IMG/VR virus record: IMGVR_UViG_3300029448_000025
Location: 653-64,652 of that record
Length of the DNA stretch: 64,000 nucleotides
Strand: one strand, 5' to 3'
Origin: a virus
Taxonomy: Duplodnaviria > Caudoviricetes
In this document: positions 1 through 64,000 of the stretch, in pieces
How positions within the stretch are numbered: position 1 is the stretch's first letter
Layout of the letters: each line of letters starts with the position of its first letter
Position numbers and translations under genes: made by a program
Notes under the pieces: model-generated
The model's input: only the letters and a program-made list of their open reading frames with translations
Told to the model about the DNA's origin: nothing
Database searches by the model: none

Positions 1-115
1 ACTTTAGCGAATCAGAAATTATGGCTACATCCACACCTGCGCAAAGAGGCTCATTCCCTATGGCGTGGCCTATCAAGGATTGCGACCTCCCGCACAGTGG
101 GCGCAGAGGTGATGC

Positions 116-3100
116 TTGATGGTGTCTTCGATAAACTCAAGAATCACACCCGCAGACTATGCGAAAGCACTTTATCAGAGGCGAGTCCAACAACTCAGGG
201 TCATGCGCCGTTGCGCAGTTATCACCAACGAGGAATACTTTAGCCTTGTCGAAGAGGCGCACAGTGCGCTTGAACTGGCAATTACTGAACTTAAGGGGGT
301 GGGCGAATGAACAACGACGAGTTCGCACACATACACGGCTACGGCGCAGACCCCTTCGGCAACGCAAGAGGTTTTGCCGACGGTTCAGGCGCAGTGGATA
401 TGGGCGCAGGTGTTCACGCACTCCCGCAAGAATACGACACAGTTCGACTGCCTGATGATTTGGGCGGGGCGTGGGTCTGCGTGGTTAAGTCGCAGATGAT
501 GCGATTACCTGATGGGCGCATTGGTCGCTATCTACATTTGACACATCCTGAAATTGACTGCATCGAGATGCGGGATGGTTCAGGGGCGCTATGGGTGCGC
601 AAACCCACACACACAGGAGGCGAAGAAGAATGAAAAAAATACCCGAAGACATGACCGAAGAAGAATGCCACGCAACCGAATGGCCCGTTTGGGTTGTATC
701 GGGCGACGGCGCAAAACGCTCTTTCGTTCATGAATCGACCGCAAGAAGTTATGCGCACCAGTTGAGTTTGCGCATGGCTTCGCACAGCATTGAATGCCAC
801 GCTAAACTCGGCGCAACATTTGAAAAACCTGACCCCGACGCAGACGGCGAAGGCATCATGCGCACATGGGAAAAGGATGACTTTGTTATGGCCTTCGCAT
901 TTGGATGGGTGGTCGAATGAGCAATTCGATGTTTTACACGGTTTTCAGTGATGCCGGAAACGGTTACGCAATACAGTTCACTGGACTCATGTTCGGTGAA
1001 AAGGTCAAGGACAGGCATATTGCGTTCTTTTCAGATGCGAACCACGCAGAGAAGTTTGTTGATGCAATGAATAGCAAACTCGATTCGCCATGCGCAGAAG
1101 ACTGTTTATGCGGTAGAGATTTCAAGGAGGTTTTTCAATGAGCGTAGTCGGAATGCTTCACATCAAATGCGGCAGTAAACTCTGCGACTACTCGGTTTTC
1201 TGCGTAGATGCGGCGCAATACCTGCACGACTTGGCAGAGATTGCCGAAACCCGCAGTGGACTATCATATCAATACCCTAAGCGGTATTGTCCGAACTGCG
1301 CCGCAATCCTGAAACAGAGAGGCGCAAAGACCGAACAAGAGCGTGATGAGGCGAAGGCCGCACGCATAGAGGGGGGGTGGGCGCAATGAGCAACCATAAT
1401 CACACAGAATCAGGACTTCGATTCCTGACGACGCTTTGGTTCGACCACGCATGGACTACGCATGAAACCGGCGGCTATCGTTGGGTTAATTTATGCGCAA
1501 TTGTTCAATCGGCTTTGGCTCAAGGAACCTCAAAGTCGGAGATACTCAAAGCCCTTGAGAACGGGATAAAAGCGGCAAATATGCCTAAAACAATATATAC
1601 TGGGGCCACAGTAGCCCAACCAACGGAGATGAGAAAATGAATATACCGACCGGATATGAAGCCTATAAATTGAATTGCACCGCAGGGGATGCCGTCGTTG
1701 GCGTTCTTTGCCGCCGACCTGACGGCGGAGTATCAGATTACCGCATGGTGATGAACAACCCCGCAGTTGATGGCGTATGCCCTGCTTGCGGTCGTGAAAT
1801 GCGTGAAGTCCAAAGCGGAACCTTCACCTGCTCATCGGGTCATTTGCTTGTCGTTATGACGAATACTCAAGCGACACGCCGAAAACTCGGAACCACGCAG
1901 AGCAAGCCAAAGGCTCGCAAAGCGGTTATGTTGCCTAAGCGCAAATCACCTGCGCTACCCGCACTCCGCACACATCAGACTCGCCTTGTTGCGCCGGTTG
2001 TCTCCGACGCAGAAGAAGACATGACGGACTTTGACCTCGATGCCGTGATTGATGCGGCGCTAAAGGAGAGGATGTCTTGAGCGATTTCTCTATGCTTTTC
2101 AGAACCGACGCAACCTTTGAGGTAGTCGAAGACGATTTGACCCTTGCGCAAATGCAGGGCATGGTTGGCGATTCTCGCGACCCTGAATACACCTCTCTCA
2201 TCGAATACTGCCCAGTAGTAGAAGGCGCACAGTTTCCCGTCAATGACCCGATTACCGGCGAGGTTCGCATGGCATGGGTGCGTGATGTTATCGCAGACGA
2301 AGAAGGCCGATTGCGTGAAAACACATGCAAAGCAAATGTTCTCGCTACATACGCAGTCTTTCAGGCTGTGCCACCATATGCGCCGTTTTGGATTGTCGGT
2401 GATGTCATCATCAAATTGCGCATGAAGGCCACGCACACGCAGGAGGAATCAGAATGACTACGCAAACGAATCATGGAGTAGCAGTAATGGCTCGACAACT
2501 CGCCGCAGACTATGCAGTGTGGCTTGGGAGTCATCGGGCCGCAGGTTTAGCGGAACTCTCAGATGGCATCAACCGAAGCATTCTTGCTTATCAGAACAAA
2601 TGCGTAGCCTATGTAGAACGGTTGCGCAAAGAAGGCGATTCTATCGCATTCCTGCTCTCCCTGCTCGATGATGAGCAAATGATGGCGTGGACTGCGCATA
2701 TCGGAGGTGAACCCCAATGATGTATATGTCGGCAGAAAACAAAGAATGGATGGCGCACGCAATTTTCCTCGGTGAAGACAACATGCACCTTTTCAGGGAA
2801 TCCCGTTGGGAATGGATTTCCGAATGGGAGACTGGTGTTTTCTACAAGGCGTATGTGCGCTTTGGCGGAATCGTGCCATACGAAAACGACGAAGCACTCA
2901 ACTGCGCAATCGAATACGCAGAGCAAAAAATCGAAGCGTGCTTTGAAGAGATTCGACGGCGCTTCAACTTAGGATAAATATATATGTGGCGACACTATCG
3001 GAACAAATACAGGAGACTGAAAATATGAATAACGAAAACGGAAACAGAACATGGACTGTAAAACTGAACAACCAAAAGAAGTTTGAATGTAATTCGCTTC

Positions 3101-4838
3101 AAAAGTGCGCATGGTGGGTAAACAACTCGCATTATCTGCGCATGAACCCTGACACCCACATTTCGATTTCATCGTTTGTAACGGGGGCTTCTGAATGATT
3201 ACTCTTGCAGACCTTTTGGGCGTAGTCGATGACCTGCGCCAACTTCAATTAGACCAAGTTCACAGTCTCGCAGATGAAGACACAGACCTTGACAATTACA
3301 ACCTCGGCCATGTGCGCACCATCATTCGCACTCTTGAGAAGCATAACAATCACCCGTTTGACTTCTCGGACACTATCGCATTCGCTAAGGAGTTGTTTGA
3401 ATGAGCGCAGAATCAGAATACACTTGTTGCATGTGCTACAAGGCAATTGACGCACACACGCATAACGGCGAAGTTTACTGGACTTCGGGCCATAATGCGC
3501 AACCGTTGGTTCCTCAAGACACCTCAGACGCAAGCATGGTTGAGCATGGGCGCTGTTGCGACTCATGCAACGGCATAGTCGTTCAAGTGCGCATGATGCA
3601 AGCCTTCGGACACCATGAAACCGCCGGTATGATTATCGGCATGTTCAGGACTGCGAAGACGCAGACAGACGCAATACTTGCGCACATGAAAGTTCTCTCT
3701 GCGCTAATGGCGGTGAACGAATGAATGAGTATAGTGCTATCAAGTTCTACGGGCTTATTGTAGCGAAGGGCATACCGTTCTCTACGGACACTGGTTTTAT
3801 TTCAGAAGACGGAGTTTCGCTTCATGCGCAAATCCCCGACTATGAAGCACACAGGCTACACCGCATGAACGCAAATGCGTGCGAGGTTCTCAAGGAAAAC
3901 CTCATTGATGCGTGGGAGGTTGCTACGCACCTAAAAATCATCACATACACATACCTGCAAATACGGGATAACGCCGATTTGCTCAAGAGCAGGGGGATTT
4001 ATTGCGACACGCAGTTTGAATACCTTAAGCACCTTCTAAAAGAAGGCGGTATGCGGGTAAACTATATCCTGCCATCCTCGGAATCGGAATCGCAGAGGGA
4101 TTTGCGCAGGGCGGAGTTTTTCTTGGAGTTGATTGTCGGCGTTCATTCAAAAAACCTCATCGTCGGTTCTCAACGCAAAGTGAATAACACTACTGCGCAA
4201 ATGATACCCTCGGCAATTGTTCCTGAAATACTTCAACCTGCGTTGGAGTGGGCTATGCGCACAGTGAACGGGATAACAAATACCTTCGACGCAAGCGTAG
4301 AAGACGCACTAATCAAGTTTGAAGAACTAAGCGACGAACACATGCCAACCGGCCCTGAACCCGACGCAGAAGAAAACAACGACGACCCAACAAGGGGGGT
4401 ATATTGAATGACTAAAATAAACGACTCTTATCACGCAGTAAAAGAACACATACTATTGAACGGCAGTAATGAACAGAGGGATATTATTTTACCTCATTTG
4501 GATAATCTGCTCGCAGAAACCCAACGCTTGCGCAGAGGCATTTTAAGCATCCTATCGGACTACGGCATCACTGAACTTATCCGTGAAGTTCCCGAAGAGG
4601 AAATGAACTTTGAGCAACGGGCATTAGTGAGAATAAAGGAGATGCTTGAATGAGGCGCTCATACAAGCCTAAGAGCCTGTTCCGCAAGCGTAAGCGCACT
4701 CGATGCCCCCGATGCGGTGAACTCGCCAACAGACGCACTAAAACGGTGGGAAAAACCTTTAGTCGCCATGAGGCGTTTCATTACATATGCAAAAATGAAG
4801 AATGTTCAATGATTGCGTTTAAACCGTCAATCACCTGA
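116..4838 (+). CDS. Early cluster of ~16 small hypothetical ORFs (116-310, 307-633, 630-920, 917-1141, 1138-1389, 1386-1640, 1637-2080, 2077-2457, 2454-2720, 2717-2977, 2986-3198, 3195-3404, 3401-3724, 3721-4407, 4408-4653, 4650-4838)
   Basis: Contiguous ORFs with ATGA/TTGA stop-start overlaps and GGAGG/GGGGGTG SD sites; several carry CxxC pairs. Confidence 0.75.
2077..2457 (+). CDS. DUF3846-like phage protein
   Basis: Pattern L..MQGMVG..IE...IADEEGRL...N.LAT...IVGDVII matches this family as I recall it. Confidence 0.65.
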   Translation: MSDFSMLFRTDATFEVVEDDLTLAQMQGMVGDSRDPEYTSLIEYCPVVEGAQFPVNDPITGEVRMAWVRDVIADEEGRLRENTCKANVLATYAVFQAVPPYAPFWIVGDVIIKLRMKATHTQEESE

Positions 4839-5044
4839 GACTTTATATTGTCTGACGAAGTGGGGTAGAACACGGAGATGAAAAAAATGAGCCTGAACAA
4901 AAAATATATTATTGCGCAAATCCTCTTAGAGATAAGAGAAGAGATGGATGAGTTGAAAGAAGAAGTTTCAGAACTTAAAGACATGAACTATAACTTACGC
5001 AGACATCTAAACAATACGCATGAAAAATTACAAGAGATGATAAA

Positions 5045-5578
5045 ATGAACCTATTTATCCTCGATGAATCACCAGTTTACGCCGCTATGTCATACTGCGA
5101 CAAGCATGTGCCGAAACTTATTGTCGAATGTTTTCAGATGCTTGGCTCTGCGCAACGGAGGCATGGCGCACAGGATGCAGACATGCCCCTCACATCGAAA
5201 GGCACGCCCCTGAAAGGTGGCTACGCAAACCACCCCGCAACCCGTTGGGTGGGCGCAACCAGTGAAAATTATATGTGGACTTGTTATCACGCCGCTATGC
5301 TCTGCGAAGAGTATGAGAAGCGGTTCGACAAAACTCACAGTTGCGCAGACGGCATCGAACACCTATACATGATGTGTGGGCGAATCCCCGTTGGCGACCT
5401 GACTCCTTTTGCGCAATGTATGCCTGATGAATACAAAATCGAAGGCGACGCAGTAGCGGCATATCGCGCTTACTACAAGGGCGAGAAGGCACGCTTCGCA
5501 AAATGGGCGCGTGGGCGCACTGCGCCGTATTGGTGGACTGATGATTGGATTTACGGAATCAACTATCCTATCATTTGA
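5045..5578 (+). CDS. Pyrimidine-dimer DNA glycosylase / T4 endonuclease V-like protein
   Basis: MNLFILDESP..AA...CDKHVPKL.VE..QML, NHPATRWV and Q.MPDEYK...AV.AYR.YY are typical of the phage denV-like family. Confidence 0.75.
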   Translation: MNLFILDESPVYAAMSYCDKHVPKLIVECFQMLGSAQRRHGAQDADMPLTSKGTPLKGGYANHPATRWVGATSENYMWTCYHAAMLCEEYEKRFDKTHSCADGIEHLYMMCGRIPVGDLTPFAQCMPDEYKIEGDAVAAYRAYYKGEKARFAKWARGRTAPYWWTDDWIYGINYPII

Positions 5579-5616
5579 TATACCGGAAACCCCTAATTAG
5601 GTCGAGGAAAACACCT

Positions 5617-5862
5617 ATGAGACCGAAACAAGTAGTAACGACGATTGAAATGTGCAGTGGATGCAACAAATACCCCGTATTCGATTGGGGCGGCTGTTGG
5701 ACTGAAGTATTTATATGCGACTGCGTGAATGAAAACGGAAACCGAAAGACATTCAGGATGCACGCAGGTAGAGATGCCGACGAATATATCACTGTCGAAA
5801 AGTCTGAATACGAAGCGAATTGCGCACAGCCATCCGAAAGAAAAGTCGGATTGTTCGACTGA
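5617..5862 (+). CDS. Small Zn-ribbon protein
   Basis: CSGC...C.C motif; a TTGATA box lies upstream. Confidence 0.5.
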   Translation: MRPKQVVTTIEMCSGCNKYPVFDWGGCWTEVFICDCVNENGNRKTFRMHAGRDADEYITVEKSEYEANCAQPSERKVGLFD

Positions 5863-5930
5863 GTTTACTCAGACACGCACACGCATACCCATCACCCCTG
5901 CGGGGGTTTGATGTTCCCTTCGGGGTCGCC

Positions 5931-5969
5931 GCCCTCACTCACGCCTCGGCGTGGGTGGGGGCTTTTTTT
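5931..5969 (+). terminator. GC-rich hairpin plus T-tract ending the early operon
   Basis: GCCCTCACTCACGC-CTCG-GCGTGGGTGGGGGC followed by TTTTTTT. Confidence 0.7.
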
Positions 5970-6033
5970 AATTTTCTTTTCTGCCGCCGGATTAGTGCGC
6001 AGGTTAAAGTGGGCATAGACCCCACGCTTTCAT

Positions 6034-6858
6034 GTGCAACCTTTCAGATATTGCGGCGAGTGGCTTTTCACATCTCCGCAAAGAGTTGTCGTTGAGCGAT
6101 TCTGCGGTTGGCGTAGAGGTGGCAAACGGCGGAGGTTTCAACCCTTTGCGATTCTGCGTGCCGGAGAACACCGCATCATCATTGACGGCTACAAACGGAT
6201 GTGGCAACTCATCGACGCGATACAGCCTGACCTGCCCCGCAGGATGGTTGATGAGGGGATGAAGGGCGGATTTCACATAGACGGCCACCCGTCGTTTGCA
6301 GATGACCTGCAATCGTTTTTTCTTGAATGCGCAGACCTGTATGTTTGCTTCGACTTTGAAAATGTGAAAATCGTCGAACCCAACAGCAACCAGTTGTTCA
6401 CGGGCATGAGCGCATCAGGTGTAAGCACGCAAAAACCACCAGAATTATTTTCTCCTGCACCTGTCGGCGGTGCATTTACTTCTGCGCAAATCCAACTGCC
6501 GTTCAGGACTGCCGATGGCATTTACCTTTTGCCGTCGTTGGTGGTCGGGGATTATCCGCATTTGGTGGTTGCGCAAAATCTAAGCGAGGGTGATTCCTTT
6601 TCATTCGACTCGCCAAGCCTGATTAGTAGCGTCGTTTGCGGCGCAGAAAACCTTGACGCAAGACCTCATCGCACACTAAAGCGGGATTCAAGGCAGGGAA
6701 TTATTTCAGATATTGAGCGCAGACTTTTTGATTTGAACGAGACAACATGGCGACCAAATCCTTGTAGAGAGCGAGAAGCAGGAGTGGGTATGACCTTCGC
6801 AGAAAGGGATTCGATAGAGTATGAGCGTGCTGTTCGGTTATTCTTTTCACTGGATTGA
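6034..6858 (+). CDS. Hypothetical protein (274 aa)
   Basis: Only long ORF in the interval; TTAAAG box ~30 nt upstream of the GTG start. Confidence 0.55.
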   Translation: MQPFRYCGEWLFTSPQRVVVERFCGWRRGGKRRRFQPFAILRAGEHRIIIDGYKRMWQLIDAIQPDLPRRMVDEGMKGGFHIDGHPSFADDLQSFFLECADLYVCFDFENVKIVEPNSNQLFTGMSASGVSTQKPPELFSPAPVGGAFTSAQIQLPFRTADGIYLLPSLVVGDYPHLVVAQNLSEGDSFSFDSPSLISSVVCGAENLDARPHRTLKRDSRQGIISDIERRLFDLNETTWRPNPCREREAGVGMTFAERDSIEYERAVRLFFSLD

Positions 6859-7046
6859 AGGAATTAAAAAAGAAATAATGCGCACACTAAAAGCCTGATT
6901 GAGTTATTCTTTATTGTTTCCTTAGAGATTAGAATTAAAGCGCCGATGAGAAGTATAGAATATAATTTAACACACCATAGTAAAGAATAAAGAATAGCGC
7001 AGACTTAAGCGCAGTCCATTGATTTATTTTTTCTCAATTCCTTCAA
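6855..7046. repeat. AT-rich palindromic element A (candidate replication origin)
   Basis: Terminal inverted repeat TTGAAGGAATT (6855-6865) / AATTCCTTCAA (7036-7046), internal AAAGAATAA repeats; homologous to 53432-53627. Confidence 0.65.
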
Positions 7047-7068
7047 AGACAAAAAAAGAATAAGCAGG

Positions 7069-7074
7069 TTTATA
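7069..7074 (+). promoter_or_regulatory. Archaeal TATA box, representative of many (also ~4842, 12823, 15447, 17921, 23406, 26519, 27243, 53659, 60894)
   Basis: TTTATA/TTTAA boxes, often 25-30 nt upstream of a start codon, implying leaderless mRNAs. Confidence 0.6.
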
Positions 7075-7098
7075 CCGACATTGGGTTTAGGGTATAAC

Positions 7099-7911
7099 AT
7101 GGCATGGAGATTAACGACCACAGGAGAGACAGATTTTATTTTGAGCGAGGCGTGCATGGATGCTACGCACATACTAATTACAAACATGGATGATTCAAGC
7201 AATTTGCCTGAGTTGTTGGTTGAACATATTATCAAAGACCGACACGGTGAAACGGGGAAACCGGATGGCTACATTACAAGCAAGCACGCCATGACTGCAC
7301 CGCATAGAGTTTTGAACGAGAAGAATAATATGTGGCCGGTTTATCTACGGGATAACACATTGTATATTTGCGTAGCATCCCCGCCGACTGTATCGCCTAA
7401 GACCAACAGAAACGAATGGTTGTTCAACTATCCACCTGCACGCGATATTGCTATGCACTTCAAGCACGCAGAACATCTATCTACTTTAAGCACATTTGCT
7501 CTCGACTCCTTATTCAAAGACCCGCCATCCGAACCGAATACCGAATGCGTATTTGTTTCCGCAGATGAGTTCGGAACAGACGATGCACCGCAGACATTAC
7601 AGGCAGTTTGGGCGTGGGCATCTCCGCAGGTATTCTCGCTATGCACCGATGAAACGGAATCGGGCGCATTTATTATGCGCAACGAACAACCAAGCAACAG
7701 TGATTCATTCCCGATTGAACCTGCCGACTTTCAAAATATGTGCGACTTGTTGCGTGAACATGGGTTTTCAATCCTTCATGGCACAGCAGATGATGCGCAA
7801 AGCGTATATATGGGTATGGCATCGGAGGCTTTAGAGCGCATCAACGATTTGGTGGATAGTGCCGAATTAGAAAAGCGAAAGCAACGATATTCAGGAGGAA
7901 TGTTTCAATGA
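7099..7911 (+). CDS. Putative PAC2-family (proteasome assembly chaperone-like) protein
   Basis: Order of motifs (HILIT..., LLVEHII, GYITS, WPVY, LYIC...PP, ARDIA, LSTLS) resembles archaeal PAC2; C-terminus GGMFQ is HbYX-like. TTTATA box at 7069. Confidence 0.5.
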   Translation: MAWRLTTTGETDFILSEACMDATHILITNMDDSSNLPELLVEHIIKDRHGETGKPDGYITSKHAMTAPHRVLNEKNNMWPVYLRDNTLYICVASPPTVSPKTNRNEWLFNYPPARDIAMHFKHAEHLSTLSTFALDSLFKDPPSEPNTECVFVSADEFGTDDAPQTLQAVWAWASPQVFSLCTDETESGAFIMRNEQPSNSDSFPIEPADFQNMCDLLREHGFSILHGTADDAQSVYMGMASEALERINDLVDSAELEKRKQRYSGGMFQ

Positions 7912-9206
7912 CCGATATTTTCGACAGGGTTCAGAAGTTCTGCGACGACAACCACTTAGTCGATGTTGCCGACAAAGTTCCCGTATTCCTATGTAGCATT
8001 GGCGCACATATGTTTAACGCAGTGAACAAATGTTCAATGTGCGACTTCGACCCCCTCACTGCGCCCGAAGGCTCATTTGTTATCGAAGACTGCCCTCTGC
8101 GCCATACCGACTACCCGATTTATACTCCCGCATCCCGACTCGCAGATACACGCATTAACATCCTCATCAGAGGACAGAAAGGTTCGGGAAAAAATGTATT
8201 ACTCGACTTGTTCTGCGCAGAAAACACTGGTCTTCTATGGAACAATGAGGCTATGGGTGGCGTTGGTTTTAGAACCATGATAGGCGCAAACAGCATCACA
8301 GAAGCAGGTATGTTCGGTTCGGTAAACGAAGACGGCGAGATAATGGGGCGACCACTTGCTCGCGATATGTGCGGTGGTTTCATTTGCTTTGAAGAGTTTT
8401 CAAGCATGAGCGACGCAGGGAAAAAAGACCACAGCATCGACATGAAAAATCAACTACTCACTTCTCTCGACAGTGGCCGAGTCAATAAGGCCATGAAAGC
8501 GGGATGGGTGAAATACAATACTCGTTTCACGCTATGGGCAGGAACTCAACCGGCTCGTTTTGAATTGGAGTCCGGTCTTGACCGTCGTTTCTTCATCATT
8601 GACATTACAATGACTCCTGAGAAGGAGTTGGCATACAAAATTGCGCAGAACGCCCAAGCATCTACGCCTCCTGCGAAGAGGGCGGCTTTAGCGTCTGAGA
8701 TGATAGATTTGCGCAAATGGTTCATTGACCGACAAGAAAAGACTATGGCTAAAAAACCAAAGGGTGTTGTTTTCGGTGAAGACTTTGAACAATGGGTCTT
8801 GCAGGAATCAGTGCGTAGTTTTGAGTCCGACTTGTTCCGCAGAATGGCTATCGGATATGCCATGATGCAGGGGGAATGGGTCGATAAGGAATTGTTGATG
8901 GTCGATTTAGACGACCGACTGCGTGGCATTCTTGAAGACACACTGAAAATGCGCAGAAATGTTATGGATGAAGACATCCGTTTGATTCGCACTACCTATT
9001 GGGAAAAGGATGTTCCCCGTTCCGTTCTCGTCAAAGACATAGCACGCCTTGTCTGCGACAACGATTACTCCGCTTCTAAGAGGTGGATAGAAGAACACTT
9101 GATAGGTCAAGCGTGGTTCTCAGAGTTTATTCCTAAGCGAGATGGCAGAGGTCGCAAAGGCGTAGTCTGCCGTTTCGGATTTGAGGATGGTGTTATGAAT
9201 GGTTAA
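7908..9206 (+). CDS. mcm: MCM-like replicative helicase (AAA+ core only)
   Basis: INILIRGQKGSGK (Walker A), ITEAGMFGSV, GGFICFEEF (Walker B), LDSGRVNKAMKAG..YNTRFTLWAGTQP, LDRRF follow the MCM motif series. Confidence 0.8.
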   Translation: MTDIFDRVQKFCDDNHLVDVADKVPVFLCSIGAHMFNAVNKCSMCDFDPLTAPEGSFVIEDCPLRHTDYPIYTPASRLADTRINILIRGQKGSGKNVLLDLFCAENTGLLWNNEAMGGVGFRTMIGANSITEAGMFGSVNEDGEIMGRPLARDMCGGFICFEEFSSMSDAGKKDHSIDMKNQLLTSLDSGRVNKAMKAGWVKYNTRFTLWAGTQPARFELESGLDRRFFIIDITMTPEKELAYKIAQNAQASTPPAKRAALASEMIDLRKWFIDRQEKTMAKKPKGVVFGEDFEQWVLQESVRSFESDLFRRMAIGYAMMQGEWVDKELLMVDLDDRLRGILEDTLKMRRNVMDEDIRLIRTTYWEKDVPRSVLVKDIARLVCDNDYSASKRWIEEHLIGQAWFSEFIPKRDGRGRKGVVCRFGFEDGVMNG

Positions 9207-9507
9207 GAAAGTAGTTTATCGAAAAATGATTGCGAACAAGCGCAGTAAATCCAAAACAGGAAAATACGCCGTATTCCTCGATGCGTGCGAGCGATACTTT
9301 CTTGAGAACGGCGCAGACAAAGTTTTCAACGGTAAAGACTTAGCCGCCGATGTGCGCACTACAAAGGGCCGAAGACTGTTCGCAGTTCCTCCGTTGCGTG
9401 GCGTGGCGCAGATAATGAGCGCAGATAAACAAAAGCGATTTATCAGAGTCGGTAATACCGGAGTCCAAACCTTTGCGTATGTCGGGGGTGGAGTCGATGC
9501 CGAGTAA
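9199..9507 (+). CDS. Small winged-helix-like DNA-binding protein
   Basis: Basic ~100 aa with YFLENG...DL...VAQIM..D..RF pattern; paralogous to the next ORF. Confidence 0.5.
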   Translation: MVKKVVYRKMIANKRSKSKTGKYAVFLDACERYFLENGADKVFNGKDLAADVRTTKGRRLFAVPPLRGVAQIMSADKQKRFIRVGNTGVQTFAYVGGGVDAE

Positions 9508-9757
9508 GAGAACACGATTCCTCAGATGGCGCAACAGATGCGTAGAATATCTCTTAAACAACGGAGAAGCGTTTACTGAAACACTTTTGGTAGAAGCAGG
9601 TTCGCATGGCAAAAAACCATCCAACATACCGAGCGCCTCGCAGATTCTCATGCGGGATGATAGATTTATCGGGGAGTATGAAAGTCAGTCCAACCAAAAT
9701 CTCATGGGTAAATGGGCCGCAAAACAGAAAATATGGAGGCTTGCAGATGAAGAGTAG
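9497..9757 (+). CDS. Small winged-helix-like DNA-binding protein
   Basis: YLLNNG...ASQILMRDDRF...IWRL; SD GGGGGTGG upstream. Confidence 0.5.
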   Translation: MPSKRTRFLRWRNRCVEYLLNNGEAFTETLLVEAGSHGKKPSNIPSASQILMRDDRFIGEYESQSNQNLMGKWAAKQKIWRLADEE

Positions 9758-10394
9758 AAAACAAATACAAGCACGCATAGATGAACTCAGTGCCATGAAG
9801 AACACCGTAGAGAGGTTTCATTTGATTGAGTCTTTGCGTTGGGTCATCGAGGACAACAACTGCCCTCTTTGCGCACACCGAGACAGAAAGGATTTGGAGG
9901 TTCAGGTTTTCAACGGCATTATCACCACCTCATACCTTGAGGCAAAATATAACTGGGAGGCAGGTCTTGTCGAAGAACACTTGTCGGAACACATGCAGTA
10001 TGACCCCGCAGAAGCATTAGAGGTGGAGAAGGCTCGCAGTGAAGCGATTACAACTCTCGATATGGCAGAGGATGTATTTTCACGCATAACAAAGTGGCTT
10101 GATGAATGGGAGGCGAAGAAAGACGCAGAAGGTATTGATGGTGAATGGCTATCTACCGCTACCCGACTTGTTGCGCAAGCCAACACATCGGTTAAATTGA
10201 TTGGCACATTGAAGAAAGAGATTGGCGTTGATTCGCAAATCCTTCTTGCGCAACAGCAAGTCAATGGCGTGATGGGCGTTCTCGTTGATGTTCTGCGCAA
10301 CGAACCTAAACTTCTCAACGATATGCAGTTGCGCCTCGGCGCTATGCAAACTCCCGCTACCGTCATTGATGATGGCGAATGGGAGGTTCTTTGA
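9747..10394 (+). CDS. Zn-finger/HTH plus helical protein, possible small terminase subunit
   Basis: CPLCAH...HLSEH followed by helical and coiled-coil segments; GGAGG SD at ~9735. Confidence 0.4.
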   Translation: MKSRKQIQARIDELSAMKNTVERFHLIESLRWVIEDNNCPLCAHRDRKDLEVQVFNGIITTSYLEAKYNWEAGLVEEHLSEHMQYDPAEALEVEKARSEAITTLDMAEDVFSRITKWLDEWEAKKDAEGIDGEWLSTATRLVAQANTSVKLIGTLKKEIGVDSQILLAQQQVNGVMGVLVDVLRNEPKLLNDMQLRLGAMQTPATVIDDGEWEVL

Positions 10395-10535
10395 TGGTTG
10401 CGCACCCGCTAAACAAGAAACTGCGGCAGTGTCAAAACTGCGGCCATACTACCGAAGCACGCTACGCTTCTCATAAAATCTACCAACCTGCTCTACGCAG
10501 AATGGTTTACTGCGGATATATGCGGGTGATTCGGG

Positions 10536-11592
10536 ATGAATGAGGGTGAGCCTATCAAATGGCGTGCGCATTTCAATCAGTTGATTGCCCGACCTATCCC
10601 TGAATCCGAGTTTCCTGAAATCGTCAAAAGAATGTTCGATGACGGACTTATTGCAGTTTTGACTCTCGATGGGTTGAGGTGGTTTAGTGGCCGCTATCGG
10701 GTTTCTGCTAAGGTGGTTCGCGATATGTGGGGCTTAAGTGAGCATCAGTTTAAGAGGTTCAACCGTTGGGTTTATAAGAACGATAGTTTTATGTCAATTA
10801 TACAGGGAGATGAAGAGATATGACCGAAGAAAGCCAACGATATGACATGAAGTTTTATTCACTAAAGGACAATCAAATAATTGAACAATCAATAGACGCA
10901 ACTACTGAGGGCTTTGTCTCCTTTTTGACTGGTTACTTGAGTTCTTGTAACGATATGCTCGTCGGGTTTACTAAGCGTAGTCTGAATCAGGACTCGTTGA
11001 TAAGCGACAAAATAAAATCATTGAAGAATGAAATTAGAAGGATGGAGCAATACTTGAGCGAAGAAACGCTTCAAGAGATGGCGCTACATGATGCGGGGTT
11101 GATTTGAATGCGTAAGTGGGCGGTAGTCGCCAACATGACAAGCGTTGTATTCTGCGACGATGACGGCGAAGCAAACTTTGTCGAGCATTTTTTTGAAGGC
11201 ATGGATTTGCAGTTTAACTTGACCGGCGAAGAAGTCGGTAAAGGATATTTTAGAGCAACCATGCCAAACGGTATTCCGATAATAATTTTCTATGACGACT
11301 GGCGCAAAACCAATTTGAAGGTGAAAGCATGAGTAAGGCATATCGAAAGCACGCAGTCGCTAAAGCGGTTGAGACATGGGATATTTCAGAATGGTTTAGC
11401 GCAGATTCTATTTTGCCGAAAGCACATGAGGCTCTCCCGCAGAGCCATATGTCTATCAATGTGTATGCTGTCGCCAAAGCATTAACGGTTCTTGAATCGA
11501 AGGGTGTTTTGACTTCACGCAAAAGCGGCGGAGTGAAAGAGTATTCTCGCATAGAAGGTGTTTGGGATGGGCGTTCTCATTTTCACGCATGA
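10536..11592 (+). CDS. Four small hypothetical ORFs (10536-10823, 10820-11107, 11108-11332, 11329-11592; the last is wHTH-like)
   Basis: Coupled ORFs; the last has AVAKALTVLESKGVL...KEYSR. Confidence 0.65.
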
Positions 11593-12223
11593 TGCTAAGA
11601 AGTATCGAGTCGGAGATTATGTCGAAGGCTCGGAGGTTGTTTGCGCACCCAATGTCGAAGGATTAACAGTGATAGTCCATAAGAAGAATCCGACAGCAAA
11701 AGAATGTCTCGACTGGTTGCCGTATATCTCATACCGCATGGTTTGGGTTTGCGCAAAACCCCCGAAAATCAAAAAGAATGATTCAGTGATAATTGACGGT
11801 CGCTTTGAACAATCAGATTACACACGCAGTATCGACGCAACGATGCGTTGGCGGGATAGGTCGAAAGCAAAAGAAGAATGTGAGAAAGTGCCTATTCCCC
11901 TGATGCTCTCCTTTCTGCGTGAAAACAATAAGGATATTGAACTTTGGCGCACACTCGCAAAATCATTTACCCATGTTCCTGAATCGTTTCAACAGAACCT
12001 AATTGCCTTTGCGCATAAACCAGTTCGCAGAATGGCGTGGCCCAAGAAAAAGAGAAGTGATGAAACGATACTCCCTTTGGGTGTGCGTAGTAGTGATTTG
12101 TATTGGCAAAGGATAATCGAGAATAGTCGAGAAGCGGCAAATGATTTACGCAGAACGGAAAAGGATGCTTTGCCCAAAGGTGTAAAAAAGCGTGCGCAGA
12201 AAAAAATAGAGGATTGGTTGTAA
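11567..12223 (+). CDS. Hypothetical protein with C-terminal PIP box, possible degenerate clamp-loader large subunit
   Basis: Ends QKKIEDWL, matching Qxx(L/I/M)xx-aromatic-hydrophobic. Confidence 0.45.
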   Translation: MGVLIFTHDAKKYRVGDYVEGSEVVCAPNVEGLTVIVHKKNPTAKECLDWLPYISYRMVWVCAKPPKIKKNDSVIIDGRFEQSDYTRSIDATMRWRDRSKAKEECEKVPIPLMLSFLRENNKDIELWRTLAKSFTHVPESFQQNLIAFAHKPVRRMAWPKKKRSDETILPLGVRSSDLYWQRIIENSREAANDLRRTEKDALPKGVKKRAQKKIEDWL

Positions 12224-12422
12224 TGTATTATCAACAGTGCATGATACTGCAAGTAATAATTTTCATACTTGTATTCTTTCTGCGCTTTGCTTTCGCAGTT
12301 CTGTTTCATGTCGGCAACAAACCTTCTTTCAAGAAAGGGGGCGGTGTTGCGCAAGGTGTGCCGTCATATGTGTGGTATAATTTGGGCGAGGATTAAAATA
12401 ACAACGATACTTAGCCCGTAAT

Positions 12423-13750
12423 GTGGCGAAGAACAACGGTAAAGTCCGTCGCCTGATTGCGCAGATTCTATTTTCAGAAGGGCCGATGACAAGAGCAAGA
12501 GTTTGCGAGCGATTGCATGAGTTGGGTATGTTCCGAGAAGTGCCGAGCGAATCAAGTCTTGCGGCACTGATTAGCAAAAATACGCAGGTTGTATCGGTCG
12601 GCCACACCAAAATTGAACTTAGCAACGGTGCGAGAGTCAATAACATGGTCTTCGATGTCGATAGAGAATTAGTCAAAGAAGAACGAGATTTGATGCTCAC
12701 TCGACCATACTCAAGCATGACAACCGTTGAAAGAAAGTGTGCGGTTCGATGCCCCGAATGCCGACAAATGAGAATAATAGAAGAGAAGTTTGGGTCTTGT
12801 CTTATATGTCTCCGGCGTGCGGTTTAATAGGGCATGGGTCAAAGCATACACCATGAAACAATTACTTCACATCGGTTCTAAAGAATACGATTACAAGAAT
12901 CCCTCTTATGCTTGCGGTGAACCCATAACTCATAATCCTAATATGACAGACGCAGATGCTATGGCTCTGCGCAAATGCCCTAAGTGTTTCCCCAATGGGT
13001 TCACTGCGAAGGTTGGTGCTTCGCGCACTTTTGTTGAAGAGGAACCAACCAAGAAGTCTAAGGTTGTAGAAGGGTTGCGTGAAAGAGGAATAGGGGGTTG
13101 GCTCTAATGGTTGCCGGACAAGAACCGAATGCTACTTACGCAGACGACATGGATTCAAGCGTTTATGATATTCTGCGCCAAAGAGTGCCGATACAAATAG
13201 CGATAGACTGGCTCATAGATTACATCAGAAAATGGCCCGAAGAAGACATTTACTATCATTTGGCAGAAGCAGTTTACCATGACGCAGAACCCATATTGGA
13301 GGAATTATCAGATGAATACTGAAAGCAACTACACAGTAAAACAAGTATTTAACGCACTGCGTTATATCAGAAGCAGAATCAACGCAAACGACTTCATGGA
13401 GTTATTTTTCCCCGAAGAAGAGTTTGACGACTACCATGTGAAGAAGTGGGAGATGTTCAGAGATGACATATGCGGTTTTTGGTGTTATTCGGATTATGAC
13501 AGACAGGCTACTATCCACCGACTTGTTGAAGAATCAGTAAGGGATTGATAATATGGTTGAAATAACAGAAGAACAGCGCATACAACTAATTCAAGGCATT
13601 GAGACTCTTGCCGATATAAGCGGCAAATATAGCGAAACTGTTACATTGGCATTTGACGCAATAGACATTATCAAGCGAATGGGTAGAATAGACCTCGCTC
13701 TAATTCTTCTCGACCGACTCAATAAAATTATAGGAGTTGCGCAGGAATGA
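12423..13750 (+). CDS. Small ORFs: wHTH plus Zn ribbon (12423-12827), Zn-finger (12853-13107), 13098-13322, 13312-13548, 13553-13750
   Basis: Coupled ORFs with CPEC/CLIC and CPKC motifs; TTTAATAG box at ~12823. Confidence 0.6.
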
Positions 13751-14355
13751 CTCTCATAATAGGTATTGCAGGGCGTATGCGCACAGGAAAATCAAGTCTT
13801 GCGCAGTTGCTTGAGGAATACCTTTCGCAGACACATACAACAATGACATTTTCATTTGCAGAAGCAGTGCGTCAAGAAGTGGCGCAGTCTATTTGGTCTA
13901 AACACAGAAAAATGGAGGCGAGGTATATGTTGTCTCGGCATGAGTCCGAACATAAGGAGTCGGTTCGCCCACTACTACAAGCATTGGGTCAAGCAAAGCG
14001 ACAAATGGTTGATGAAGACTATTGGGTTGATGCGGTGCAAGACTCCATCAATCGTCAAGGTGAAACATCAATCGCAATCATAGACGATGTGCGCCATCAT
14101 AACGAGGCAGACTTCTGCATCAAACATGGCATTCTTATCAGACTGCGTGCGCACGAAAGCACATTGATTGAGAGAGGTGCGATTCCTGAAAGACTTGCGC
14201 ACTACTCGGAAAACGCTATGAAAAACCCATCCTCTCAAGAATTACGCAAACCGCATAGAGTCTTAACTCTCGATACTGCGGGTCTTTCACCAAAAGGTAT
14301 GCTCAAAGCATTGCGCCCTTTCATTGACGAATTGGTTGAAGGTGAGTTTGAATGA
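13747..14355 (+). CDS. Deoxynucleoside monophosphate kinase-like P-loop kinase
   Basis: IIGIAGRMRTGKS, SFAEAVRQEV, RPLLQALG, DYWV, IIDDVRHHNEA. Confidence 0.75.
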   Translation: MTLIIGIAGRMRTGKSSLAQLLEEYLSQTHTTMTFSFAEAVRQEVAQSIWSKHRKMEARYMLSRHESEHKESVRPLLQALGQAKRQMVDEDYWVDAVQDSINRQGETSIAIIDDVRHHNEADFCIKHGILIRLRAHESTLIERGAIPERLAHYSENAMKNPSSQELRKPHRVLTLDTAGLSPKGMLKALRPFIDELVEGEFE

Positions 14356-14533
14356 TTCAACGATTTGTCAAATGGTTTCTGCGCAAAAAGGGTGTTGCTA
14401 TATGCCACCTATGCAACGAACCAACACTGAACCTGATGAGTGATAAATTGACTTGCTACGGTTGCGAACATGAAGTCATGGGTTATGAACATGAACATGA
14501 CGCAATCCTTGAAATGCTTTACGGAGATGGTGT

Positions 14534-15436
14534 TTGATGAGCAGTATTTGGTGGGAAAAGCACCGGCCTTCGGGCCTCAAAGGGTTTGTCGGTCAAGAGC
14601 ATTTGATGGGCGAGATGAAGAAAATTGCCTATGAGAATGCGCCGATGCAACACTTCATATTCAACTCCGTAGAAGCCGGAACTGGCAAAACAACTCTCGC
14701 ATATATCCTCGCTCGGATGAAAGGTTTTGAGGTTGCGCACTTCAATGCTTCATCGAAGAGAACAAGAGGTATTGAGTTCATCGAAGACGACATCATACCG
14801 CTTGCGCAAAGCGGTTTAAACGAACTGATTATACTTCTCGATGAAGCAGACCAATTGACTCCTGCGGCGCAAAGCGCACTAAAGGGTGTCATAGAAGGCG
14901 CATCATGCTTTTTCATCCTTACATGCAACGACCTGAGCAAAGTTTCCCGTTGGCTTCAATCTCGATGTCAAGTGCGCACTTTCAACAAACACACGCAAAC
15001 GGACATCATCAAGGTGATGAACAAAATACTTTTCTCGGAGGGATTGAGTGTAGATGAAGAAAACCTCAAGACCATAGCAAATTGCCATGACGGGGATTTG
15101 CGCAATAGCATAGGCGCACTTCAAGCATATTCAACTCTCAACCCCGCAGAAGGACTAAACTTCTTACTGCGCATGAATGAAGGTTTTGATGCTCGGCGGT
15201 TTTTGCGCTTAACTACAAAAGAAAAGAGTATCACCGACGCAGTTAAACTGGTGGGCAACATGAACATAAGAAAGTTAATCCGTAGCGTTTTCGACTACGC
15301 AGTTTCAAGCAACGCCAAACCTGAGATGATTCGCTCAGTCATAGAATCCTGCGTGGTTTCCGAGAGAGATATGGTTAATGGCGTAGATGAGAAAATAGTC
15401 CTGTATGATTTTGCGAGAATGCTCTCATTGGGCTAA
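14534..15436 (+). CDS. rfcS: Replication factor C small subunit (clamp loader)
   Basis: WWEKHRP...VGQ, GTGKTT, FNAS..RGI, LLDEADQLT..AQ.AL, FILTCN, LQSRC, GDLR. Confidence 0.92.
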   Translation: MMSSIWWEKHRPSGLKGFVGQEHLMGEMKKIAYENAPMQHFIFNSVEAGTGKTTLAYILARMKGFEVAHFNASSKRTRGIEFIEDDIIPLAQSGLNELIILLDEADQLTPAAQSALKGVIEGASCFFILTCNDLSKVSRWLQSRCQVRTFNKHTQTDIIKVMNKILFSEGLSVDEENLKTIANCHDGDLRNSIGALQAYSTLNPAEGLNFLLRMNEGFDARRFLRLTTKEKSITDAVKLVGNMNIRKLIRSVFDYAVSSNAKPEMIRSVIESCVVSERDMVNGVDEKIVLYDFARMLSLG

Positions 15437-15495
15437 AATCGTTGGGTTTATATGGATAACAGGATAAGGACAGAATACAACGGAAGTGAAATACC

Positions 15496-16731
15496 ATGAT
15501 TGAACAGAAAATTATTGATAGAGTCGCAAAGAACATCGGATGCCCTGTTGAGCAATTGCTCGCAAAGCACGCTACGGTTCTTTCGGCCAACCAAGCAAAC
15601 CTTGAGGCTACGGGCCTCGGACAAGAAGACATTGACATGAAGTGCCTAAGAATGGCGGCGGCAGAACTGCGTGTAGTAAGCGCACGCCTCGCTAAATCAG
15701 GTTGCGAAGCAATCGAAGGCATGTTCATCAGTGTGCCTCGCGTTAAAGACTTCGCCAAAGGCCAATATGAGCGTATGAAAACTAATCTCATGGGCCTCGA
15801 TGAAGAAGCACGCATAGGTCTTGTTGCGCAGGGCGCAGTCGCACTATACTTGAATGACGATGTGAACGGCGGTTTCCGCTATATCTATAATCCGACTCTT
15901 GAATACAAGCGAGACTTCGCCGCAGAATCCGAGGAAAAGAACTCAGAGGCTTTGCCAAAGGCCGCTATGGATATTAACGACGGCACAGGACACTTTGTTC
16001 TTATTGCCGACAAATCCTCCCCCACATGGCCCAACGGCGGCGCAAACTTTCGATACGGTCGCTACAAGCAACAATCGGAACCAATGCGAGACTGCTTATT
16101 CTTGGGTCGAACAAAGGACAATCAAACAGTCCGACCAATCAAGGTGCGCTTCAACGGCGAAGACTCATACACAGACCACCCCACATATGTAACCGGAACA
16201 ATCCCTGCTAAAATGGGTCGTGATGGCAAAACTGCTTATGCGAAGAAGGGCGTTTCTGTTTTCAATGCCGATGAATCCCTCATCAGTCTCTTTGAATCCC
16301 CTCCTTTGGACTCAGAAGGCAATGGGCTTTTGCCTGAACATGGCGTAACTCCCCTCTCCGGTTTGGGCGACCTTGAAGGTTGGCTCACTTCTCTCTCTGA
16401 TAAGGAAAAGTGGGATGCTCTCTGCGCACTACCTCTTGAGGTTGCGCACATTGACCCAAGAGAAAAAGGTGGCTACATCATTACTCTCGCAGACCTCGAC
16501 ATCACCTCACCGATTCCTCCGATTGACCTATGGGTTTCTAAAGAAGAAGAGTCGAAAGTGGACTTCTCGGTTGGTTCTATTGTCGTCGCAGTCGGCGGCG
16601 GTTGGATTGACAAGAATGACGGTATGCCTCGCATGGGTGTCTCCGGTTGGTGGGTCATGGATGCAATCGAAGGTGTCGCTCAAGAAGAAGTAGTTCTCGA
16701 TGACTCAACGGCAGAAGAGAGTGGATGGTGA
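15496..16731 (+). CDS. Probable OB-fold ssDNA-binding (RPA-like) protein
   Basis: Sits between RFC and the recombinase; beta-rich with an acidic C-terminal tail ending in W; own TTTATA box. Function inferred from context. Confidence 0.5.
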   Translation: MIEQKIIDRVAKNIGCPVEQLLAKHATVLSANQANLEATGLGQEDIDMKCLRMAAAELRVVSARLAKSGCEAIEGMFISVPRVKDFAKGQYERMKTNLMGLDEEARIGLVAQGAVALYLNDDVNGGFRYIYNPTLEYKRDFAAESEEKNSEALPKAAMDINDGTGHFVLIADKSSPTWPNGGANFRYGRYKQQSEPMRDCLFLGRTKDNQTVRPIKVRFNGEDSYTDHPTYVTGTIPAKMGRDGKTAYAKKGVSVFNADESLISLFESPPLDSEGNGLLPEHGVTPLSGLGDLEGWLTSLSDKEKWDALCALPLEVAHIDPREKGGYIITLADLDITSPIPPIDLWVSKEEESKVDFSVGSIVVAVGGGWIDKNDGMPRMGVSGWWVMDAIEGVAQEEVVLDDSTAEESGW

Positions 16732-16737
16732 TTTTGA

Positions 16738-17694
16738 ATGGCAAACGCATGGGCAAAGGCAAAAACTGCGCAGAAAGACACACAGACGGACAAAGCGCCA
16801 ATGCGTGATATGAAAGCGCACTACGCAGAATTGTTTGCGAAGAAGCGTTCCCGCACGCAAAGCATCAGAATGGCTCTCGTCGGAAAAGAAAATACGGCGA
16901 AGACCGGATTAGCAGTCTCTATTGCTCGCCAACACATCGGCGCAGAAAAGGGCATTGTCATATTCGATGTCGATAACTCCGCAGTCCAAACAGTAGCGGC
17001 AAACTACGCAGACGATGAGAACATAACAATCATCCCTCTCTATGATGAACTGGATGATACTATTTTCAACGCAGACAACTCAACAAACTACACTGCGCTC
17101 GTTGATAAAATGACCTATTTCATTAACATTGTTGCGCAGAAGTGCAGGGATGGAGAAGTCGGCGCAGTTATCATGGATGGCATGTCTTCATTCCTTAAGT
17201 GGTGCGAGTTCGCAATGACCGATGTTTTACTCAACCGTTCTAATAATCCTGTCAATGTCGATGACGGAGACAAGTTTAATCAGGCCGAGTGGCGCATCCG
17301 TAACAAACTGTTCAAGGATGTAGTCAATCGGGCGCATCAACTACCTGTTGATGCAGTATTCTACAACTTTCACTTGAAGGACAAGAAGCAATTTGCAGAC
17401 CTCGGAAACGGACAAAAAGGACTTATGAAAATCGGTGAAGAACCGGAATGGGATAAAGGAACTATGCGCTTGTTTTCACAGCAACTATGGATGACTCGAT
17501 ACACTAAGAAAGGCGACCTCGCCGCAGGTGTCAAGGCAGACAAGACTCTCAAGGACAACGAATGGCAAATTAGAGCCTCAATCGAAGAAATGAAGGGCTT
17601 CAACATGGAGCATCTCGGTAAAGACTACACCGTTTTGACCGTAGCAGACGGCGCAGTTGATTGGGCCGGACTACCTTTCTTGACATGGGGTTGA
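16738..17694 (+). CDS. RecA-superfamily ATPase (RadA/Sak4-like recombinase)
   Basis: ALVGKENTAKT (Walker A), IFDVD, VIMDG (Walker B). Confidence 0.7.
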   Translation: MANAWAKAKTAQKDTQTDKAPMRDMKAHYAELFAKKRSRTQSIRMALVGKENTAKTGLAVSIARQHIGAEKGIVIFDVDNSAVQTVAANYADDENITIIPLYDELDDTIFNADNSTNYTALVDKMTYFINIVAQKCRDGEVGAVIMDGMSSFLKWCEFAMTDVLLNRSNNPVNVDDGDKFNQAEWRIRNKLFKDVVNRAHQLPVDAVFYNFHLKDKKQFADLGNGQKGLMKIGEEPEWDKGTMRLFSQQLWMTRYTKKGDLAAGVKADKTLKDNEWQIRASIEEMKGFNMEHLGKDYTVLTVADGAVDWAGLPFLTWG

Positions 17695-17951
17695 GTAATT
17701 GAACCCTAAGAAGCGTGTAAAACGCGTCTTTATGCAAAGTAAGACGGCGGGTAAAATACACTACGCCGTCGAATGTGCGCAAGAAGGTAAACTTTCATAC
17801 ATACTATGTCGGGGTTTCCCGTCAATAGGTAATCATACTCATGCGCATTCTGCCGAAGGTTCAGAATGTGCGCAGTGTCTCCGCGTCTTGAAAAAGACGC
17901 TACGGCAGAACAGCGACAGGTTTATATTGATTAAGGATGGAGGGATAGAAC

Positions 17952-18785
17952 ATGATGAAAATTGATGTATCAGACTTAACCTCTATGCTAAAAATGGCCC
18001 GACGCATGAACAATGTCGGCGGTAAACTTCTTGAGCAAGTGAAAGGAGCAGTCATAATTTATGACGGCGAAAAAAATGTTGCTCAGACGACAAACATAGT
18101 GCGTGATGGCAAAACAAGCATTGCGCAAATGTCCTGTAACCTTTCGGAAAAGAATGAAGAAAGTGGCAGGTTGGTTATTTCCGATATTGCGCAAACTCTC
18201 GACGCTCTGAAAAAACACAGTGGCGTAGTATCGTTGAGCAATGATAACGGCAAATTGATTATCATTTCAACTAAGCGCAGAACCACACTTGTAAGCGACG
18301 AGCGAGCGAAAGCATTCCCGCACACCAAAAAAACGGTTATGCAGTGGTCTGAGGATAGCACAGAACGATGGGGCATATCTATGGGTAAAATCCATGAAGG
18401 AATATACACCGTCAAGGGAACAGATGAATTGAAACCTGTATTTTCTGCCGATGTTGATGTCGGGGAATTGTTGTCTGCTTTAGACTGCGGGAATATGAAC
18501 GGCCAAAAAGTGAGCGAATACACCTTTCGCACTCTTGACAAGGATTTATCCGTAACAGTTGGCGCAGAACTCAAGGGCCAAACCACATCCTCTTTATCAA
18601 CCAAGTTTCATGCCTCTAAAAAGGATGTTGAAACGACGGTATCGGGTGGTTTAGAGCATGTATTGCGCAGTAGTAAATCAAAGACTGCTCGACTAAGGCT
18701 ATTTGACTTCACCCAATACGGCGCAGGAATTGCTTTGTCATTAGTCTGCGCAGACTTTGCGTTGTTTCAAAGAGAGGTTGTTTGA
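17952..18785 (+). CDS. Divergent DNA sliding clamp (PCNA-like)
   Basis: 277 aa with two similar beta-alpha-beta halves; genome encodes RFC and PolB. Confidence 0.6.
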   Translation: MMKIDVSDLTSMLKMARRMNNVGGKLLEQVKGAVIIYDGEKNVAQTTNIVRDGKTSIAQMSCNLSEKNEESGRLVISDIAQTLDALKKHSGVVSLSNDNGKLIIISTKRRTTLVSDERAKAFPHTKKTVMQWSEDSTERWGISMGKIHEGIYTVKGTDELKPVFSADVDVGELLSALDCGNMNGQKVSEYTFRTLDKDLSVTVGAELKGQTTSSLSTKFHASKKDVETTVSGGLEHVLRSSKSKTARLRLFDFTQYGAGIALSLVCADFALFQREVV

Positions 18786-19478
18786 TGGCTTTAATAGACC
18801 TCTCGACTATCTACTCTACAAAATCTGTAAAGTGGTTGCATAATTTACATAACTCGCATTTCAAAAACCTGACAATAACGGAGACTGAGTATGTTCTCAG
18901 TCAAATGGGCGAAGTAATGTCTATGCGCAAACTCGGCAGAAAAATAGGTTTGATGGCTACAATCATTTATGAGTTTGAAATAGGTGAACAATTTAGCGCA
19001 GAAAAACTAAATCAGAGGGCGCGCAAATACATTTGCGATAAAATGTCTTTGACAAACGACAGCGTGGGTGCTATTCTGCGCCTATTCAAAAAGTGGGGCG
19101 TAGTCCACCGAGAGCCTAAATTGGTCGGCGGTCGAGTAACATACATAAGGATGAGATAAAATGAAAATAAACTTTAAATGCTTAAATTGCGAAAATATGA
19201 TTAACATTGAATTGGGAGAAAAAGGTAGCGGCGCTCAGGTTTCCTGTAACTACAATGGGTGCGGGGCGATTATGCGCATTGACGCAGAATTAACTCCCGC
19301 AGAAAGAGATGAGAGATACAGAGATGCCGACTGGCTCGGACTGAACTACGGAACAATGGGTCGCAGTATGGCGAGCATAGCCAAAGAATGTAGAGTATCT
19401 CCTATGACAATCCAACACTGGTTGCAGACGCACGCAATAGAAACACGCAGTCGCGGTCGCCGCAAGAAAGTGGTTTGA
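18782..19478 (+). CDS. wHTH protein (18782-19159) and Zn-ribbon plus HTH protein (19161-19478)
   Basis: VGAILRLFKKWGVV; CLNC...C...C and SMASIAKECRVSPMTIQHWL. Confidence 0.6.
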
Positions 19479-19958
19479 ATGTGCGCAAAGCCCTTATTTG
19501 TCGATTACATATTGACACATGAAGACTTAGAAACGATTTGGGGTTCAGATTTACCCCTCGCTTCTGAAAAGGGCTATCCTGATTTTTTCGATAACATGGT
19601 CTATTGGCTTCTTTGGGCCAATCAAGAACCTATTGCATATACTGCTTCTTTGACGACGCATTATGACGGCAAAAGAAAGTTTGCGTTTGTCGGCAATACC
19701 TATGTGCGCAGTGAATGGCGCAGTAAAGGTTTACACTCGTTTCTTTTGAGTGAGCGCAATTCTGCGCCGCACATGAAAGACCTCGACAAAATTACTATAC
19801 TGAATCCGATTGAAGGAGTCGGTATGGCTCAATTAGAAAGGGTCGTTTCAGGTTTAGGCTATCACAGAATAGATTCTTATTCTCAAGTCGAGGACATTAT
19901 GCCTCGGCAGGTTTATATGAGCATCGAACAAAGAAACATATGGAGGCTTAATTCTTGA
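19479..19958 (+). CDS. GNAT-family acetyltransferase
   Basis: NTYVRSEWRSKGLHSFLL matches the acetyl-CoA-binding motif A. Confidence 0.65.
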   Translation: MCAKPLFVDYILTHEDLETIWGSDLPLASEKGYPDFFDNMVYWLLWANQEPIAYTASLTTHYDGKRKFAFVGNTYVRSEWRSKGLHSFLLSERNSAPHMKDLDKITILNPIEGVGMAQLERVVSGLGYHRIDSYSQVEDIMPRQVYMSIEQRNIWRLNS

Positions 19959-21172
19959 AGAAAATTATACTCGCAGATTGTTTAGATGCTTTGAAAGACA
20001 TGAAAAGTAATTCTGTTGATTCAATCGTTACCGACCCACCATACGGATTATCCTTCATGGGTAAAAAGTGGGATTATGATGTTCCTTCTGTTGAGATTTG
20101 GAGAGAGGCTTTGAGAGTCTTGAAGCATGGAGGACACCTTCTCTCATTTGCGGGTTCTCGCACTTATCACCGTATGGCGGTGAACATTGAAGACGCAGGG
20201 TTTGAAGTGAGGGATATGATTATGTGGGTGTATGGTTCGGGTTTCCCGAAGTCGCATAACATTAGCAAGGCGATAGACAAAACCGCAGGTGCAGAACGGG
20301 AAATTATAGGGTATAACAAATGGGATAATGGCGTCAATTTTTCTCATAGTGGTGGTGGAAAATACCAAGAAAAGTGGGATAAGAGGCAAAAATCACCTAT
20401 CATCGCCCCTGTTACGCCCGAAGCAAAACAATGGGATGGTTGGGGTTCAGCCCTCAAACCGGCCCATGAGCCTATTGTCGTCGCCCGTAAGCCCCTCATC
20501 GGCACTATCGTTGAGAATGTGCTTGAACATGGCACAGGTGGCTTGAACATTGATGGTTGCCGAGTCGGAGATTTTACAAATACTCAATTTTCGGGGATGA
20601 ACAGGTGGAATGATTTTAGGCATGGGGAGGGTAAATACGAAACAGAAGAAACAGTCAATGTCAAAGAAGGCAGGTTCCCTGCTAATTTCATTCACGATGG
20701 CTCGGATGAAGTAGTGAATCTATTCCCCTCAAACAAAAGCACCAAAAGACCCCCTTCCAAAAAAACAAATACAAGCAACGGTTTAACGCATGGGAAAATA
20801 AAGGGGTTGGCAACAGAACGGGGTTTCGACGATAGCGGTTCCGCCGCCCGATTCTTTTACTGCGCCAAAGCGAGCAAAGCCGAGCGAAGCGCAGGACTTG
20901 AAAACAACATACACCCAACGGTAAAGCCCGTCGCTCTGATGAAATACCTTTGCCGACTTGTTACGCCGCCAAACGGTATTGTTCTTGACCCGTTCATGGG
21001 TTCAGGAACAACAGGAATAGCGGCGTTGGCGGAAGACTTTTCATTTATAGGAGTGGAGAGAGACTCCCAATACTTTGAGATTGCGCAGAAGCGATTATCA
21101 CATATTTCAGAAGAAGTTGAGCGACATGAAGAAGTGCGCAGAAAACATGAAGAAAGGGTTGATTTATTTTGA
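19955..21172 (+). CDS. DNA N6-adenine/N4-cytosine methyltransferase (beta class)
   Basis: VTDPPY, HPTVKP, LDPFMGSGTTG. Confidence 0.93.
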   Translation: MKKIILADCLDALKDMKSNSVDSIVTDPPYGLSFMGKKWDYDVPSVEIWREALRVLKHGGHLLSFAGSRTYHRMAVNIEDAGFEVRDMIMWVYGSGFPKSHNISKAIDKTAGAEREIIGYNKWDNGVNFSHSGGGKYQEKWDKRQKSPIIAPVTPEAKQWDGWGSALKPAHEPIVVARKPLIGTIVENVLEHGTGGLNIDGCRVGDFTNTQFSGMNRWNDFRHGEGKYETEETVNVKEGRFPANFIHDGSDEVVNLFPSNKSTKRPPSKKTNTSNGLTHGKIKGLATERGFDDSGSAARFFYCAKASKAERSAGLENNIHPTVKPVALMKYLCRLVTPPNGIVLDPFMGSGTTGIAALAEDFSFIGVERDSQYFEIAQKRLSHISEEVERHEEVRRKHEERVDLF

Positions 21173-23397
21173 TTATCGAGAGGATGAATAAAAATGATGT
21201 CAATATCCGATACAGGGATGCAGACGGTAAAAGGCAGACTGCTACATACGGATGCAAACCCTTCTGTTTCATCGAAGAGTCAAGCATAGGTAAATTACAA
21301 CAACCTTTTGCCATCCTCCCTTCAAAACAAGAAACTGGACTTTACGGAGAAAGTTTGCGCAAAGTAGAGTTTGAGAATACGGAGGATTTGCGCAGTGCCG
21401 CAAAGAAAGTGCGCACATGGGAGTCAAACATTGCACACACCAACAGAGTTCTCGTTGAACGCAATGTCAATATCCCTATGTATGAACACCGGACATGGTT
21501 CTTCGATATGGAGTGGATGATGGATTCAGGACAAATCACCATCATAGTCATTCAGGATTCAGTAGATGGGGAGTATGTTTTATTCACGCACCCCGATTAT
21601 GAGGCGGGGTATTATGACATGATGCCCTGCGCAAACCACCCCGAAGGACACTCACACATATGGTCGGGAAAAAGAGATTTCAAGTGCTTCAACAGCGAAA
21701 AAGAGATGTTGCAGGACTTTGCCCGACTTATGCGTAGATGCGACCCTGATATACTGACGGGGTGGAATGTAGTCAATGCAGACTGCCAACAACTGTTCAA
21801 GCGATTCAAGGCAACGGGTCTTGACATACGCACATTATCCCCTCTGCGCAAAGTGCGTTATGACTTCGGGGAGTGGGCGCAACCAATCGCAGGGTATAAC
21901 ACCATAGACCTGATGATTTCTTTTAAGCAGTTATGGGCTTTGAAAAACGGGCAATTGCCTTCGATGGGCTTAGGCGCAGTTTCAGAGCATTGTCTCAAAG
22001 AAACAAAGGTCGAGTTGGCAGACGGCCATGACACTTACTTTAGCGACATCGGAACATACCTCGACTACGCAAGACAGGATGTGCGGTTGTTACCCCGCTT
22101 AGACTCACTGGTTGGCGCACTTGGTTATTTCACCGCTATTCAACATATTGCGCAGTGCGACATACGCACCACGCCATACATAACGAAGGTATTCCCCGTT
22201 CTCGCCCTGCGTGATGAAGAGTTTAAAGAGAAAATACCGAGCAAGCCTCAGTTTGAAAAGGTTGATTATCAGGGCGCAGATATTCAAGTGCCGGAGGCCG
22301 GAGTGTATAAAAACATAGGAATTATGGATATTAAGGCCATGTATCATTCAAATATCAAGAAGCATAACATTTGTTGGACTACACTTGATGGCGAAGGCGT
22401 AGATTGCGGGAATGGGGTCAAGTTTGCGCAGAGCAATGGTTTGCTCGGCAGACAGATGGATAAAATGACTGTTCTACGCAACAGATACAAAGCGTTGATG
22501 AAGTCTGCGGAAACAGAAAATGAGCGCAAAATGTATGACGCACTGCAATACGCCACTAAGTCTCTCGTTGCATCCATGTATGGCGTCGCCGGAGACTCAA
22601 AGTGCGGGTTTTATCACCCTGATATTGCCGCCGCTATCACTTTCACATCCCGACAGACACTTTTTGAATTGCGCAGTATTGCCAATGAATTAGGGTGCAA
22701 AGTCCGATACGGACACACCGACAGCATAATGTGCGACATCGAAAGCCCCGAAAAAGGATTGGAGTTTCTGCGCATAGTCAATGAGCGTATGCACCCCATC
22801 GAGACTGAGTTTGAAAAATGGTGCGACTCATTCCTGATTATGGCAAAGAATCGTTACGCCGCAAGTGTTTCATGGACTGAGGGCGAAGCCCACCCTGCGC
22901 AGATTTATGTCAAGGGCATTGAAATGAAACAGGGCAGACTACCAAAGTGTATGAAAAATGCGCTAAAGACCGTGATAGAAGGAATACTGCTCGATGAAGA
23001 CAGTGCGCAGATAACCTCTTCACTGGACTCCTTAGTTTCAAACATAGTCGATGGAGTTATCCCCGTAGATGAACTTTGCATCAAAGCAAAGTTGAATAAA
23101 AATCTAAGCGAATACAGAGTGTTGGGTGAAGCGAGAGCAGGTGCGCAGTGGGCGAACACACACTTAGGCAAAGGCTACCGAAAGGATGATTACTTTTTAA
23201 CCACGCTAAACGAGAATGGTGAATACATTGCCTTCGATGACCCAACCGAAGTTGAAGGTATTGCGCAGATTGGCTACCGTCATTTGGCAGAAAGATTCAT
23301 CGTTGATAAGGTCAAACCGTATTACTCAGTTATGGGTTGGGATATTATACGCTTAGAGAATGCTCTCAACGGTATTAGTAAAATAGATTGGATTTAG
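21169..23397 (+). CDS. polB: Family B DNA polymerase
   Basis: Exo I FDME, Exo II GWN...D, Exo III Y...DV; motifs DIKAMYHS, KSLVASMYG, YGHTDS, KNRY, KGIE. Confidence 0.93.
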   Translation: MIIERMNKNDVNIRYRDADGKRQTATYGCKPFCFIEESSIGKLQQPFAILPSKQETGLYGESLRKVEFENTEDLRSAAKKVRTWESNIAHTNRVLVERNVNIPMYEHRTWFFDMEWMMDSGQITIIVIQDSVDGEYVLFTHPDYEAGYYDMMPCANHPEGHSHIWSGKRDFKCFNSEKEMLQDFARLMRRCDPDILTGWNVVNADCQQLFKRFKATGLDIRTLSPLRKVRYDFGEWAQPIAGYNTIDLMISFKQLWALKNGQLPSMGLGAVSEHCLKETKVELADGHDTYFSDIGTYLDYARQDVRLLPRLDSLVGALGYFTAIQHIAQCDIRTTPYITKVFPVLALRDEEFKEKIPSKPQFEKVDYQGADIQVPEAGVYKNIGIMDIKAMYHSNIKKHNICWTTLDGEGVDCGNGVKFAQSNGLLGRQMDKMTVLRNRYKALMKSAETENERKMYDALQYATKSLVASMYGVAGDSKCGFYHPDIAAAITFTSRQTLFELRSIANELGCKVRYGHTDSIMCDIESPEKGLEFLRIVNERMHPIETEFEKWCDSFLIMAKNRYAASVSWTEGEAHPAQIYVKGIEMKQGRLPKCMKNALKTVIEGILLDEDSAQITSSLDSLVSNIVDGVIPVDELCIKAKLNKNLSEYRVLGEARAGAQWANTHLGKGYRKDDYFLTTLNENGEYIAFDDPTEVEGIAQIGYRHLAERFIVDKVKPYYSVMGWDIIRLENALNGISKIDWI

Positions 23398-23435
23398 ACA
23401 TTGGGTTTATATGGACTAAGAGAGAAGGGTTGTTT

Positions 23436-23717
23436 ATGGCAGAAAAGCGCAAATTGACTATGAAAGAGGCAGAAGCGAGAATCGAACAGGTCGAAACTGA
23501 ATTAGGAACTATCAACCAAATGTTGAGAGTTATTTTCGCAGAGGTTGATAAATGCAATATGGTTTTGATTCGGCTACTTGAAAAAATGGATTTGTTGCAT
23601 AAAGAAACATGCAAATCATGCGGGTTCGCTATTCAGACTCCGAAGTTTGACGACATCGAATTAGCAACCCATTGCCCTGCGTGCCAAGAACCACTAAACG
23701 ACGAAGAAGAAGAATGA
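23436..23717 (+). CDS. Coiled-coil plus Zn-ribbon protein
   Basis: CKSC...CPAC; TTTATA box at ~23406, apparently leaderless. Confidence 0.6.
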   Translation: MAEKRKLTMKEAEARIEQVETELGTINQMLRVIFAEVDKCNMVLIRLLEKMDLLHKETCKSCGFAIQTPKFDDIELATHCPACQEPLNDEEEE

Positions 23718-23726
23718 GGGGTTTTT

Positions 23727-24584
23727 ATGAAAGACCCGTCGAAAATGTCAATTGAAGAATTGAAATCCAACTCAAGTTATGACCCCACAGAAGAGGGAAA
23801 AATACTAAAGTTGAGTAAGTCTTCTTTTATGACATATTCAAAATGCCCTCGTCAATTTTGGATGCAGAAGGTTGTCCTCAAGGATTTGCGCACACCCGCT
23901 ACTCCTGAAATGGAGAGAGGAACTCGGATTCACACAGACCTTGAATTGATTTATGATAATTGGGAGGGTCAATCTACTCTCGGCCCACTCATCCCCGCAG
24001 AACGGCATGAAAGTGGCGTAGAAGAATTAGTTGCGCTTGAAGAACAGCGCATTAAGGAATGGGGAATCGAGAACTTTATGCCAGTGGAGTATGAAGAATA
24101 CCGAGCAGTATATGACGCAGAGCGAGATGTAGTGCTTGTCGGATTGATTGACGCAGTATTGGTTCATCCTGACGGTGGACTATGTATCTATGAGTTAAAG
24201 ACCGGAAACATGAACGCCAATAAACTTTCACGCACACGCAGAGAGTTATGCTATTACACGCATGTTCTGCGCCTAATGGGTGAAACTCGACCAATCACGC
24301 ACTTCGCATACCTTGCGCCCGACGCAGACAATCTCGACTTTGTTATGAAAATGGTGAATGATAAGAAAAGACAGGTAATGCTCGGTGAAGAAAAGGGAAT
24401 ACTCGTCGTTGAGAAGGTCAATACTCGCTCTATGACTGCTTTCTACAAAGCATTAGACAAAGCGATAGAAGGACTAAAAGCGCATGACAAACCTATGAAA
24501 TGGTCTGATTACTTCTGCCCTCAGTGGTGCGACTTTGCGCAACAATGCGAATCTGAATTAACAGGGTTGGTTGAAGAATGGTGA
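23727..24584 (+). CDS. Cas4-like PD-(D/E)xK exonuclease
   Basis: LSKSS..Y..CPRQF, GTRIH, GLIDAV, YELKTG and C-terminal CPQWC.....C (4-Cys Fe-S cluster). Confidence 0.85.
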   Translation: MKDPSKMSIEELKSNSSYDPTEEGKILKLSKSSFMTYSKCPRQFWMQKVVLKDLRTPATPEMERGTRIHTDLELIYDNWEGQSTLGPLIPAERHESGVEELVALEEQRIKEWGIENFMPVEYEEYRAVYDAERDVVLVGLIDAVLVHPDGGLCIYELKTGNMNANKLSRTRRELCYYTHVLRLMGETRPITHFAYLAPDADNLDFVMKMVNDKKRQVMLGEEKGILVVEKVNTRSMTAFYKALDKAIEGLKAHDKPMKWSDYFCPQWCDFAQQCESELTGLVEEW

Positions 24585-24687
24585 AGTGCTGTAAACCTTT
24601 AGCCCATAACCCGCAGTTTGAGGGTAAAGTCCACTGCAAACTCTGCGCCGCAGAAAAGGTTATTTTCGATTTGACGGGTGAAGAAGA

Positions 24688-25305
24688 ATGAAGCCCGAAT
24701 GGGTTTGGATGAAGGAAAAGGTTCAGAACCGCAACCTTTGTTTTATCTGCGGGGGTGAACTTATTTGGCAAAATGAGTTTACTCCCGAAGAATACGGTTA
24801 TGACATCGAGTATGAAGGGAGGGTTATATTCTTAAGTTGCGCAGAATGTGAGGCTAATGTGAAGTATGAATTGGTGGTGCGCTCTGATGAATGAAAAAGA
24901 GTATGAGCGTGCTTTAATCGAAGTCGAAAGCGTTTGCGCAGAAATATACATCGTTGCCAAAATGATGCAACCGAAAGACGCAATAGAGCATATACTAAGT
25001 ATTTTCGATAAGCGATATTCTGATGAGAAAGACGATTTTAATAACTTCTTAAACAAGTTGGGATGAGTGAATGATAATTTGTTTTGGTTGCGGCGAAGGA
25101 CTTGAAGTTTCAGACATTGATGAAGGATATTGCATATATTGCAGGAGGAAAATAGAATGATAATTTGCGCAGAATGCGACGGTGAAATGACTTTGAACAG
25201 TGAAGCGGGTGCGCCCATGATGTTGATAACAGGTGATGTCGAAACAGGCAACCGAAGGTATGCTTCATGTAAGGTATGTGGGCATCGGCAGGTTCTTAAG
25301 GACTG
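24688..25305 (+). CDS. Small Zn-ribbon/hypothetical ORFs (24688-24894, ~24887-25066, ~25156-25305)
   Basis: CFIC...CAEC and CAEC...CKVC motifs; GGAGG SD before the last ORF. Confidence 0.5.
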
Positions 25306-25322
25306 AACACTTCGCTTAAAAT

Positions 25323-26318
25323 ATGTTGGAGTTCCCTCGACAGATAGGGCTTAAGAGGTCTATTTGCAGAAGCAGAAGTGATTTTGCAAACTACATTAAA
25401 AGGTTGAACGGTAAAACCTCAATCTACACATCCCTCTATTCTTTCGATACTTTCGGAGAGTATGATTCCGCCGTCATGGATAGAGCATGGTGGGATTTTG
25501 ATATGAACGACGATTTCACTATGGATGATGTCAAGCATGATGTAGCGGCCCTAATACAGCGTTTAGAGGGGGATGTGAGGCTCGTTGCGACCGGCAGGGG
25601 GTTTCATATCCACCAATGCTTCAAACGCCCCGTAAGAGGCCGAGAATGGGCTATTCACCTCGACAGGTATGAGCGCGCTATGGCAGACGGCCTATCAAGT
25701 CTTGATGGAGTCGGCTACCCTGAAAAAATGACAAGGGTTTCAGGAACATACAATCCAAAGAGAAGGAAGTGGGCAGTTACTATTCCTGCGCAGGATTTTG
25801 CGAAAGACCCGTTCAATTACCGAATACCGGAAAGACCTTTACCGGAATATGACAGTATAGACCCGTTCAAAGGTATTATTCAGGAAAATGATTGCTTCGA
25901 TTTGGTTAAATGGGCGCATGAGAATCCAATTCCCTCAAGGAAAAGAACATATGAATCGAGTATCACTACCGTTTCAGTCGGCGCAAACACTGGCGAGTGC
26001 GCACTACCGACCTGCCTCGACAGAGCGATTAGAGTTTCTAATCCTCCACACCATGTTCGGGTGGCACTGGTTCAGGAGATGCGCAGACAATTGGCGTTCT
26101 ACGCAAAACCAACTCAACTATCCGATGAAGAAAATTATGAAATAACAGACAGCATATGCTCTTTCATAGAGGGCTTGGGTTGGTTGGACTATCGAGAGGG
26201 GATTACCCGCAAATATGTTCTTGGCGCAGTGCGCAAATATGAACATGCACCGAGTCCACTATGGTATGCTAAACATAATCTATGTAATGGTGAAGGGTGT
26301 TGGTTCTGTGCGCAGTGA
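25323..26318 (+). CDS. Archaeo-eukaryotic primase, PriS domain fused to PriL-like C-terminal domain
   Basis: WWDFD, TGRGFHIH, LD; C-terminal LPTCL...HHVRVALV...C....C..C. Confidence 0.85.
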   Translation: MLEFPRQIGLKRSICRSRSDFANYIKRLNGKTSIYTSLYSFDTFGEYDSAVMDRAWWDFDMNDDFTMDDVKHDVAALIQRLEGDVRLVATGRGFHIHQCFKRPVRGREWAIHLDRYERAMADGLSSLDGVGYPEKMTRVSGTYNPKRRKWAVTIPAQDFAKDPFNYRIPERPLPEYDSIDPFKGIIQENDCFDLVKWAHENPIPSRKRTYESSITTVSVGANTGECALPTCLDRAIRVSNPPHHVRVALVQEMRRQLAFYAKPTQLSDEENYEITDSICSFIEGLGWLDYREGITRKYVLGAVRKYEHAPSPLWYAKHNLCNGEGCWFCAQ

Positions 26319-26511
26319 AGAAGAGATAATAACGATGCTAAAAGAAGCGTCAAAGTTGAGAGACAGGTGGCTTCAAGTATTGACTGATAAGACATGGGCC
26401 GATGATTCGGAGATGCGCAGAGCGATACGCAATTATAACGCTTTGCGTGGAGTTATCAAGAGTCTGCGTTGGGCTTTGAGGCAACCAATGGCCGGAAACC
26501 CTCTTTATTGA
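26308..26511 (+). CDS. Small hypothetical protein
   Basis: RSEEEI...IKSLRWAL; overlaps the primase stop codon. Confidence 0.55.
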   Translation: MRSEEEIITMLKEASKLRDRWLQVLTDKTWADDSEMRRAIRNYNALRGVIKSLRWALRQPMAGNPLY

Positions 26512-26548
26512 ATCGTCATTTAAATAGAGGCGTGAAAACCGAGTCATC

Positions 26549-27247
26549 GTGATATACGCAGACGACAGGGAGAATGAGAAACTTCTGCATCGGCTGTATG
26601 TCAAAGTTGGCGACAGAAAGACCGACCCGAAGGGGCAATGCGTCGTTAAGAGACTGGCTACCGCAGATTACATAATCAATGAATACGGCATCGAAGCAAA
26701 GGAGATTAACGACCTTTACCGTAGCATTCTCGGCATCGGGCGCAACGGGCGCACTATCAAACATCAACTTTCAGAATTATGCGAAGCGGTCGAGATTCCC
26801 GTTCTCGCAGTTTACAATACTACTCTAAAGCCATATTTCAAAGGGCGCAAAGCAACTCGTCAGGAGGTTGCTAAAGAGATTCTGCGCCAACAAAGAATTA
26901 TCAAGTCTTTCAAAATGACTCTTTACTCGCAGTTTCCTAAAGTGCGGCTTATCGAGTTTAGCGATATGGCAGAGTTTGTCGAATGGCTCGCGATACTGAA
27001 TATGAATTGCTCTATGCGCAAAGCATTGACTCCTGCGCCCAAAGAAAAGCCAAGCGACCCCCGACTACTTGCTCTGATGGGTGTTCAGGGAATATCGGAG
27101 ACAATCGCAACCCAACTTCTCGACCAATACGGATGTCTGCAAAACATACTCAAAAGTAAAGTAAAGCAAAAAGACCTGATGAAAATTAAGGGCGTTGGTC
27201 GGACAACAGCACGCAGAATAAAACAACTATCGAAACGATGGGTTTAA
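26549..27247 (+). CDS. ERCC4/XPF-family nuclease with (HhH)2 domain
   Basis: IYADDRE, L.TADY, IEAKE..DL..S; GVQGISETIA and KIKGVGRTTA HhH motifs. Confidence 0.85.
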   Translation: MIYADDRENEKLLHRLYVKVGDRKTDPKGQCVVKRLATADYIINEYGIEAKEINDLYRSILGIGRNGRTIKHQLSELCEAVEIPVLAVYNTTLKPYFKGRKATRQEVAKEILRQQRIIKSFKMTLYSQFPKVRLIEFSDMAEFVEWLAILNMNCSMRKALTPAPKEKPSDPRLLALMGVQGISETIATQLLDQYGCLQNILKSKVKQKDLMKIKGVGRTTARRIKQLSKRWV

Positions 27248-27272
27248 TAGAGCGTTTGATACAGGGTAATTT

Positions 27273-27345
27273 GCGGGTGGCACTCGCGGCAATGGACTTT
27301 CTGTTTTCGGTCTTCGTTTCTCCCCTCCGGCGATGTGCCACTCGC
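27273..27345 (+). ncRNA. Candidate hairpin small RNA with pyrimidine-rich loop
   Basis: GCGGGTGGCAC-TCGC-GG pairs with CC-G-GCGA-T-GTGCCACTCGC around a 37 nt loop; TTTAATAG box at 27243. Confidence 0.55.
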
Positions 27346-27358
27346 CCAATTCAGTTAA

Positions 27359-27430
27359 GGGCTTGTAGTGTAGAGGAAGCACACCCTCTTTGGTTGAGGG
27401 AGGTCGGAGGTTCAAATCCTCTCAAGTCCA
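27359..27430 (+). tRNA. tRNA-Pro(UGG), CCA not encoded
   Basis: Acceptor GGGCTTG/CAAGTCC-A, D arm GTGT/GCAC, anticodon arm CCCTC-TTTGGTT-GAGGG, T arm GGAGG-TTCAAAT-CCTCT. Confidence 0.88.
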
Positions 27431-27435
27431 CTTTA

Positions 27436-30400
27436 TCAATAAGGCTTAAAGTTATCAGACTGCGCATTTGAATGAATACTGTTTCTGCGCATTTTAACCG
27501 ATGTGTTATGGATTACAAGCGATTGATAAGGCGCAGAATCGCCACTACGGGCCGGTGAACGAGATATTTCAATAACCAAAGTATTACCTGCTGTTTCTGC
27601 GCCGTCGAGGTTTTGCGTAGTCAGTAGTGTTGTTGATTCTCTCGATGTTCCCATAGCAACGGTAGTGTTTTGAGAGATGCTTTGCCCAGTTTCTTTACAA
27701 GTTATTGTAGTAGTGATAAGCGCAGAACCACCACTGCTAATAGTATCGAGTGTTAAAGCACCTTCAAGACCGACAATACCTGTGCTTATGTCATTCGGAA
27801 CTCGGACAGTCATAGAGTGAGTATGTATCTCTCCTTGTTCGCCTGATTCCGAGTCTGTGATGCCAGCGAGAACAAAACCTTCATTTGTCTTCATAGCAAC
27901 CCCTTCACCCGTAGAAAGGATGCTATCTATCCCGTCTATATCTCTATCAGAAGACAGTGCGACAGACGGCTTCTTTTGCCCTATGATACCCCAAGAACCC
28001 GCAGAAGCGTGCGTGTCGGAGGAAAAGGATGCTCGACCCTTGATTACACGCAAAGCCGCATTAGACATCATATTGACATCATAACCTTGATTGTTGTTTG
28101 TTTGACTTGAACCACCTCCGACTGTTGGGGGAGGTAGAGCAGGTCGGGGATTGACAGCATCTCCACCGCCCGAAGATGGAGGGATTGCGGGTGAGGGGTC
28201 GGGTGAGGCAGGTGGGCCTGATTCGGGTTTGGCCGGATTGTTTGCGCCGCCACTGATGACCTGCGCAAGAGAATACGCAAAGTGCCTCTCTGTTCTCTCA
28301 AGACCTAAAATTACTTTCTCAACTTGTTGTTCATCCTTACTCCAACCAACAGAGTTTATTGAAAGAGTTTGGGTTTCTAAATCAATATGCGTATCTGTAA
28401 ATGTGAGCGTGGTTGATGGCAAATAATTTATGTCTTTTACTATTGCTACGCGTGGCGCATAGTATGAGGCTCTTTCATTACCCATATGGCCGAATACCGG
28501 ATGTTGGCGCACGCCGAGAGGGAATGGTGAAGCAAGGTTAAATGAAGAATATGTAGATAGGCCGTCAATGTTATGCGCATTTATTGTAGAACCTGTTATT
28601 ATTTTGCGCACTAATGCACGCAAATACTCTACATTTACAGAAACAAAAAGTTTTTTGCTTGTATCTCCTTGATAAGAAGAAGGAATAGTAATTGGATAAT
28701 AACCATTGCCATTAACAAGAACACTACTGCTACCTGAAAGCGAACTAATGTCATTTTGCGGAGGTTTGTTTCCGGCATCCGGCGCTTCATCAAAAGTATA
28801 ATCAAGAAGCCAAACCCTAAACACTACATTATCTGCGGTAGAACCACTGTCAATTGTAATTGCTAATCTTAATTTATTTGTTGTTGTTGCGCTTACTAAA
28901 TTAGTTCCTTTATCAACATGAATAATGTTTAGTGCGTAAGAAAGACTGTTTGAACCATGCCATGAATAAGCAGAGTTATAGCCTCTTTCTATTCCTTCTG
29001 CAAAGTTCATTGTATAAGTTCCGGCGGTTCCTGTTCTACTGCCTAATCCTGATTGACAATATATACTTAATTGAGTGCTACCTGTGTTCGGTTCTAAAAA
29101 GTTCCAACCATCGGCAAGTGCTTTAGTTGCACCATACACCGGACTACCACCATTTTGCGCAAACTTAGCAGTGTGAACTCTATTTGGCGCACTACCCGAT
29201 TCGACTATATTTAAAAGCGAACTACCAGTTGAGACATCAACTCCAACTGAAACCGGCCCCCTAACTCTCGGTTCTACGCCTTTGCTTTGCAAAGTATCTG
29301 TTTGGAGTATTGCGCTGTGAAACTTGCCGAGGTTTCTACTATTTTCCGCAGGTTTGTTAAAAGTTGTTTGCGCACTTTCAAGTGCAGACTGAATGCCTGA
29401 AAACGGAGAACCGCCCCATATGTTGCACCAAGAAGCATTTGAATCAATATGCGCTTTAGTTCCTTGACGGAAAACATCTTGAACATACCCATACCTTGCG
29501 CCGTAAAGCATAATATCGCTTTCGCCAGCCGCCCTTACCATCTGCGCAGTAATAGAAACTCTTGCGGTATTTTCACGCGCATATTCTTGTTTAGCAATAG
29601 ATAACGCTTCATCGGCAGAAAAAATCTTTGGTTGTTGCAAAATACGCCATCGAGTTACTTCGCCTGAAACGGCTTCGGGATAGTCTGCGTAGTTTGTATT
29701 ACCGTTGTAAAATACTCTAATGTTTGTTGCCTGAGAGCCAATCTGCGTGTTAAGAGAACTCATTAACATATTACTGCGGGTAAGGGTATGACCCGAAGCA
29801 TAGGATGGCCTAAAGGTAAGCATGTTGTCTCGATTTACGCTCCATGTAAATGTTTTTGTATTACCGCCAATACCTGAACCTTCTTTATCGCTCATTTGGT
29901 TTAAAAGGTTAAGAACGGTAGTTGCTTTTGCGTCAATTATTGAACCGAATGAATCAGTATCGCTACCCGAAGCCGCTAATTGAGTTATAGTCATGTTTTT
30001 TGTATTAGGAACTCCACCAAAATTATACATTAAAGGTAGTGCGCTGTTTTTAGCCCAAGTATCGGCAGTTAAAAGATTAAAAATAGTGCGCAGTTTATCG
30101 TGCGCAAAAAATGTTCCTGAGTTTGCAGAAGGAATATACCCTTGTAGATTTGTCATTAAGCGCAAAGAAAATAATGCGGCAGTAGTATTGTAAACAATTG
30201 CACTTTTAAAAACACCTGCGCCGTCTGTGCCGACTAAATCAATAACTGCGTTTGAACCTGTTGCGCCACCTGCGACATCGGCTTTTAACAAAACTTCAAG
30301 GGATTTAGGCCCGATAAGGTTTCCATTAGGATATGAAGTAATATACACGCCTGTTAATTTATCACCCTTTGTTGCATCCACGCCTTTGCCAGTCCATGAA

Positions 30401-33400
30401 TAATAATAAATTAAATCCTCCGCACTTCTACTATCGCCCTTTCTACAAACAATTGCACCATATCCTGCTGTATCAAATTGCGAAACATCATCTACAAAAA
30501 TTGTCGTGTCTGAAAGTGCTATGTCTTGATTTAAGAAAGAAAAGTCGTTAATCATATACTTTTGATTTTTATGCTTGATAAAAGTTGCATCATCGTTATT
30601 TTTAAACGACAAAACAGCATTTTTCCAATAAGAATCAGTTAAGTATGGAGTTCCTGCTACTGCTAAGGTATAGTCGCCAAAATCAACTTGACCTCCCGAA
30701 GAATACCCACTCCGACCACCTGTTGCGGCTGTATTTAGGTTGTAATATCGAGATGCGTCAATTATTACAAACGCACCTGCTGTTTCATCCCAATTAGCGT
30801 AGCGAGTATCAAGAGGTTCGTCATTTGAACCACCGGCTAAACTGCACCAAGCATTGCCCGTGTAAGGTTCGGATTCTGCGTCAAACTTCCAAATATCAAT
30901 GTCTTCGCCAATTTTTAATTCTGTATAAACATCAGGCTCGCCGCCTTCATTAAATTGGTCTGCAACAGTTAATTGAACTTTATAGTTATCAGAGGTTGGC
31001 AACAACAAACCAAAATCGTTTTTGCGGAAACCGCCATCTGCGTCTGCTGTTCCGTCGTTGCGCATGTCTGCCCAAAGAACATACAAATGCTTGTAAGAAT
31101 CACTTGAATTATTGCGCAGACTGTAAATTGTTTTATCGGCTTGCCATTTTCTTTTAACACCTTTAACCCCCGTTAATGTAATTTGCGCAGAATTAAGATA
31201 CTTTATTGTTCCTGTATCATCGACGGGTTCAAAAGTTGCATTAGAGTTTGCTGTTCTTCTTTCGGTAATATGAGGTTCAGTTAAACGGACTTTAACGCCA
31301 TCGGGGTCTGAATAATGACGAGCAGTGCCGTAATTCCAAGAAGAAGCATTTAGATTTCTTGCGTTCATATAAGCAAACTCATTTACACCTGCCTCAAAGG
31401 ATATTTTTGATGCTTTGTAAACACCGCTACCTGCCGCCGCAGTTATTTGAAACAAGCCGTTTAACAAATTATCTGAAAAACCTTCATGGATAACAATGTT
31501 CCCAACAGTCCAAGTTCCTGAACCTGATGTAAACTCTTCATCCGATAAATCCCATGAGGTAGCGGCTTCTGTTAAAGTTCCTGAAACACCACTAAAAATA
31601 ACATGCTGTGAGTCATTTGTTTCAATATCAACTAATTCAAGAATGCCATGTCGCATATCATGGTAATTAAACAAATGCAAAATTGCGGGTTCATCAATAA
31701 CAATTGAAGTAGCACCCTGCGCAATATCTGCGTGCAAACCATCCCAACCTGTTACTGTTCCGTTTGAATTATATGACCCTGCGCCATGAGTAGCAATATA
31801 CTGCGCAGACTTTGGCGTATTTAGATTTGAACCTGCACCAGCCCTCCATAACGGTATTGCGTCAATTATGCCAAACTGCGCCTTAAAGAAAGGAGATAAA
31901 GGCAAATCTCTCATAATTCTTGCGTGGATGTTTCTATTCTTTACTGCTTGATGTTCTGCGTCTGTTAAAAGTGCGCCTTCAAATAAAACGGGTTTTACAA
32001 GCGGGTATCGTTTTGAGTCATCACTGTTTATTTTTGTTAAATTATAAGCCATACCATAGTTGCTTGTTACTGTTGCGGTATCAGAAACAGCAAGCGCAGA
32101 AGGCCAACTTTCAAGTTCAACATGAACAGTAGTAGCAGAGGGAACGGCAACAACCTTTAGTGGTGATGCCTTTAAAAAAGAAGAACCAGTAGTGCCTATT
32201 CCCGAAGGCAAAATAAATACATCACCAATAGCAAGACTATGAGATGCTCTTGTTCGCAATTCAAACATAACACTTTTTACTACACTTCGATTAGTAGTTT
32301 CATCCAGTTTTGAGCGATAATGAATAGATTTACAAGTCCATTTATCTACTTCAAACAATCTATCTGTTGTTTCATCTGCGCCAGTAAAATCACATCTAAT
32401 TTCACATAAATAAGTATTAACATCAATAGAGCCGTTTCCCGCAGAATTATACCTTCTTTTATGCGCAATAAGACCATTTGTAGCAATAGCATAATCTCCA
32501 TCATAACCTGTTCCCTTAACAGTAATTGTATCACCTGCGGCTAAACCTTTGTATGTGCTTAACACTGTTGCGTATTGAGAAACTCCGCTTGATGCAAATG
32601 TTGGGTCTGTTGCTTCCTCCCATTCAACATAAAAACTGCGAGTATTTGCTGTGCCATCTACTTTATGTTGCACTGCAATAATTTCAGAAAGACTGTAAGT
32701 ATCATTATCAAAACCAAAACCCGCCCACTCCTTATCAGGAAAATTAGGGCCATCTTCGTCTTCACCCATATACATTTGAATAGCCGAACCTGAGTTTAGA
32801 TGAGTTCTTGCACTACTATCCTTTTGAAACTTAACGCTATTTACTACATTGTAAAAATTATGTCCTAAATCACTATTGCCAACAGTAAGAGAACTTGCGC
32901 CCATATTCATTTTTGTCAAAAGAGAAAGTGTGTCAAAATTAACTTGAGAAGAAGTAGAAGACATTGAAATATGCTCATTCAAAGAAAAAGTTGCACTACC
33001 CCCTGTTTCCCATAAAGGCAACACTCTATTGAGAATTGCCGATGAATCGCGAGCAGTAATTATTGTTTCGAGGGTTTGTTGATGTTTATTTTGTTTATGG
33101 TTTAAAGACTCAACAACTCCCGACCAAATAGGGCGTTCTTCTTCATCACGGAATGCTAATAAACGCCATTCTGTTGCGCCTACGCCTGTTGTAAGGGCCG
33201 CAAGAGCATATTCGTTTGAATCGTCATAAATAGATAGATTAAGGGTTGAAACATTATTTGTTCCATATTTGAAAGCAAACTTACCAACTTCGGGTTTTGC
33301 TACTGTGTTACCGATGTTATAATTTAACGGCAAAATAACTCCGACTCTATCAATTAAAGTGTTCGTGCAAAGATGTGTTTTACTGTTAAGATTAGCCCAA

Positions 33401-34623
33401 ACTGCATCTAAAGACCAACCTTTACTTGTTGTTAAAGAGTTGCCAGTTGCCGCAATAGAACCATTAGTAAAATGAGTTGTGCTATCGTTTAAATACGCTT
33501 TCCATGTGCCGCCAGCATGGTCGAAAACAACATAAATATCCGCCCATATTTCATCTGCATTGTATATTCGTGCGCTACTTTCGCCATCATCCCACTTTCT
33601 AAAAACACCGGAACTATAACTCATTAGCGTTGCAAGGTCAATTGCCACTGTTGCTAAAGGCGTTGTATCACTCCACTCGCCTGTCGATTTAGTAAAAGTT
33701 GCACTTGATTTGTAGCCAATTTTTAAAGAATAAGTCATTGGCACACCATCCATAATTCGATGTGAAGCCATCCTTATGTGAAAAACTTCACCTAAACCAC
33801 GCAAACGCAAAGGCCCATCATAACTAATTAGTCTTTCAGTGCCGCTTGATGCTTGAGAATAAATGTTATTTATTAAAAATGGCATTTCACTTGGCGAAGT
33901 AATGTCATGCAAATAATTATCAGGTCTTGATTCTGTAATATCCATTGCTGTTTGCGGCCCTTCGCCGGTATAAACACTTGCAAAATGAGTTCTTTTTATT
34001 GCGCTTAAAGCCCACTGAGAATCGTCTTGTTGTCCTATGCGAGCATAACCTCCTGCAAGTGGCATTTTTGCGGCAGGAAACCATGAAGAATCCGCAGGAA
34101 TATAACTGTCTGCGCCAAATGTTAAATCCATAACACCCATTGGCGCAAAATAAGAGCCGCTTGTATCATGTCCGTTTGTAAAGTTAAGGTATGAAGAACC
34201 ACTCGCACCATTAAATCGAACTCTGTTTGCCGATAAAGAAGAAGGATGTTGTAGATTTGACCTATGTTCATAATCAGAACCAATTGACGGGTCAATAGTT
34301 AGCCATTCATGGATTCCTCTATTTATTGTAAGTTTATTTGCGTTATTAGTAATAAATGTATTAAGTCCTTCATCAACATCACTTTCTGCACGCACAGGGT
34401 CGCCCGAAGCATAATGCCCACTGCGCAGACGGTCAATGTAAGAATACGCATAGCGTGGATTTAGTATATTAGTTCCGCCAAAAATTGAACCATGATGAGA
34501 GTTTTCGTGGTCGTGTGTGCGTATTGTAGCGTCGTTTAAATCGTCTGCAATTGCTCTTGCACCGTTAAAGTCGTCGTAATAACCTGAAAGCCAAAATGTC
34601 TGTTTTAACCCTATTGACTTCAC
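27436..34623 (-). CDS. Giant tail tip / baseplate-adhesin protein (~2400 aa)
   Basis: Directly downstream of the tape measure gene; beta-rich G/S/T/N composition; GTG at 34623 overlaps the TMP stop and has an AGGTGG SD. Confidence 0.7.
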   Translation of the reverse strand: MKSIGLKQTFWLSGYYDDFNGARAIADDLNDATIRTHDHENSHHGSIFGGTNILNPRYAYSYIDRLRSGHYASGDPVRAESDVDEGLNTFITNNANKLTINRGIHEWLTIDPSIGSDYEHRSNLQHPSSLSANRVRFNGASGSSYLNFTNGHDTSGSYFAPMGVMDLTFGADSYIPADSSWFPAAKMPLAGGYARIGQQDDSQWALSAIKRTHFASVYTGEGPQTAMDITESRPDNYLHDITSPSEMPFLINNIYSQASSGTERLISYDGPLRLRGLGEVFHIRMASHRIMDGVPMTYSLKIGYKSSATFTKSTGEWSDTTPLATVAIDLATLMSYSSGVFRKWDDGESSARIYNADEIWADIYVVFDHAGGTWKAYLNDSTTHFTNGSIAATGNSLTTSKGWSLDAVWANLNSKTHLCTNTLIDRVGVILPLNYNIGNTVAKPEVGKFAFKYGTNNVSTLNLSIYDDSNEYALAALTTGVGATEWRLLAFRDEEERPIWSGVVESLNHKQNKHQQTLETIITARDSSAILNRVLPLWETGGSATFSLNEHISMSSTSSQVNFDTLSLLTKMNMGASSLTVGNSDLGHNFYNVVNSVKFQKDSSARTHLNSGSAIQMYMGEDEDGPNFPDKEWAGFGFDNDTYSLSEIIAVQHKVDGTANTRSFYVEWEEATDPTFASSGVSQYATVLSTYKGLAAGDTITVKGTGYDGDYAIATNGLIAHKRRYNSAGNGSIDVNTYLCEIRCDFTGADETTDRLFEVDKWTCKSIHYRSKLDETTNRSVVKSVMFELRTRASHSLAIGDVFILPSGIGTTGSSFLKASPLKVVAVPSATTVHVELESWPSALAVSDTATVTSNYGMAYNLTKINSDDSKRYPLVKPVLFEGALLTDAEHQAVKNRNIHARIMRDLPLSPFFKAQFGIIDAIPLWRAGAGSNLNTPKSAQYIATHGAGSYNSNGTVTGWDGLHADIAQGATSIVIDEPAILHLFNYHDMRHGILELVDIETNDSQHVIFSGVSGTLTEAATSWDLSDEEFTSGSGTWTVGNIVIHEGFSDNLLNGLFQITAAAGSGVYKASKISFEAGVNEFAYMNARNLNASSWNYGTARHYSDPDGVKVRLTEPHITERRTANSNATFEPVDDTGTIKYLNSAQITLTGVKGVKRKWQADKTIYSLRNNSSDSYKHLYVLWADMRNDGTADADGGFRKNDFGLLLPTSDNYKVQLTVADQFNEGGEPDVYTELKIGEDIDIWKFDAESEPYTGNAWCSLAGGSNDEPLDTRYANWDETAGAFVIIDASRYYNLNTAATGGRSGYSSGGQVDFGDYTLAVAGTPYLTDSYWKNAVLSFKNNDDATFIKHKNQKYMINDFSFLNQDIALSDTTIFVDDVSQFDTAGYGAIVCRKGDSRSAEDLIYYYSWTGKGVDATKGDKLTGVYITSYPNGNLIGPKSLEVLLKADVAGGATGSNAVIDLVGTDGAGVFKSAIVYNTTAALFSLRLMTNLQGYIPSANSGTFFAHDKLRTIFNLLTADTWAKNSALPLMYNFGGVPNTKNMTITQLAASGSDTDSFGSIIDAKATTVLNLLNQMSDKEGSGIGGNTKTFTWSVNRDNMLTFRPSYASGHTLTRSNMLMSSLNTQIGSQATNIRVFYNGNTNYADYPEAVSGEVTRWRILQQPKIFSADEALSIAKQEYARENTARVSITAQMVRAAGESDIMLYGARYGYVQDVFRQGTKAHIDSNASWCNIWGGSPFSGIQSALESAQTTFNKPAENSRNLGKFHSAILQTDTLQSKGVEPRVRGPVSVGVDVSTGSSLLNIVESGSAPNRVHTAKFAQNGGSPVYGATKALADGWNFLEPNTGSTQLSIYCQSGLGSRTGTAGTYTMNFAEGIERGYNSAYSWHGSNSLSYALNIIHVDKGTNLVSATTTNKLRLAITIDSGSTADNVVFRVWLLDYTFDEAPDAGNKPPQNDISSLSGSSSVLVNGNGYYPITIPSSYQGDTSKKLFVSVNVEYLRALVRKIITGSTINAHNIDGLSTYSSFNLASPFPLGVRQHPVFGHMGNERASYYAPRVAIVKDINYLPSTTLTFTDTHIDLETQTLSINSVGWSKDEQQVEKVILGLERTERHFAYSLAQVISGGANNPAKPESGPPASPDPSPAIPPSSGGGDAVNPRPALPPPTVGGGSSQTNNNQGYDVNMMSNAALRVIKGRASFSSDTHASAGSWGIIGQKKPSVALSSDRDIDGIDSILSTGEGVAMKTNEGFVLAGITDSESGEQGEIHTHSMTVRVPNDISTGIVGLEGALTLDTISSGGSALITTTITCKETGQSISQNTTVAMGTSRESTTLLTTQNLDGAETAGNTLVIEISRSPARSGDSAPYQSLVIHNTSVKMRRNSIHSNAQSDNFKPY

Positions 34624-37600
34624 GATATTCCACCTGTCGCTCTCCACTCTGCTAATACTCCCTCCGACACCTGAGTAACCATTTCAGGCAAAGTCATTCC
34701 ATTGAAAATGTTTGTTTGAACAATTTCAGTTTTATGCAAAAGGTTTTCAATACCTCCTTGCGATACTTGTTTCATAAGTGTTCCTGTAAAGTTTTGTCGC
34801 TGTCCGAAAAACAACTCTTCACGGGCATTGGCAAATTGAAATGCGTCGCCTAAAATCTCTTCATTAGCCGCTTTTTCTGCGTCAATTATTTCTTCATTAT
34901 TAGCAAGAGTAGTGCTAAGAAGTGCGTTTAAGTAATCTTCATGTTGCATAAGAGCAGTTATATTATACTCTTCTTGAAGTTCAAGTTTTCTTGCATCTCT
35001 TTGCTTAATAGTATCGAACTCTTCTTGAATATACTCGCCTTGCAAATTAGTGTAAGAAAGTCTTTCTTTAGTCGTTACTATTTCACCTCTATAATGTTTT
35101 CCAAAATAACTTGCCCTTGAAGTAATACTTTGGTCTTCTGTCATTTCTAACCCTCCTGCCGCTAATACAGCAGAAGTTCTCGCTAATTCAGTTTGAGATT
35201 TTTGTAACTCTTCTAAGGTTATTTTAGCGGCTTCTGCCGCCGCAATATCCGCACTAAGTTGATTTGCCAAAGCGTCATTACTACCCGCCATACTTTTACT
35301 TTCATTTAATTCTGCCAGTTCTACATCAAGTCTTGCGATAGCATCTGCCGCACCATTTGTTGCAATAATATCTGCATAAGTTTCATCAATAACGCCTTCT
35401 AAAATTGAACCTTCTCTTGAAGAAAGAGATGCGAGGTTTGTTTCGGTATTCATTAAGCCTGTGTTAAAAGAATCAATTTGCGCAATTTCTTCTGCCAAAA
35501 AGTCTTTGCCTCCAAACAAAGCCTTGCCGCCAAAGTAAGCACCGGCCATTACAGCCGCCGCAATGAGAAGGTTCATTCCTCCTGTTAAAATAGTTTGAAG
35601 GAATACTCCCTCTGCCATAGCAACATTTAATGCAGTCATAGCACCCATAAGCATAGGAAAAGCCATAGTAGCCAACATGACTGCCATAACACCTGCTTGA
35701 GAAGCACCGTCGCCAACCAACATGAATAACATAGATAGTGGCATCATAGCCTTTGTTACGCCTTGAACACTTATTCCGGCCATACCCATAGCAAAATTAT
35801 ATTTAATCATTGCACCTGTGCTTGCATTTACACCTATTGCCTCGTTACGGATTTGCAAGTTTCTTTTCTTTAAAGCCGCACTGGATTGTTCGCTTGCAAG
35901 AATATCCATTTGTATAGCGTTTCTCTTTTTCATTAACGCTTCTTCTTCTTTTTGATATGTTACCAAAAGTTCGTTGAGTTCTTTGTCTTCTTCGTCTATT
36001 AACCTTAATTTAGCAATACTGGATTGAACCTCGGACTTTTTAATACCTGCTAATTGTATTTCAGTGTTCAATTGTCCGACTTTTGTTCTTGCCATTTGCA
36101 ACTCTGCTTCATTAAGAGGATTTGTTAAAGTAAGAGTTTGAGATAAATACGCAATCTCTCTTTCTTGAGTCATTGCGAGCGTGTCCTGAGCCTTTGCTCT
36201 TTCTATCATACCCTTTGTTCCCTGAGACTGCAAAGCATTGTAATGCGCAACAGCAGAAGCGCCTCCTGTGTTTAGTCCAATAAATCTTTTTTGAACTGCT
36301 TCTTGCGCCTGTGTTTTTAAAGTCAGTTCTCCTAATTCAGTATTAAGAAGTTCAATATCTATTTTTAGTTTCTTCATTCCTTCTTCACTAAATATAACTG
36401 TTTGTCCTGTAAGTATGTTAAAGGCATTCCGCATTTTACCTGCGGCAGTTGCACCTAATTCTAAACTTTTACCCATAGCAGTCATTGTTGCTTGCGCAGA
36501 CTCCATAGTAAGTTTTGTTTCTAAGGATTCTTGATTAAGAGCGTTGAGTTTTAGAGTAGCCTCATAGATTTCATTGCCAAACAACTGATTCCTATAAGTC
36601 AAACCTTGAAGGTGAACTAAGTTTTGTTTATCGGTAATTGCCATATTTTGTTTTGCAGTCGTTAAAAACTTAATTTCTTCTCTTGTTGCCGCATAACCTT
36701 GCGCTTCTGCGTAGAACTGCGGATTAGATGCTTTGCGCACTGCGTCTAATGTTTTAAACGCAATCATTAAATTAAATACACTAAATCCAACATCTGCTAA
36801 TGGTTGAATCATTGCTTTGTATTGTCCTGAAAGAGCAACAAGGTTTCCAATTGCTTTACCGCCTAAATCAGTTTCCATTAGTGCGTCAATACCTTTCAGG
36901 AAAATTGCTTGTCCTTCTGCGGCTTTGCGGTATGAATCGGTTAATTTATCACCGATTTCAATTTGAAGGTTTGTTACAACAGCCTCTAATTGCTGTTGTC
37001 TAAATGAAGCGGTTTCTGCCCTAAGACCAAACTCTTCAAGTGCGCTGTATTGTCCGTGATAAGCCGCAGTTTGCAACTCAATAAGTCGAGGTTGGTTTTC
37101 CATTAACTTAAGAAACTTAACATAGTGGCGAGAACCTGCGATTGCAACAGCAAGGTTTCGTTTTTGTTCTGCTGTCATACTATCATAAGCAGGGCCAATT
37201 TCTTTAATAATATCGGTCAGTTTCATTTGCGTTATGCCGGTAGCATCTACGCCATCTATTAAGTCATCTAAAACTTTAACTGCTTCTGTATTTTCATTAC
37301 CTATGCGTTGATAAATCATACGCAAACCTGTTCCCGCACGACTTACTTCTTCACCAGTCTCAAGCAAAAGAGCAGACATTGCGGCCATTTCACCAATAGA
37401 TTCACCGGCAATAGACGCTTGACTTGAAAATTGGTTAAGAACAAAAGTAATATCCTCCATTATTGCAACAGAAGAGTTTTCAACGGTATTTAATTGGTCG
37501 AGAACTCGAATTGTATTTCCACGCACTATATTGGCTTGTTGTTCCGCAGTCATTAACTCATACTGCGCATCCGTTAAACCGCCCATCATAAAACCTGTTT

Positions 37601-38075
37601 GTTGCGCAAGTTGAATAAGACGGTTCATACCCATTTCAGTTTCCATTTCACCAACGGCGGCCATTAAAAGACCGCCTCTTGTAGCCTCAATAATTGCTTC
37701 TTGAGACTCAAGAACTTGTTTCAATTGCGCAGTTTTTGCAGAAGCCGCAAGTGCTTGGTCGCCACTAAAACCAAAAGCCAAACCTAATTGAACTGTTGAT
37801 TCCGCAAATCTTTCAACTTCTCCGGCTTGACCTTGATAAAACTTGCGCACACGGATAAGTTGTTGCTCATACTCAAAAAACGCATCAACGACAAGTTGAG
37901 TTGCGTCAATAATCTGCGTGGCAGAATCATTAAAAGCATCACTAATTCCTGAAAGCGCATCACCAAGAATTGCTTGTTGAACAGTTAATGCGGCTTGAGT
38001 GTCGCCAAGAAGAGTTTTTGCTTGAAAAGTTCCGACAATATCGAAAAAGACTCTTGCCGCACCTGCTTTTGCCAT
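34620..38075 (-). CDS. Tail tape measure protein
   Basis: 1151 aa, Ala/Gly-rich and helical, SRAGTGLR motif typical of TP901-like TMP core, hydrophobic segments; follows the tail chaperones. Confidence 0.88.
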   Translation of the reverse strand: MAKAGAARVFFDIVGTFQAKTLLGDTQAALTVQQAILGDALSGISDAFNDSATQIIDATQLVVDAFFEYEQQLIRVRKFYQGQAGEVERFAESTVQLGLAFGFSGDQALAASAKTAQLKQVLESQEAIIEATRGGLLMAAVGEMETEMGMNRLIQLAQQTGFMMGGLTDAQYELMTAEQQANIVRGNTIRVLDQLNTVENSSVAIMEDITFVLNQFSSQASIAGESIGEMAAMSALLLETGEEVSRAGTGLRMIYQRIGNENTEAVKVLDDLIDGVDATGITQMKLTDIIKEIGPAYDSMTAEQKRNLAVAIAGSRHYVKFLKLMENQPRLIELQTAAYHGQYSALEEFGLRAETASFRQQQLEAVVTNLQIEIGDKLTDSYRKAAEGQAIFLKGIDALMETDLGGKAIGNLVALSGQYKAMIQPLADVGFSVFNLMIAFKTLDAVRKASNPQFYAEAQGYAATREEIKFLTTAKQNMAITDKQNLVHLQGLTYRNQLFGNEIYEATLKLNALNQESLETKLTMESAQATMTAMGKSLELGATAAGKMRNAFNILTGQTVIFSEEGMKKLKIDIELLNTELGELTLKTQAQEAVQKRFIGLNTGGASAVAHYNALQSQGTKGMIERAKAQDTLAMTQEREIAYLSQTLTLTNPLNEAELQMARTKVGQLNTEIQLAGIKKSEVQSSIAKLRLIDEEDKELNELLVTYQKEEEALMKKRNAIQMDILASEQSSAALKKRNLQIRNEAIGVNASTGAMIKYNFAMGMAGISVQGVTKAMMPLSMLFMLVGDGASQAGVMAVMLATMAFPMLMGAMTALNVAMAEGVFLQTILTGGMNLLIAAAVMAGAYFGGKALFGGKDFLAEEIAQIDSFNTGLMNTETNLASLSSREGSILEGVIDETYADIIATNGAADAIARLDVELAELNESKSMAGSNDALANQLSADIAAAEAAKITLEELQKSQTELARTSAVLAAGGLEMTEDQSITSRASYFGKHYRGEIVTTKERLSYTNLQGEYIQEEFDTIKQRDARKLELQEEYNITALMQHEDYLNALLSTTLANNEEIIDAEKAANEEILGDAFQFANAREELFFGQRQNFTGTLMKQVSQGGIENLLHKTEIVQTNIFNGMTLPEMVTQVSEGVLAEWRATGGIS

Positions 38076-38077
38076 AA

Positions 38078-38368
38078 CTATTCCTCAACCCAATTGTTCA
38101 TTATGCCGCCCATTTTTTCGCTTGATATTTTTTCTGCTTGATGTCGTCTTTGATTTCTGCGTGCAACTGCGGATTTAGCCTTAGACTTGCTATTGGCTTC
38201 TTCCGTTTGCTCTTTAATTCTTTCTCCTATCTCTGCGGCAACATGAAGGTCAAACTCCATTCTTTGATAACCGTTTTCGTCATCATAACGGTCAAAAAGT
38301 TGATTCGGAAGAATGCCTTTGAAAGTGCTTAACAAAGTTGGCGCGACCCTCCCGATTAGTCCAAAGGG
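38078..38368 (-). CDS. Tail assembly chaperone C-terminal extension (gpT-like), reached by -1 frameshift
   Basis: The -1 frame opens at the slippery heptamer C-CCT-TTG (38368-38362) and runs to 38078. Confidence 0.75.
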   Translation of the reverse strand, partial: PFGLIGRVAPTLLSTFKGILPNQLFDRYDDENGYQRMEFDLHVAAEIGERIKEQTEEANSKSKAKSAVARRNQRRHQAEKISSEKMGGIMNNWVEE

Positions 38369-38715
38369 ATAGCGCCCTCTAATGTATCGCCTCGGACAAA
38401 TCCGAGAATATCTCTTATCTCTAATGAGGTTAAGGTGTTAATATCAAAATCCTTTGGTTCAATAACGCAGGTAGGAATCCATGTCATAATTTGGTCGGTC
38501 ATTCCGCCGCCTTCTTCATCGAGCATTACAGCAAACTCTTCATGTTGCTCAGGAGTCCATTCCGTCGGGTCATTGCCAAAGTGTCGCAATTTGCGAAAAA
38601 CCTTTGCTTGTATATTTTCAATTCGCAATTTTTCCATACCGGATGCTTGGCGAACCCAAATCTTTTTTCCATCACTTAATTCAATCTCTTTCTTCAATAC
38701 TGGCATTCTTTTCAC
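38356..38715 (-). CDS. Tail assembly chaperone (gpG-like)
   Basis: Between the tail tube and TMP genes; slippery site just before its stop. Confidence 0.75.
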   Translation of the reverse strand: MKRMPVLKKEIELSDGKKIWVRQASGMEKLRIENIQAKVFRKLRHFGNDPTEWTPEQHEEFAVMLDEEGGGMTDQIMTWIPTCVIEPKDFDINTLTSLEIRDILGFVRGDTLEGAIPLD

Positions 38716-38794
38716 TATCCTTTTCTTTTACTATTTGGTTCATTGAACCGTTCAAATACAAAATACTACTATTATTCTGCATTTAATTTCACTC

Positions 38795-38986
38795 TCATTG
38801 GTCTTCAAATGTAATAATTCCCATATAGTTGTTTCCAACAGGTTTTCTTATTACTGAAATATCTACTATTTTGTCTCCGTTTGCCAAAGCACGCAAAGCC
38901 GTTTGTATCTGCGTATGAATCGTTAAATGCGTTCCATAAACTACCGAAGTAGTCATTTTTGCGGCGGCGGTTATTTCGTGAGACAT
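38795..38986 (-). CDS. Small hypothetical protein
   Basis: 63 aa ORF in the tail operon. Confidence 0.55.
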   Translation of the reverse strand: MSHEITAAAKMTTSVVYGTHLTIHTQIQTALRALANGDKIVDISVIRKPVGNNYMGIITFEDQ

Positions 38987-39000
38987 CTATGAAGCCCCCA

Positions 39001-40041
39001 TCAAGCGTCATAGTCTGCAAGGGCGGCGGAATCTGATGAGCGACAGTTAATTGACATCATTTTATTAGCATCCCCTAAATCATAAAGAGCGTGAAATGCG
39101 ATAGACATTGTTTGACTGTCTCGACCCGATACCGATGTTTCCGGCATTTCAAAGTGAAGTTTGAAAAAGTCAAATCGAATAAAGTCTGTTGCCGATACTT
39201 CAAACAAAACAGACAAAGCAGGAGTTCCTGAACCCGGATTTTGAACTGCTTGAGCATTTGCTTGAGTAGCACCCATTATTTCATCAAAGAAAGGTTCTGC
39301 ATTAGTTACATCACTTGTTAAAAGAGCCTTAGAAAAAGTAATAGTTCCTGATATATCCCTTAGTGTGCTTGGGGGAGTTCTTACGCATGTTTCATCACCG
39401 AGAGTATATGAGTTTTCAATATCGCGGTTTGTTTTAATTTCAAAGTCAATACTTTGAACCAATTTTGAAAAGTTGCTGTTTGTAGCAGTTCCTTCAAAAT
39501 CTACAAATGCTTTAGCAAAGTGTGCGGCATCTCCTAAGTAAGTCGGAACTGCTGTTGCGAGAGTAGTAGTCGAAGAAGACTGCTTTCGACCAACTGTATT
39601 AACGCTCATCATAGCGTATTCACCAATAGACGATGAAACACTAATTGATTCAATTACTTGTCCGTCAAAAATATGTGCTTTGTCATCTCGACCAACATGA
39701 AATGTAAAAACAGGCAACTCGGCAGTTGAGGAAATTGTTAATTCGTTAAAAGTTCGAGCCGCACTTGCGCTTGCACCTTGAGCATCAGTTCCCATAATGC
39801 CATGAAGCATCATAAGAGTAAAGTGGTCGGGTTGCAAAGGCATACTAAACGAGCCTTCTGAAATCTTTTTACTTAGAATTGCTTTAGCAGAACCGTAGTA
39901 GTTAATGTCGTTTCGCTTTAAGACATCAAATGATTGTTGAAATGATTCCGACTCTACTTCACCAATAGCGGTGTGAGAAGTAGCCGGAGTCAAAAAATTA
40001 GATTGTTTTTTAGCCGAAACATAGCGCGTGTGCTGTGCCAT
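39001..40041 (-). CDS. Major tail tube protein
   Basis: EGSFSM, FTFHVGRD..HIFDG..I.SIS, RDISGTITF; position upstream of the chaperones. Confidence 0.8.
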   Translation of the reverse strand: MAQHTRYVSAKKQSNFLTPATSHTAIGEVESESFQQSFDVLKRNDINYYGSAKAILSKKISEGSFSMPLQPDHFTLMMLHGIMGTDAQGASASAARTFNELTISSTAELPVFTFHVGRDDKAHIFDGQVIESISVSSSIGEYAMMSVNTVGRKQSSSTTTLATAVPTYLGDAAHFAKAFVDFEGTATNSNFSKLVQSIDFEIKTNRDIENSYTLGDETCVRTPPSTLRDISGTITFSKALLTSDVTNAEPFFDEIMGATQANAQAVQNPGSGTPALSVLFEVSATDFIRFDFFKLHFEMPETSVSGRDSQTMSIAFHALYDLGDANKMMSINCRSSDSAALADYDA

Positions 40042-40095
40042 ATTTAAATTGAGGCGTTGCCTCTCTTATGAATGTTTTGACTAAAAACTTTATAT

Positions 40096-41205
40096 TTATG
40101 CTTCGCGCATAAACATGCGAACCTTTTTCATATATTGTAAAGATAAATTATGCACGCAAATTGTTTCGTCGTCATCAAGTTTAGAATCAAACTTTACATC
40201 ATACCCAACAAGACTATCTACGCCACTTTCAAGACCTGTTTTAGTGTATAACTCATCAAATACTTCACCAAGAATTGACGCACCAAGCCTATATGCGTTT
40301 GCATAATTAGTTCCTCTTGTAGTAATAAAAATCAATACTTCATACCTTTGGTCTGTTCTTGCACCTGCTAATGTCAAGAAGTCGGGAGAGGTTGCTTTTT
40401 GAATCAACACATGAACAGAAGGAACGGCGAAGCGGTTAATTAGCGCGCTGTTTGAAAGGTCATATCCATACCGAATACTACCGGATTTGACAAATGATTT
40501 AAGGTAAAGTCTATTGCTATTTTGTAAAATCTCAACAACTTTCATTCCTGTGCGTAAAAGACTATGTGAAATAAAGTCGGACATATCCATTTCATCAGGA
40601 GAGTATGCGCCATGCGGAGTAAAATAAACGGAGTAATAATCAACGGTTCCGCTTGTATTGCCAAAGAAAGCACCCTGCGCAGAAGAAGATGCGCCAGTTA
40701 CCTCAAGGTAATGCTGTGTTGCATCATCATCTTCAATAATTTCACTAATGTAGAGTCTTGCATTACCGCTACTATCGAGAGTCAATCTCAATATAATAGG
40801 AACTGCGTCGTCTTCAATCATGGAGAAGTCGAACCCATTACTTACAACGGTAGTAGCACCAACGAGTTTCACTTTATTCAAACTCCCATCACTTTTAACT
40901 TCGACTTTATGACTCCCATTATCGAGAGTCATAAGGACTGCATCGTTGGATGGCGCAGATTCAATATGGATAGCGCAAATTATGGAGAGGGAATTATCAT
41001 CATTAGCAACGGTTTGTTTCCAAGTTTGACCCCCACTTGATGAAGACACTCTCCAAAAACCCCCTGTATTAGCCACTCCGTCGTCTGTGTGGCCTCCGGT
41101 AAGAGTCCAAGCGGTATTATACTCTGAACTGCCAACAGGAGAAGCAGGGCTACCCCCATTAAGTCTTGCAGTCCAAAAATCATTTTGTTTTGAAACAGCC
41201 ATCAA
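40096..41205 (-). CDS. Tail terminator-like protein with N-terminal lectin-like domain
   Basis: C-terminal PSVHV...YEVLIFI...LGEVFDEL and position before the tube gene; beta-sandwich-like N-terminal half. Confidence 0.5.
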   Translation of the reverse strand: MMAVSKQNDFWTARLNGGSPASPVGSSEYNTAWTLTGGHTDDGVANTGGFWRVSSSSGGQTWKQTVANDDNSLSIICAIHIESAPSNDAVLMTLDNGSHKVEVKSDGSLNKVKLVGATTVVSNGFDFSMIEDDAVPIILRLTLDSSGNARLYISEIIEDDDATQHYLEVTGASSSAQGAFFGNTSGTVDYYSVYFTPHGAYSPDEMDMSDFISHSLLRTGMKVVEILQNSNRLYLKSFVKSGSIRYGYDLSNSALINRFAVPSVHVLIQKATSPDFLTLAGARTDQRYEVLIFITTRGTNYANAYRLGASILGEVFDELYTKTGLESGVDSLVGYDVKFDSKLDDDETICVHNLSLQYMKKVRMFMREA

Positions 41206-41909
41206 TAATCTCTCCTTGCCGACATAGCACCCATTCCTCCAATCATACTTGTTGGGGATGCACCACTTACTTGTCCTGCGGCTTCAACAGTAAATCCTGC
41301 TTCTAATGCCGCACCAAAAATAACTGATTTAGAAGTTGCATAAAAATCATCAGTTATTTGTTTTTGTATTTGAGCCATATAGTCTATTGTTTTGTAAAAT
41401 CCGGGGTGTTGCGCTCTCATTCTCATTCCTGTTGAAACCCAATCTCCCTGACCTGTTGCTTTATACCAGCCAGTGCTTGAGCGAACAACCATAGGTAAAT
41501 TGCCATAATTAAAAGGGTCAATACCTTTTGCAACAATATGCGAAAGTCTTCCTCCCCTTGAACCTAAAACACCTTTTTCGGCATTTCTTAAACCTTTACC
41601 TGTATGTATTCTATGTTCTAATTTTTTTACTTTTTCTACTTGCAAAGCATCAGAAACTTTAGTATGGATATTTTTTGAACTACCTCTAAATATGCGAGAA
41701 GGCGGAACTACAACATCTGCGAGTCCACCTGCTAAAGCCTTGATGTCTTTTTTTGCTTTAATAACTGCTTTTTTAGAAGCAAGGTCAAGTAAATTATCTA
41801 ATCGTCGTTCACCTGCTTTTCCGATAAGGTCAATTGCTTGTCGCAAACCTTTATCGTTTCTTGACATTTTAAAGTCAATATAGGTTCCTCTTCGATTAGT
41901 AGTTTGCAA
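41202..41909 (-). CDS. Neck / tail completion protein (HK97 gp10-like)
   Basis: Basic protein with an HPG motif, in the expected position. Confidence 0.5.
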   Translation of the reverse strand: MQTTNRRGTYIDFKMSRNDKGLRQAIDLIGKAGERRLDNLLDLASKKAVIKAKKDIKALAGGLADVVVPPSRIFRGSSKNIHTKVSDALQVEKVKKLEHRIHTGKGLRNAEKGVLGSRGGRLSHIVAKGIDPFNYGNLPMVVRSSTGWYKATGQGDWVSTGMRMRAQHPGFYKTIDYMAQIQKQITDDFYATSKSVIFGAALEAGFTVEAAGQVSGASPTSMIGGMGAMSARRDY

Positions 41910-42440
41910 TCAAACACTTCCTAAATGAGCCAACCTTTGAAGACAGTGAATCCCTCTATCACGCAATGTTTTTCCACGCAAACCTCCGTCTGCGCCAGTT
42001 TGATGTGTTCCTTCATCTTCAAGATAACCTGCGGCGGCTAAGTCTGCGCAGATTTCACGCAGAATATGCGCATAAGCACCTTCTTGCACTGCTACGCCGC
42101 TTGCGTGGTCGAAAGATACGCCAGTTACGCCGGTTAAATCGTTGGTTGATTTGCCAGTCCATGTAAATGTGTCTCCGTCAATGTTGCCACTCCCCGCAGA
42201 ACTAAAATCAGTTCCGCTTGTTACGGTTATAGTTGTCGCACCTGCCGTTATTGCTCCGTTTAAAGTCGTATCGGCAGTTGATTTACTCGGTTCTGCTCTG
42301 CCAAAATCAAGAAACTCTTGGTCGATGTAAATTGCAGATTGCCTAATATGTCTGTTAATTCTACTTTCTGCTCGAACTCTTTGTTGAGAGTCAAGACCAA
42401 TTCGAGAACCAACATCGGCAACACTACAATAATAAGTCAT
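41910..42440 (-). CDS. Head-tail adaptor with inserted beta domain
   Basis: YCSVADV...I..SA.YID...LREICADLAA...LQRLA adaptor pattern, interrupted by TTLNGAITAGATTITV... Confidence 0.65.
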   Translation of the reverse strand: MTYYCSVADVGSRIGLDSQQRVRAESRINRHIRQSAIYIDQEFLDFGRAEPSKSTADTTLNGAITAGATTITVTSGTDFSSAGSGNIDGDTFTWTGKSTNDLTGVTGVSFDHASGVAVQEGAYAHILREICADLAAAGYLEDEGTHQTGADGGLRGKTLRDRGIHCLQRLAHLGSV

Positions 42441-42441
42441 T

Positions 42442-42750
42442 TTACTTCACCTGTTCTTTTAGTTTTGCGATTAACTCGTCTTTTGTTCCTTTTGCGTCAA
42501 TTCCATGTTCTGCGCAAAGATTCATAACTTCTGATTTGCGCATACGCTTTAGTTTTGAAAGTGAAGGAAGGCTTTTTGCTTCTTCAATACTTTCTTTAAC
42601 ATCATCTACTAAATCAAGTGCTTCATCAAGTGAAATACTACCGTCTGCCATAGCGGAATCATACGCATTGCGCAATTTTTTGTAATGCTTAAGCGCAAAA
42701 CCTATTCCGAATAATCCAACTGCTAAACCTGCTACTATAATTTCATTCAT
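42442..42750 (-). CDS. Membrane-anchored protein with C-terminal SAP/HeH domain
   Basis: N-terminal TM IIVAGLAVGLFGIGFAL; C-terminal LKRMRKSEVMNLCAEHGIDAKGTKDELIAKL. Confidence 0.65.
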   Translation of the reverse strand: MNEIIVAGLAVGLFGIGFALKHYKKLRNAYDSAMADGSISLDEALDLVDDVKESIEEAKSLPSLSKLKRMRKSEVMNLCAEHGIDAKGTKDELIAKLKEQVK

Positions 42751-43101
42751 AATTTTTACCTTCCTTGTATTCAATAGTTATTGCTTTAGATAGCGGAATA
42801 ACCATGAAATGTTGCGTATCGCCATCCCTGTATAAACGGTAGCCATGCGGTGTCTCTTCAATGTTTATGTTTGTATAACAACGCTCAGGAGGTTGATACA
42901 CTATTTTTCCTTTTCTTTTTACCATAATTAACTCTCCAAAAACGCTTTGATTTCATCCGAACTCCAAACAGGCAATCCCGAAGGCCAATTCGGGCCTAAA
43001 TGATATTGCCCCCTAAAGTAATTGAAGCATGTATCGTCATCCATAAACGACCAATTTTCATCGGGGAATCTTGTTTCTAATTTTTCTTTTAATGTCGGCA
43101 T
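42743..43101 (-). CDS. Two small ORFs (42928-43101, 57 aa, possible fibre chaperone; 42743-42925)
   Basis: Coupled to the fibre gene; MPTLKEKLETRFP...W..G.P.W read manually. Confidence 0.5.
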
Positions 43102-45206
43102 CACGCATCACCTAATCTAATTACTTTTACTGATGTTCGGTAGTCGTTATATGCGGCGAGATAAAAACCACACCCATTAAGATAAGCGGAAAAATAAATG
43201 TTTACTGCCGAACCGCCGGTTCTAATTTTTGCTGTTGTTTGGTGATTGTATTTTACTTCAATACCGTTTATTCTAATAACTTTTCTTGTTGTAGCATATC
43301 GTCTGTCGCCACTATTGTTTGTTGATATTTCAATAAAAGAATCAATGTTGGCGGCACTTGTTCCGTGTCCGAAAATATCAGTCGAAAACCACACATCGTA
43401 AATACCATTAGCGGCTAAAGTAAGGTAGCCGTCAGTGTGTAAAACAATACTTGTATGGTCGCTTGCTGTGGTGGCCGCAGTCCAAAAACTTGTATCGGCT
43501 AAATCCGCAACCCATCTTGTGTTGCTGTTAAAGTCATTGCTTGAGGATGTTGAAGGGTTGTGATTAACCATGCGGTATTCGGCAAACTCCAAAAGGTCAA
43601 GTGCGTTTAACTTAGTGTGGTCGTCATCAGTAAATACATTTGAATCAGTTGCGGCTTCAACAGCCGCCCTTACTTCGGCATTACTTAATTGAGTATTAGT
43701 GTCGGCGTGGTTACTTGCGTGTATTGTTCCTGCGCTTGCACCGGCCCAATCAACATGCTCCGCCGCTACAAAATTGTTTAAAGAATCGTGGTCTATTTCT
43801 GCGGGAACTGCAACGGCTGTAATTGTAGTTCCACTGTTTGTTACACCAACTCCATTAGAACCTAAAATAGAAAAATCCGCAGAACCTCCTGTATCTTCGG
43901 CTTTTGAACCACCGCCGCTATCAGTAGTTATTGTTACTCCGGTTATATCTCCTGAGCCACCTCCTGAACCAAGCGTAGTATCGGTTCCTGCATCATTAGT
44001 AAATATAAGTGTGCTTGGTGTTGTATTTTTAACCCAAAGAATGCCCGTTCCTGCGGCGGCGGCAATTGGATGGTCTGCATTTTCTGTTAATTTAATTCCT
44101 TTGTCTGCGTGCAAAGTATTGTCTGCAAAAGAAAGTTCGGTAGAAGTATTCAATGCCGACGCTGTGCTACCAAACGGTATTAGTCCTGCCGCAACTGACT
44201 GCAAACCTGTTCCCCCATCTGCAATATTTAAAGTATGCAATCCTTTGTAAACATAAATGCCATCTGCAATAGGATAAAAACCCCAAGTTCCTCTAATTGT
44301 TGGTTTATTTGTAATATGAAAAGTTCCTCCAAGTGTATTTGAACCGCTAACTCCTGCGCCAACATTTACTGTTAAATCGTTTAAAAAAACGGATGAACCC
44401 GACGCAATGTTTGCTTTGCCCCCAACACCTGCTACGCTTGAATCAATAATCCATTTTTGCCATGTAAAACGACATCCATTATATGTCGAAGTTCCGTTTG
44501 TTGGCAAAACAAAACTACCAGTAAATGCTTGAAAAGTCCATGCCGAATATCCCCCATTAAATGTATTAACGCCGCTATCAACCTGAAACTGTGTTTGCGC
44601 AGTTCCTTGACTTATCCATTCTTTTGCTCTGTCATTAGTAGAAGGAGTTGCGGAAGCAGGGGCAAAAGCGCCGCCTTTTATATGTAAAGTGTAAAACTTT
44701 ACCGCAGTTGCCGTATTTGTTCCAAGTGAAGGTGCGACATAATCAGGAGTATGCGAGCCTGAGTTAATAACTATGTTTGGATATTCACCTGCTTCATATT
44801 TTATTCCTGTTGTAGAACCTGTATAAGTAAAATAAAATAATCTTCTTGCAGTTTCATTTGCAAAAATTGATGTGTCTTTTGCTATACCTATTTGAAAAAA
44901 AGTTTTATTGCTGTTGTATGGTGCTGTTCCTGAAAAAGTAAAAACTCTATCTGCGCTCGCAGTAAAAGCGCCAACTCTTGAACAAGAAAGACCCGTAAGT
45001 GCAATATCACTATTTACTGTAATTACTCCTGTATAAGTTGAAGCAACAGTAATTGTAGAAACTGCGGTTACATCCCATGTGCAATTTTCTACACTTGTAT
45101 TATTAAAAACGACTGTATCACTTGAAGTTGGGGCAGAACCACCACTCCAATTACCATTAGTTGAGGCAGAACCGGCACTCGAAGCAGACCATACTCTTTC
45201 TGCCAC
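43101..45206 (-). CDS. Head/tail fibre or spike protein
   Basis: 701 aa G/S/T-rich; NWSGG..P..D.V.F beta-helix start, GGSGDITGV linker, C-terminal C1q-like beta domain. Confidence 0.7.
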   Translation of the reverse strand: MAERVWSASSAGSASTNGNWSGGSAPTSSDTVVFNNTSVENCTWDVTAVSTITVASTYTGVITVNSDIALTGLSCSRVGAFTASADRVFTFSGTAPYNSNKTFFQIGIAKDTSIFANETARRLFYFTYTGSTTGIKYEAGEYPNIVINSGSHTPDYVAPSLGTNTATAVKFYTLHIKGGAFAPASATPSTNDRAKEWISQGTAQTQFQVDSGVNTFNGGYSAWTFQAFTGSFVLPTNGTSTYNGCRFTWQKWIIDSSVAGVGGKANIASGSSVFLNDLTVNVGAGVSGSNTLGGTFHITNKPTIRGTWGFYPIADGIYVYKGLHTLNIADGGTGLQSVAAGLIPFGSTASALNTSTELSFADNTLHADKGIKLTENADHPIAAAAGTGILWVKNTTPSTLIFTNDAGTDTTLGSGGGSGDITGVTITTDSGGGSKAEDTGGSADFSILGSNGVGVTNSGTTITAVAVPAEIDHDSLNNFVAAEHVDWAGASAGTIHASNHADTNTQLSNAEVRAAVEAATDSNVFTDDDHTKLNALDLLEFAEYRMVNHNPSTSSSNDFNSNTRWVADLADTSFWTAATTASDHTSIVLHTDGYLTLAANGIYDVWFSTDIFGHGTSAANIDSFIEISTNNSGDRRYATTRKVIRINGIEVKYNHQTTAKIRTGGSAVNIYFSAYLNGCGFYLAAYNDYRTSVKVIRLGDA

Positions 45207-45209
45207 TTA

Positions 45210-45593
45210 TCATTCAACCCTTGTATTTGTAAAATCAAGAGCAAAGGCACTTCCGCCGGATTCTCGAATCTGCGCAAACAGTCTTTCTGCTTGCGCTTCA
45301 AACGATTTTAATTGGGCCGACAAACGAATATCTGTTCTTCTTTGCTCAGGTTCCGGCACATAGGAGGGTATTGTATCAATCATTATACGCAGACAATCTA
45401 CGCAAACAAGAAACTTAATTGCAGACTCTTTTTGCGTGTCTGAAACTCCGTCTGATATATTGTAAAGCGTAGTGCTTCTTGACAATTTAGTAATTTCTTC
45501 TGTTCTGATAGTAAGGTATTCTGTAATAGTTGCTTCATTTAAGCCTCTTGGCCTATTTAACAAATCACGGATATTATCAGAAGTAACTACCAT
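45210..45593 (-). CDS. Head completion / connector protein
   Basis: VTSDNIRDLL...L.E.TI..YL pattern, downstream of the capsid gene. Confidence 0.5.
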   Translation of the reverse strand: MVVTSDNIRDLLNRPRGLNEATITEYLTIRTEEITKLSRSTTLYNISDGVSDTQKESAIKFLVCVDCLRIMIDTIPSYVPEPEQRRTDIRLSAQLKSFEAQAERLFAQIRESGGSAFALDFTNTRVE

Positions 45594-45598
45594 TTATT

Positions 45599-46507
45599 TC
45601 ACGCATCCATAGGAATATCAACAAGAGTATATTTTGAGTTGTATTTTGTTCGACCCATAGGCCACATAACACCACTTCTAATAATGTTTTTAGTGTATTC
45701 AGAATCCGGCATCCAAATTACTGCGCCAATAGAAATAGATTCAGGCAAATTATGAGTATGATGATGCGCAGTTTTTATTCTGCGCAAAAGAAACCCTTGC
45801 GGAGAATCCCATGTATTAAAACGGTGCAACATAGCACCTAATGAATCTTCATCAGGCAAAGGAATACCCTTATTCTTTAATGCCTTTGCTACCTGTGCCT
45901 TTGACTTCATTTACTACACTATCCTTTTTCTTCTCTACTTTCTTCGGTGTGGTTTTTGGTGCGCTTTTTGGCGCATCCTCTTGAGAACGAACCCATGCTC
46001 GCATGTCAGGCCCAACTCCGAGAAGACCTTCCGGCCATTCTGTCGGTGAAACTTTTCCGTATTCTTTACACATGGCTTGTAATCGAGCCAAGTCGGTTCT
46101 TGTTCTTGACAAGTATATCACTCCGCAATACAGAGAATAAACTCGCATGGGGCGGTATCTGCTATTAAAGAGACTTTAGCAACAGCAGTCATATCAACAT
46201 CTAAACGAACCATGAAAACACCATTAGGCGCAATCTTCAAAGTGCTTAGAACACCGTCTGAGCCATCCTTTAGAACACAAGTAATAAAGTTTGTTGAATC
46301 ACGGTTTTCAAGGTAAATACCATCACATTGAGCCAAACCGTAATCGCTTGCCAAATAAACAGTAGCACCACTATGAGAAATTGTTCCTGCAATTTTAACT
46401 GCGTCGCCACTTGTAAAAGAAGTGCCGCTTATTGATTCGGTAAAACCGCTTGCGCCATCACCTGCGGCCATCTGAAATGTTGCCGAGACTGTATTATTGC
46501 GTGCCAA
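45599..46507 (-). CDS. Three small virion-module ORFs (46118-46507, 45870-46112, 45599-45910)
   Basis: Coupled ORFs with GAGGTGA/GGAGTGA SD sites and TTG starts. Confidence 0.6.
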
Positions 46508-46518
46508 ACTTAATCACC

Positions 46519-47430
46519 TCAAGCAGTGATGTTTGTAATCTTGCAAATGCGGTCGTTTTTACCATCACCGGCAGTTTGAGTGTCTTGGTGTTCATGGATA
46601 ACAGTTCCCATGTAGCCTGTGAGCATCCAATCATAGCCAACGCCCGGAATCCGAGTCAATTCGGTTTCCATGAATCCGTCGCCGTTGTATGTAAAGAACT
46701 CGGCAGTTTCGCCACCCGGAACAAGAAGCAAACAAGTGTCTGCGAGTCCTGAATCACGGGAGTAGTAAACAGTAATGTTGCCCATTCCTCGGAGGTGTTC
46801 TTGGAGGGATTGAACGACATTGCCGTAAAGAGTTGTTTGAAGCAAAACATTTCGGTGCTTTGCAGGAACAATAAGAGCCAATGGTTCATTACCGGAAACA
46901 CGGGCATTCTCGAAAATCTTATCCATAGCACTAAGGATGTTTCCTTCTGCATCTGCACCTGCGGAATCCCATTCGGAACCTGCGGCAACAGCAACGCTTT
47001 GACCTGCACCTGCAATAAGAGCAGAGATAATGAGGTTGTCAATAACAGTTGCTCGGTTGCGAACAATTGCCATTTGCTGTCGGTCAAGGTTTTCAAAGGA
47101 TTCGCCACGCAAAAGAGTAGAGTCAAGGAAAACACATCGGCCTTGACCCTTCTTCAAGGTAACGCCATAGTTTGCGGTTCCAACCTTTGTTGGGTCTGTA
47201 ACTGAGTTATCATCAAGCGGGTAAGAGAAAGTTCCTTCTGCACCGCTATACCAAGTAAACTCCAACCATCCAACGCTTCGGACACCCACTACTTGAGTTC
47301 CGACTGCGATTGTAGTTGATTGTAGTTCGATAAAGTCGCGAAGGGTTTGTTCAAGCACTGCGTCGCCTGAACTAAATGGCCCTGCGGCGGCTTCGATTGT
47401 TAGTATTTCTTCAAGGGTATTATTAGCCAT
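46519..47430 (-). CDS. Major capsid protein (HK97 fold)
   Basis: ~303 aa after protease and decoration genes; R...IDN.II.AL..GAG, W.....I..A...I, LIVP. Confidence 0.8.
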   Translation of the reverse strand: MANNTLEEILTIEAAAGPFSSGDAVLEQTLRDFIELQSTTIAVGTQVVGVRSVGWLEFTWYSGAEGTFSYPLDDNSVTDPTKVGTANYGVTLKKGQGRCVFLDSTLLRGESFENLDRQQMAIVRNRATVIDNLIISALIAGAGQSVAVAAGSEWDSAGADAEGNILSAMDKIFENARVSGNEPLALIVPAKHRNVLLQTTLYGNVVQSLQEHLRGMGNITVYYSRDSGLADTCLLLVPGGETAEFFTYNGDGFMETELTRIPGVGYDWMLTGYMGTVIHEHQDTQTAGDGKNDRICKITNITA

Positions 47431-47459
47431 ATTATTCATCTCCAATTATTTTTTTATCA

Positions 47460-47912
47460 TCAAGCGATTTCATGCACAGTAGTATTAACTGCGATAAGAG
47501 TTCCCTCTGTATTAGTGGTATCACCTGCACCATTAGCCCCAAGAGCCGCCGTTGCTTCGCCGTTTCCGACATAAACTCCGAGTTTCTTAACAGAAGAACC
47601 GCTTGAATTAGTGGCAAGTCCATTTGCACCTGCGTAAACGACTTGTCCGAGTGTGTAAGTAAGTCCATTGGTTGATTGAACCATTTGAACTCCGCCAAGA
47701 GGATAATAAGAAACAGTTGCTCCTGCGGCTGTTTGCAAAACAAGTGCGGAGTCGCGAGAAGAATCTCCCGCAGTAACTCCGATGCAAACTTCGCTGTTTG
47801 CGACCAAATCAACAGTGTTGTTGGTGCTATCCATTGTAATAAGTTTACCTGCGCCGTAAATTACAGTGCCGGTTTTTAGTGTTGCGCTTCGAGGTTTTGT
47901 ATGCAAATCCAT
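47460..47912 (-). CDS. Capsid decoration / cement protein
   Basis: 150 aa Gly/Ala/Thr-rich with GQVVYAGANG; shares the upstream TTGGAGATGAATAA initiation signal with the MCP gene. Confidence 0.65.
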   Translation of the reverse strand: MDLHTKPRSATLKTGTVIYGAGKLITMDSTNNTVDLVANSEVCIGVTAGDSSRDSALVLQTAAGATVSYYPLGGVQMVQSTNGLTYTLGQVVYAGANGLATNSSGSSVKKLGVYVGNGEATAALGANGAGDTTNTEGTLIAVNTTVHEIA

Positions 47913-47938
47913 TTTATTCATCTCCAATTTTTCTCAAT

Positions 47939-50335
47939 TCAAATGAGTTTCTTATCCCTTGCTTCACGGAAAGTTGGTGCTTGAGTTTCAGAAGCAGATA
48001 GAGTATTGTTCCATCCGTTTGCCCATGCGTTCCATGCTTTTTCATAAAGACTTTCGGGAGTTTTAATTAGTTTGCGGTTAAGGTAGTTTGCTACAACCGG
48101 CTCTGAGGAAAGGTCGGCTTTTTCTGAGGCGACCATTCCCATGTTTGATTCAACAGGTGAAAGTTCTTCAACAACTTCTTCACTTGCAACAGGCATTTTT
48201 GATTCAAAGGATGCAATAATGCTTTCGAGAGTTTCTGATGGCAAAGAGTCAATACCTGCAATTCCGAGTTCAGTTGCTTTTTCTACAAGAGAAAGTCGGA
48301 CTTCTTCTACCTTTGCTTCTTCATCTGCCTTAATTGATTCAAGTTTTGCATCACGCTCTGCGAGAGAAGCCTTAAGTGCTTCGATTTCTGCGGCGTAGTC
48401 AATAGATGGAGTTTCTTCGGCAACAGGTGTTTCGACAACAACCTCTTCCTCGGATGCGATAATGATTTCTTCTTCACTCATGGTAGTCATATCCTTTGCG
48501 ATATTCTGAACAGAATGCGAATGACTATTAAAGCCTTCTTTAGTTTCTGCTATATTTACTCGTTCAACCGATTCTATCTTTGCGCCGGAATAAGCAGGTT
48601 TATGAACAATAGCCAAATGGTCGAATTGAAAATCACTTTCAAACTTCATAACTGCCGAACCATCATCTGCTTCAATAATTTCATCAGGAATACCCGTTCC
48701 TCCAATAGAAACACCATATCCTTCTCTAAGCCAAAGTCCTGATTCAAGAGCCTCAAATAATTCTTTGCGGTGAACATTTGCTTTAAACTTAACATTCCAC
48801 TCGAAACCATCATCAACAATAGAGGCTTCTGAAACAACACCAACTACTGCTTCATCTACTCCGCCATCCATGTTTCGACGGAATCTGCCATTATCTGATT
48901 TAGGATGATTTAAAGTTAAATCTGCACCAACCATTTGAGAAACAGCGAGATTTGCACCTTTGCGTGTAATTTCCCAACCGTTTTTATTTACTCCTTGATG
49001 AAATGCAATACCACTGATGCGAATAACTTGATTGCCTGTTGTTGCATCAACCATAACTTCATCAACTGAAATATCAATATCTAATTGAAATGTAGCCTTA
49101 ACACACTTGCCACCTTGCATTTTGTAGCCAGTTCTGCAAGAGTTGCTGTAACCGCCGCCACCGCCGCCGCCACCGTAGCCTTCAAGTTGTTCTTCTTCGA
49201 TAAACTTATGACCTTCATGTGCGGCCATACATTCTTCTTCGGAGTAACCCATTTCTTGACAACGACTCATATATTCATTATGTGTTTCATCATCGTTTGG
49301 AGTTGGTTCTGCCGCTTCAACAGAACCGCATTTGCCACCACAGCCACAACCGCCCATAACTGTTTCCATCATATTGTCTGTTTTATTAAAGTCTTCTATG
49401 CTTTCAACTTTAGAACCACTTCGCCATTGATAGCAAGACCAATAACCTGCCGTTGTTTTGTCTTTCTTTTCTGCGCAGTTATGCCTATCACGGAATGCTT
49501 TGCGTCGTTTTGGGTCATCACGCTTAATTTCCATATTAGGGTCGCCAAATCGAACAATTATAACTTTACCTGCGGGATTCTTAACATATACCGCAAACTT
49601 CTTTTTTTCTTTAGGAGTTCTAAATGGTTTATTGAGTGTAACTTTGCGACCTTGATATTCTGCGGCACTAAATGCTTCTTCATCCCAGTCTTCAAAGTCT
49701 TCTTCAACACTTGCTCTTGGATGTGATTTAGGCAACAAATCATTGTCTTGTTTGTAGTTTGGGTTGCTTGGTCTGCCGTTGCGCAACAAATACAAGAATG
49801 CTTTAACTCTTGCAATACCCCATCCACCTCTTGACATATTAGGTGCGTGTGAACGAGAAAATGCACCTGCACCTCTTCGATATACAGACTTTAGACGACC
49901 CATGCTTGCTTTTGAACCTTTACCTTTGCTTGAAACCTTTTTGTTATGTTCAGTCATCATTTTGCGCAAACGGGCTTCGGTTTCTTTGCTTACTTTAATT
50001 GAAGTGTTTGGTTTTTTAGCAGAACCGGGCTTATTTTTCTTAGAACCCTTTCTGCGCTCACTTGGTTTAGCAGGAGTTTTGCGTGGGTCGTTTTTCTTTG
50101 GTTTTCCATATTGAAGTGCTTCTACTGTTGCTCCTAATTCTTCTTCTGCATCGGGGTCATTCTTTCGATACCACTTAATGAACTCGTCTTCTGTTTTAGC
50201 AGGAGAATACAACTTTGTTCCGTCTGCAAGTGTTGATTCATGGATTTCTCCATTAAAACCTATTTCTTCGGATTTTTTTTGCGCACCTTCCGGTGTGCGA
50301 AACAAATAATCCTCCATTTTAGATTCTACCAACAT
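47939..50335 (-). CDS. Prohead protease/scaffold fusion with long multidomain N-terminal extension
   Basis: Protease core ISGIAFH.G.NKNG, LNH, VSIG, FDHLAIVHKPAY; acidic coiled-coil C-terminus. Confidence 0.8.
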   Translation of the reverse strand: MLVESKMEDYLFRTPEGAQKKSEEIGFNGEIHESTLADGTKLYSPAKTEDEFIKWYRKNDPDAEEELGATVEALQYGKPKKNDPRKTPAKPSERRKGSKKNKPGSAKKPNTSIKVSKETEARLRKMMTEHNKKVSSKGKGSKASMGRLKSVYRRGAGAFSRSHAPNMSRGGWGIARVKAFLYLLRNGRPSNPNYKQDNDLLPKSHPRASVEEDFEDWDEEAFSAAEYQGRKVTLNKPFRTPKEKKKFAVYVKNPAGKVIIVRFGDPNMEIKRDDPKRRKAFRDRHNCAEKKDKTTAGYWSCYQWRSGSKVESIEDFNKTDNMMETVMGGCGCGGKCGSVEAAEPTPNDDETHNEYMSRCQEMGYSEEECMAAHEGHKFIEEEQLEGYGGGGGGGGYSNSCRTGYKMQGGKCVKATFQLDIDISVDEVMVDATTGNQVIRISGIAFHQGVNKNGWEITRKGANLAVSQMVGADLTLNHPKSDNGRFRRNMDGGVDEAVVGVVSEASIVDDGFEWNVKFKANVHRKELFEALESGLWLREGYGVSIGGTGIPDEIIEADDGSAVMKFESDFQFDHLAIVHKPAYSGAKIESVERVNIAETKEGFNSHSHSVQNIAKDMTTMSEEEIIIASEEEVVVETPVAEETPSIDYAAEIEALKASLAERDAKLESIKADEEAKVEEVRLSLVEKATELGIAGIDSLPSETLESIIASFESKMPVASEEVVEELSPVESNMGMVASEKADLSSEPVVANYLNRKLIKTPESLYEKAWNAWANGWNNTLSASETQAPTFREARDKKLI

Positions 50336-50340
50336 TTAAA

Positions 50341-51073
50341 TCACTCTTTTTTAATACGCTCTAATTCTTCTGTTGCTTTATCCATTGCAACATCAACAAT
50401 TTTTTGCGCTTCTGCGTCAATATCAACATCTTCCATATAACTTCTTAATCTTTGAAAGCCAACTTCATGTTTTTCGACTTCGTGTTCGTGCGATTGTTGT
50501 ATTGCGGCTAATTGCATTAAATGCTCATGGTTGTCTGCATCACGCTCTCTTTCATGCTTTAATTCAACGGCAATGTTTTCAATTTCAATACTTTGTTCTG
50601 ATTCCCACATGCGCAAAACTGTATTTAGCGCAGGGGCGGCTACTCCACCAATAATTGCAATAAGAGCAATAAATCCATCGAGATTTGCAAGGACAACATC
50701 AGGTTTCCATATACCCATACCGACTACTGCGCCTGATGCAAGAAGCCAAAGATAAATTGCAGGAATTACTGTTCGCTTAACCATTCGGTCATTAAATGAT
50801 TGATTGTTGTTTCTTTTTTTCATATTACTCACCTTAAATTGTCATACCTGTTAAATCAACTCCGAGAGTCAATCCTAATACTGAAACAAGAATTAAACCA
50901 CCTTTGCGCAAAACTGTAATAGCAGTTGCAATTTGCGCATTTAACTCTGCAATACTAATCATCATATCAGTTTGCGCAGAAGCCATTTTTTCAATCATTT
51001 CATCATGCTTTAGTAATTTTGTTTCAACTGCGCTTATTCGCACATCTTGGACTGCATCATTCGTCGTCGGCAT
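50341..51073 (-). CDS. Two small membrane proteins (50341-50832 with 2 TM; 50834-51073 coiled coil plus C-terminal TM), holin-like candidates
   Basis: Hydrophobic segments VIPAIYLWLLASGAVVGMGIW, FIALIAIIGGVAA and GLILVSVLGLTLGV. Confidence 0.55.
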
Positions 51074-52505
51074 TTGAATCATCCTCTATTGTTTCGTTAT
51101 CCGTTGTTTCATCAGTTGGAGTTCCTTCTTGTCCGTTTTCACGGGGCAACTCGCCATTATCTGCAATTCCTTTACTATCCTTTCTAATATCGCCTTCTGT
51201 TTCATCAGGCAGGTTTACAATTTCAAGTGCTTGGTTTAAAGTAAGAATACCTGCATTGTAGCCAATGTTTGCTCTTTGCATTTTGTTAAGTCTTGTTTCT
51301 TCATCAATTGGTTCAAATTGCAAATCGGGCAAATCACTTATTCGATGGTCTATTTTTAGTAAATCTAAATGTTTACTGAATAAGGATAAAGTAGATTGTT
51401 TCAGAATACTTTGTATGCGTCTAATTGCATTACTTGCCCATAGATTAGCCGTATATGATGCGGCAAAAGTTGAACCCTTTTCTTGTCCTGCGGCAGTGCG
51501 AGGAACCTGTAAAACTGCGGCTATGTCTGCATTGATGTTATCTAAAAACCCTGATGAGTCAGGCAAAGCAGTTCTTTGGTCTATGTGCTTGATATTGACA
51601 TAATCAGGGAAAATTGGCACTTGGTCGCCTCTAAGAGCCTCCATTGTTTCAATTACTTGATTCATAATAAAAAGTAGTCTTTCTCGTTGCTCATCGGGAT
51701 TTTGTATATGTTCGACGGCTTTCATGTCAATAGTAATAAATTGCTTTGTCATAGCGTCTTCAAGTGAAATCCGATTGTTAATACTGTTGTATTTTGCTCG
51801 AATTGCTTGTTTAAGTGAAGTAAAGCGAGATGCACCCCACACGCCATAAGTAATTCTATTTTCATTATCTGTAAACCAATTACTTCTGTAATCCATTCTA
51901 AAGTGAAGTATTTCATCTGCTTTAAACTCTTGAAAGGTTGTTTCGCCTTCACGGAGATAATAGTTTTCTGCTTTGATAATCGGGTCGTTTTCATCGACGG
52001 TATCATTGATACCTCTTTCATCGTTAATGGTTATTTGCCGAATAGGGAGATTTTGCACATCTGTAATGCCCTCTTTGCCCGTTCCGACTAATTTATTGAT
52101 GTCATTGCCATAAACCATCAAGTTGCGCATTGCGCAAATTAAAATATCGTCAAAATCAAGCCTTTCGACTAATTCTTGTATTGCGTTTCTAATTCGAGCA
52201 TTGCGTGCTTTTCGGTAGTTAATAGTATAGTTGTTTGCGGTTAAGGACACTGCTCGGACTGCACCGTTTAATTCGGGGTCAAGTTTAAGCATTTCATCAA
52301 ATAATTCAAAATCATTATCAAAATTAGTATCATCTCTTAAAGTATTTGTTTCTTTAACAACATCTGAAATACCGGCCATAAGAGCAAATGGACTTCGATG
52401 GGCAACACTGTGTCTTAAATCCTCATTGCTTACAAAAGCCATAGGAACAGGTTCGGCAACATCTACTTTAGATTTGCCAAAAATAGAAAAACGAGTTCGC
52501 GCCAT
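51057..52505 (-). CDS. Portal protein
   Basis: MLKLDP.L.GAV, NLMVYGND, DEILHFR, YG.WG.S, I.AVLQVP, GILT.NQA. Confidence 0.85.
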   Translation of the reverse strand: MARTRFSIFGKSKVDVAEPVPMAFVSNEDLRHSVAHRSPFALMAGISDVVKETNTLRDDTNFDNDFELFDEMLKLDPELNGAVRAVSLTANNYTINYRKARNARIRNAIQELVERLDFDDILICAMRNLMVYGNDINKLVGTGKEGITDVQNLPIRQITINDERGINDTVDENDPIIKAENYYLREGETTFQEFKADEILHFRMDYRSNWFTDNENRITYGVWGASRFTSLKQAIRAKYNSINNRISLEDAMTKQFITIDMKAVEHIQNPDEQRERLLFIMNQVIETMEALRGDQVPIFPDYVNIKHIDQRTALPDSSGFLDNINADIAAVLQVPRTAAGQEKGSTFAASYTANLWASNAIRRIQSILKQSTLSLFSKHLDLLKIDHRISDLPDLQFEPIDEETRLNKMQRANIGYNAGILTLNQALEIVNLPDETEGDIRKDSKGIADNGELPRENGQEGTPTDETTDNETIEDDSNADDE

Positions 52506-52560
52506 GAATTACCTTTAATAGACGGCGACTTAAGAAAGTATGCACAAGAATAAGTTATTC

Positions 52561-53228
52561 TTATTTTTTAGATGATTTAGGTTTCTTAGTTGATTTTGCG
52601 GTTTTTTTCTTTGCAGGAGGGATAATATCGTAGTTACCATCTTTATTTAGACGATAAACTGTGCCATCGGCCTCAGTCCACTCTTTGAGTTGCTCACTCA
52701 TACTTAATCACCTCAAACAATACTTTCTTGGTAAGTAATATAAACATCACAAATACCGGCTGTAATAGCGGCCCCTGCAATAGTAAGTAAAAGATTATGC
52801 GCACCTGCTAAACCAATTGCACTTCCACCGGCAGTAGCGCACAATTCCCAACCAACAGTAGCGGCGGCAAGTGCGGCATCGTCAAAAGCAGTAGCGGCCA
52901 TAATACCGGCGGCTGTTCCTGTATATCCAAGAGCGATTGTTGCGCTACCCGAAGAAGTAAATGCTTGGGTCGGAACTACTAAAAACGATTTGATAAATGT
53001 TCCGGCGACAAGTGTTTGCGCTGTTCCGTCTGCGGCAGTTAAAGTTTTAGCGCCAGTAGTCTTTGAAGAACCGTCATAAGAAAACTTTAGGGTCTTTTCA
53101 ATAGTAGTTGCTGTCTTTGCGTCAGTTACGGAGTCTGCTTGTAGTTTTGCGGTTGATACCGACAAATCATCAAGGTGTCTATTTTTAAGAGCGCGGTCGA
53201 GTTGCGAGTTGGTGTGTCCTACTGCCAT
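52561..53228 (-). CDS. Putative virion protein (52713-53228) and small basic ORF (52561-52701)
   Basis: TQAFTSSGSATIALG...G..DVYITY beta-sandwich; SD GAGGTGA before the 46 aa ORF. Confidence 0.55.
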
Positions 53229-53431
53229 AATGATACACAGAAACCGTTTGACTTATCAAAGTATTGGGTAATCCATACTAAAAATTATTAAGCAAACAAA
53301 ATAAAAAGTTAATTAGGGCGTTAAAATGATAGATTTTACCTTTAATGGAGTAGTTTTAATTGGCGGTAGCACACTTTTGATACTTGAGTTAATTTGGTGG
53401 GCATTAGTGTTTTTGTTTATTCTTTTTAGAC

Positions 53432-53627
53432 GAAAGAAAAAATTAAGAAAGAATAAAACGATTGACTGAATACAAATTGCTATTATTCTTTATTCTTTAC
53501 TAAGAGATAAAAAACTATTATCTAAGTAAATAATAAGCGGCCCAATATCTAAACACTTAAGAAGAATTAAAAGAATAAATCGAATAGGCTTTCAGTGCCT
53601 TGTTTATTTCTTTTTTAATTCTTTCAA
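53432..53627. repeat. AT-rich palindromic element B, inverted homolog of element A
   Basis: AAAGAATAAATCGAATAGGCTTTCAGTG...TTATTTCTTTTTTAATTCTTTCAA matches the reverse complement of 6855-6915; TATTCTTTATTCTTTACTA matches the reverse complement of 6978-6996. Confidence 0.65.
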
Positions 53628-53687
53628 AAGCATAAAAAGAATTAAATTGCGCAATACCTTATAAGCCAAACCTATTAAGTGCGTAAT

Positions 53688-54914
53688 ATGGCAATAGAAT
53701 ACCATGATGCTGTTAAAAAAGAAATTGATGAGCATTATACTGGAAACATTATGGCTTTTTCAAGACACATGCACAGTATTATGCCTGAAATAACAAGTGA
53801 ACAGCATAGATGGCGTTTGCGTATGTTAAAACAACATATGTCGGAGATTTTTCCTGTTTTTAAAAATGTTGATTATAATGCAGAAATACCAAAACAATTT
53901 GACGGCACTCAAGCACAGTTAATACGCATTATGCACAAACGGTTTCCTGAAATCTCAAAGTCAGGTTGGGAGTCAAGGATTCGGGCGGCATGGGAAAGAG
54001 AAGCGGTTACTCGCACAGAAACACCCCATTTTATTGTCGAACACTTGAAAAAGAAGTCAAGTAGTCAAGAAGACCTATGGAATGCTATTGAAGAACGCTC
54101 AAAAGCGGCGATTCTTGCAAACACAGATGCTCGTTGGGCTACATTTCACATGAAGTCCGATAAACGATACATTGGCATTGCATTTCAAAGCGACCAACAC
54201 ATAGGCAATCCATTTTGCGACCATGAAAGGTTGCGCGAAGACACAGAAGCAATTGAACGACACCCTGAATGCTATGTTATTCATGCGGGTGATTATATTG
54301 ACAACTTTATGATTGACAAACCTCGACCTGCTATGAAAGCACCTATTCCTCCTTCTATCCAATGGCAACTATGTGAACACTACATTAACATGAGTCCTAA
54401 TTCACTTATGGCTATTGTTGCGGGTAATCACGACCTTTGGACTGCCGGTGCAACAGATTATGACCCTCTAAAGCGTCTTGCGCAAGACAGAGGCGTTTTG
54501 TATCACCCGTATGAGTTAAACCTCAAAGTTATTCACGGCGATATTCCTTATCACCTTAGTATTCGACATAAGCGAAGAGGTAATTCAAATCTCGACCCAA
54601 GCCGTGTAATTAAGAAAATGTGGGATGACGGAGAATGTGATTTTGACATTGGAGTTATCGGACATCATCACACGCCATCAGTTGTTCCTTTTACTCGACA
54701 TGCAGTTGAGCGTTGGGCTTTAAGGCCGGGCGCATACAAAACAATAGACAGTTTCGGTGAAATGTGCGGTTTTCCGAGAGAACGCCCAACATCCCCTATG
54801 GTTGTCCTTGATTCTCAAACAAGAGATATTCAAGCATTTACAGACCTTAGACATGGACTTAGACTTCTTAACACTCTTAATGGAAGGAAAGCAAATGCCT
54901 ATATGGAAGAGTGA
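53688..54914 (+). CDS. Calcineurin-like metallophosphoesterase with duplicated N-terminal helical repeat
   Basis: SDQHIG, GDYID, GNHD, RH, GHHH. Confidence 0.85.
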   Translation: MAIEYHDAVKKEIDEHYTGNIMAFSRHMHSIMPEITSEQHRWRLRMLKQHMSEIFPVFKNVDYNAEIPKQFDGTQAQLIRIMHKRFPEISKSGWESRIRAAWEREAVTRTETPHFIVEHLKKKSSSQEDLWNAIEERSKAAILANTDARWATFHMKSDKRYIGIAFQSDQHIGNPFCDHERLREDTEAIERHPECYVIHAGDYIDNFMIDKPRPAMKAPIPPSIQWQLCEHYINMSPNSLMAIVAGNHDLWTAGATDYDPLKRLAQDRGVLYHPYELNLKVIHGDIPYHLSIRHKRRGNSNLDPSRVIKKMWDDGECDFDIGVIGHHHTPSVVPFTRHAVERWALRPGAYKTIDSFGEMCGFPRERPTSPMVVLDSQTRDIQAFTDLRHGLRLLNTLNGRKANAYMEE

Positions 54915-55092
54915 TGACGAACAGTTAATCCTTACTGAAATGGGGCATGATTATGTCGCATTTAATATATTTTCAGAAGAATTAGTTATTGGCATTATGC
55001 TTAATAGAAATGAAATTGAAGAGTTATGCAACTCTTTGCTTGAATACTGTGGAATACCTGTTTTTGAGGTGAAAAACAATGATGAAGAATAG
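54895..55092 (+). CDS. Small hypothetical protein
   Basis: 65 aa ORF coupled to the terminase gene. Confidence 0.5.
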   Translation: MPIWKSDDEQLILTEMGHDYVAFNIFSEELVIGIMLNRNEIEELCNSLLEYCGIPVFEVKNNDEE

Positions 55093-56578
55093 AATAATGA
55101 CTGCTCTTAATATGGAAAGAAGCAGGTATGACATTAAACATTTTTATGAATGGCTTGGCTACAATTGGGGCGACCACATAGGAGAATGGTTAAAACTTTA
55201 CAGTGAAAGAGGCGAAAGACAAGTTCACCGTGTATGCGTAATTGCACCTCGCGACCACTCTAAATCAACAACTCTTCGAGTAAAAGTTCTTCATCAATTA
55301 CTTTTTGAAAAGTGGCGAGGTAAACCGTTTACTATTTGGTTGTTTTCCGCTAATAAAGACCTTGCGATAAACAGACTTGATGAAATAAGACAAGACCTAA
55401 AACGACATCCTGAATTGTCAAGACTTATTGATGTAACAAAAGGAAACAGATATGAGTTGCGATTAACAAACGGCGCTTGGATTAAGGCAACATCCGTTGG
55501 TTCAGGTATTCGGGGCGAACATCCAGCCGCAATTGCTCTTGACGATGTATTAGACGACCAAAATGATATGTCTTATGATATAGTCCAACAATGGTTCAGA
55601 AAAAAATTAACACCTATGCTATCGCCCGGAACTTCTATTTATTGCGTCGGAACGCCTATGTCAATGAACGATTTATACCATACTGAAATGCTAAGTAATG
55701 AGTCTTGGCAATCATGGCGTAAAGGTTCTATTGTAAATTATGACGAATGGAGAAATGACCCTGATAATGTAAAACCTGTCTGTCTGTGGCCTTCTGAAAG
55801 ACCTATTGAGTTTTTGCTTGAACAACGACAAGCAATTGGTGATTTAGCATTTGCGCAAGAATACCTTTGTAAAGTAGTCGATGACGACAGCGCAGTTTTC
55901 CCTCAACAACTTACACGCAAAAATATGAACATGGATGTTATACTGCAAAATAAAAAAATACATGACGGGCGCTATGTTATAGGCTTTGACCCTTCACATG
56001 GCATAGGAAAAGACTACACGGTTATGGTTGTTCTGCGTCAAGACAAAGAAGGCTTCATACATATTGTAAATATGTGGCGAAAAAACGATTTTCCCCCAAA
56101 TAAACAAATTGAAATGATTGGAAAGTTTAATGACGCATACAAACAGCCAACTTTTGCTTTTGAAAGCGCAGGTTTTCAATCTCTTTACAAATCTCTCGTT
56201 GAACAAAGCAAATTGACGCTCGATATGAAAATGAGCAAGGTATCAAACAAAACACTCAAGCAAGGACTACTAAATCGCCTCCGAGTATGGTTTGAACAAG
56301 AAAAAGTCGTCATACCCTATGGAAACGACGAAACAAGACGGGTTATGAGCATCCTCCTTGACGAATTGGAGTCGCACGCATGGAAAAACGGCGATATTGT
56401 CGATAAAGGCAAGCATAATGACACAGTTATGGCCTTTGCGCACGCAATAGACCAATTTAAGACAGGCTTTAACGCCGGATTAGCCATGACAACAGGCCAA
56501 ACTGACATATCTAAGTGGAACACAGCAAAAATTAACAAAAATAAGCGAGTTTCAAGCAAATATGTGCCTTTTTTCTAA
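55079..56578 (+). CDS. terL: Terminase large subunit
   Basis: APRDHSKST (Walker A), IRGEHP..IALDD (Walker B), VGTP, FAQEYLC, IGFDP...DYT, FES, HNDTVMA. Confidence 0.92.
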   Translation: MMKNRIMTALNMERSRYDIKHFYEWLGYNWGDHIGEWLKLYSERGERQVHRVCVIAPRDHSKSTTLRVKVLHQLLFEKWRGKPFTIWLFSANKDLAINRLDEIRQDLKRHPELSRLIDVTKGNRYELRLTNGAWIKATSVGSGIRGEHPAAIALDDVLDDQNDMSYDIVQQWFRKKLTPMLSPGTSIYCVGTPMSMNDLYHTEMLSNESWQSWRKGSIVNYDEWRNDPDNVKPVCLWPSERPIEFLLEQRQAIGDLAFAQEYLCKVVDDDSAVFPQQLTRKNMNMDVILQNKKIHDGRYVIGFDPSHGIGKDYTVMVVLRQDKEGFIHIVNMWRKNDFPPNKQIEMIGKFNDAYKQPTFAFESAGFQSLYKSLVEQSKLTLDMKMSKVSNKTLKQGLLNRLRVWFEQEKVVIPYGNDETRRVMSILLDELESHAWKNGDIVDKGKHNDTVMAFAHAIDQFKTGFNAGLAMTTGQTDISKWNTAKINKNKRVSSKYVPFF

Positions 56579-56700
56579 AAAATCGGCAAAAATTAAAAAA
56601 AATATAAAAATTGTGAGAGGTGGTTGGCGTGCGTAGCCCCGTCAGTATGCGCAGTTTTTGGCGCACCTAAAGCGCAGGTTCAGGGGCCGCAATTATTTTG

Positions 56701-58188
56701 CCTAAACGACGCACTGCGAGCCTGTTTGTCTGCGTGTTCTGCGCAGTTCATGCTCGCGCAGGTGCGCGTCATCACGCCACACGCCTTATGCGTCTGTTTT
56801 TCGATTTGCGCCAAAAGTTTCTGAAAGGGCCACTGAGAGCCTGTTTAGGGCCAATAATCCACTATTCAACTCAAGGTTCAGTAGTGCGAATGGCACATAG
56901 CGAGGCTGTTTGACCTTCTGCGCAACCCCAAATATGCGACCTTCTGCGAGACTCCAAGCGATTCATTCAGAAAACCACGCCAAAATTGACGCCTCAGAGC
57001 CTCCCCCATAGCCCCGCAGTCTATCGTTTAGACCACCCTCAAACGACCTTCTCAGAGTTGAAACCTCAGAACTCAAAACCGTTGCACTGCGCCCCACCTT
57101 AGAAACTGCGTGAACCGTTGTTTTCAAGTATCAAACCGCCGTTTTCCGGTTTACCGCCATACATGCCGAATATGTGCAATTTCTCAACATTGCCGAAAGA
57201 GTCCGTTTTCACCATACCGGCACTGCGGCGCAGTCTATCGAATGACTACTGAACCGATGGTTCCCCTATGGTAGCACTCCCCGCAATTTTGCGCAGAGCC
57301 TCAGTGCATCGAATAGAAAGCAACGGGGTGCGGCTATTGCATCATCGACTTTCGGCGTTTTCTGCGTGTTTTCTAAAATCGCCGTTTCCGTTCCGTTTGG
57401 GCTGTTTTTGGTTTTTCATCGAATGTCGGAAACCTGCAATTTATCCCGCCGATTCTGAAAAAAACGATGGACTGCGAAGCCGACACTAAAACCCCGCAAT
57501 CCCTAAACGATGCACTGAGAGCCTATGAGTTCTAAACGCCGCACTGCTCGACCGGCGGCCCCATGTCGGCTTGACATCGACCGGACAACAGCCCCGCAGT
57601 CATGCGTTTACCGATTCGGCCTCGCGTGCATGATGCGCGTGCGTATGCGAGATTTGGGGGCTTTGCGTGGATTGTCTAAACGATGGACTGAGAGCCTATC
57701 CTCTCTCCTGATTCGATGCCTAAACGATGGACTGCGCCGCTATTTTCCGGTTTCCGACATGACCTGAAACGACCTTTTCGGCCAAACAGCGCCGCAGTGT
57801 TGCTTTTAGACCTGTTTTCTGAAATGCTAAACGATAGACTGCGAGCCTATTGATATTCTGCTCTGCGCCGTATTCCTAAACGATAGACTGAGAGCCTGTT
57901 ATTTTCCTAAACGATGGACTGAGAGGCGGAGAACCCTAAACGATGGACTGCGAGCCTGTCGCCTAAACGCTATACTGCGCCGCAATTGTAGAGCAGTGCA
58001 TCGAATAGATTCTGCGAACACCCCTAAACGATAGACTGCGCCCCGATTGTCTCTCAGTGCGCCGTTTTTTTTCAGGAGATTTCGACAAAATCAAAACCCG
58101 CAACCGTCGAAGATGTGCATATAAGAACTGCGCCGTTTTGCTTCAAGGCACACTGCGAGCCTGTCGCCGTCGCAGTGCATCGTTTAGG
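56701..58188. repeat. Dispersed array of the bipartite motif (CCT)AAACG-N4-ACTG(C/A)G(AGCC) in the non-coding region
   Basis: + copies at 56701, 57461, 57502, 57532, 57676, 57719, 57827, 57875, 57906, 57935, 57962, 58023; - copies at 57015, 57229, 57300, 57595, 57993, 58053, 58171; further degenerate copies. Confidence 0.92.
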
Positions 58189-58256
58189 TTGCTTCTGCGC
58201 CGTTTACCTTCTCGCTTCATATACTCCCATGAGAGAGGTGAAACCGGAGAGATACC

Positions 58257-60863
58257 ATGATACAAAATATATGTATGAAAATAATGGCCTTCATCCTCGC
58301 AGTGGTGCTTTTTACCACTGCGGCGGGTGTCGGTCTTGAGCAAAACCCTTTGACTGAGGTTGAAGGAGAAGACAACATGAACAAAGAAAACGACGCACTG
58401 CGCCCCATTTGGGCAGAGTTGCCTGAACAAACGCACATCTCGCGTTCGCGAGTCAAGCGTTTTCACCGCAAGCAACAATTGCGTGAACAGCGCCCCCGTC
58501 ATGCGTTCAAGCGAGCATTGCGCCGCTTGTTTTCTTTAGGGCATCTGCGTGAAGAATCGAAAGGTTCAGGCGTTTGGATTCTTGACAAAAGAAGCACACT
58601 GCGCCGCATTTCGGACTTCTTGAGCCATCGGGTTCAAATTATCCGTATTGGCTTCGCAGTCCGTCGATTAGCGAAGGAAACCGCGAAGAAGAACGCAGAA
58701 CTCACACTCGCGAGTGATGCGTTTTCATCCGTTGAAATTGCGCCGCAGTCAAACGAATTGTTTGAATATCAGTGGGATGAGGTCTGCGAGTGTAAAACCT
58801 GCGGAGATTTCACCGATGAAGTCGATTTGACCCTTGAAAATGGGCCGCAGTGCATCGAATGTTACTTAGACGAAACCGACGCACTCACGCAGACACGCGA
58901 CGACATCGACAAATACGCAGACTGCGAGCCGGTCGATGGTCTTTTGTCAGACCTGAACCCCGACCTCGTAGAATACGGAAACGCTACACTGCGCCGCACT
59001 TTCTGCGTCGTTGCTGTTATCGCGGTTTTGTATGCTTTCGACATCACTCAATTGTCTTTCAGTCTTGCGTTTATCGGCGCAGTTCGCACGCCCAAGCCTC
59101 AATGGTTGAAGGACGCGGAGAACTCAGGCGTTGAAGTGATTTCAAAGGGTCGCAGTGTTCCGATTTCAGGCCGAAAGGAAAACACACGGGTGAAGTCCTG
59201 CGCCGCTTGCGGTTGCGATATTCCCGCCGGTCAATACTTCGCCCAACTGAATGCGAAGAAGGGAAACGGTGAACCTTTCGCCTCCTTAAAGCCACACTGC
59301 GAGACATGCACAGCCGAATATATCCAAGTTCATCAAACGATAAAATCGTATCGCTCAGGCGCACATAATGCGCCTGTCGCGAGTGCCTCGGTTTCTGAAC
59401 CTGAACCTGAACCTTTGACCGTCAATGTTCAAAACAACGCACTGCGCCCCAATTCTTTCAAGGGAACATGCGCAGTTTGTAGCGTTGAAGTTCCGTCGAA
59501 GGCGGGATTCATTCACGCAGAGAGTCCGAAAGGGCATAAAATCCGATGTGCTGAACACGCAACTGAGGCGCTGTTTATCGGTTCAAACGGTGAGCCGATT
59601 CAAGGCAAAAAGTCCAACGGCGCAAGCCGTGTGATTCCTGAACCTTCACAGGCTCTCAGTCAAGCGGTTAAGGCGCAAGTTTCTGCGTCGTTGCCATCGA
59701 CTGCGCAAGGCGATAAAATCGAACTTCTTCAAGCGTTGCTTTCAGGCGATGGTTTGAATGAAGAACAAGTGCGCAGTGTTGCGAAAGCGGTTGTTGAACA
59801 ATACGCAGAAACTGCGATTCAAAACGGCGTTCAAAACGCTTCTGCGCATGTTGAAGAACGGATTGAAAAAGTCGTTTCAGAATTGAAGGCTCAAGAAGTC
59901 ATCAAAACGCTACACATCAAGCCATCGAAGAAGGCCAAAGCGGTGAAAATATCAGGCGCTTATCATCCCGCAGTGCCGACCGTTTTCTCAATCCTGAAAG
60001 CGGGGCTTCTCAATGGCTCGCCGTTGCCTGTTTACATGGTGGGCGAAGCGGGAACCGGCAAGTCTTACGCAGTGGCTCAGGTTCAAGCAATGCTTCAAGC
60101 GGCTAAATTGCAGAGCAGTAAAGCGTATGGAGAAATCATATGCTTCGCAGATATGACACGGGGCGACCTTCTCGGTAATGTGAAGTATGGCGTGGGCGGT
60201 AAAGGTTCTATTGAATGGCAACGCAGTGGCCTTGTTAAGCCGCTTCTTGAAGGCGGCGTGGCCTTTGTCGATGAAATAGACAAAGCAGACCCCGCAGTCC
60301 TCGTTTTATTGAACGGCGTGCTTGCATCGCGAACCGTCATCAATCCGGCAACGGGTGAAGTCCTGAAAGTGCATCCTCAAGCGGTGATAATCGCCGCAGG
60401 AAACACCGGCGGTCATTCGATGGGCGGCGCTTACAAAGCGGCGCAGATTCAAGACGCCTCGCTTCTTGACCGATTCGCCGCAACCGTAGTGAAGTTTGGA
60501 TTTTCCGCACGCATTGCGGCTTCAATATGTGGCCTCAGTCATTCGATGGCCGAACCTGAAAACAGTCCACGCGGTGAACCTGCGCAGATGTCCGAGGTTT
60601 TGAAATCCTATACCGAATTGCGCCAAATTGTAGTGGGTCAAACCACTGTGCAATACAGCAACCGCGCCCTTCTTCATGCGTCGGTTTTGGCTAAAGACGG
60701 GTGGACTCTGAACGCCATTATTGGTCGATGGGTTGAACCGCTTGATTCTGAACTCCGCAGAGAGGTTTTGAATCACTTCGGAATGATAGACGGCGAGGCT
60801 CTTTCATTGGTTCCGCAAGGTGTCTTTGAACCTGAATCCGTAGATATTGCGGGAGGCGCTTAA
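58257..60863 (+). CDS. MoxR/CbbQ-type AAA+ ATPase with N-terminal hydrophobic segments and Zn fingers
   Basis: VGEAGTGKS, FVDEID, AAGNT, LLDRF; CKTC...CIEC, CAAC...CETC, CAVC...CAEH. Confidence 0.85.
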   Translation: MIQNICMKIMAFILAVVLFTTAAGVGLEQNPLTEVEGEDNMNKENDALRPIWAELPEQTHISRSRVKRFHRKQQLREQRPRHAFKRALRRLFSLGHLREESKGSGVWILDKRSTLRRISDFLSHRVQIIRIGFAVRRLAKETAKKNAELTLASDAFSSVEIAPQSNELFEYQWDEVCECKTCGDFTDEVDLTLENGPQCIECYLDETDALTQTRDDIDKYADCEPVDGLLSDLNPDLVEYGNATLRRTFCVVAVIAVLYAFDITQLSFSLAFIGAVRTPKPQWLKDAENSGVEVISKGRSVPISGRKENTRVKSCAACGCDIPAGQYFAQLNAKKGNGEPFASLKPHCETCTAEYIQVHQTIKSYRSGAHNAPVASASVSEPEPEPLTVNVQNNALRPNSFKGTCAVCSVEVPSKAGFIHAESPKGHKIRCAEHATEALFIGSNGEPIQGKKSNGASRVIPEPSQALSQAVKAQVSASLPSTAQGDKIELLQALLSGDGLNEEQVRSVAKAVVEQYAETAIQNGVQNASAHVEERIEKVVSELKAQEVIKTLHIKPSKKAKAVKISGAYHPAVPTVFSILKAGLLNGSPLPVYMVGEAGTGKSYAVAQVQAMLQAAKLQSSKAYGEIICFADMTRGDLLGNVKYGVGGKGSIEWQRSGLVKPLLEGGVAFVDEIDKADPAVLVLLNGVLASRTVINPATGEVLKVHPQAVIIAAGNTGGHSMGGAYKAAQIQDASLLDRFAATVVKFGFSARIAASICGLSHSMAEPENSPRGEPAQMSEVLKSYTELRQIVVGQTTVQYSNRALLHASVLAKDGWTLNAIIGRWVEPLDSELRREVLNHFGMIDGEALSLVPQGVFEPESVDIAGGA

Positions 60864-60948
60864 GCGTAAACTGCGCAAGCATATGACGGCCAGTTTATAC
60901 TTGCCCGATGCTACGCAGTCAAACGAAAATGGAGGTGAAAAAGTGAAT

Positions 60949-61962
60949 ATGAAACATCAATTTCAAGGTCGGAATAAGAAGCGGCTTGAGAACCGACATG
61001 TCGATGATGAAGGGTGCGAATATGGCACTGCGACACTTGGAGGTTCTAAGTGCGTGGTTTCGATTGCTCCGAGTCATGGCGCAGTCATCCGTTCATTGCA
61101 TGGCGGGTCTAAGATTTCAGGCGGCGAACCGCATGACATCAACTCCCCGTATCAATCATTTCATGGGCGCAGTGCATCGAAAGAAGAAGTTTACGCAGAG
61201 GGTTTGAAGGGCGCAAGTCATCAACCTGATGCCGACGCCGTTTCAAAGCACGCAAAGCGATTCGATGCCATCAAAAGCCTTGTTTCAAAGTCCGTGAAAA
61301 TTGTCCGAAAAACGGAAGACTTCGCCGGTAAAGTCGTTGGACTTGACATCGGCGCGGCATTGCGTGGTGATGCGTTTATACGCAACAAAAAGCGACGGCG
61401 CACTCAATCCGAATGTGTCGCCATATTTGTTCCCGTGAATGCGGTCGGGTCGGTCGATTCTCGCATTTGTCAAATCCGCAGTAGTGCGGCGTTGGCATGT
61501 GCGCAAATCCTTGAAGACTCAGGCCAACCCGTTGAAGTCTATGGGCTTGCGTGGTCTTGCGGCGTGTCTATCGGTTATGACGGTCTAAGCGTGGTTAAGG
61601 TCAAGGGTTCAAACGAACCTTTCAACCTCGGTCAAGCGGCTTCGGCTCTGTCTGCGTGGTCTTGGCGTTCTCTGATTTTCGGGTTCCGTGAACTCGGATT
61701 CGCAAACGCCCTTGAGCATCGAATGACCGACGGCGGCGGCAGAAGCATGGTTCCAACTAAGCGATTCTGCGCCGAACTTGCCGACCTTCTCGGATGTCAA
61801 AAGTTCGCCTCAATTGCCCATATTCCCCGACGGGGAACCCGATGGACTACGGCCAACGCTGAGAAAGAAGTCGAGCAATGCACAGACGCCCTAATCGAAG
61901 CACTGAAAGGCATTATGAAGAATGATGATGCCTTTTCAGGTCTGAACTACGGGAGAGACTGA
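60949..61962 (+). CDS. vWA-domain partner of the AAA+ ATPase (degenerate MIDAS)
   Basis: Directly after the AAA+ gene; LDI.AAL.G, VAIFVPVNAVGSV, LE.SG.PVEVY, VKVK...P; SD GGAGGTGA. Confidence 0.7.
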   Translation: MKHQFQGRNKKRLENRHVDDEGCEYGTATLGGSKCVVSIAPSHGAVIRSLHGGSKISGGEPHDINSPYQSFHGRSASKEEVYAEGLKGASHQPDADAVSKHAKRFDAIKSLVSKSVKIVRKTEDFAGKVVGLDIGAALRGDAFIRNKKRRRTQSECVAIFVPVNAVGSVDSRICQIRSSAALACAQILEDSGQPVEVYGLAWSCGVSIGYDGLSVVKVKGSNEPFNLGQAASALSAWSWRSLIFGFRELGFANALEHRMTDGGGRSMVPTKRFCAELADLLGCQKFASIAHIPRRGTRWTTANAEKEVEQCTDALIEALKGIMKNDDAFSGLNYGRD

Positions 61963-62548
61963 GAACCATTGAAAACGGTGGACTGCAATACATTTGAACA
62001 ACTTTAGAAAGTCAAAAAGGAGGTGCGAAAAAGAAGGAAAAGGATAGATTGAGAGATGTGGCCCCGTGTTTCTCAAATCCAAAACATTGCGCAACGGGGC
62101 ATTTTCTCATGCCGATTGGCTCGCAGTGTAGCGTTTAGCCACTGCTTTCTTGCCTCGGTGATTCTCCGCAGAAGTGGCCGATAGGCTCGCAGTCAAGCGT
62201 TTTTACCGCCGCCGCCATTCGACGTGCGATTGATTCTGCGCCGTTCTGTTTTTTCCGGCCTGAAATCTCAAACCTCAAATCTCAAATCCAAAACGACCCC
62301 GCAGTTTTCAATGCGTGGATTTTGCGCTCTACTGTTTCTGCGGAGTTTGAAATCCCCACCTAAATGCGCCCGAAAATACCACAGAAATATTTTGCCCTTT
62401 CTCGCACATGCCTTGCGTGTGCCTTGCGTGCGTGCATCATGTGCGCCTTTTATTTTTTATCGCATGACCCGCATATGTTGGGTTTCAGGCCAAAAATGGG
62501 GGTTTTGGGGCGGTCATTTGATAAGGTGTGGCGCTTTCGCTTAGGTTG

Positions 62549-63783
62549 ATGAGAACGAAAACTCAGATGATAAACAAGGCGAAAAGAGCGATTGAAGAGG
62601 GAACGGTATTCACATACCTGTCCTCGCATATGTTGGGGGTTCCGGCTGAGAGGTTGCACCGTTTCACGGTTCAAGGTTTCTGCAATCAATACGGCCCTGC
62701 TTGGGCTGTCATTCTATGCGACTGCGCAACCGGCGAAGAAAGGAAACTGGTTTTAGAAAACTTCGCAAAGCGATATACCGAGGTGAGCGAATGAGTTTCA
62801 AGCAATGCTGTGTAGCCTGTGGGCGTGAAATGCGCTACAATCCCGCACACTACCTATTCGCTTGTCGAACCGATGGTTGCGAGTGGATTTATCAAGGTGG
62901 CATATTCTTCAATACAGCCGATGATTCACAGGCGGTGGTCGCATGATTCTTTACATGTGCGGCGCATGTGGGGCGGATTACACGCTACCGAGAGATTTTG
63001 AAGCATTGAAGAAGTGCGCAAAGAATTGCGGTGAACCGCATTTGATGATGGAGGAATCAGAATGAGGGGCGGAATCATACGAAGCGCAGACCTTTGCGTG
63101 TGTCGCACAGGTGCGAAGGAGCAGTTTTACACCCTCTACATCGAGGTTCAATGTGTGCGCACTACTGCGCCGAAAGGCGTTTCATACTCGTCATGGTTTG
63201 TTCAGAACCTTGCGCATAAGAAGGAGGATGCTATCGCTAAAGCCGAGGAACTCGGCACAGAATTAGAGGCATGGGGCCACTATGATGAAATCACACTCTC
63301 CTTTCACGCAGAACCACGCCCGATATACACGCGCTATGTTGCCTTTGGCGACATTGAAATGAAAATGTCAAAATCACGCAAAGTCTGGTGGGGCAACACC
63401 AACGAAGAGTTTTGGGATGCGTGGCGAGCAGACAAGGCCGCAGTTAAGGCCGCAGGTTACTGGGTCAAGCGCAACGAAGACGGCAAATGGCTTTTGTTCC
63501 GCAGAGTCGAAGCCGATGAAATCGAATGGAGGCATGAATAATGAAGAAGGAAGGGCAGATATTTACAGCATGGATTAGCGGAACTGCGGTAATCGCTCGC
63601 AGAACTACGCTTAGATGCACCCCTTGCGAAATCAGAGTTCAGGGCGAACCTGTATCATGGGCCTATAACATGGCGAGTGAGGCGGAAACTACGCACTACG
63701 GCTTTCTATGCAAAGGTTGCGGGAGAGATAGCACGCTCTCAACCGATGAAATCCGCAGAATAAAAAAGGGAGTGGGCGAATAA
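62549..63783 (+). CDS. Start of the early micro-ORF operon (62549-62794, 62791-62946, 63062-63541, 63541-63783)
   Basis: TTGATAA box at ~62518, coupled ORFs, SD sites, CxxC motifs. Confidence 0.65.
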
Positions 63784-64000
63784 ATGTTTGCTCTGCTATT
63801 AGTCGGCGCTTTTATTATCATGGTTGTATTGCCGTTGTTCATGGCTTACCTGATGGAGAGGATTGAATGACTGCGTGGCCCTGCTACCGATGCGGTGAAA
63901 TCGCAGACCTGAACGGCCCTCACGCCGAAGGTTTGCCTGTATGCGCACAGTGCGCACCTGATGCGCAACCTCCGATTCTCAGTATTGAACTCGTTCCCGC

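Follow-up and report, generated by a model that had tools for sequence, protein, structure and literature searches.

A genome-wide excess of the CGCA/TGCG word as a DNA-level trait of one clade of marine tailed viruses

The DNA analysed here, a window of 64,000 nt (positions 653 to 64,652 of IMG/VR record IMGVR_UViG_3300029448_000025), comes from a genome of 64,652 bp with relatives of 60-68 kb, and belongs to a clade of marine tailed viruses that have genomes of about 60-65 kb and carry replication genes of archaeal type. A Pfam scan of the genome's ORFs identified PolB, an RFC-like AAA ATPase and also an ERCC4 nuclease, and no MCM, primase or RadA at E<=1e-3. Magroviruses in the sense of Philosof et al. 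2017 are described as having genomes of ~100 kbp with MCM, archaeo-eukaryotic primase, RadA, RFC, PCNA and DNAP (PMC5434244). The nearest cultured PolB sequences are those of haloarchaeal tailed viruses, at 22-24% identity, and a scan of genome contigs returned two loci of the family, both in bacterial MAGs and both from the part of the family in which the CGCA content is normal.

Several genes of the window are restricted to the clade (Table 1). The deoxynucleoside monophosphate kinase gene is present in all genomes and loci that are rich in the CGCA/TGCG word and cover the region, and absent from normal ones, while the Mre11/SbcD-like gene is the best conserved of the clade-only genes (74-92% amino acid identity). 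The 87-aa protein, for which nine orthologues were aligned with a mean column identity of 79%, has an AlphaFold model with a pLDDT of 86.9 and an H-H-H-hairpin topology, and its Foldseek matches are winged-helix DNA-binding domains of the Fur/Zur/ArsR/PadR type (best E 5e-4); all 19 IMG/VR loci encoding it are CGCA-rich, with ratios of 2.98-4.18. For the region of the AAA_5 ATPase and the DUF7192 protein, NCBIfam gave weak matches, far below the cut-off, to Orc1/Cdc6 (E 0.0017) and CobS (E 0.0039).

Table 1. Coordinates of the features discussed, in positions of the 64,000-nt window
Feature	Position	Strand	Remarks
Genome-wide CGCA/TGCG excess	1..64000	both	extended preference t-G-CGCA-[G/A]-[A/T]
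Winged helix-turn-helix protein, 87 aa, clade-only	11329..11592	+	putative sequence reader, a candidate by inference only
Deoxynucleoside monophosphate kinase, clade-only	13747..14355	+	Pfam DNMK E 4e-9; PHROG 139 E 4e-27
N6/N4 DNA methyltransferase	19955..21172	+	Pfam N6_N4_Mtase E 3e-34; sole DNA methyltransferase
Zinc-ribbon protein, 58 aa, clade-only	25130..25306	+	62-71% identity across the clade
Tract of likely recent exchange	42819..43592	-	777-nt alignment (774 nt of the window), 88% identical to a CGCA-normal sister-clade genome
Mre11/SbcD-like phosphoesterase, clade-only	53679..54914	+	Pfam Metallophos; PHROG 7339 'DNA repair exonuclease' E 6e-33
Iteron cluster, ~21-29-nt repeats CTAAACGATnGACTG[C/A]GAGCC	56702..58167	both	12-copy family; candidate origin or regulatory array
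AAA_5 ATPase (868 aa) and DUF7192 protein (371 aa), clade-only	58257..61962	+	directly downstream of the iteron cluster

CGCA and TGCG together occur 1281 times in the window, where base composition predicts 379 (644 CGCA and 637 TGCG, against zero-order expectations of 191 and 188), which corresponds to a density of about one CGCA/TGCG per 100 nt per strand. The first-pass annotation had estimated by eye about 25 copies in the first 600 nt against about 5 expected, and both estimates were accurate: there are exactly 15 CGCA and 10 TGCG, and the expectation is 4.7 at equal base frequencies or 5.4 at the local composition. Relative to zero-order expectation in the window, the palindrome TGCGCA is found 177 times instead of 11.7, GCGCAG 101 times instead of 9.5, and CTGCGC 88 times instead of 8.8. 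When all 256 tetramers are ranked by over-representation with an order-2 Markov model, CGCA (ratio 1.62, z 18) and TGCG (ratio 1.50, z 15) take the first two places. The further claim of the first-pass annotation, that the word is frequent in the AT-rich structural module and on both strands, also holds, as all sixteen 4-kb bins, including those at 28-56 kb, are enriched 2.4-4.4x and all frame/strand classes are enriched; the density per kb is 20.8 in noncoding and 19.9 in coding DNA.

In 94 mechanically called ORFs, synonymous codons were shuffled within each gene, a procedure that keeps the proteins, and hence the dipeptides, as well as the codon usage of each gene. The resulting null is 715 against 1281 observed (ratio 1.79, z 33.7, the top tetramer), with 52.6 against 177 for TGCGCA and 65.5 against 189 for GCGCAG/CTGCGC, and a null in which all dinucleotide counts were also kept is 934 +- 16. 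Because 1281 stands against 715 and 934 +- 16, the enrichment does not disappear under codon- and dipeptide-preserving shuffles, and it extends to all six frame/strand classes (CGCA 1.74, 2.39 and 1.97; TGCG 1.17, 2.10 and 1.91), which bears out the earlier statement that it is not simple composition. An artefact of amino acid, codon or dipeptide usage has in its favour that protein sequence and codon usage lift the expectation from 379 to 715, so that codon usage carries ~37% of the raw excess, (715-379)/(1281-379), and this usage differs from that of the sister clades. However, a z of ~34 persists after the protein- and codon-preserving shuffles, noncoding DNA is equally enriched, TGCG on the coding strand is raised about as much as CGCA, and the opportunities offered by the amino acid sequences are alike: per 1000 codons there are 172-184 in rich relatives, 169-181 in the window genome and 154-186 in sister genomes. 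For these reasons we regard a usage artefact as refuted, with next to no probability left to it. What differs is the share of opportunities that is realised, 0.27-0.31 in rich genomes against 0.09-0.18 in sisters. The CGCA/TGCG excess is therefore a DNA-level signal, neither a composition nor a codon effect, and the pressure behind it works at synonymous and noncoding positions genome-wide and on both strands, roughly doubling to tripling the proportion of coding opportunities in which the word is realised.

The preferred context of CGCA is G at -1 (44%), T at -2 (40%), and G or A at +1 (34 and 32%). TGCGCA consists of two overlapping CGCA/TGCG copies on opposite strands, and its abundance is that expected of independent halves. 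The two flanks of GCGC combine independently (281 x 288 / 433 = 187 TGCGCA expected, 177 observed), and the 3.4x excess of the palindrome is close to the product of two half-site effects (1.8 squared). A polar track for a translocating protein, as suggested in the first-pass annotation, is unlikely, because the strongest form is palindromic, noncoding sites divide into 38 CGCA and 35 TGCG, and the coding strand is favoured only 1.99/1.70 = 1.17-fold beyond the null. At 53.3-64 kb, where genes lie on the + strand, there are 122 CGCA and 131 TGCG.

Among 66 related loci of >= 9 kb, the word ratio is bimodal: 19 loci lie at 2.88-3.63 (GC 41-53%) and the other 47 at 0.62-1.27, with a gap between. 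In the PolB tree, a single branch (SH-aLRT 100) separates the rich rows (18 loci and the window, without L011) from all other rows, and the word excess is thus a single-origin trait of one viral clade, whose sister clades avoid GCGC/TGCGCA. The trait co-occurs with about 19 clade-only genes and with the clade-only iteron cluster; since gains of genes and trait in one clade amount to a single evolutionary event, this co-occurrence is not independent evidence for any of them.

Many other words are missing from this genome. GATC, CTAG, GTAC and AGCT have no copy in the window and ACGT has one, and 48 of the 64 six-base palindromes are absent from the genome, which indicates that host systems clearly shape these viral genomes. 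Within these data, the genome is among the most extreme cases of restriction-site avoidance. The CGCA/TGCG excess could be purely a by-product of such avoidance if sequence were funnelled into CGCA-containing words because GCGC and TGCGCA are not forbidden. Consistent with this, AGCGCT, GGCGCC and CGCGCG have no copies and TGCGCA has many, CGCG and TGCA, which are one step away from the word, are depleted, and capping the avoided words at their observed counts with codon usage fixed lifts the null from 715 to between 823 (78 palindromes) and 983 (792 words), or to 1062-1153 with dinucleotides fixed. The observed 1281 nevertheless exceeds every constrained null. The heaviest conditioning, on dinucleotides and 298 avoided words, gives 1153+-14 and leaves ~1.11x, in a chain that is possibly not fully mixed, and we regard this null as over-conditioned because the GC-dinucleotide excess (1.30-1.39 in the rich clade, 0.91-1.09 in sister genomes) itself belongs to the clade trait. 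When the same proteins were re-coded with sister-clade codon usage, the expectation was only 507 without constraints, and it rose to 567 when palindromes were capped and to 680 when the 298 avoided words were. By this re-coding, avoidance accounts for 8-22% of the excess, and by the capping at constant codon usage for 19-47%. The excess is also missing from natural controls in which avoidance is equally strong: five sister loci without GATC/CTAG/GTAC/AGCT/ACGT have word ratios of only 0.94-1.22, and sister genomes G005 and G008, which lack 43 and 45 of the 64 six-base palindromes, have 5 and 0 TGCGCA. Within the clade, the avoided sets vary (AAATTT has 0 copies in G000 and G001 but 16-44 in G002-G004; TCCGGA has 21, in G001 only), and G001, G003 and G004 do not avoid TGCA (1.5-1.7), yet the excess is steady at 3.16-3.43. 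In addition, the word sites are actively conserved, as described below. Avoidance as the sole cause is thus largely refuted and very unlikely; it is probably a minor contributor that funnels sequence into the few permitted GC-rich words.

The first-pass annotation had also proposed a modifying protein as a possible reader of the word. The viral methyltransferase was considered as the cause of the excess and rejected, being patchy in the clade and encoded by a word-poor gene (ratio 1.73, where the genome averages 3.4): it has no match in the complete clade genomes G001, G002 and G003 and a weak one in G004, and it is present in four of seven loci of the GC-rich subclade and absent from L012-L014, all of these clade members being CGCA-rich. 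Since the sole methyltransferase is missing from three of the four complete clade genomes and is poor in the word, the proposal is left without a candidate. The tract exchanged with a sister clade is likewise poor in the word, with 6 copies here (7.8/kb, against a genome mean of 20/kb) and 2 in the sister copy, and both the methyltransferase gene and this 777-nt tract are likely recent imports.

The iteron cluster, of which scattered copies reach about 62.2 kb, is a clade feature as well: at <=5 mismatches, 13-17 copies were found in five of five rich genomes and 0-3 in six of six normal ones. The first-pass annotation had noted that CGCAG makes up the right-hand half of the 56.7-62.2-kb repeat, and had suggested that full-length sites cluster at this one locus. 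The first point is only partly right, since 11 of 17 copies contain TGCG (9 of 13 in G001 and 10 of 15 in G003), most of the others having TGAG instead; the second finds little support, the position of TGCG inside the iterons being variable. The invariant parts of the iterons are AAACGAT and GACTG and TGCG is not an invariant core, and for this reason the genome-wide word as a degenerate iteron was ruled out.

The turnover of sites within the clade is informative about how the word is kept. Relative to relatives ~94% identical in DNA, CGCA/TGCG sites change in 9.7% of cases, while the median over 4-mers is 19% (rank 2 of 126), and those with one third-codon position in 5.2% against 16.5%; in comparison with L001/L010, 523 word sites are shared and 52 and 54 are private. 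These results support the conclusion that the word is positively maintained in the clade. Conservation of position is only slightly above that of other tetramers (odds ratios 6.1-17.0, median 5.6-9.4), and no preferred spacing or helical phasing between word sites was found genome-wide. TGCGCA showed no intergenic preference (12 of 177 in the 5.5% of noncoding DNA) and no promoter-proximal preference (15 within 60 nt upstream of a start, 15.6 expected). Placement, spacing and modest conservation of position fit equally well a neutral, context-dependent mutation or repair bias, in which clade-specific replication or repair enzymes create or spare CGCA more than other words, for example through mismatch correction in this sequence context as in the very-short-patch repair of E. 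coli, and the word is a signature without function. This would agree with the absence of any positional, spacing or promoter pattern and with the uniformity of the excess, which is alike across genes, in singletons (ratio 3.6) and core genes (3.18), in noncoding DNA and over all 4-kb bins. As slow amelioration predicts, the ratio is lower in the likely recent imports and in structural genes with high expression, namely those of the tail tube (1.21), a capsid candidate (1.6) and the portal (2.0). Furthermore, the four transition neighbours of the word are all below the null (TGCA 0.71, CACA/TGTG 0.75, CGTA/TACG 0.70, CGCG 0.25), and clade-only genes of repair type, such as the Mre11/SbcD-like gene, are present. 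On the other hand, none of the neighbour words shows a clear loss equal to the gain. In the comparison of rich with sister clades, CGTA/TACG stands out (0.37 against 0.60), TGCA is higher in the rich clade, and losses are otherwise diffuse; exchanges with close relatives (n=106) are also spread over many neighbour words (TGCA 20, CACA/TGTG 11, CTCA/TGAG 10, CGAA/TTCG 10). C5-methyltransferase, Vsr-type and T:G glycosylase families were not found by Pfam in the 69 ORFs >= 80 aa, and mutational biases with a specificity of 4-5 nt are rare outside methylation-linked repair. Taken together, we consider a neutral bias somewhat unlikely, though an alternative to be taken seriously.

The host might instead drive the excess, either because the virus mimics a word bias of its host or because a host nuclease or defence system spares word-rich DNA, as with a 'self' word like Chi. 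Over-represented Chi words, which protect DNA from host exonucleases in bacteria, are a precedent, and the missing palindromes indicate very strong restriction pressure on the family. However, the excess is steady although GC content and avoided-site sets differ within the clade, which suggests different hosts, and sister clades with similar avoidance sets lack the excess and even avoid GCGC/TGCGCA. The polarity expected of Chi-like words is weak, and the low word ratio of the methyltransferase gene opposes mimicry only if that gene is host-derived. A host-driven origin is therefore doubtful.

We tentatively favour, at somewhat less than even chances, a maintained, orientation-free word that is read by a clade-specific viral factor. 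The pressure would come from the virus lineage rather than from each host, and its likeliest form would be weak selection for dense, orientation-free sites of a clade-specific viral DNA-binding or DNA-processing factor. Candidate readers would be the 87-aa protein with its winged-helix fold, the small proteins with zinc ribbons, or the replication/nuclease module that is specific to the clade and lies next to the iteron array, and the sites might serve in protection or self-marking, priming, nicking or compaction. A word of 4-5 bp offers little information to a specific reader, which counts against a reader of this kind. A more particular version, which we consider unlikely, is that the word serves as a positive 'self' mark encoded by the virus, a counterpart of restriction-site avoidance: at about one orientation-free CGCA/GCGCA site per 100 nt of each strand, it would let a clade-specific factor treat viral and host DNA differently. 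The 87-aa protein or the clade-only replication/nuclease module would read it, and the different treatment might make viral DNA immune to nucleases of the virus itself or of the host, or bring about dense priming or nicking.

It is rare for short words to be strongly over-represented when coding is not the reason, and the cases that are understood (Chi, uptake sequences, repair-linked biases) have each exposed a DNA-handling system. Here, in one clade of abundant, uncultured marine viruses, a six-base palindrome avoided by the sister clades is in 15-20-fold excess, in a genome stripped of almost every other palindrome. The trait arose once, together with the clade-only genes and the iteron array. 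The list of candidate genes is short, the rich and sister clades provide a clean natural contrast, and members of the clade can be binned or classified sharply by their word bias.

Chi, the word of RecBCD/AddAB, has 5-8 nt, is asymmetric and strongly polar, and is kept frequent by selection on DNA. The present word is like Chi in being short and far above expectation genome-wide (here 1281 against 715) at the DNA rather than the protein level, but its core has 4-5 nt, its strongest form is palindromic and its polarity is weak. RecBCD/AddAB-like enzymes are not known from archaea, and RecB/AddA-type families were not found in the Pfam scan of the 69 viral ORFs. Very-short-patch repair beside Dcm methylation in E. 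coli also raises tetra- and pentanucleotides genome-wide on both strands, in that case without a function of the sites. It requires a C5-methyltransferase and the Vsr endonuclease and leaves a matching depletion of the T-containing counterpart words, whereas its genes were not found in this virus, where the scan of ORFs >= 80 aa gave a pyrimidine-dimer glycosylase and the N6/N4 methyltransferase as the only related families, and no clear depletion of the matching words was seen that would be specific to the clade. As in systems with iterons or origin recognition repeats, a clade-specific array of 13-17 repeats adjoins an AAA+ gene and some repeats spell TGCG; unlike in those systems, the position of TGCG in the array is variable. 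The site-specific nicks of phage T5 have the consensus R/GCGCRGG (PMC3517423), a viral DNA-processing site that contains GCGCR, as do the abundant GCGCAG/CTGCGC sites here. T5, however, has a few major nicks on one strand, compared with more than 1000 sites on both strands here, and the flank preferred here is GCGCA[G/A]A, not GCGCRGG. Finally, the genome is an extreme case of the palindrome avoidance described for viruses of bacteria and archaea (PMC6286503); such avoidance removes words, whereas in this clade one word has been strongly gained, including the TGCGCA that sister clades avoid.

The word CGCA, counted as CGCA or TGCG, is far more frequent in the window (64,000 nt taken from a virus record that is one contig of 64,652 nt; GC 43.9%) than base composition predicts, with 644 copies of CGCA and 637 of TGCG against predictions of 191 and 188. 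A recount of the first 600 nt gave 25 occurrences, the same number as in the first-pass annotation, and the remark made there that the word is also frequent in the AT-rich structural module was borne out, since all 16 of the 4-kb bins were enriched (2.4- to 4.4-fold). Under an order-2 Markov model, CGCA (z 18) and TGCG (z 15) ranked first and second in over-representation among all tetramers. Longer words were also in excess in the window: TGCGCA (177 copies vs 11.7 expected), GCGCAG (101 vs 9.5) and CTGCGC (88 vs 8.8). With maximal-order Markov models, the 6-mer TGCGCA was accounted for by its 5-mers and the 5-mers by their 4-mers, and the two flanks of GCGC were independent of each other (281 × 288 / 433 = 187 copies of TGCGCA predicted, 177 counted); therefore, CGCA, read on either strand, is the unit, and TGCGCA is two overlapping units. 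Around the unit there is a graded flank preference, t-G-CGCA-[G/A]-[A/T]. A longer hidden motif was rejected, because the top 7- to 10-mers were all TGCGCA with A/T-rich flanks and formed no discrete long site. Apart from the overlap in TGCGCA, no regular spacing or helical periodicity of the sites was seen. An operator or promoter role was likewise rejected, because the sites show no intergenic or upstream preference. Positional conservation of the sites was only slightly over background, and strand polarity of the word was weak. The coding-strand word dominates at 1-27440 (385 vs 269), and the corresponding counts at 27441-53300 are 137 vs 237. At 53301-64000, where the genes lie on the + strand, the two words nonetheless occur in similar numbers (122 CGCA vs 131 TGCG); thus the small strand bias does not simply follow transcription.

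The encoded proteins and codon usage do not explain the excess. For 94 ORFs, called mechanically with a strand prior from the gene layout and covering 94.5% of the window, synonymous codons were permuted within each gene, which keeps every protein, hence the dipeptides, and the codon usage of each gene. The first-pass annotation had named disappearance under a codon- and dipeptide-preserving shuffle as a refutation of the enrichment, and the excess survived it, with 1281 observed copies of CGCA and TGCG vs 715 (ratio 1.79; z 33.7, above every other tetramer) and 177 copies of TGCGCA vs 52.6. When all dinucleotide counts were kept as well, the null was 934±16, and all six frame and strand classes were enriched (1.17- to 2.39-fold). 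Word density was as high in noncoding DNA (20.8 per kb) as in coding DNA (19.9 per kb). Furthermore, over 23 core genes, the amino-acid contexts able to hold the word numbered 172-184 per 1000 codons in relatives rich in CGCA and 154-186 in CGCA-normal sister genomes (this genome itself has 169-181 in the corresponding stretches), whereas the share of these contexts in which the word was realised was 0.27-0.31 in the former and 0.09-0.18 in the latter. The proteins have therefore not been reshaped, and the effect lies at synonymous sites. Thus the shuffles, the frame classes and the similar amino-acid opportunities in both clades rule out a codon or dipeptide artefact.

Avoidance of restriction sites was weighed as a second source of the excess. 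GATC, CTAG, GTAC and AGCT are absent (synonymous-shuffle nulls 92-160 each), ACGT occurs once, and CGCG 47 times (null 185). Many asymmetric and longer words are also depleted, for instance GCAGC/GCTGC (0 copies, null 104), CACAA/TTGTG (10, null 123), CCAGA/TCTGG (2, null 84), GTCAC/GTGAC (0, null 48), CGTCC/GGACG (1, null 62) and CTGAAG/CTTCAG (1, null 35). Of the 64 six-base palindromes 48 are missing, including AGCGCT, GGCGCC and CGCGCG, while TGCGCA is abundant. This pattern suggests that the virus has met many Type II, IIS and III systems. Constrained nulls were obtained from chains of synonymous swaps in which no avoided word was allowed to exceed its observed count; since the chains begin at the real sequence, they are possibly slightly under-mixed, which would make the resulting nulls too high rather than too low. 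The null was 819 with seven 4-mer palindromes, 823 with 78 four- and six-base palindromes (GCGC and TGCGCA exempt), 872 with 233 words and 983 with 792 words. Adding exact dinucleotide preservation to the avoidance caps gave 1062 and 1153±14, but this model is over-conditioned, because the GC-dinucleotide excess is itself specific to the rich clade (1.30-1.39, vs 0.91-1.09 in sister genomes). Re-coding the proteins of this genome to the codon usage seen in sister genomes with a comparable GC gave 507 copies without constraints, 567 when palindromes were capped and 680 when the cap covered 298 avoided words. Nature provides similar controls: CGCA/TGCG ratios are 0.94-1.22 in five sister loci from which all five 4-mer palindromes are missing, and the sister genomes G005 and G008, which lack 43 and 45 of the 64 six-base palindromes, contain 5 and 0 copies of TGCGCA. 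Avoidance thus accounts for roughly 8-22% of the excess by re-coding, or 19-47% with codon usage fixed, and it is rejected as the sole cause because the constrained nulls and the re-coding fall short of the observed count and the sister loci show no excess.

The trait follows the virus phylogeny. A PolB protein search of IMG/VR returned 123 relatives, of which 80 were kept and 66 loci of at least 9 kb were scored. The CGCA/TGCG ratio was 2.88-3.63 in 19 loci (GC 41-53%; GCGC 2.0-4.7) and 0.62-1.27 in the other 47 (GCGC 0-1.1), with no locus in between. In a PolB tree from a quick IQ-TREE run, not a finished careful search, all 19 rich rows, namely the window and 18 loci (L011, with its partial PolB, was left out), formed one side of a single long branch with an SH-aLRT of 100. 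TGCGCA occurs 155-227 times in the five complete rich genomes (9-12 expected) and 0-10 times in the six complete sister genomes, which therefore avoid it; the 5-mer GCGCA/TGCGC reaches 8.7 times expectation in the rich clade and stands at 0.97 in sister genomes. A search of IMG/VR for stretches with three closely spaced TGCGCA found at least 118; among the matches listed most were local repeats and none belonged to the rich clade, so they are uninformative about the trait in other virus families. An unrelated giant-virus MAG contig in IMG/VR (L163, 4105 nt, GC 31%) has 11 TGCGCA and a CGCA/TGCG ratio of 5.6 over that stretch.

Members of the rich clade avoid different sets of palindromes, while the word excess is constant at 3.16-3.43. 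Among the complete genomes G000 (this virus) to G004, AAATTT and ATTAAT are absent from this genome and present in 16-44 copies in G002-G004 (G000-G004 compared, L083-L098), TCCGGA occurs in G001 only (21 copies), and TTGCAA has 0 copies in G002 and 28-61 elsewhere. These differences suggest different hosts or restriction repertoires, and each lineage seems to track its own repertoire. A word excess that stays constant while the avoided sets vary speaks for a cause that resides in the virus lineage, and a host-driven cause appears quite improbable. The search of prokaryote assemblies found two PolB relatives only, L081 and L082, from MAGs that carry the labels Rhodobiaceae and Opitutales; at 61 kb, the L082 contig is as long as a complete viral genome. 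Both are probably viral contigs binned with bacteria and are therefore of no use as host evidence.

The word is being kept at present. Compared with two relatives that are about 94% DNA-identical, 523 word sites coincide, with 52 vs 54 private ones; word sites differ in 9.7% of cases, where the tetramer median is 19% (rank 2 of 126), and sites with one third-codon position differ in 5.2% vs 16.5%. The N6/N4 methyltransferase gene, whose occurrence in the rich clade is patchy, has a lower word ratio (1.73), and a 777-nt tract with 88% DNA identity to the sister genome G005 has 6 words (7.8/kb) vs 2 in G005; the two cases are consistent with imported DNA that is ameliorated gradually. Lower ratios were also seen in highly expressed structural genes, such as the tail tube (1.21) and the capsid candidate (1.6), the protein of the latter having no match in a phage collection. 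The tract, at 42819-43592, lies over the end of a 701-aa gene and the next small genes, while the remainder of that gene has 32-39% protein identity to clade relatives; it looks like recent inter-clade recombination.

Gene presence or absence was scored by tblastn (E<=1e-3), and genes that occur in rich genomes but in none of the six sister genomes are called clade-only in the table.

Genes and elements considered in connection with the CGCA-rich clade
Feature	Position in window	Occurrence or strand	Remarks
87-aa winged helix-turn-helix protein	11329-11592	clade-only	AlphaFold model
dNMP kinase	13747-14355	clade-only	
N6/N4 DNA methyltransferase	19955-21172		CcrM-like by NCBIfam (below cut-off); just upstream of PolB
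Mre11/SbcD-like nuclease	53679-54914	clade-only	74-92% identity
Iteron array, CTAAACGATnGACTG[C/A]GAGCC	56702-58167, scattered copies to ~62200	both strands	
AAA_5 ATPase (868-aa) and DUF7192 partner	58257-61962	clade-only	
Small proteins, about fifteen, the 87-aa protein included		clade-only	no assigned function

The clade-only genes near PolB are found in the GC-rich subclade too. The 87-aa protein has a mean column identity of 79% among nine orthologues and a confidently predicted winged helix-turn-helix fold (pLDDT 86.9), its structural neighbours are DNA-binding domains of the Fur/ArsR/PadR type, and each of the 19 IMG/VR loci with a gene for it is CGCA-rich. Searches of the clade-only proteins against Pfam (E<=0.5), PHROGs, NCBIfam and four PDB-sequence profile searches gave weak hints only, and a 276-aa clade-only protein had no usable ESM Atlas match and an AlphaFold model too poor for searching (pLDDT 46.9). 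The iterons are confined to the rich clade, with 13-17 copies in all five rich genomes and 0-3 in the six sister genomes, and the array lies directly upstream of the AAA_5 ATPase; together they may represent an origin of replication and its initiator. The ATPase matched Orc1/Cdc6 far below the NCBIfam cut-off. Since TGCG is variable within the iteron, the word found across the genome is not a degenerate form of this repeat. The viral methyltransferase was rejected as the writer, because it is absent from G001-G003 and from the loci L012-L014, all of which are rich, and no C5-methyltransferase, Vsr, base-modification or RecBCD-type families were detected among 69 ORFs. The trait, the clade-only genes and the iterons amount to one evolutionary event, which nominates candidates and proves nothing.

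The word excess is thus real, strong and lineage-specific, and coding, composition and avoidance do not explain it. The reading that we tentatively favour is that weak selection would keep a dense, orientation-free word and that a candidate clade-specific viral factor would read it. Alternatively, a neutral, context-dependent mutation or repair bias fits most of the facts that the favoured reading fits, and we regard it as rather unlikely. Literature searches on archaeal-virus palindrome avoidance, TGCGCA over-representation and Marine Group II methylation motifs, supplements aside, gave no account of this word bias. Supplements aside, PMC11706807 makes no mention of palindromes, restriction, methyltransferase, tetranucleotides or k-mers, nor does the available part of PMC5434244 mention palindromes, restriction, methylation or tetranucleotides. 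The 'magrovirus' label and the MGII host were assumptions of the first-pass annotation. Magroviruses, according to the available part of PMC5434244, have genomes of ~100 kbp, whereas this virus is about 65 kb and has no detectable MCM, primase or RadA; the cultured PolB sequences nearest to its own come from haloarchaeal tailed viruses and are only 22-24% identical.

Follow-up and report, generated by a model that had tools for sequence, protein, structure and literature searches.

Where does DNA replication start in archaeal tailed viruses that carry a replisome of their own, with PolB, a clamp loader and an MCM-type helicase? Viruses of the marine group II type have no cultured host, and a conserved, precisely bounded pair of cis-elements is concrete DNA for in vitro work on binding, unwinding and helicase loading, as well as a fixed point of reference when coverage gradients or the starts of transcripts are interpreted in marine time series. 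Such a pair is considered here. A preliminary description, made from the sequence alone, reported two homologous palindromic elements in inverted orientation, here A and B, likened their architecture to that of archaeal origins, and named paired recombination or inversion sites and a shared regulatory switch as alternatives. The elements are real, conserved and under constraint. They are almost certainly cis-elements to which proteins bind, and their most likely role is that of replication origins or hubs of gene control. The specific account towards which we lean, with a confidence that falls somewhat short of even, makes A and B two copies of one conserved cis-acting platform, a pair of replication origins that also touch the adjacent promoters. 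Even in a purely regulatory role they would give this abundant group of viruses its first defined control regions. We found no published description of such elements in the available parts of PMC5434244, PMC11706807 and PMC5332604, supplements aside, or by literature search.

The virus and its genome

The window, that is, the whole stretch of 64,000 nucleotides analysed, corresponds to positions 653-64652 of a virus record that is 64,652 bp long and complete by the CheckV rating. Its genes fall into three blocks: a + block at 1-27471, a - block at 27436-53228, and a second + block from 53326. The first begins with small early-type ORFs and continues with replication genes, which encode an RFC-like ATPase, a DNA methylase, PolB, PD-(D/E)XK and ERCC4 nucleases, and tRNA-Pro. 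The - block encodes tail, tube, capsid-region and portal proteins, and the last block a small ORF, an Mre11-like phosphoesterase and TerL, followed by a non-coding field of 1.7 kb and the gene of a CobS/MoxR-like ATPase. This 868-aa AAA+ protein (58257-60863) was considered as a helicase and rejected in favour of the CobS/MoxR-like assignment.

Several features of the sequence bear on the genome as a whole. The tRNA-Pro gene (TGG) at 27359-27431 marks the exact convergence of the + replication and - structural blocks. G+C content is ~43-52% in the early and replication blocks (1-27000) and again from 57 kb onward, and 35-45%, mostly 37-42%, across the structural block and the phosphoesterase and TerL genes (27000-56000). 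Against an expectation of 1.04±1.05 (0/100 shuffles), the window contains 13 copies of the palindromic octamer CTGCGCAG, scattered genome-wide, with sites at 8213, 16766, 18746, 22895, 25786 and 29542 among others. CTGCGC or GCGCAG lies inside many of the longer repeats of the window.

What kind of host does this genome suggest? The nearest cultured sequences to its PolB are those of haloarchaeal tailed viruses, at 22-24% identity. TATA-like boxes stand 29-31 nt before many start codons of the window, which implies leaderless mRNAs. An archaeal host would fit these PolB neighbours and leaderless-type starts as well as the predicted MCM-like helicase described below. The earlier label of magrovirus is plausible for this virus; genomes of its clade measure 53-70 kb, and published magroviruses are ~100 kb according to the available part of PMC5434244.

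Two homologous, inverted elements

In local alignment A scores 91 against the reverse complement of B and 52 in direct orientation; dinucleotide shuffles reach 23.5±2.9 with a maximum of 37, and 0/500 attain 91. The similarity is thus significant against composition-matched shuffles, and the two elements are homologous, inverted and AT-rich, as first described. The two inverted repeats formed between them, I1 (73 nt, 75%) and I2 (41 nt, 76%), are longer than any other in the window. A third copy was found neither in the window, every other 230-nt segment of which scores at most 31 in local alignment, nor in the 64,652-bp record, in which BLAST returns only the places of A and B.

The extents of ~190 bp proposed at the outset (6855-7046 and 53432-53627) capture the core of each element and fall short at the ends, which lie ~17 nt further out on each side. 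The outer limits are set by a pair of TTATTCTTT and AAAGAATAA boxes, giving ~227 bases (Table 1). The strings quoted in the preliminary description are all found at their places: TTGAAGGAATT at 6855-6865, AATTCCTTCAA at 7036-7046, AAACGATTGACTG at 53456-53468 and CGCAGTCCATTGATTT at 7010-7025.

Table 1. Coordinates of elements A and B, their parts and the neighbouring features in the window
Feature	Position	Strand	Remarks
Element A, full extent, reference orientation	6838..7064	+	nhmmer profile match 6839-7063, score 130 vs 99 on the other strand
A left-arm iteron-like box	6874..6897	+	well-conserved iteron position of the family, degenerate in this genome
A inner tandem TTATTCTTT-type boxes	6904..6919	+	
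A asymmetric centre, GC island GCGCC in AT-rich DNA	6920..6981	+	confers the polarity of the element
A inner tandem AAAGAATAA boxes	6982..6996	+	mirror of 6904-6919
A right-arm iteron-like box, degenerate	7010..7025	-	
TATA-like box TTTATA	7069..7074	+	immediately outside A; 30 nt upstream of ATG 7099
First gene after A, PAC2/PbaA-like predicted fold	7099..7911	+	C-terminus MFQ; model pLDDT 64
MCM-like AAA+ helicase candidate, 432 aa	7908..9206	+	model pLDDT 69
Small membrane-protein ORF, 47 aa	53326..53469	+	basic tail encoded by the left arm of B
Element B, full extent, reverse complement of A	53416..53644	-	nhmmer match 53417-53644, score 153 vs 100 on +
B exact AAACG-N4-ACTG box	53456..53468	+	
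B second box, inverted, one mismatch	53593..53605	-	well-conserved iteron position of the family
TATA-like box TTATAA	53659..53664	+	immediately outside B; 29 nt upstream of ATG 53688
First gene after B, Mre11-like phosphoesterase	53688..54914	+	Pfam Metallophos; phrog_7339 DNA repair exonuclease
TerL	55079-56578		after the phosphoesterase gene; phrog_38
Non-coding field rich in AAACG-N4-ACTG	56704..58185		16/23 exact window copies start here

Each element is a long imperfect palindrome, or dyad, with an asymmetric centre. From left to right, A opens with an outer TTATTCTTT box and two mirror-image boxes that correspond to the terminal inverted repeat noted at first. An iteron-type box comes next, then a tandem pair of TTATTCTTT-type boxes and the asymmetric centre, ~60 nt long with a small GC island, after which the whole series returns as its mirror image. 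About ten 9-bp boxes of the TTATTCTTT type are laid out mirror-wise in each element, and nine of the eleven exact copies of this box in the 64-kb window lie inside A or B. In addition, two boxes of the type AAACG-N4-ACTG flank the centre of each element. They are inverted in this genome and in many relatives, and the second is direct or degenerate in some lineages; at the left-arm position, around columns ~39-58 of alignment A3, 'ACT' is nearly invariant. The preliminary description had placed variants of this bipartite motif in both elements. B has one exact copy and one with a single mismatch, but the copies in A are degenerate, and the copy quoted there does not match AAACGNNNNACTG even at one mismatch.

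The palindromic character of the elements is real, though weaker than the homology between them. By plain self-alignment the symmetry is marginal: the alignment of each element with its own reverse complement is equalled by 18/500 shuffles for A and 10/500 for B. The ends nonetheless pair in single-strand folds, with z -4.56 for A (0/200 shuffles) and -2.42 for B (2/200 shuffles). Across the aligned copies, mirror positions pair in 70.2% of cells; with the partner displaced by 1-3 columns the share is 47-54%. Both sides are changed in 223 cells, against 176±10 (0/500 shuffles), and the covariation score is 0.174 against 0.144±0.006 (0/500 shuffles), a comparison in which kinship alone can beat the shuffles without structure. 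A dyad symmetry maintained by covarying arms favours replication origins.

Could the arms be paired in RNA rather than serve as DNA sites? Transcription of a long hairpin RNA, or of a small structured one, from the centre would go with the end-to-end hairpin that exceeds shuffles and with the TATA-like words in the centre. However, Rfam has no match at the elements, its sole match in the window being the tRNA-Pro gene (27359-27430); RNAalifold finds 0 consensus pairs among 40 sequences; and the centre differs in both length and sequence among the copies. An RNA gene at these places is, on this evidence, most improbable.

Conservation and polarity in related viruses

The phosphoesterase gene, used as a query, retrieves 41 related viral loci. 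An element stands immediately upstream of this gene in 36 of them (local scores 54-408); of the other five, three lack that upstream DNA and two are distant yet alignable. A profile built from 40 distinct copies matches exactly two places, on opposite strands, in each of the five close complete genomes (G000, G001, G002, G004 and G008). In seven relatives (G001-G004 and G008-G010) the A-equivalent is in synteny, flanked by homologues of ORF 6034-6858 and ORF 7099-7911 that share only 25-48% identity. G006 is distant, and its A-equivalent is placed between the homologue of the upstream gene and the MCM-like gene. Two syntenic copies are present in nine of eleven near-complete genomes, the remaining two being G005 and G007, of which G007 was compared by 17-nt matches only. 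The preliminary description had made conservation in relatives a test of its proposal, and both elements are present there. Homology beyond chance, a count of exactly two opposite-strand copies per genome, and the conservation and synteny of both copies all favour the view that A and B are origins.

When the shared direction of the genes is taken as reference, A and B are reverse complements of each other in all eight genomes with clear polarity; that of the A-equivalent of G006 is ambiguous, at 29.0 vs 22.1 bits. The contigs are circular permutations of one map, which A and B split into arcs of ~45 and ~17 kb. In one sub-clade (L025, L026, L034 and L035) the best alignment of the B copy runs in the opposite sense: its centre is flipped relative to the flanks, and the GC island is found at the opposite end of this centre. 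The flipped centre, together with the direct second iteron of some lineages, is more readily reconciled with binding modules that tolerate either orientation than with a directional promoter, and it counts in favour of origins.

Inverted copies that divide a circular map are also what paired recombination sites would look like. Here a site-specific recombinase, or the resolution of a cruciform, would invert the 46.5-kb (or 18-kb) arc between A and B or flip the centre, and the cruciform potential of the folds, the flipped centre of one sub-clade and the ERCC4 and PD-(D/E)XK nucleases encoded by the virus would all find a place. Yet gene order at both copies is identical in 8/8 genomes, and no integrase, resolvase or invertase domain is found in 56 ORFs. 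A contig from the source sample passes straight through B with 0 differences, although contigs cannot show minor isomers. In a comparison of sample contigs X1-X4 over 51500-56500, the loose contig ends at 53484 and 53627 represent cross-mapping of the A-bearing contig on B, and one X3 contig skips 53469-53592, which indicates that some relative has a different centre. The constant gene order and the lack of a recombinase domain speak against the inversion alternative, and we regard it as very unlikely.

The size of the elements (~190-230 bp), their AT-richness and their terminal inverted repeats recall MITEs or other selfish repeats. Unlike these, A and B comprise two copies only, always in the same syntenic places, next to flanking proteins that have diverged to 25-30% identity; they show no sign of mobility, and no target-site duplication is seen by eye at their ends. 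That they are selfish repeats is hardly credible.

How do the two copies evolve? A tree built from 16 copies joins the A and the B of one lineage, with support of 82/88 for G008/G009 and 93/90 for G004. For four of eight A copies the best-matching B is that of the same genome; it is second for three and sixth for one. Arm covariation and this lineage-wise clustering point to a common constraint on the four arms, which could be one binding factor or gene conversion. Clustering of A with B by lineage fits a shared binding factor or gene conversion, and it again favours origins.

The AAACG-N4-ACTG motif and the field after TerL

The iteron-type motif AAACG-N4-ACTG is not confined to the elements. 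At one mismatch it occurs 58 times in the window, against 17.3±4.2 expected (0/100 shuffles), and most of the exact copies start in the non-coding field directly 3' of TerL. The motif-rich region of 1.7 kb (56580-58256) is GC-richer; its copies are mostly on the + strand, partly arrayed at 27-31 nt spacing and often extended to ...ACTG(C/A)(G/A)AGCCT(G/A), and more of them follow up to 59072 and at 61973-62202. The motif is the only relation between the field and elements A and B, and the iteron segment of the element profile finds weak matches in the field of four genomes. An iteron motif common to the elements and a dense field is consistent with an origin system and favours that view of A and B. 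Against it, iterons are more plentiful in the field, itself a candidate for the origin, while each element has only two iterons, one of them degenerate in A and several relatives.

Might the elements then be accessories of the field? The field at 56.7-58.2 kb would be the main site, whether origin, centromere-like or for packaging, and A and B its distal partners, joined to it in handcuffed or looped complexes that serve copy control, partition or packaging. The shared motif, the position directly after TerL and the short regularly spaced arrays are what such an arrangement would lead one to expect. The field after TerL is present in G001, G002 and G004, weak in G006 and absent in G008; the G008 clade, however, keeps the iterons in both elements, which makes the elements the older, conserved feature. 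Nor do domain scans of the window find ParB, TerS or Rep candidates. An accessory role for A and B is unlikely.

Neighbouring genes and promoters

A and B each lie between two + strand genes. The product of the first gene after A (ORF 7099-7911) looks, in its predicted structure, like the archaeal PbaA/PAC2 proteasome chaperones and unlike an initiator; the top Foldseek match is PbaA (E 1e-4, TM 0.50). Its C-terminus is invariant, M-F-(Q/G), an ending that we take to recall the HbYX docking motif, and going by the model the protein may be a viral interactor of the host proteasome. A search for related loci yielded one near-identical fragment only, and the protein Atlas no usable match. That the predicted product of this gene looks like a proteasome chaperone, and that no initiator domain was found in the 56 ORFs scanned, weakens the case for an origin.

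The second gene of the operon (ORF 7908-9206) gives a different picture. The top Foldseek matches of its model are MCM subunits (E 6e-7), with BchI also listed. Its sequence has no match in Pfam, PHROG or the PDB sequences, and PDB sequence searches with the three flanking proteins return nothing below E 0.18. The protein is widely conserved, with 334 homologues at E ≤ 1e-5 and at least 57% identity across 21 aligned homologues. The preliminary placing of A upstream of a helicase operon thus agrees with an MCM-like fold predicted for this ORF, and the position of A directly before an operon with an MCM-like protein favours an origin. An alignment search of genome contigs with the MCM-like protein also found L076, a 61,226-bp contig in an Opitutales bacterium MAG, with a homologue at 65% identity. 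It is probably a virus of this family mis-binned into a bacterial MAG, and Opitutales was rejected as a clue to the host.

B had been placed at the divergence of the structural and terminase operons. It is near that point, ~190 bp away, but the small ORF 53326-53469 lies between. The last 54 nt of this ORF are the left arm of B, and an ORF of at least 30 aa ends in the left arm of B in 26 of 31 loci; in 23 of those 26, by reading, a hydrophobic stretch is followed by a basic tail. The overlap of the left arms with coding sequence counts against origins.

A platform for transcription control alone is a strong rival and upholds the shared regulatory switch of the preliminary description as a serious candidate. 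The boxes and iterons would serve as operators, or in the manner of enhancers, for a regulator encoded by the virus or the host that times P(7099), for the helicase and replication block, and P(53688), for the nuclease-terminase block, while T-rich tracts on both strands would also terminate the upstream genes. TATA-like boxes stand 29-31 nt before leaderless ATGs immediately after both right arms, and the box of A is kept in the A-equivalents of G000-G004. The same TATA-ATG geometry recurs at other genes of the window; the first gene on the structural side, whose upstream region ends at 53228, has its own TATA-like box at -31. A terminal box of the AAAGAATAA type lies 5-14 nt upstream of both TATA boxes, and in both cases a + strand gene stops before the element. 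The 9-bp box also occurs as a near-perfect inverted pair (52546-52565) that adjoins the TATA-like box of the portal gene, upstream of it. TATA-like boxes at -29 to -31 by both elements fit a purely transcriptional role and to that extent weaken the case for origins.

Several observations stand against transcription control as the whole explanation. A and B are oppositely oriented, although both flanking promoters point the same way. The box pair at the portal promoter is missing from 15/15 relatives and belongs to this genome only. The motif occurs in 16 exact copies in non-coding DNA, unlike a promoter regulon. Finally, the layout is mirrored and covarying over ~227 bp with a conserved polar centre, and the archaeal operators known to us need far less than such an architecture. 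A purely transcriptional platform is somewhat unlikely, if clearly the reading to be weighed against paired origins.

Origin-type features and the host

Do A and B behave like origins in the physical properties of their DNA? B is the least stable 200-bp duplex in five of six genomes and the second least stable in the sixth. The detrended cumulative GC-skew minimum lies ~0-1 kb from B in five of six genomes and 6 kb off in this one, a position confounded by a gene-strand switch ~200 bp away. A is among the six least stable windows in only one of the six genomes, and no change of GC skew occurs at A. The preliminary comparison with origins is therefore compatible with the stability minimum at B, although the skew signal there is confounded and A has neither feature. 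Low stability and the skew minimum at B, in five of six genomes each, favour an origin; the confounded skew, its distance of 6 kb in this genome, and the lack at A of low stability (in five of six genomes) or a skew change weaken it.

The domain scan of 56 ORFs yielded neither Orc1/Cdc6 nor Rep nor any other origin-binding domain, in line with the original remark that no Orc1/Cdc6 is evident. Iteron-type origins carry at least three phased direct iterons next to AT-rich DNA, along with a Rep gene; the elements have two boxes each, and arrays spaced at 27-31 nt occur only in the separate field.

On the host side, the iteron pattern occurs in 92 of 201 genomes of the order of one Candidatus Poseidoniaceae MAG. 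These genomes contain 132 matches, against 24 for the reversed control, by a hand count inflated by orthologous coding matches, and the over-representation in this putative host order is a lead, not support. In the boldest reading, given below, the reader of the motif could be a host protein borrowed by the virus. None of ten regions upstream of host-order cdc6 (five genomes, ~500 nt each) carries the iteron pattern, which weakens the case for an origin. Three of 30 host-order iteron contexts, in Poseidoniales-order loci (L198, L232 and L217), adjoin tRNA 3' ends, and in L156 the motif lies at the end of a phage-integrase gene, adjoining very AT-rich DNA; such iterons may mark integrated elements or a host signal. 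The genome-contig matches listed are mostly single chance matches in bacteria, with several in Poseidoniales/Euryarchaeota MAGs. The contexts of the archaeal MAG matches are mixed (coding, beside tRNA genes, beside one integrase), and no Orc1/Cdc6 lies within 3.5 kb of the iteron at six such MAG loci.

A proposed model for paired origins

How might a pair of origins of this design work? A sequence-specific viral or host factor would bind the AAACG-N4-ACTG box in each arm, and a second factor, or the same one, would coat the ten mirror-wise TTATTCTTT boxes. The easily melted, polar centre would then open, and the MCM-like helicase, predicted to be encoded just after A, would be loaded. The promoters that abut the right arms would probably be controlled by the same occupancy; some viral origins double as promoter-regulatory regions. 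Protein binding, unwinding and replication initiation at A and B are steps that we infer from the arrangement of the DNA.

A bolder form of this model is doubtful. It would give a family of uncultured marine archaeal tailed viruses a pair of mirrored origins, A and B, of a new type, in which a factor reads both the 9-bp array and AAACG-N4-ACTG and loads a stripped-down viral MCM without Orc1/Cdc6.

Comparison with known systems

At archaeal oriC, inverted ORB or mini-ORB boxes surround an AT-rich unwinding element beside orc1/cdc6. The elements recall this plan in that, in this genome, an AT-rich centre that may melt easily lies between inverted asymmetric boxes of 13-22 nt, and in that A adjoins a replication gene block with an MCM-type helicase. 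In contrast to oriC, the virus has no Orc1/Cdc6 gene among the 56 ORFs, and the box is absent upstream of ten host-order cdc6 genes; A and B carry ten extra 9-bp boxes, occur as two copies per 60-70 kb genome, and have a second box that is flipped or degenerate in some lineages.

Iteron-type origins of plasmids and phages can have a separate iteron control locus, as with P1 oriR plus incA. One asymmetric motif of ~20 nt likewise marks AT-rich sites here and a dense array elsewhere; however, each element has two boxes, no Rep gene was found in the window, and the array is absent in one sub-clade.

Herpes simplex virus oriS and oriL and the baculovirus hr regions are multi-copy origins with imperfect palindromes that double as promoter-regulatory or enhancer regions. 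These viruses and their hosts are unrelated to the virus described here, and A and B differ from their origins in number (exactly two), in their polar centre and in their opposite orientation. The likeness lies in the overall design: a palindrome with an AT-rich centre, mirrored putative protein-binding boxes, promoters alongside, and more than one copy per genome.

Follow-up and report, generated by a model that had tools for sequence, protein, structure and literature searches.

A viral protein with a predicted PAC2-like fold and an HbYX-like tail, encoded beside a P-loop ATPase in marine tailed viruses

Viruses of eukaryotes commonly manipulate the proteasome, and the locus described here raises the question of whether a tailed virus, perhaps one of archaea, encodes a protein that could do likewise. 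A full-text literature search, evaluated at the level of abstracts, returned no archaeal or bacterial virus with a PAC2/Pba-like or HbYX-bearing protein. The original prediction, made from the letters of a 64,000-nt stretch of viral DNA (the window), held that one gene, P0001, encodes a PAC2-like protein whose HbYX-like tail might engage a host proteasome. Here we consider whether the fold, the tail and the genomic setting of P0001 fit such a role, or point to another partner. The features referred to below are as follows.

6859..7098, + strand: 240-nt non-coding gap 5' of the P0001 gene, with TTTATA inside (sequence read).
7099..7911, + strand: P0001 gene, predicted PAC2/Pba-fold protein, 270 aa, stop included (ORF, homologs, fold).
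7411..7446, + strand: codons of P0001 residues 105-116, motif N-E-W-L-F-N-Y-P-P-A-R-D, the top conserved stretch of the family.
7783..7887, + strand: codons of the long C-terminal helix of P0001, residues 229-263 (DSSP on the AF2 model), the putative counterpart of the 'tentacle' helix alpha6 described for PbaB (PMC3605417).
7894..7908, + strand: codons of the terminal pentapeptide G-G-M-F-Q of P0001, HbYX-like (homolog alignment, synonymous codon variation).
7908..9206, + strand: P0002 gene, translationally coupled P-loop ATPase, 432 aa (Walker A GxxGSGK, Walker B FEEF, invariant Cys/His cluster).

P0001 is a real gene and no chance ORF. Its reading frame is listed as 7081..7911 (+) from a TTG; in the alignment the homologs start near the ATG at 7099, which yields the 270-aa product ending in ...RYSGGMFQ, and the stop overlaps the ATG of P0002 as ATGA (4 nt). 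Roughly 27 nt ahead of the P0001 ATG, inspection by eye finds TTTATA (7069-7074), which, on that by-eye reading, could be a TATA box of archaeal type serving a leaderless mRNA. Sigma-70 signals ahead of the gene were not above shuffles (3 found versus 4.1 +/- 2.1 expected). The gene had been predicted to head a replication operon, and it does open a transcription-unit-like block after the 240-nt gap; it does not head the whole strand, because the ORF upstream of the gap (6034-6858) shows weak conservation of its own in a related virus (E 3e-6).

The predicted structure suggests that P0001 very probably adopts a PAC2-like three-layer α/β/α fold. The AF2 model (pLDDT 75.7, pTM 0.77) consists of a core, a helix spanning residues 229-263 by DSSP, and a low-confidence end (264-270), in agreement with the helical tail ending in ...YSGGMFQ that had been read from the sequence. 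When this model was compared with the PDB by Foldseek, the first 18 matches listed were PbaA, PbaB, Ta1441 (3gaa) and yeast or human proteasome-precursor entries, with E-values of 1.2e-6 for PbaA (the best), 1.3e-5 for PbaB and 1.6e-4 for Ta1441. VIA-align, an all-against-all aligner independent of Foldseek, gave the same picture over 48,161 chains: PbaA (Z 13.6; 190 aa, 4.0 Å) and PbaB (Z 13.3; 204 aa, 4.2 Å) were followed by seven more PAC2-type or assembly-complex chains (Z 8.8-12.3), so that chains of this type fill the first nine places, and nucleoside phosphorylases came next as a fold class at Z 8.1. The fold match is moderate (TM 0.41-0.57, 5-15% identity). Because two independent searches rank PAC2/Pba first, the earlier by-eye fold call holds, and the model resembles PAC2/Pba best rather than an unrelated fold. 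Judged by its model, P0001 adds a viral form to an already known fold family.

Sequence searches did not recover this kinship. P0001 matched no Pfam family at E <= 1 (hmmscan) and stayed below the curated cut-off of the PAC2 model PF09754; a six-frame search of the entire virus with that model at E <= 10 gave no match, with 6 of 14 control genomes positive. The resemblance in motif order to PAC2 proteins that had been claimed is therefore borne out by the fold that it implied, as found in the predicted model, but not by PF09754. Profiles built from 14 or 27 P0001 homologs matched no PAC2 chain in the PDB and no cellular protein, a family-profile pattern scan covering 185,579 species genomes found none, and 50,697 phage records gave no tblastn match to P0001 or to a distant member of its family. 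The ESM Atlas returned nothing usable, the sequence libraries held no family name for P0001, the cluster members of three homologs bore no informative names, and no paralog was seen in the virus genome (1 match only).

What these searches do recover is a fast-evolving family found so far only in viruses. A word-indexed search gave 11 relatives, a search among 1.84 billion representatives gave 7, and the P0001 profile gave 54 (weakest E 5.6e-65); the core family occupies 33 viral loci in IMG/VR, and the linked ATPase 188. The family is common in marine viromes. Twenty sequencing runs from 10 studies contain P0001 DNA, all of them marine or viral metagenomes with no RNA run among those listed, and they offer no host clue. 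Within the 105-116 motif ten of 12 residues are invariant in a 27-sequence alignment (A4), in which A114 is near-invariant and the conserved positions listed do not include E106. W-L-F-N-Y-P-P-A-R-D is complete in 28 of 31 core upstream ORFs, with Ile replacing Ala in the other three, and W..Y.P.RD is kept in a distant homolog (G001:C3). The motif falls partly inside a low-pLDDT loop (97-109) of the model. Invariant polar residues of the family are E10, T11, D12, S61, K62, H63, H69, N105, N110, R115, D116 and Q168.

The C-terminal tail is conserved within the family proper. A GGMFQ-type tail ends 14/14 aligned homologs and the proteins of 33/33 viral loci, and [GAV]-M-[F/Y]-x is found in 54 of 57 family sequences; in these 54 the Met is invariant, Phe occupies the penultimate position in 47, and the canonical Tyr is the minority form (7). 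In position and form the tail fits HbYX in those 54, though Phe is commoner than Tyr. A G-M-W-G tail is kept even in the G001:C3 homolog, at only 17% identity. Among distant syntenic homologs with significant HMM matches, only 3/38 keep the tail and 35 end otherwise (for example ...EFGE, ...TAGE, ...NQQ, ...DEWI and ...AWMV), and the motif is buried under four extra residues in family member P0036 and in two non-significant upstream ORFs (L078, L079). Tail type is clade-specific. Conservation of the last three residues, and with it the proposed HbYX-like motif with Phe in place of Tyr, holds for the family proper but does not extend to its distant syntenic relatives.

The sequence pattern shows that selection acting on the protein maintains the tail, which in all likelihood serves as a functional docking peptide. 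Its Gly codons vary (GGA, GGG, GGT, GGC) and its Phe codon also varies synonymously. A candidate explanation in which the Gly-Gly merely reflects the ribosome-binding site of the next gene was rejected: the codon variation, together with retention of the tail where the P0002-type gene starts 162-186 nt away, argues against a ribosome-site constraint. With respect to the penultimate Phe, human 20S is reported to tolerate and even prefer this residue (PMC8907193), which favours docking on a proteasome; against it, the HbYX Tyr is described as bonding Gly19 of the archaeal alpha subunit through a hydroxyl that Phe does not have (PMC10349882, PMC10349142).

By analogy with archaeal PAC2 homologs, we tentatively propose that the P0001 tail docks on the alpha ring of the host 20S proteasome. 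P0001 would act like PbaB/PbaA, probably as an oligomer, and would sit on the alpha ring with its tails entering the pockets between alpha subunits, where Met would occupy the hydrophobic pocket, Phe/Tyr the tyrosine slot, and the terminal carboxylate would rest on the conserved lysine. The outcome could be an opened gate, with P0001 serving as an ATP-independent activator, or occupation of the sites of the host ATPase cap, with P0001 serving as a blocker; the host would be a marine archaeon. It is also possible that early, stoichiometric co-expression with P0002 reflects a second, PbaB-like holdase role toward P0002. The complete scenario, in which a virus of archaea has captured a Pba-like protein that diverged heavily and now caps the host 20S early through Met-Phe/Tyr-x tails, is conceivable but doubtful. 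Its boldest form, in which P0001 tethers co-translated P0002 to the 20S core as a virus-built regulatory cap and the divergent tail types of sister clades reflect a switch to other partners, we offer as a speculative extension. No proteasome subunit encoded by the virus itself was found. Co-folding of three copies of a Thermoplasma alpha subunit (Swiss-Prot) with P0001 residues 211-270 scored 0.01 against a mark of 0.32, was run without controls, and counts neither way. Retention of the tail in only 3/38 distant homologs is not what would be expected for a universally conserved host pocket, and the constant position of P0001 upstream of the ATPase in all clades points to a partner within the virus.

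That partner would be P0002. A P0002-type ATPase gene lies next to P0001 in 33/33 family loci, with the 4-nt overlap in 26/33. At 77 of 80 ATPase-anchored loci an ORF lies upstream whose end falls in the range -260..+45 nt, and 69 of these 77 ORFs are HMM-significant P0001 relatives. The ATPase is 59-83% identical across clades where the P0001 protein fell to 27-48%, or 17%, and the gene pair sits inside a replication block with a clamp loader, PolB and nucleases. Strict synteny, the far better conservation of P0002, the clade-specific tail type and the placement within the replication block are all consistent with P0001 being an assembly chaperone or loader of the P0002 ring, its tail plugging into that ring or into another part of the replisome, much as PAC1-PAC2 serves the alpha ring, the client here being viral. 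Co-evolution of the tail with such a viral partner would account for the clade-to-clade differences in tail type. The ATP-independent holdase activity reported for PbaB through its C-terminal segments (PMC3605417) fits as well. We nevertheless consider a dedicated role on P0002 possible rather than probable. The exact HbYX form would be a coincidence were the pocket in the viral ATPase, and a search of longer proteins turned up no fused forms, PAC2-ATPase fusions included, which counts weakly against it. Nor is any PAC2-fold protein known to us to act on a helicase or on any AAA-type ring, a further point against this role.

Nor can a receiving pocket be named on P0002, owing to its poor AF2 model (pLDDT 51.7, residues 41-235 under 50), which is unsuitable for a fold search. 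Its only Pfam match is Sigma54_activat (E 0.027) over the Walker A region, and 23 diverse P0002 homologs likewise show weak P-loop matches only (FtsK_SpoIIIE in 8, Sigma54_activat in 5). P0002 has no match among PDB sequences, and in the ESM Atlas it falls in clusters of viral hypothetical proteins, one of which carries PF00910 on 10% of its members. The ATPase may be the replicative helicase. It had been called an MCM; the coupling to P0001 stands (the overlap noted above), but at the sequence level P0002 has no PF00493 match, and in this virus PF00493 matches best at a different ORF (58257-60863). Given the poor model of P0002, an MCM-like fold is conceivable.

The nature of the host bears on any proteasomal role, since a bacterial host would call for a target other than 20S. 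An archaeon is favoured over a bacterium on the basis of the archaeal-type RFC and PolB and of likeness to magroviruses. The clamp loader is nearest archaeal RFC small subunits (E 1.8e-27, versus 1e-12 for T4 gp44), and PolB is nearest Pol alpha (E 2.8e-31) and archaeal PolB (5e-26), versus 3e-11 for RB69. Within the phage collection, PolB is nearest haloarchaeal viruses; for TerL and the clamp loader, T4-like bacterial phages come first, and the portal, putative capsid and XPF-like proteins have no match. A GroEL-type chaperonin occurs in 15/28 records of the wider virus group and in 0/24 of the near group. A Marine Group II (MGII) host is one that we infer only from the archaeal-type replication proteins and from likeness to GroEL-bearing magroviruses. 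No lysis enzyme or host-specific factor was recognised among the ~107 virus ORFs compared with Pfam. Shine-Dalgarno-like 5-mers precede 28/93 ORFs, and Shine-Dalgarno use is common to bacteria and many archaea. A candidate tRNA-Pro has arms that look too divergent.

A 61-kb viral contig, a relative of this virus, has been filed with an Opitutales MAG, where searches with PF00227 and PF09754 gave no match. This filing is consistent with the tail docking on some other ring or hub, such as a non-20S host ATPase or protease, a sliding clamp or a polymerase, with the PAC2 fold as a mere scaffold. PAC2-family genes do occur without 20S: among the 14 control genomes PF09754 matches Thermotoga maritima, which to our knowledge has no 20S core. 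Several distant clades also end in an acidic-aromatic sequence (...DEWI, ...DDWI, ...EDWL), and such ends are reminiscent of the C-terminal tails by which replication proteins bind hubs. Docking on another hub is improbable in our view, however, because a lone genome out of the 401 in the order supplies the MAG link, with a tetranucleotide correlation of only 0.28 between the viral contig and a 20-kb piece of that MAG, because the replication proteins are of archaeal type, and because the P0001 tail is unlike the clamp-binding motifs known to us.

That P0001 is instead an enzyme of a phosphorylase- or hydrolase-like class (nucleoside phosphorylase, peptidyl-tRNA hydrolase or pyroglutamyl peptidase), its invariant polar residues forming an active site and its tail being secondary, is very improbable: those many residues do map chiefly to loops and strand ends in the model, and its fold neighbours at Z 6-8 are enzymes, but these score at most Z 8.1 versus 8.8-13.6 for PAC2-type chains, no enzyme family matches by sequence, and the G001:C3 homolog lacks the E-T-D-F and S-K-H motifs yet keeps W..Y.P.RD and the tail, so that P0001 very probably falls outside the nucleoside phosphorylase/hydrolase-like class.

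Returning to the proposed docking on the host proteasome, its implications would reach beyond this locus. If the proteasome is the target, protein degradation would be a battleground in archaeal infection, and the tail would be a natural Phe-type variant of HbYX. If the ATPase is the target, the PAC2 fold would have been reused as a ring chaperone outside the proteasome, which bears on chaperone evolution. In either case, the family escapes sequence annotation though abundant in marine viromes.

Among known viruses, the magroviruses of MGII are, as described in their main reports (PMC5434244, PMC5332604), also marine and tailed, and their genes include those for PolB, nucleases and an RFC-like clamp loader. 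As in magrovirus group C, the structural block here has a metallophosphatase gene beside it. MGII magroviruses also carry a GroEL-type chaperonin (PMC5434244, PMC5332604), a likeness by description that the wider group shares and the near group does not. The main texts of the two papers, supplementary tables being outside this scope, contain neither 'proteasome' nor 'PAC2'.

Among known proteins, actinobacterial PAC2-family members of unknown function (PDB 3E35, 2P90, 3MNF, 2WAM) match P0001 at Z 12.3, 11.9 and 11.4 with no sequence link. Pba1-Pba2/PAC1-PAC2 belong to the predicted fold class of P0001 (4g4s_O, Z 10.8; 8qyj_J, Z 9.9; 7ls6_P, Z 8.8; chaperone chains assigned from their lettering) and dock on the alpha ring by tails; they are heterodimeric cellular assembly factors, whereas P0001 is a single viral gene. 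The best structural matches are PbaA of Pyrococcus furiosus (PDB 3WZ2, 5Y9N; Z 13.6) and Ta1441 of Thermoplasma acidophilum (PDB 3GAA; Z 12.2), both reported to bear an HbYX motif; PbaA is described as pentameric, with its C-terminal helix packed against the core, and as not binding mature 20S (PMC3605417). PbaB of P. furiosus (PDB 3VR0) is a PAC2 homolog of archaea that activates the proteasome independently of ATP; it shares the predicted fold and a similar size with P0001. The two differ in that identity is 10-14% with no HMM link, in that the penultimate residue of P0001 is mostly Phe and its hydrophobic position always Met, and in that P0001 is virus-encoded and locked to a P-loop ATPase gene. 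In PbaB, helix alpha6 is reported to be followed by ~20 disordered residues with the HbYX motif on which 20S binding depends (PMC3605417), and the P0001 model suggests the same arrangement, with the C-terminal helix lying at the periphery and leading into a disordered tail that ends hydrophobic-aromatic-x.

The fold assigned by eye in the original prediction was examined with an AlphaFold2 model of the PAC2-like protein built on 14 homologs (mean pLDDT 75.7, pTM 0.77). The model consists of an alpha/beta core and a long helix (residues 229-263), and its end (264-270) has low confidence; loops 66-74 and 97-109 are uncertain too. At a cut-off of E <= 0.001, Foldseek found 19 matches in the PDB. 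Rows 1 to 18 of the listing comprise P. furiosus PbaA (E 1.2e-6), PbaB, Ta1441 (3gaa) and chains of the yeast and human proteasome-precursor complexes, followed by two actinobacterial proteins and then unrelated folds at E ~1e-2. VIA-align 2, which is independent of Foldseek, compared the model with 48,161 representative chains and ranked the same class first.

VIA-align 2 matches to the predicted model (chain, Z, aligned residues and deviation where given)
PbaA, Z 13.6, 190 aa, 4.0 A
PbaB, Z 13.3, 204 aa, 4.2 A
3e35, Z 12.3
3gaa, Z 12.2
2p90, Z 11.9
3mnf, titled 'PAC2 family protein', Z 11.4
4g4s_O, Z 10.8
8qyj_J, Z 9.9
7ls6_P, Z 8.8

The next class, the nucleoside phosphorylases, begins at Z 8.1, and because the program states 7-8 as its usual best chance Z, the PAC2 block is clear of chance. 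With Pba/PAC chains at the top of both searches, the by-eye call is borne out: the predicted model, matched at TM-scores of 0.41-0.57 and identities of 5-15%, places the protein in the PAC2/Pba fold class.

By sequence the protein had no match in Pfam (E <= 1), PHROGs or NCBIfam, nor in PDB sequences by single-sequence or profile search, and the PAC2 model PF09754 matched nothing in the entire virus at E <= 10. A word-indexed search gave 11 family matches, and 1.84 billion cluster representatives held seven members, two of them fragments. A 27-sequence profile retrieved 54 members, all at E <= 5.6e-65, with no match between that value and 0.01; none of the 54 carries a precomputed Pfam domain. 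IMG/VR contains 33 loci of the family, whereas a pattern scan of one genome from each of 185,579 prokaryote species found none. Homologs range from 83% to 27% in identity with the window's protein. The fold recurs in two unnamed viral proteins of BFVD (E 3e-18, 3e-8), which puts unannotated family members in UniProt.

The open reading frame, 7081..7911 (+), starts at TTG; from the ATG at 7099, near which homolog N-termini fall, it encodes 270 aa ending in RYSGGMFQ. A 240-nt gap precedes the gene, with TTTATA visible by eye ~27 nt ahead of the ATG; a sigma-70 scan gave no signal above shuffles. Further upstream lie a T4 endonuclease V-like pyrimidine-dimer glycosylase (5045-5578, +; Pfam 7.2e-6) and a 274-aa ORF without annotation (6034-6858, +), both with syntenic counterparts in G001:C3, a distantly related viral contig.

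The C-terminal tail, G/N-[GAV]-M-[F/Y]-[Q/G/A], closes every one of the 14 aligned homologs and of the 33 viral loci, and a [GAV]-M-[F/Y]-x terminus is found in 54 of 57 family sequences, the window's own being counted twice. Two of the three exceptions are short gene calls, probably cut, and the third has four extra residues past A-M-F-Q. Of the 54 tails, 47 have Phe and 7 have Tyr as the aromatic residue, the final residue is Q (35), G (14) or A (5), and 52 carry Gly at position -4; the preceding segment is variable. The codons vary (Gly as GGA, GGG, GGT or GGC; Phe as TTT or TTC), and a distance of 162-186 nt to the next gene, seen at five loci, leaves the tail unchanged, which indicates that conservation acts on the protein. 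These same observations rule out the tail as a by-product of the next gene's ribosome-binding site; it is kept by selection on the protein. Judged by its sequence, the tail is an HbYX motif in form, mostly with Phe in place of Tyr. In the archaeal alpha subunit, the HbYX Tyr hydroxyl is described as normally bonding the Gly19 carbonyl and the carboxylate as pairing with Lys66 (PMC10349882, PMC10349142); for human 20S, Phe in the Tyr position is reported to be as good or better (PMC8907193).

The PAC2-like stop overlaps, in ATGA, the start of ORF 7908..9206 (432 aa), which encodes a P-loop ATPase. This ATPase is far better conserved than the PAC2-like protein (identity 69-83% across the same genomes, 59-70% across a wider set). 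It shows Walker A and Walker B motifs along with an invariant Cys/His cluster, draws weak P-loop matches alone from Pfam and none from the PDB or NCBIfam, and gives a poor AlphaFold2 model (pLDDT 51.7). Its earlier identification as MCM is unconfirmed, the MCM model having its best match in another ORF of the virus; in the magrovirus literature (PMC5434244, PMC5332604) one paper counts an 'MCM protein' among conserved genes, a label that could not be tied to this ATPase.

An IMG/VR search with the ATPase gave 188 relatives, 80 of which were analysed. At 77 of these 80 loci a + strand ORF of at least 60 aa ends -260 to +45 nt from the ATPase match, and 69 of the 77 are significant PAC2-like relatives by an HMM of the 27-sequence alignment. 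The expectation that the last residues would be conserved thus holds within the core family (31 of 31 upstream ORFs) but not among distant members, where 3 of 38 have the tail (G-V-M-W-Q twice, G-G-M-F-G once). Other distant proteins end in EFGE, TAGE, NQQ or GEMV, or in the acidic-Trp-hydrophobic forms DEWI, DDWI and AWMV; two non-significant upstream ORFs retain G-G-M-F with D-E-D-I appended. In G001:C3 the syntenic ORF (275 aa) terminates in Q-G-M-W-G and aligns to the family with an hhalign probability of 91% (E 9.5e-7, 17% identity). The linkage to the ATPase is fixed, and the superfamily's constant feature is this position ahead of it; the HbYX-like tail is one widespread type among several.

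From the fold and tail form together, we tentatively infer that the tail docks on the 20S alpha ring, a possibility we hold at rather less than even; no other pocket is known to us to recognise an HbYX-type motif. A doubtful but serious alternative is that the protein serves as a chaperone or loader of the ATPase ring; such a virus-internal partner is suggested by how deep the synteny runs and by tails that differ between clades. Docking on another hub is unlikely. That the protein is an enzyme seems very improbable. Docking on 20S and chaperoning the ATPase ring are compatible, as PbaB is described as both 20S activator and holdase through the same C-terminal segments (PMC3605417).

The window is nearly the entire 64,652-bp record of a tailed virus, rated complete by CheckV, with these landmarks:

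14534-15436 (+), RFC-like clamp loader, replication block
21169-23397 (+), family-B polymerase (PolB), replication block
+ strand, PD-(D/E)XK nuclease, replication block
26549-27247 (+), ERCC4/HhH nuclease of short XPF type (ERCC4 plus two HhH), replication block
(-) strand, portal, tail tube and tape measure, structural block
55079-56578, large terminase (TerL)

Between the two divergent gene blocks lies a single tRNA-Pro (anticodon TGG; 27359-27431, +), called by both ARAGORN and Rfam (56.1 bits) and lacking an encoded CCA. A 2403-aa ORF (27436-34647, -) adjoining the tape-measure gene has zero Pfam matches and presumably encodes a giant tail or host-recognition protein; its counterpart in the related G001 contig has 1897 aa and is accompanied by a 915-aa protein with collagen repeats. 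In the 58257-61962 (+) region, residues ~500-745 of an 868-aa protein match dynein-type AAA_5 (Pfam 2.1e-17) and a CobS-like 'porphyrin biosynthesis' ATPase (phrog_249, 1.6e-30), and the gene for a 371-aa DUF7192 protein overlaps its end; the two resemble a MoxR/CobS-CobT-like pair carrying an N-terminal extension that is long and unexplained. ORFs 51057-52505 (-) and 52713-53228 (-) share an almost identical 16-nt word, A-T-A-C-T-T-T-[C/G]-[T/A]-T-A-A-G-T-C, at similar spacing, roughly 23-38 nt ahead of the ATG; it may be a late promoter element.

The host is probably an archaeon. Archaeal RFC small subunits are the best matches of the clamp loader (E 1.8e-27, 6.9e-24), ahead of eukaryotic RFC and, at 1e-12, T4 gp44; for PolB the best matches are Pol alpha and Thermococcales PolB (2.8e-31, 5e-26), with RB69 at 3e-11, and its nearest relatives in the phage collection are haloarchaeal tailed viruses. 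The ERCC4/HhH nuclease, conserved in G001:C3, matches nothing among 50,697 phage records and matches archaeal XPF/Hef structures weakly (E 1e-3). Against an archaeon, T4-like bacterial phages are the first matches of TerL and the clamp loader in the phage collection, and one relative is filed in a bacterial (Opitutales) MAG, in which PF00227 and PF09754 find no match. This link is weak (1 of 401 genomes of the order; tetranucleotide correlation 0.28). The contig concerned, G001:C3 (loci L036-L039; 61,226 bp), is a whole virus genome of the group, permuted, since its ATPase gene lies partly at either end of the contig; it also encodes an amidoligase/glutamine-amidotransferase fusion (947 aa) and a gamma-glutamyl cyclotransferase, both absent from the window. 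In favour of an archaeon, 15 of 28 sister-clade records, including loci L125-L130, encode a GroEL-type (group I) chaperonin of ~510-525 aa; its absence from all 24 records of the window's own clade weighs against one. Also in favour, the genes of the window agree with what has been published on magrovirus group C: a metallophosphatase nuclease stands beside the structural block, and no ligase was found.

Full-text literature searches, at the level of titles and abstracts, returned no PAC2/Pba-like or HbYX protein from archaeal or bacterial viruses, and 'proteasome' and 'PAC2' are absent from the main text of the marine archaeal virus papers searched by term, whose supplementary tables may annotate the gene. 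We class the finding as new: a virus-borne, sequence-orphan variant within a known fold family, of putative function. The predicted helix and flexible end of the viral protein agree with what is described for PbaB, whose 20S binding is reported to depend on the HbYX motif and whose peripheral alpha6 'tentacle' helix is followed by ~20 disordered residues (PMC3605417).

Follow-up and report, generated by a model that had tools for sequence, protein, structure and literature searches.

A dense array of a bipartite motif after the terminase gene of a marine virus clade resembles a site conserved upstream of the MC1 gene of marine group II archaea

The iterons of plasmids and of phage P1 (incC and incA around repA) are asymmetric sites of about 20 bp, some of them inverted, which flank a gene and titrate the protein that binds them. 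A related arrangement is the datA locus of E. coli, a site cluster that lowers the free pool of DnaA, while the stoperators of mycobacteriophage L5 are asymmetric sites dispersed in short intergenic gaps in one orientation relative to transcription. In eukaryotes, the immediate-early enhancer of cytomegalovirus and the 21-bp repeats of SV40 exemplify viruses that multiply host-factor sites upstream of their own genes; we know of no archaeal counterpart of such viral enhancers, nor of a host counterpart of the heptamer CCTAAAG that is repeated in phage T7. The T7 genome (NC_001604) carries, on a single strand, 11 copies of this heptamer in nt 1-340 and five in the final 270 nt. Phage T5, according to a preprint (bioRxiv 10.1101/866236), has a 1,662-bp non-coding region in which repeats and palindromes keep a conserved order and host DnaA boxes occur in pairs. 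Our literature search found no bacterial or archaeal virus with an amplified host operator or a decoy array. Neither the array described below nor the MC1 operator of marine group II (MGII) archaea was found described there, though an earlier mention in the first magrovirus papers or in supplementary files is possible.

The DNA analysed here, referred to as the window, is a 64,000-nt stretch of a tailed-virus genome (positions 653 to 64,652 of IMG/VR record IMGVR_UViG_3300029448_000025). The motif AAACG-N4-ACTG[CA]G (AAACGNNNNACTGMG) has 19 exact matches in this 64-kb window, compared with a mean of 0.11 and a largest count of 2 in 100 dinucleotide shuffles, and 15 of the 19 (11 on the + and four on the - strand) lie within 56704-58185, which bears out the dense bipartite array claimed in an initial annotation of this DNA. 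In a non-circular test, in which sites were selected by TAAACG only, N4-ACTG follows in 14 of 15 cases between 56.7 and 58.21 kb and in two of 33 elsewhere in the window, at 59073 and 62137, both in the extended zone. A 26-nt weight matrix derived from the 19 exact viral copies gives 43 matches of at least 10 bits in the window versus two in one shuffle, and 21 matches of at least 12 bits within 56600-58300 with a centre-to-centre spacing of 23-237 nt (Table 1). Only four matches of at least 10 bits lie beyond 56.7-62.2 kb, and thus the array does not have the dispersal of stoperators. The full unit is about 24-26 nt long (CCTAAACGATrGACTGmGAGCCTrT), with more conserved positions 3' of ACTGMG (C at +18 in 18 of 19 copies and T at +21 in 16 of 19), and its N4 spacer leans to AT[GA]G. 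Thus, the two half-sites of the initial annotation hold, but its variable 4-nt spacer is not free and its unit was too short; likewise, the core does lie at 56701..58188 but the array does not end at 58188, since weaker copies continue to about 59.7 kb and strong ones recur at 62.1-62.2 kb.

Table 1. Features of the array locus, in positions of the window; bits are scores with the 26-nt weight matrix.
Feature	Position	Strand	Details
Large terminase subunit gene (terL)	55079..56578	+	phrog_38, E 1.2e-40; Pfam TerL_ATPase match weak; upstream border of the non-coding stretch
A/T-rich run immediately 3' of terL stop	56579..56615	.	From sequence; TRF rows 56588-56612
Conserved box: GGTGGTTGGCG, ~28 nt, then TTTTGG	56619..56661	+	Separate element 5' of the array
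Core array	56701..58188	.	21 copies of at least 12 bits (15 +, 6 -) of the ~26-nt unit
Array copy	56701..56726	+	36.8 bits
Array copy	57007..57032	-	33.2 bits
Array copy	57459..57484	+	25.7 bits
Array copy	57502..57527	+	35.9 bits
Array copy	57587..57612	-	26.7 bits
Array copy	57675..57700	+	35.7 bits
Array copy	57719..57744	+	37.3 bits
Array copy	57785..57810	-	22.7 bits
Array copy	57826..57851	+	37.0 bits
Array copy	57875..57900	+	36.7 bits
Array copy	57906..57931	+	32.1 bits
Array copy, highest-scoring	57935..57960	+	39.2 bits
Array copy	57962..57987	+	31.3 bits; opposite a weak - copy ending at 58009
Convergent pair	58023..58070	.	+ 35.0 bits, - 22.4 bits; cores ACTGCG-N12-CTCAGT, 58035-58058
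Convergent pair, last before next gene	58140..58188	.	Weak + 15.7 bits, - 29.8 bits; cores ACTGCG-N13-CGCAGT, 58152-58176
CobS/MoxR-like AAA+ gene, 868 aa	58257..60863	+	AAA_5, E 2.1e-17; phrog_249
12 weaker copies	58385..59672	both	12-27 bits; in the N-terminal half of the AAA+ ORF
DUF7192 gene	60847..61962	+	PF23822, E 1.9e-9; phrog_1909
Second small cluster, two strong copies	62114..62205	-	At 62139 and 62205; 34.5 and 30.1 bits; non-coding DNA after the DUF7192 gene

The stop codon of terL (56578) and the next start codon (58257) are separated by 1,678 nt that contain no ORF of more than 80 aa. Searches of the stretch after terL found no tRNA and no Rfam family (a permissive Rfam scan gave one match at chance level, E 2.2), and TRF found no tandem array apart from the A-rich run at 56588-56612. 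The relatives have an A/T-rich run in the same place. The conserved box at 56619-56661 shows 11 invariant columns among 21 sequences from all clades with a terL identity of at least 67%; RNAalifold gives no common fold for these 21 sequences, and a strong hairpin is present at the box in only seven of them. Across 53-63.2 kb neither sigma-70-like promoters (21 versus 13.5 +/- 3.8, with none in 56.6-58.2 kb) nor intrinsic terminators (14 versus 12.8 +/- 3.3) are enriched. The AAA+ protein encoded downstream is extended N-terminally by about 400 clade-specific residues, which in the alignment include two hydrophobic segments and Cys-rich ribbons; only five proteins have this extension, and the AAA+ forms of relatives without arrays are 477-498 aa long. 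The + strand copies within the AAA+ ORF translate in frame to N-x-x-L-R peptides. The DUF7192 product is likely the CobT-like partner of the AAA+ gene; a viral cobS-cobT pair is described in PMC8651126.

The location of the array directly after terL on a circular map resembles T7, where the right end, the terminal repeat and the left end follow gene 19, and the array could accordingly be a packaging or DNA-entry structure at a concatemer junction, comparable to the T7 CCTAAAG arrays or to the T5 injection-stop region. Like a terminal array it lacks coding sequence, comes immediately after the large terminase gene and is conserved in order in relatives, and a non-coding stretch of 1.1-2.3 kb follows terL in all clades with a terL identity of at least 67%. 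However, the element common to all these clades is the short box at 56619-56661 and not the array, and the six letters CCTAAA that the unit has in common with the T7 heptamer may be alike by chance. The assembled contigs also do not place genome ends at the array: the viral contig closes to a circle, with a 188-aa ORF spanning the end/start junction; two relatives have end overlaps of 105-123 nt inside coding regions elsewhere on the map; and contigs from four public runs, one of them a virome contig of 2,610 nt, span the whole array. Contig ends of relatives in the hairpin-rich clades cluster 100-220 nt after terL, which we read as assembly breaks at hairpins rather than genome termini. Circular closure and arbitrary contig breakpoints are compatible with the presence as well as with the absence of physical ends at the array, and we regard a packaging or entry structure as quite improbable; the designation of the locus as a likely genome end or entry region is not upheld by the contigs.

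Analogous arrays were looked for in related viruses and found. Seven genomes of the array clade each have 17-23 copies within 1,750 nt downstream of terL (at most three in 200 shuffles), and the copies lie at conserved offsets from the terL stop across related genomes with terL identities of 77-82%. A cluster at the place corresponding to 62114..62205 is also present in relatives (L001, L039, L006, L009, L010 and L014). The aligned-column identity in the array is 0.52-0.68 for AAACG, 0.65-0.73 for ACTG and 0.68 for the C at position 21, compared with 0.34-0.46 for the N4 spacer and about 0.30 for the flanks. The first copy, at the position of 56701..56726, is on the + strand in the window, L010, L011 and L014, and on the - strand in L039 and L009; such a flip of orientation at one conserved position is consistent with a duplex site but not with an RNA signal. 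The kept positions, the footprint on AAACG and ACTG and the flips support the earlier view of these repeats as protein-binding sites rather than tandem duplications or CRISPR repeats. Recent tandem duplication is excluded by the conserved offsets and by half-sites that are kept while spacer and flanks vary, and a CRISPR array by degenerate copies on both strands with irregular gaps (from about 0 to 210 nt). Beyond the clade, INPHARED phages give no DNA match to terL plus array, and the relatives that the terL, AAA+ and PolB proteins have among them are only distant (identity at most about 32%).

The copy number and the exact positions vary among subclades, as a neutral or selfish expansion of a functionless short repeat might leave them; this explanation, already disfavoured, is hardly credible beside the positions kept at 77-82% terL identity, a footprint limited to the half-sites and the conservation of the same site before one particular host gene described below. 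It is also very improbable that the array acts as RNA, as a long non-coding transcript in which repeated protein-binding motifs form a sponge. The copies do favour the strand of the flanking genes (100 + versus 35 - copies, summed over seven related and non-independent genomes), and sister clades have stable hairpins at this place, with 50 of the 99 perfect hairpins of sister virus G002 lying within 4.7 kb after terL; but the - copies are conserved, the orientation of a copy can flip while its position is kept, host copies are found on either strand upstream of promoters, and no Rfam family matches. The sister clades, with polymerase and terminase 60-72% identical, lack the array and have in its place either one motif copy or a forest of hairpins. 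The single copy is that of a clade with a terL identity of 74%. Since they replicate and package without it, the function of the array would be accessory or replaceable. Judging from these sequence comparisons, the array is old, is under selection and works as DNA.

A motif scan of host genomes, as suggested in the initial annotation, revealed the same site in MGII genomes, where it is concentrated upstream of the gene of the chromatin protein MC1. The exact 20-mer with an AT[GA]G spacer has no match in species-representative genomes, and freeing the N4 spacer brought out the host sites that it had missed: about 17 of the 80 matches listed in a one-genome-per-species scan are in Poseidoniales-type MAGs, with one copy each and no similarity to the virus. 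In the order that holds the Poseidoniales (MGII) MAGs, represented by 301 genomes, 49 genomes together contain 58 matches to the strict form, versus one match for the reversed control, and a relaxed pattern has 36 matches in five host genomes versus five for the control. A host genome of 1.5-2.2 Mb has 6-10 relaxed matches, versus 15 in the core array and 19 in the window for the virus. The host site, of the form AAA[CG]G-N4-ACTG[CA]G, is rare in host genomes, and of the 31 host sites looked at, 18 fall between genes, in most cases 26-148 nt ahead of a start codon. When host sites are aligned by ACTG[CA]G alone, the left half-site emerges as well (G at -5 in 53 of 63 and A at -8 in 54 of 63).

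All 61 genomes checked have one MC1 gene each. In the 220 nt that precede it the viral matrix gives at least 12 bits in 11 of 30 loci, and nowhere in the other 81,432 nt of those loci, a count obtained with a virus-trained matrix from which host copies differ in their 3' part; the motif core is present upstream of MC1 in 28 of the 30 loci, in a fixed arrangement. This operator, immediately ahead of the promoter, has three copies, of which two (A and B) point toward the gene and the third is inverted 12 nt past the second, followed by an A-rich ACTATATAC, about 35 nt, GGAGG and ATG; the promoter contains a putative TATA element and BRE. The convergent pair ACTGMG-N10-14-CKCAGT occurs once and at the same place in 16 of the 30 MC1 loci, and twice in the viral window (58035 and 58152) versus 0.04 expected, the pair at 58023..58070 having the geometry of the host operator. 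As a negative control, the best thermosome paralogue has the motif upstream in none of 30 loci, and the thermosome was rejected as a regulon member, one case having failed to generalise. Other host sites are sporadic (LonB, L7Ae, HMG-CoA synthase, TFB/aconitase and PhoU/PHO4). The virus lacks an MC1 gene. In a Poseidoniaceae MAG, MC1b ranks within the top 5% of genes by transcription (PMC9723583). The preferred site of Methanosarcina MC1, as given in PMC3928310, is 15 bp long and comprises an A-tract plus a second contact about 10 bp off; it has the layout in common with the array motif but differs from it in sequence. On sequence grounds, the array motif is a host element. Thus, of the decoy idea raised at the outset, the part concerning a host regulatory protein gains support from the motif upstream of MC1 and the Type-I-restriction-like part has none, and the label 'magrovirus' applies only broadly, to a virus of an MGII host, and rests on the shared motif.

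The virus may have borrowed this strongly expressed host promoter for cis-regulation alone, with no titration, the array being a multi-operator promoter that places the cobS/cobT-like operon and the small genes past 62.2 kb under a host regulator. In the virus the last inverted copy (58163-58188) is followed about 33 nt on by a CATATACT element and then by the ATG at 58257, an order that resembles the host operator; most viral copies point to the gene, as copies A and B do in the host; and the next non-coding stretch has two more copies ahead of the downstream genes. However, one to three copies suffice in host promoters, which at least 20 copies over 1.7 kb and up to 1.5 kb away exceed, the copies go on into the coding region, and the core words are enriched over the whole viral genome. 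We therefore consider it unlikely that the array is a promoter and nothing else.

The genome-wide enrichment of the core is real, as the initial annotation held, and survives both types of shuffling. Outside 56501-59700, CTGCG/CGCAG occurs 380 times versus 109.6 +/- 10.7 in dinucleotide shuffles, and under synonymous-codon shuffling in 33 ORFs the observed counts are 160 versus 54.7 +/- 5.8 for CGCAG and 142 versus 40.1 +/- 4.5 for TGCGC. The latter shuffles reject codon usage, which a phase bias had raised as a cause. Among pentamers, the core words show the highest over-representation in the two array-clade genomes (3.5-4.4 fold); the corresponding values are 1.65 fold in a sister virus without array and, for 303 kb of host DNA, 1.13 and 0.78 fold.

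Because the virus has about 20 copies of a site that fronts the host MC1 gene, the array most plausibly captures a host DNA-binding protein. With moderate confidence, we infer that it is a dense cluster of double-stranded sites for a sequence-specific DNA-binding protein of the MGII (Poseidoniales) host, acting as a sink or platform for it. The virus would have multiplied the host MC1 operator to some 20-40 copies, mostly in one direction, the array ending in two or three host-like convergent pairs before the cobS-like gene. Upon infection, and to a greater extent once the genome has replicated, the array would capture the binder of the MC1 operator, perhaps a dedicated regulator of the MC1 gene or MC1 autoregulating its own promoter. 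The captured protein would be loaded onto viral DNA and drained from its few host sites, and this draining would shift the expression of MC1 and of the viral genes adjacent to the array. Alternatively, the binder may be virus-encoded and copy the host specificity; as a candidate, the N-terminal extension of the AAA+ protein, shared by only five proteins, gave Atlas scores of at most 0.77 and no lead, and the small ORFs near the array match no Pfam or PHROG family. More tentatively, the array is possibly a trap and nucleation centre for MC1 itself. An MC1 monomer would then bind and bend the bipartite 15-bp site and autoregulate through the three-copy operator, which the virus would have copied and amplified about tenfold. 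The core word would have been seeded genome-wide, in 2.5-3.5 fold excess over the level that protein sequence and codon usage account for and with no enrichment in host DNA, such that MC1 would preferentially coat and fold the viral DNA and the host nucleoid would be depleted.

Apart from a host-protein sink, the many asymmetric copies of about 24 bp beside an A/T-rich run (56579-56615) are reminiscent of iteron-like sites for a virus-encoded initiator or partition protein, at an origin, a copy-control locus or a centromere (as in P1 incC/incA or parC/sopC). Clusters of copies lie on both sides of a gene pair, as P1 iterons do around repA, and the cumulative GC skew has a local dip nearby. However, the skew turns where the gene orientation turns, and the flanked genes are a CobS/CobT-like pair common in tailed viruses. 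No Rep initiator was found beside the repeats, where the neighbours are terL, the CobS-like AAA_5 protein and DUF7192, and the ORFs scanned (the small ones in part) contain no Rep, ParA, ParB, ParM, ParR or integrase family. The copies are irregularly spaced (23-237 nt), with six of 21 inverted and no tandem array by TRF, the sister clades do without them and the motif is that of a host promoter. Taken with these differences, an iteron or centromere is improbable.

The shared cis element ties an uncultured clade of 60-65-kb marine viruses to marine group II archaea without recourse to CRISPR spacers or cultures. It also points to a conserved MC1 operator in a group that ranks among the most abundant archaea of the surface ocean; we found no earlier regulatory element for this group in the literature. 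If the sink or loading platform is true, it would be a means of host takeover so far undescribed among prokaryotic viruses, and if the array traps MC1, this would be the first known archaeal or bacterial virus whose decoy array was copied from the promoter of a host gene. All three components, namely motif, operator and MC1 gene, are short enough for synthesis and in vitro work.

Among the described systems, untranslated repeat region 3 of T5, the injection-stop region, is similar to the array in being non-coding, about 1.2-1.7 kb long and composed of direct and inverted repeats whose order is kept among relatives while the neighbouring genes are not, and in its paired host DnaA boxes, which are proposed to hold viral DNA (bioRxiv 10.1101/866236). 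T5 has many different repeat families and palindromes inside a long terminal repeat, whereas one 24-26-nt unit dominates the array, which the contigs do not place at a terminus; T5 also differs in its bacterial host, host protein and motif. The T7 arrays, whose function is unsettled, are likewise many repeats of a short motif in one orientation in non-coding DNA and follow the large terminase gene in the concatemer, but their unit is a 7-nt motif at proven genome ends, and that of the array is a bipartite site of 15-26 nt. The iterons of P1 and plasmids are bound by their own Rep encoded between them, whereas the array flanks CobS/CobT-like genes and its motif is that of a host promoter. The viral enhancers of cytomegalovirus and SV40 are eukaryotic, serve several different factors and span a few hundred bp. 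The datA locus, though chromosomal and with few sites, follows the same principle that is proposed here for the array.

The source record consists of one contig of 64,652 bp, of which the window covers bases 653-64652, and it is circular, as merging of its shared 9-nt ends yields a 188-aa ORF across the junction. Besides terL and the portal gene, the window encodes a tail tube, a tape measure, a family B polymerase, an RFC-like clamp loader, an ERCC4-HhH nuclease and a Mre11-like phosphoesterase; judged by its predicted products, the gene set is of the tailed-virus type, and the INPHARED phage collection holds no close relative of the virus. The non-coding stretch following terL contains no ORF >80 aa, tRNA, Rfam family or TRF tandem array. 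Tblastn against two complete relatives finds no counterpart of the methyltransferase gene (Pfam E 3.4e-34), which looks like a recent insertion into this genome. The structural (-) and terminase-side (+) gene blocks diverge from an A/T-rich intergenic region, in which there are several short repeats and a single weak motif copy; the cumulative GC skew reaches its minimum nearby, and the region is a candidate alternative origin.

Coordinates of features in the window, in related viruses and upstream of host MC1 genes
Feature	Position	Strand	Remarks
N6/N4 DNA methyltransferase gene	window 19955-21172
Portal	window 51057-52505
Divergent intergenic region	window 53229-53678		weak motif copy at 53608(-)
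Large terminase (terL)	window 55079-56578
Conserved box GGTGGTTGGCG, ~28 nt, TTTTGG	window 56619-56661		after A/T-rich run
Non-coding stretch	terL stop 56578 to next start 58257		1,678 nt
N-terminal extension of cobS-like AAA+ gene	window 58257-59700
Weaker motif copies, n=12	window 58385-59672	both	weight matrix; within next ORF
Second stretch without convincing gene	window 61963-63060		~1.1 kb, after DUF7192 gene
Strong motif copies, n=2	window 62139, 62205	- (both)	weight matrix; next non-coding stretch
Hairpin forest	L027/G002 contig 18.0-22.8 kb; also L031:7491-9794		3' of terL
MC1 operator copy 1	near -140	+
MC1 operator copy 2	near -95	+
MC1 operator copy 3	12 nt past copy 2	inverted
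A-rich ACTATATAC, ~35 nt, GGAGG, ATG	3' of MC1 operator		ACTATATAC: putative BRE/TATA region

The dense array of a bipartite motif reported in the initial annotation is borne out, as AAACG-N4-ACTG[CA]G matches the window 19 times against 0.11 expected, with 15 of these matches in 56704-58185. When copies are selected by TAAACG only, N4-ACTG follows in 14/15 array copies versus 2/33 elsewhere, and both half-sites are therefore linked regardless of the search pattern. The bipartite core of the annotated unit holds, but its length does not: the unit extends over ~24-26 nt (CCTAAACGATrGACTGmGAGCCTrT), and the N4 spacer is skewed towards AT[GA]G. With a weight matrix trained on the window itself, 21 copies score >=12 bits in 56600-58300 (15 on the plus and 6 on the minus strand) at spacings of 23-237 nt. 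The second stretch without a convincing gene, which holds both strong motif copies found beyond the array, also contains the short tandem repeats AAATCTC (x4) and TGCCTTGCGTG (x2) and has the recurring word CTGCGCCGTT in common with the array.

Analogous arrays are present in relatives. A terL protein search of IMG/VR returned 80 related loci, 15 of them with a terL identity of >=77% (L001-L014, L039), and the motif lies downstream of terL in all 15 where sequence exists. Only this clade and the contig L086 have arrays (8-27 copies); the other loci have 0-2 copies. Seven related genomes contain 17-23 copies each in the first 1,750 nt after terL, compared with <=3 in 200 shuffles, summing to 100 on the plus and 35 on the minus strand, and the offsets from the terL stop recur across genomes (126/127, 254, ~396, ~495, 821, 865, 937, 1112 and more). 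In the seven-genome alignment, which may partly be guided by the motif itself, identity to the window is 0.52-0.68 for AAACG, 0.65-0.73 for ACTG and 0.68 for the C at position 21, against 0.34-0.46 for the N4 spacer and about 0.30 for the flanks. The first array copy occupies the same position on the plus strand in four genomes and on the minus strand in two; since either orientation occurs at one position, the motif is read as a duplex-DNA site, and such orientation flips contradict its being an RNA signal. These comparisons indicate that the array is old, is under selection and acts as duplex DNA. In the clade with 74% terL identity (L015-L017, L020, L022) there is exactly one full copy, on the minus strand ~140-155 nt after the terL stop and adjoining a TTTAGG-N4-CCTAAA palindrome; this copy may represent the ancestral single site from which the array grew.

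The position after terL would suit a packaging or DNA-entry structure, for which T7 and T5 provide real analogues, T7 having 11 and 5 heptamers at its two genome ends. However, the contig data do not reveal any ends here, and the placement of the array at a likely genome end in the initial annotation is not upheld. The genome closes as a circle, parts of the stretch are present in 20 public DNA runs and, in the four runs examined, the array is spanned by one contig of 9,939 nt and by one virome contig of 2,610 nt. Two complete relatives have end overlaps of 123 and 105 nt, which map to coding DNA at ~49.8 and ~12.9 kb on the present genome and are assembly circles with arbitrary breakpoints. 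Also against a packaging role, the element that all clades with terL identity >=67% have in common is a different short box, 40-50 nt past the terL stop. This box has 11 invariant columns across 21 sequences, among which a strong hairpin between its parts forms in seven and no consensus fold was found, and as a core cis element (for example a terminator, pac-like site or small-RNA start) it is a more likely candidate than the array.

Sister clades with terL identity of 70-75% (L027/G002, L031, L024, L022, L029, L046, L069) are without the motif array, and its non-coding place is taken by perfect hairpins and palindromes with unrelated stems, the hairpin loops often being C-TAAA-G, C-TTTA-G or CTAG. 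The TTTAGG-N4-CCTAAA palindrome is found in them 110-185 nt past the terL stop. In the sister genome G002, 50 of 99 perfect hairpins (stem >=6, loop 4) lie within 4.7 kb after terL; the genome-wide number is 13 in the window's genome and 19 in the related genome G005. In the array clade, the cobS-like AAA+ gene carries an N-terminal extension of its own, ~230-450 aa long, which has two hydrophobic segments as well as CxxC ribbons and is found in only 5 proteins of a 5.8-billion-protein set, and plus-strand motif copies inside it are in one reading frame, encoding N-x-x-L-R. Array-less relatives have AAA+ forms of 477-498 aa, ~5.5 kb from terL.

Core words of the motif are also enriched over the whole window minus 56501-59700, where dinucleotide shuffles give 109.6 +/- 10.7 for CTGCG/CGCAG (observed 380) and 26.2 +/- 4.2 for ACTGCG/CGCAGT (observed 121). 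In two array-clade genomes, no pentamers are more over-represented than CTGCG/CGCAG and TGCGC/GCGCA (3.5-4.4 fold); CTGCG/CGCAG reaches 1.65 fold in a sister virus without the array, and CTGCG and TGCGC 1.13 and 0.78 fold in 303 kb of host DNA. Codon usage was rejected as the cause, as the excess persists under synonymous-codon shuffles of 33 ORFs (CGCAG, 160 versus 54.7 +/- 5.8; TGCGC, 142 versus 40.1 +/- 4.5), being 2.5-3.5 fold over protein sequence and per-gene codon usage (z 9-22). Thus, the signal is at the DNA level and virus-specific. CGCAG is twice as common on the coding strand, and one codon phase takes 54-77% of the core-word occurrences in ORFs. The excess would be consistent with a protein being recruited along the entire viral DNA.

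A motif scan of host genomes, as proposed in the initial annotation, proved positive. With one genome per prokaryote species and the spacer freed, it yielded >120 stretches, and ~17 among 80 titled rows are, by record title, MAGs of the Poseidoniales/MGII type (marine group II archaea, the inferred host), with one copy each, mostly intergenic and without similarity to the virus. Across 301 genomes of the order holding these MAGs, the strict pattern matches 58 times, in 49 genomes, versus once for the reversed control, and in five host genomes the relaxed pattern has 36 matches versus 5. Of 31 sites examined, 18 lie between genes, for the most part 26-148 nt ahead of a start codon, and these intergenic sites share the viral-type 3' flank. 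When ACTG[CA]G serves as the only anchor, the left half-site reappears in the host (G at -5 in 53/63, A at -8 in 54/63). These comparisons indicate that the array motif is a host element. An iteron or centromere would leave these host sites unexplained, and the irregular spacing and the absence of a Rep or Par gene among the ORFs scanned also speak against such a role for the array.

One host genome has three copies in 70 nt, with spacings (29 and 27 nt) like those of the viral core, and the 87-aa gene behind them encodes the chromatin protein MC1 (Pfam E 3.8e-28). MC1, single-copy in 61/61 genomes, is downstream of the motif in two further host genomes and, by coordinates, in a fourth. The core lies upstream of MC1 in 28/30 loci, in which the operator arrangement is fixed, and the viral matrix scores >=12 bits within 220 nt upstream of MC1 in 11/30 loci and nowhere in the other 81,432 nt; MAG contamination is possible, although the loci include contigs of 0.45-1.9 Mb. 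The best thermosome paralogue, taken as control, has the motif upstream in 0/30 loci, and other neighbours of the host motif are sporadic (LonB, L7Ae, HMG-CoA synthase, TFB/aconitase, PhoU/PHO4, UvrA). A convergent pair, ACTGMG-N10-14-CKCAGT, occurs once and at the same place in 16/30 MC1 loci; the window has two against 0.04 expected, both at the array 3' end.

The viral array thus looks, from its sequence, like the host MC1 operator, multiplied. Most array copies have the same orientation, and host-like convergent pairs close the array ahead of a putative TATA-like element and the cobS-like gene. This 3' end would fit a purely cis-regulatory array, but the array's size does not. At the sequence level, the comparisons demonstrate that virus and host share a site, that it is conserved in both and that in the host it lies close to promoters. 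We infer that one host protein binds the viral array and the host sites; the array would load this protein onto viral DNA and drain it from the host sites. This protein may be MC1 itself or a dedicated regulator. The virus has no MC1 gene. As reported in PMC3928310, Methanosarcina MC1 prefers an asymmetric site of 15 bp that has an A-tract and a second contact ~10 bp off; compared with the viral motif, the layout of the site described there is alike, whereas the letters differ.
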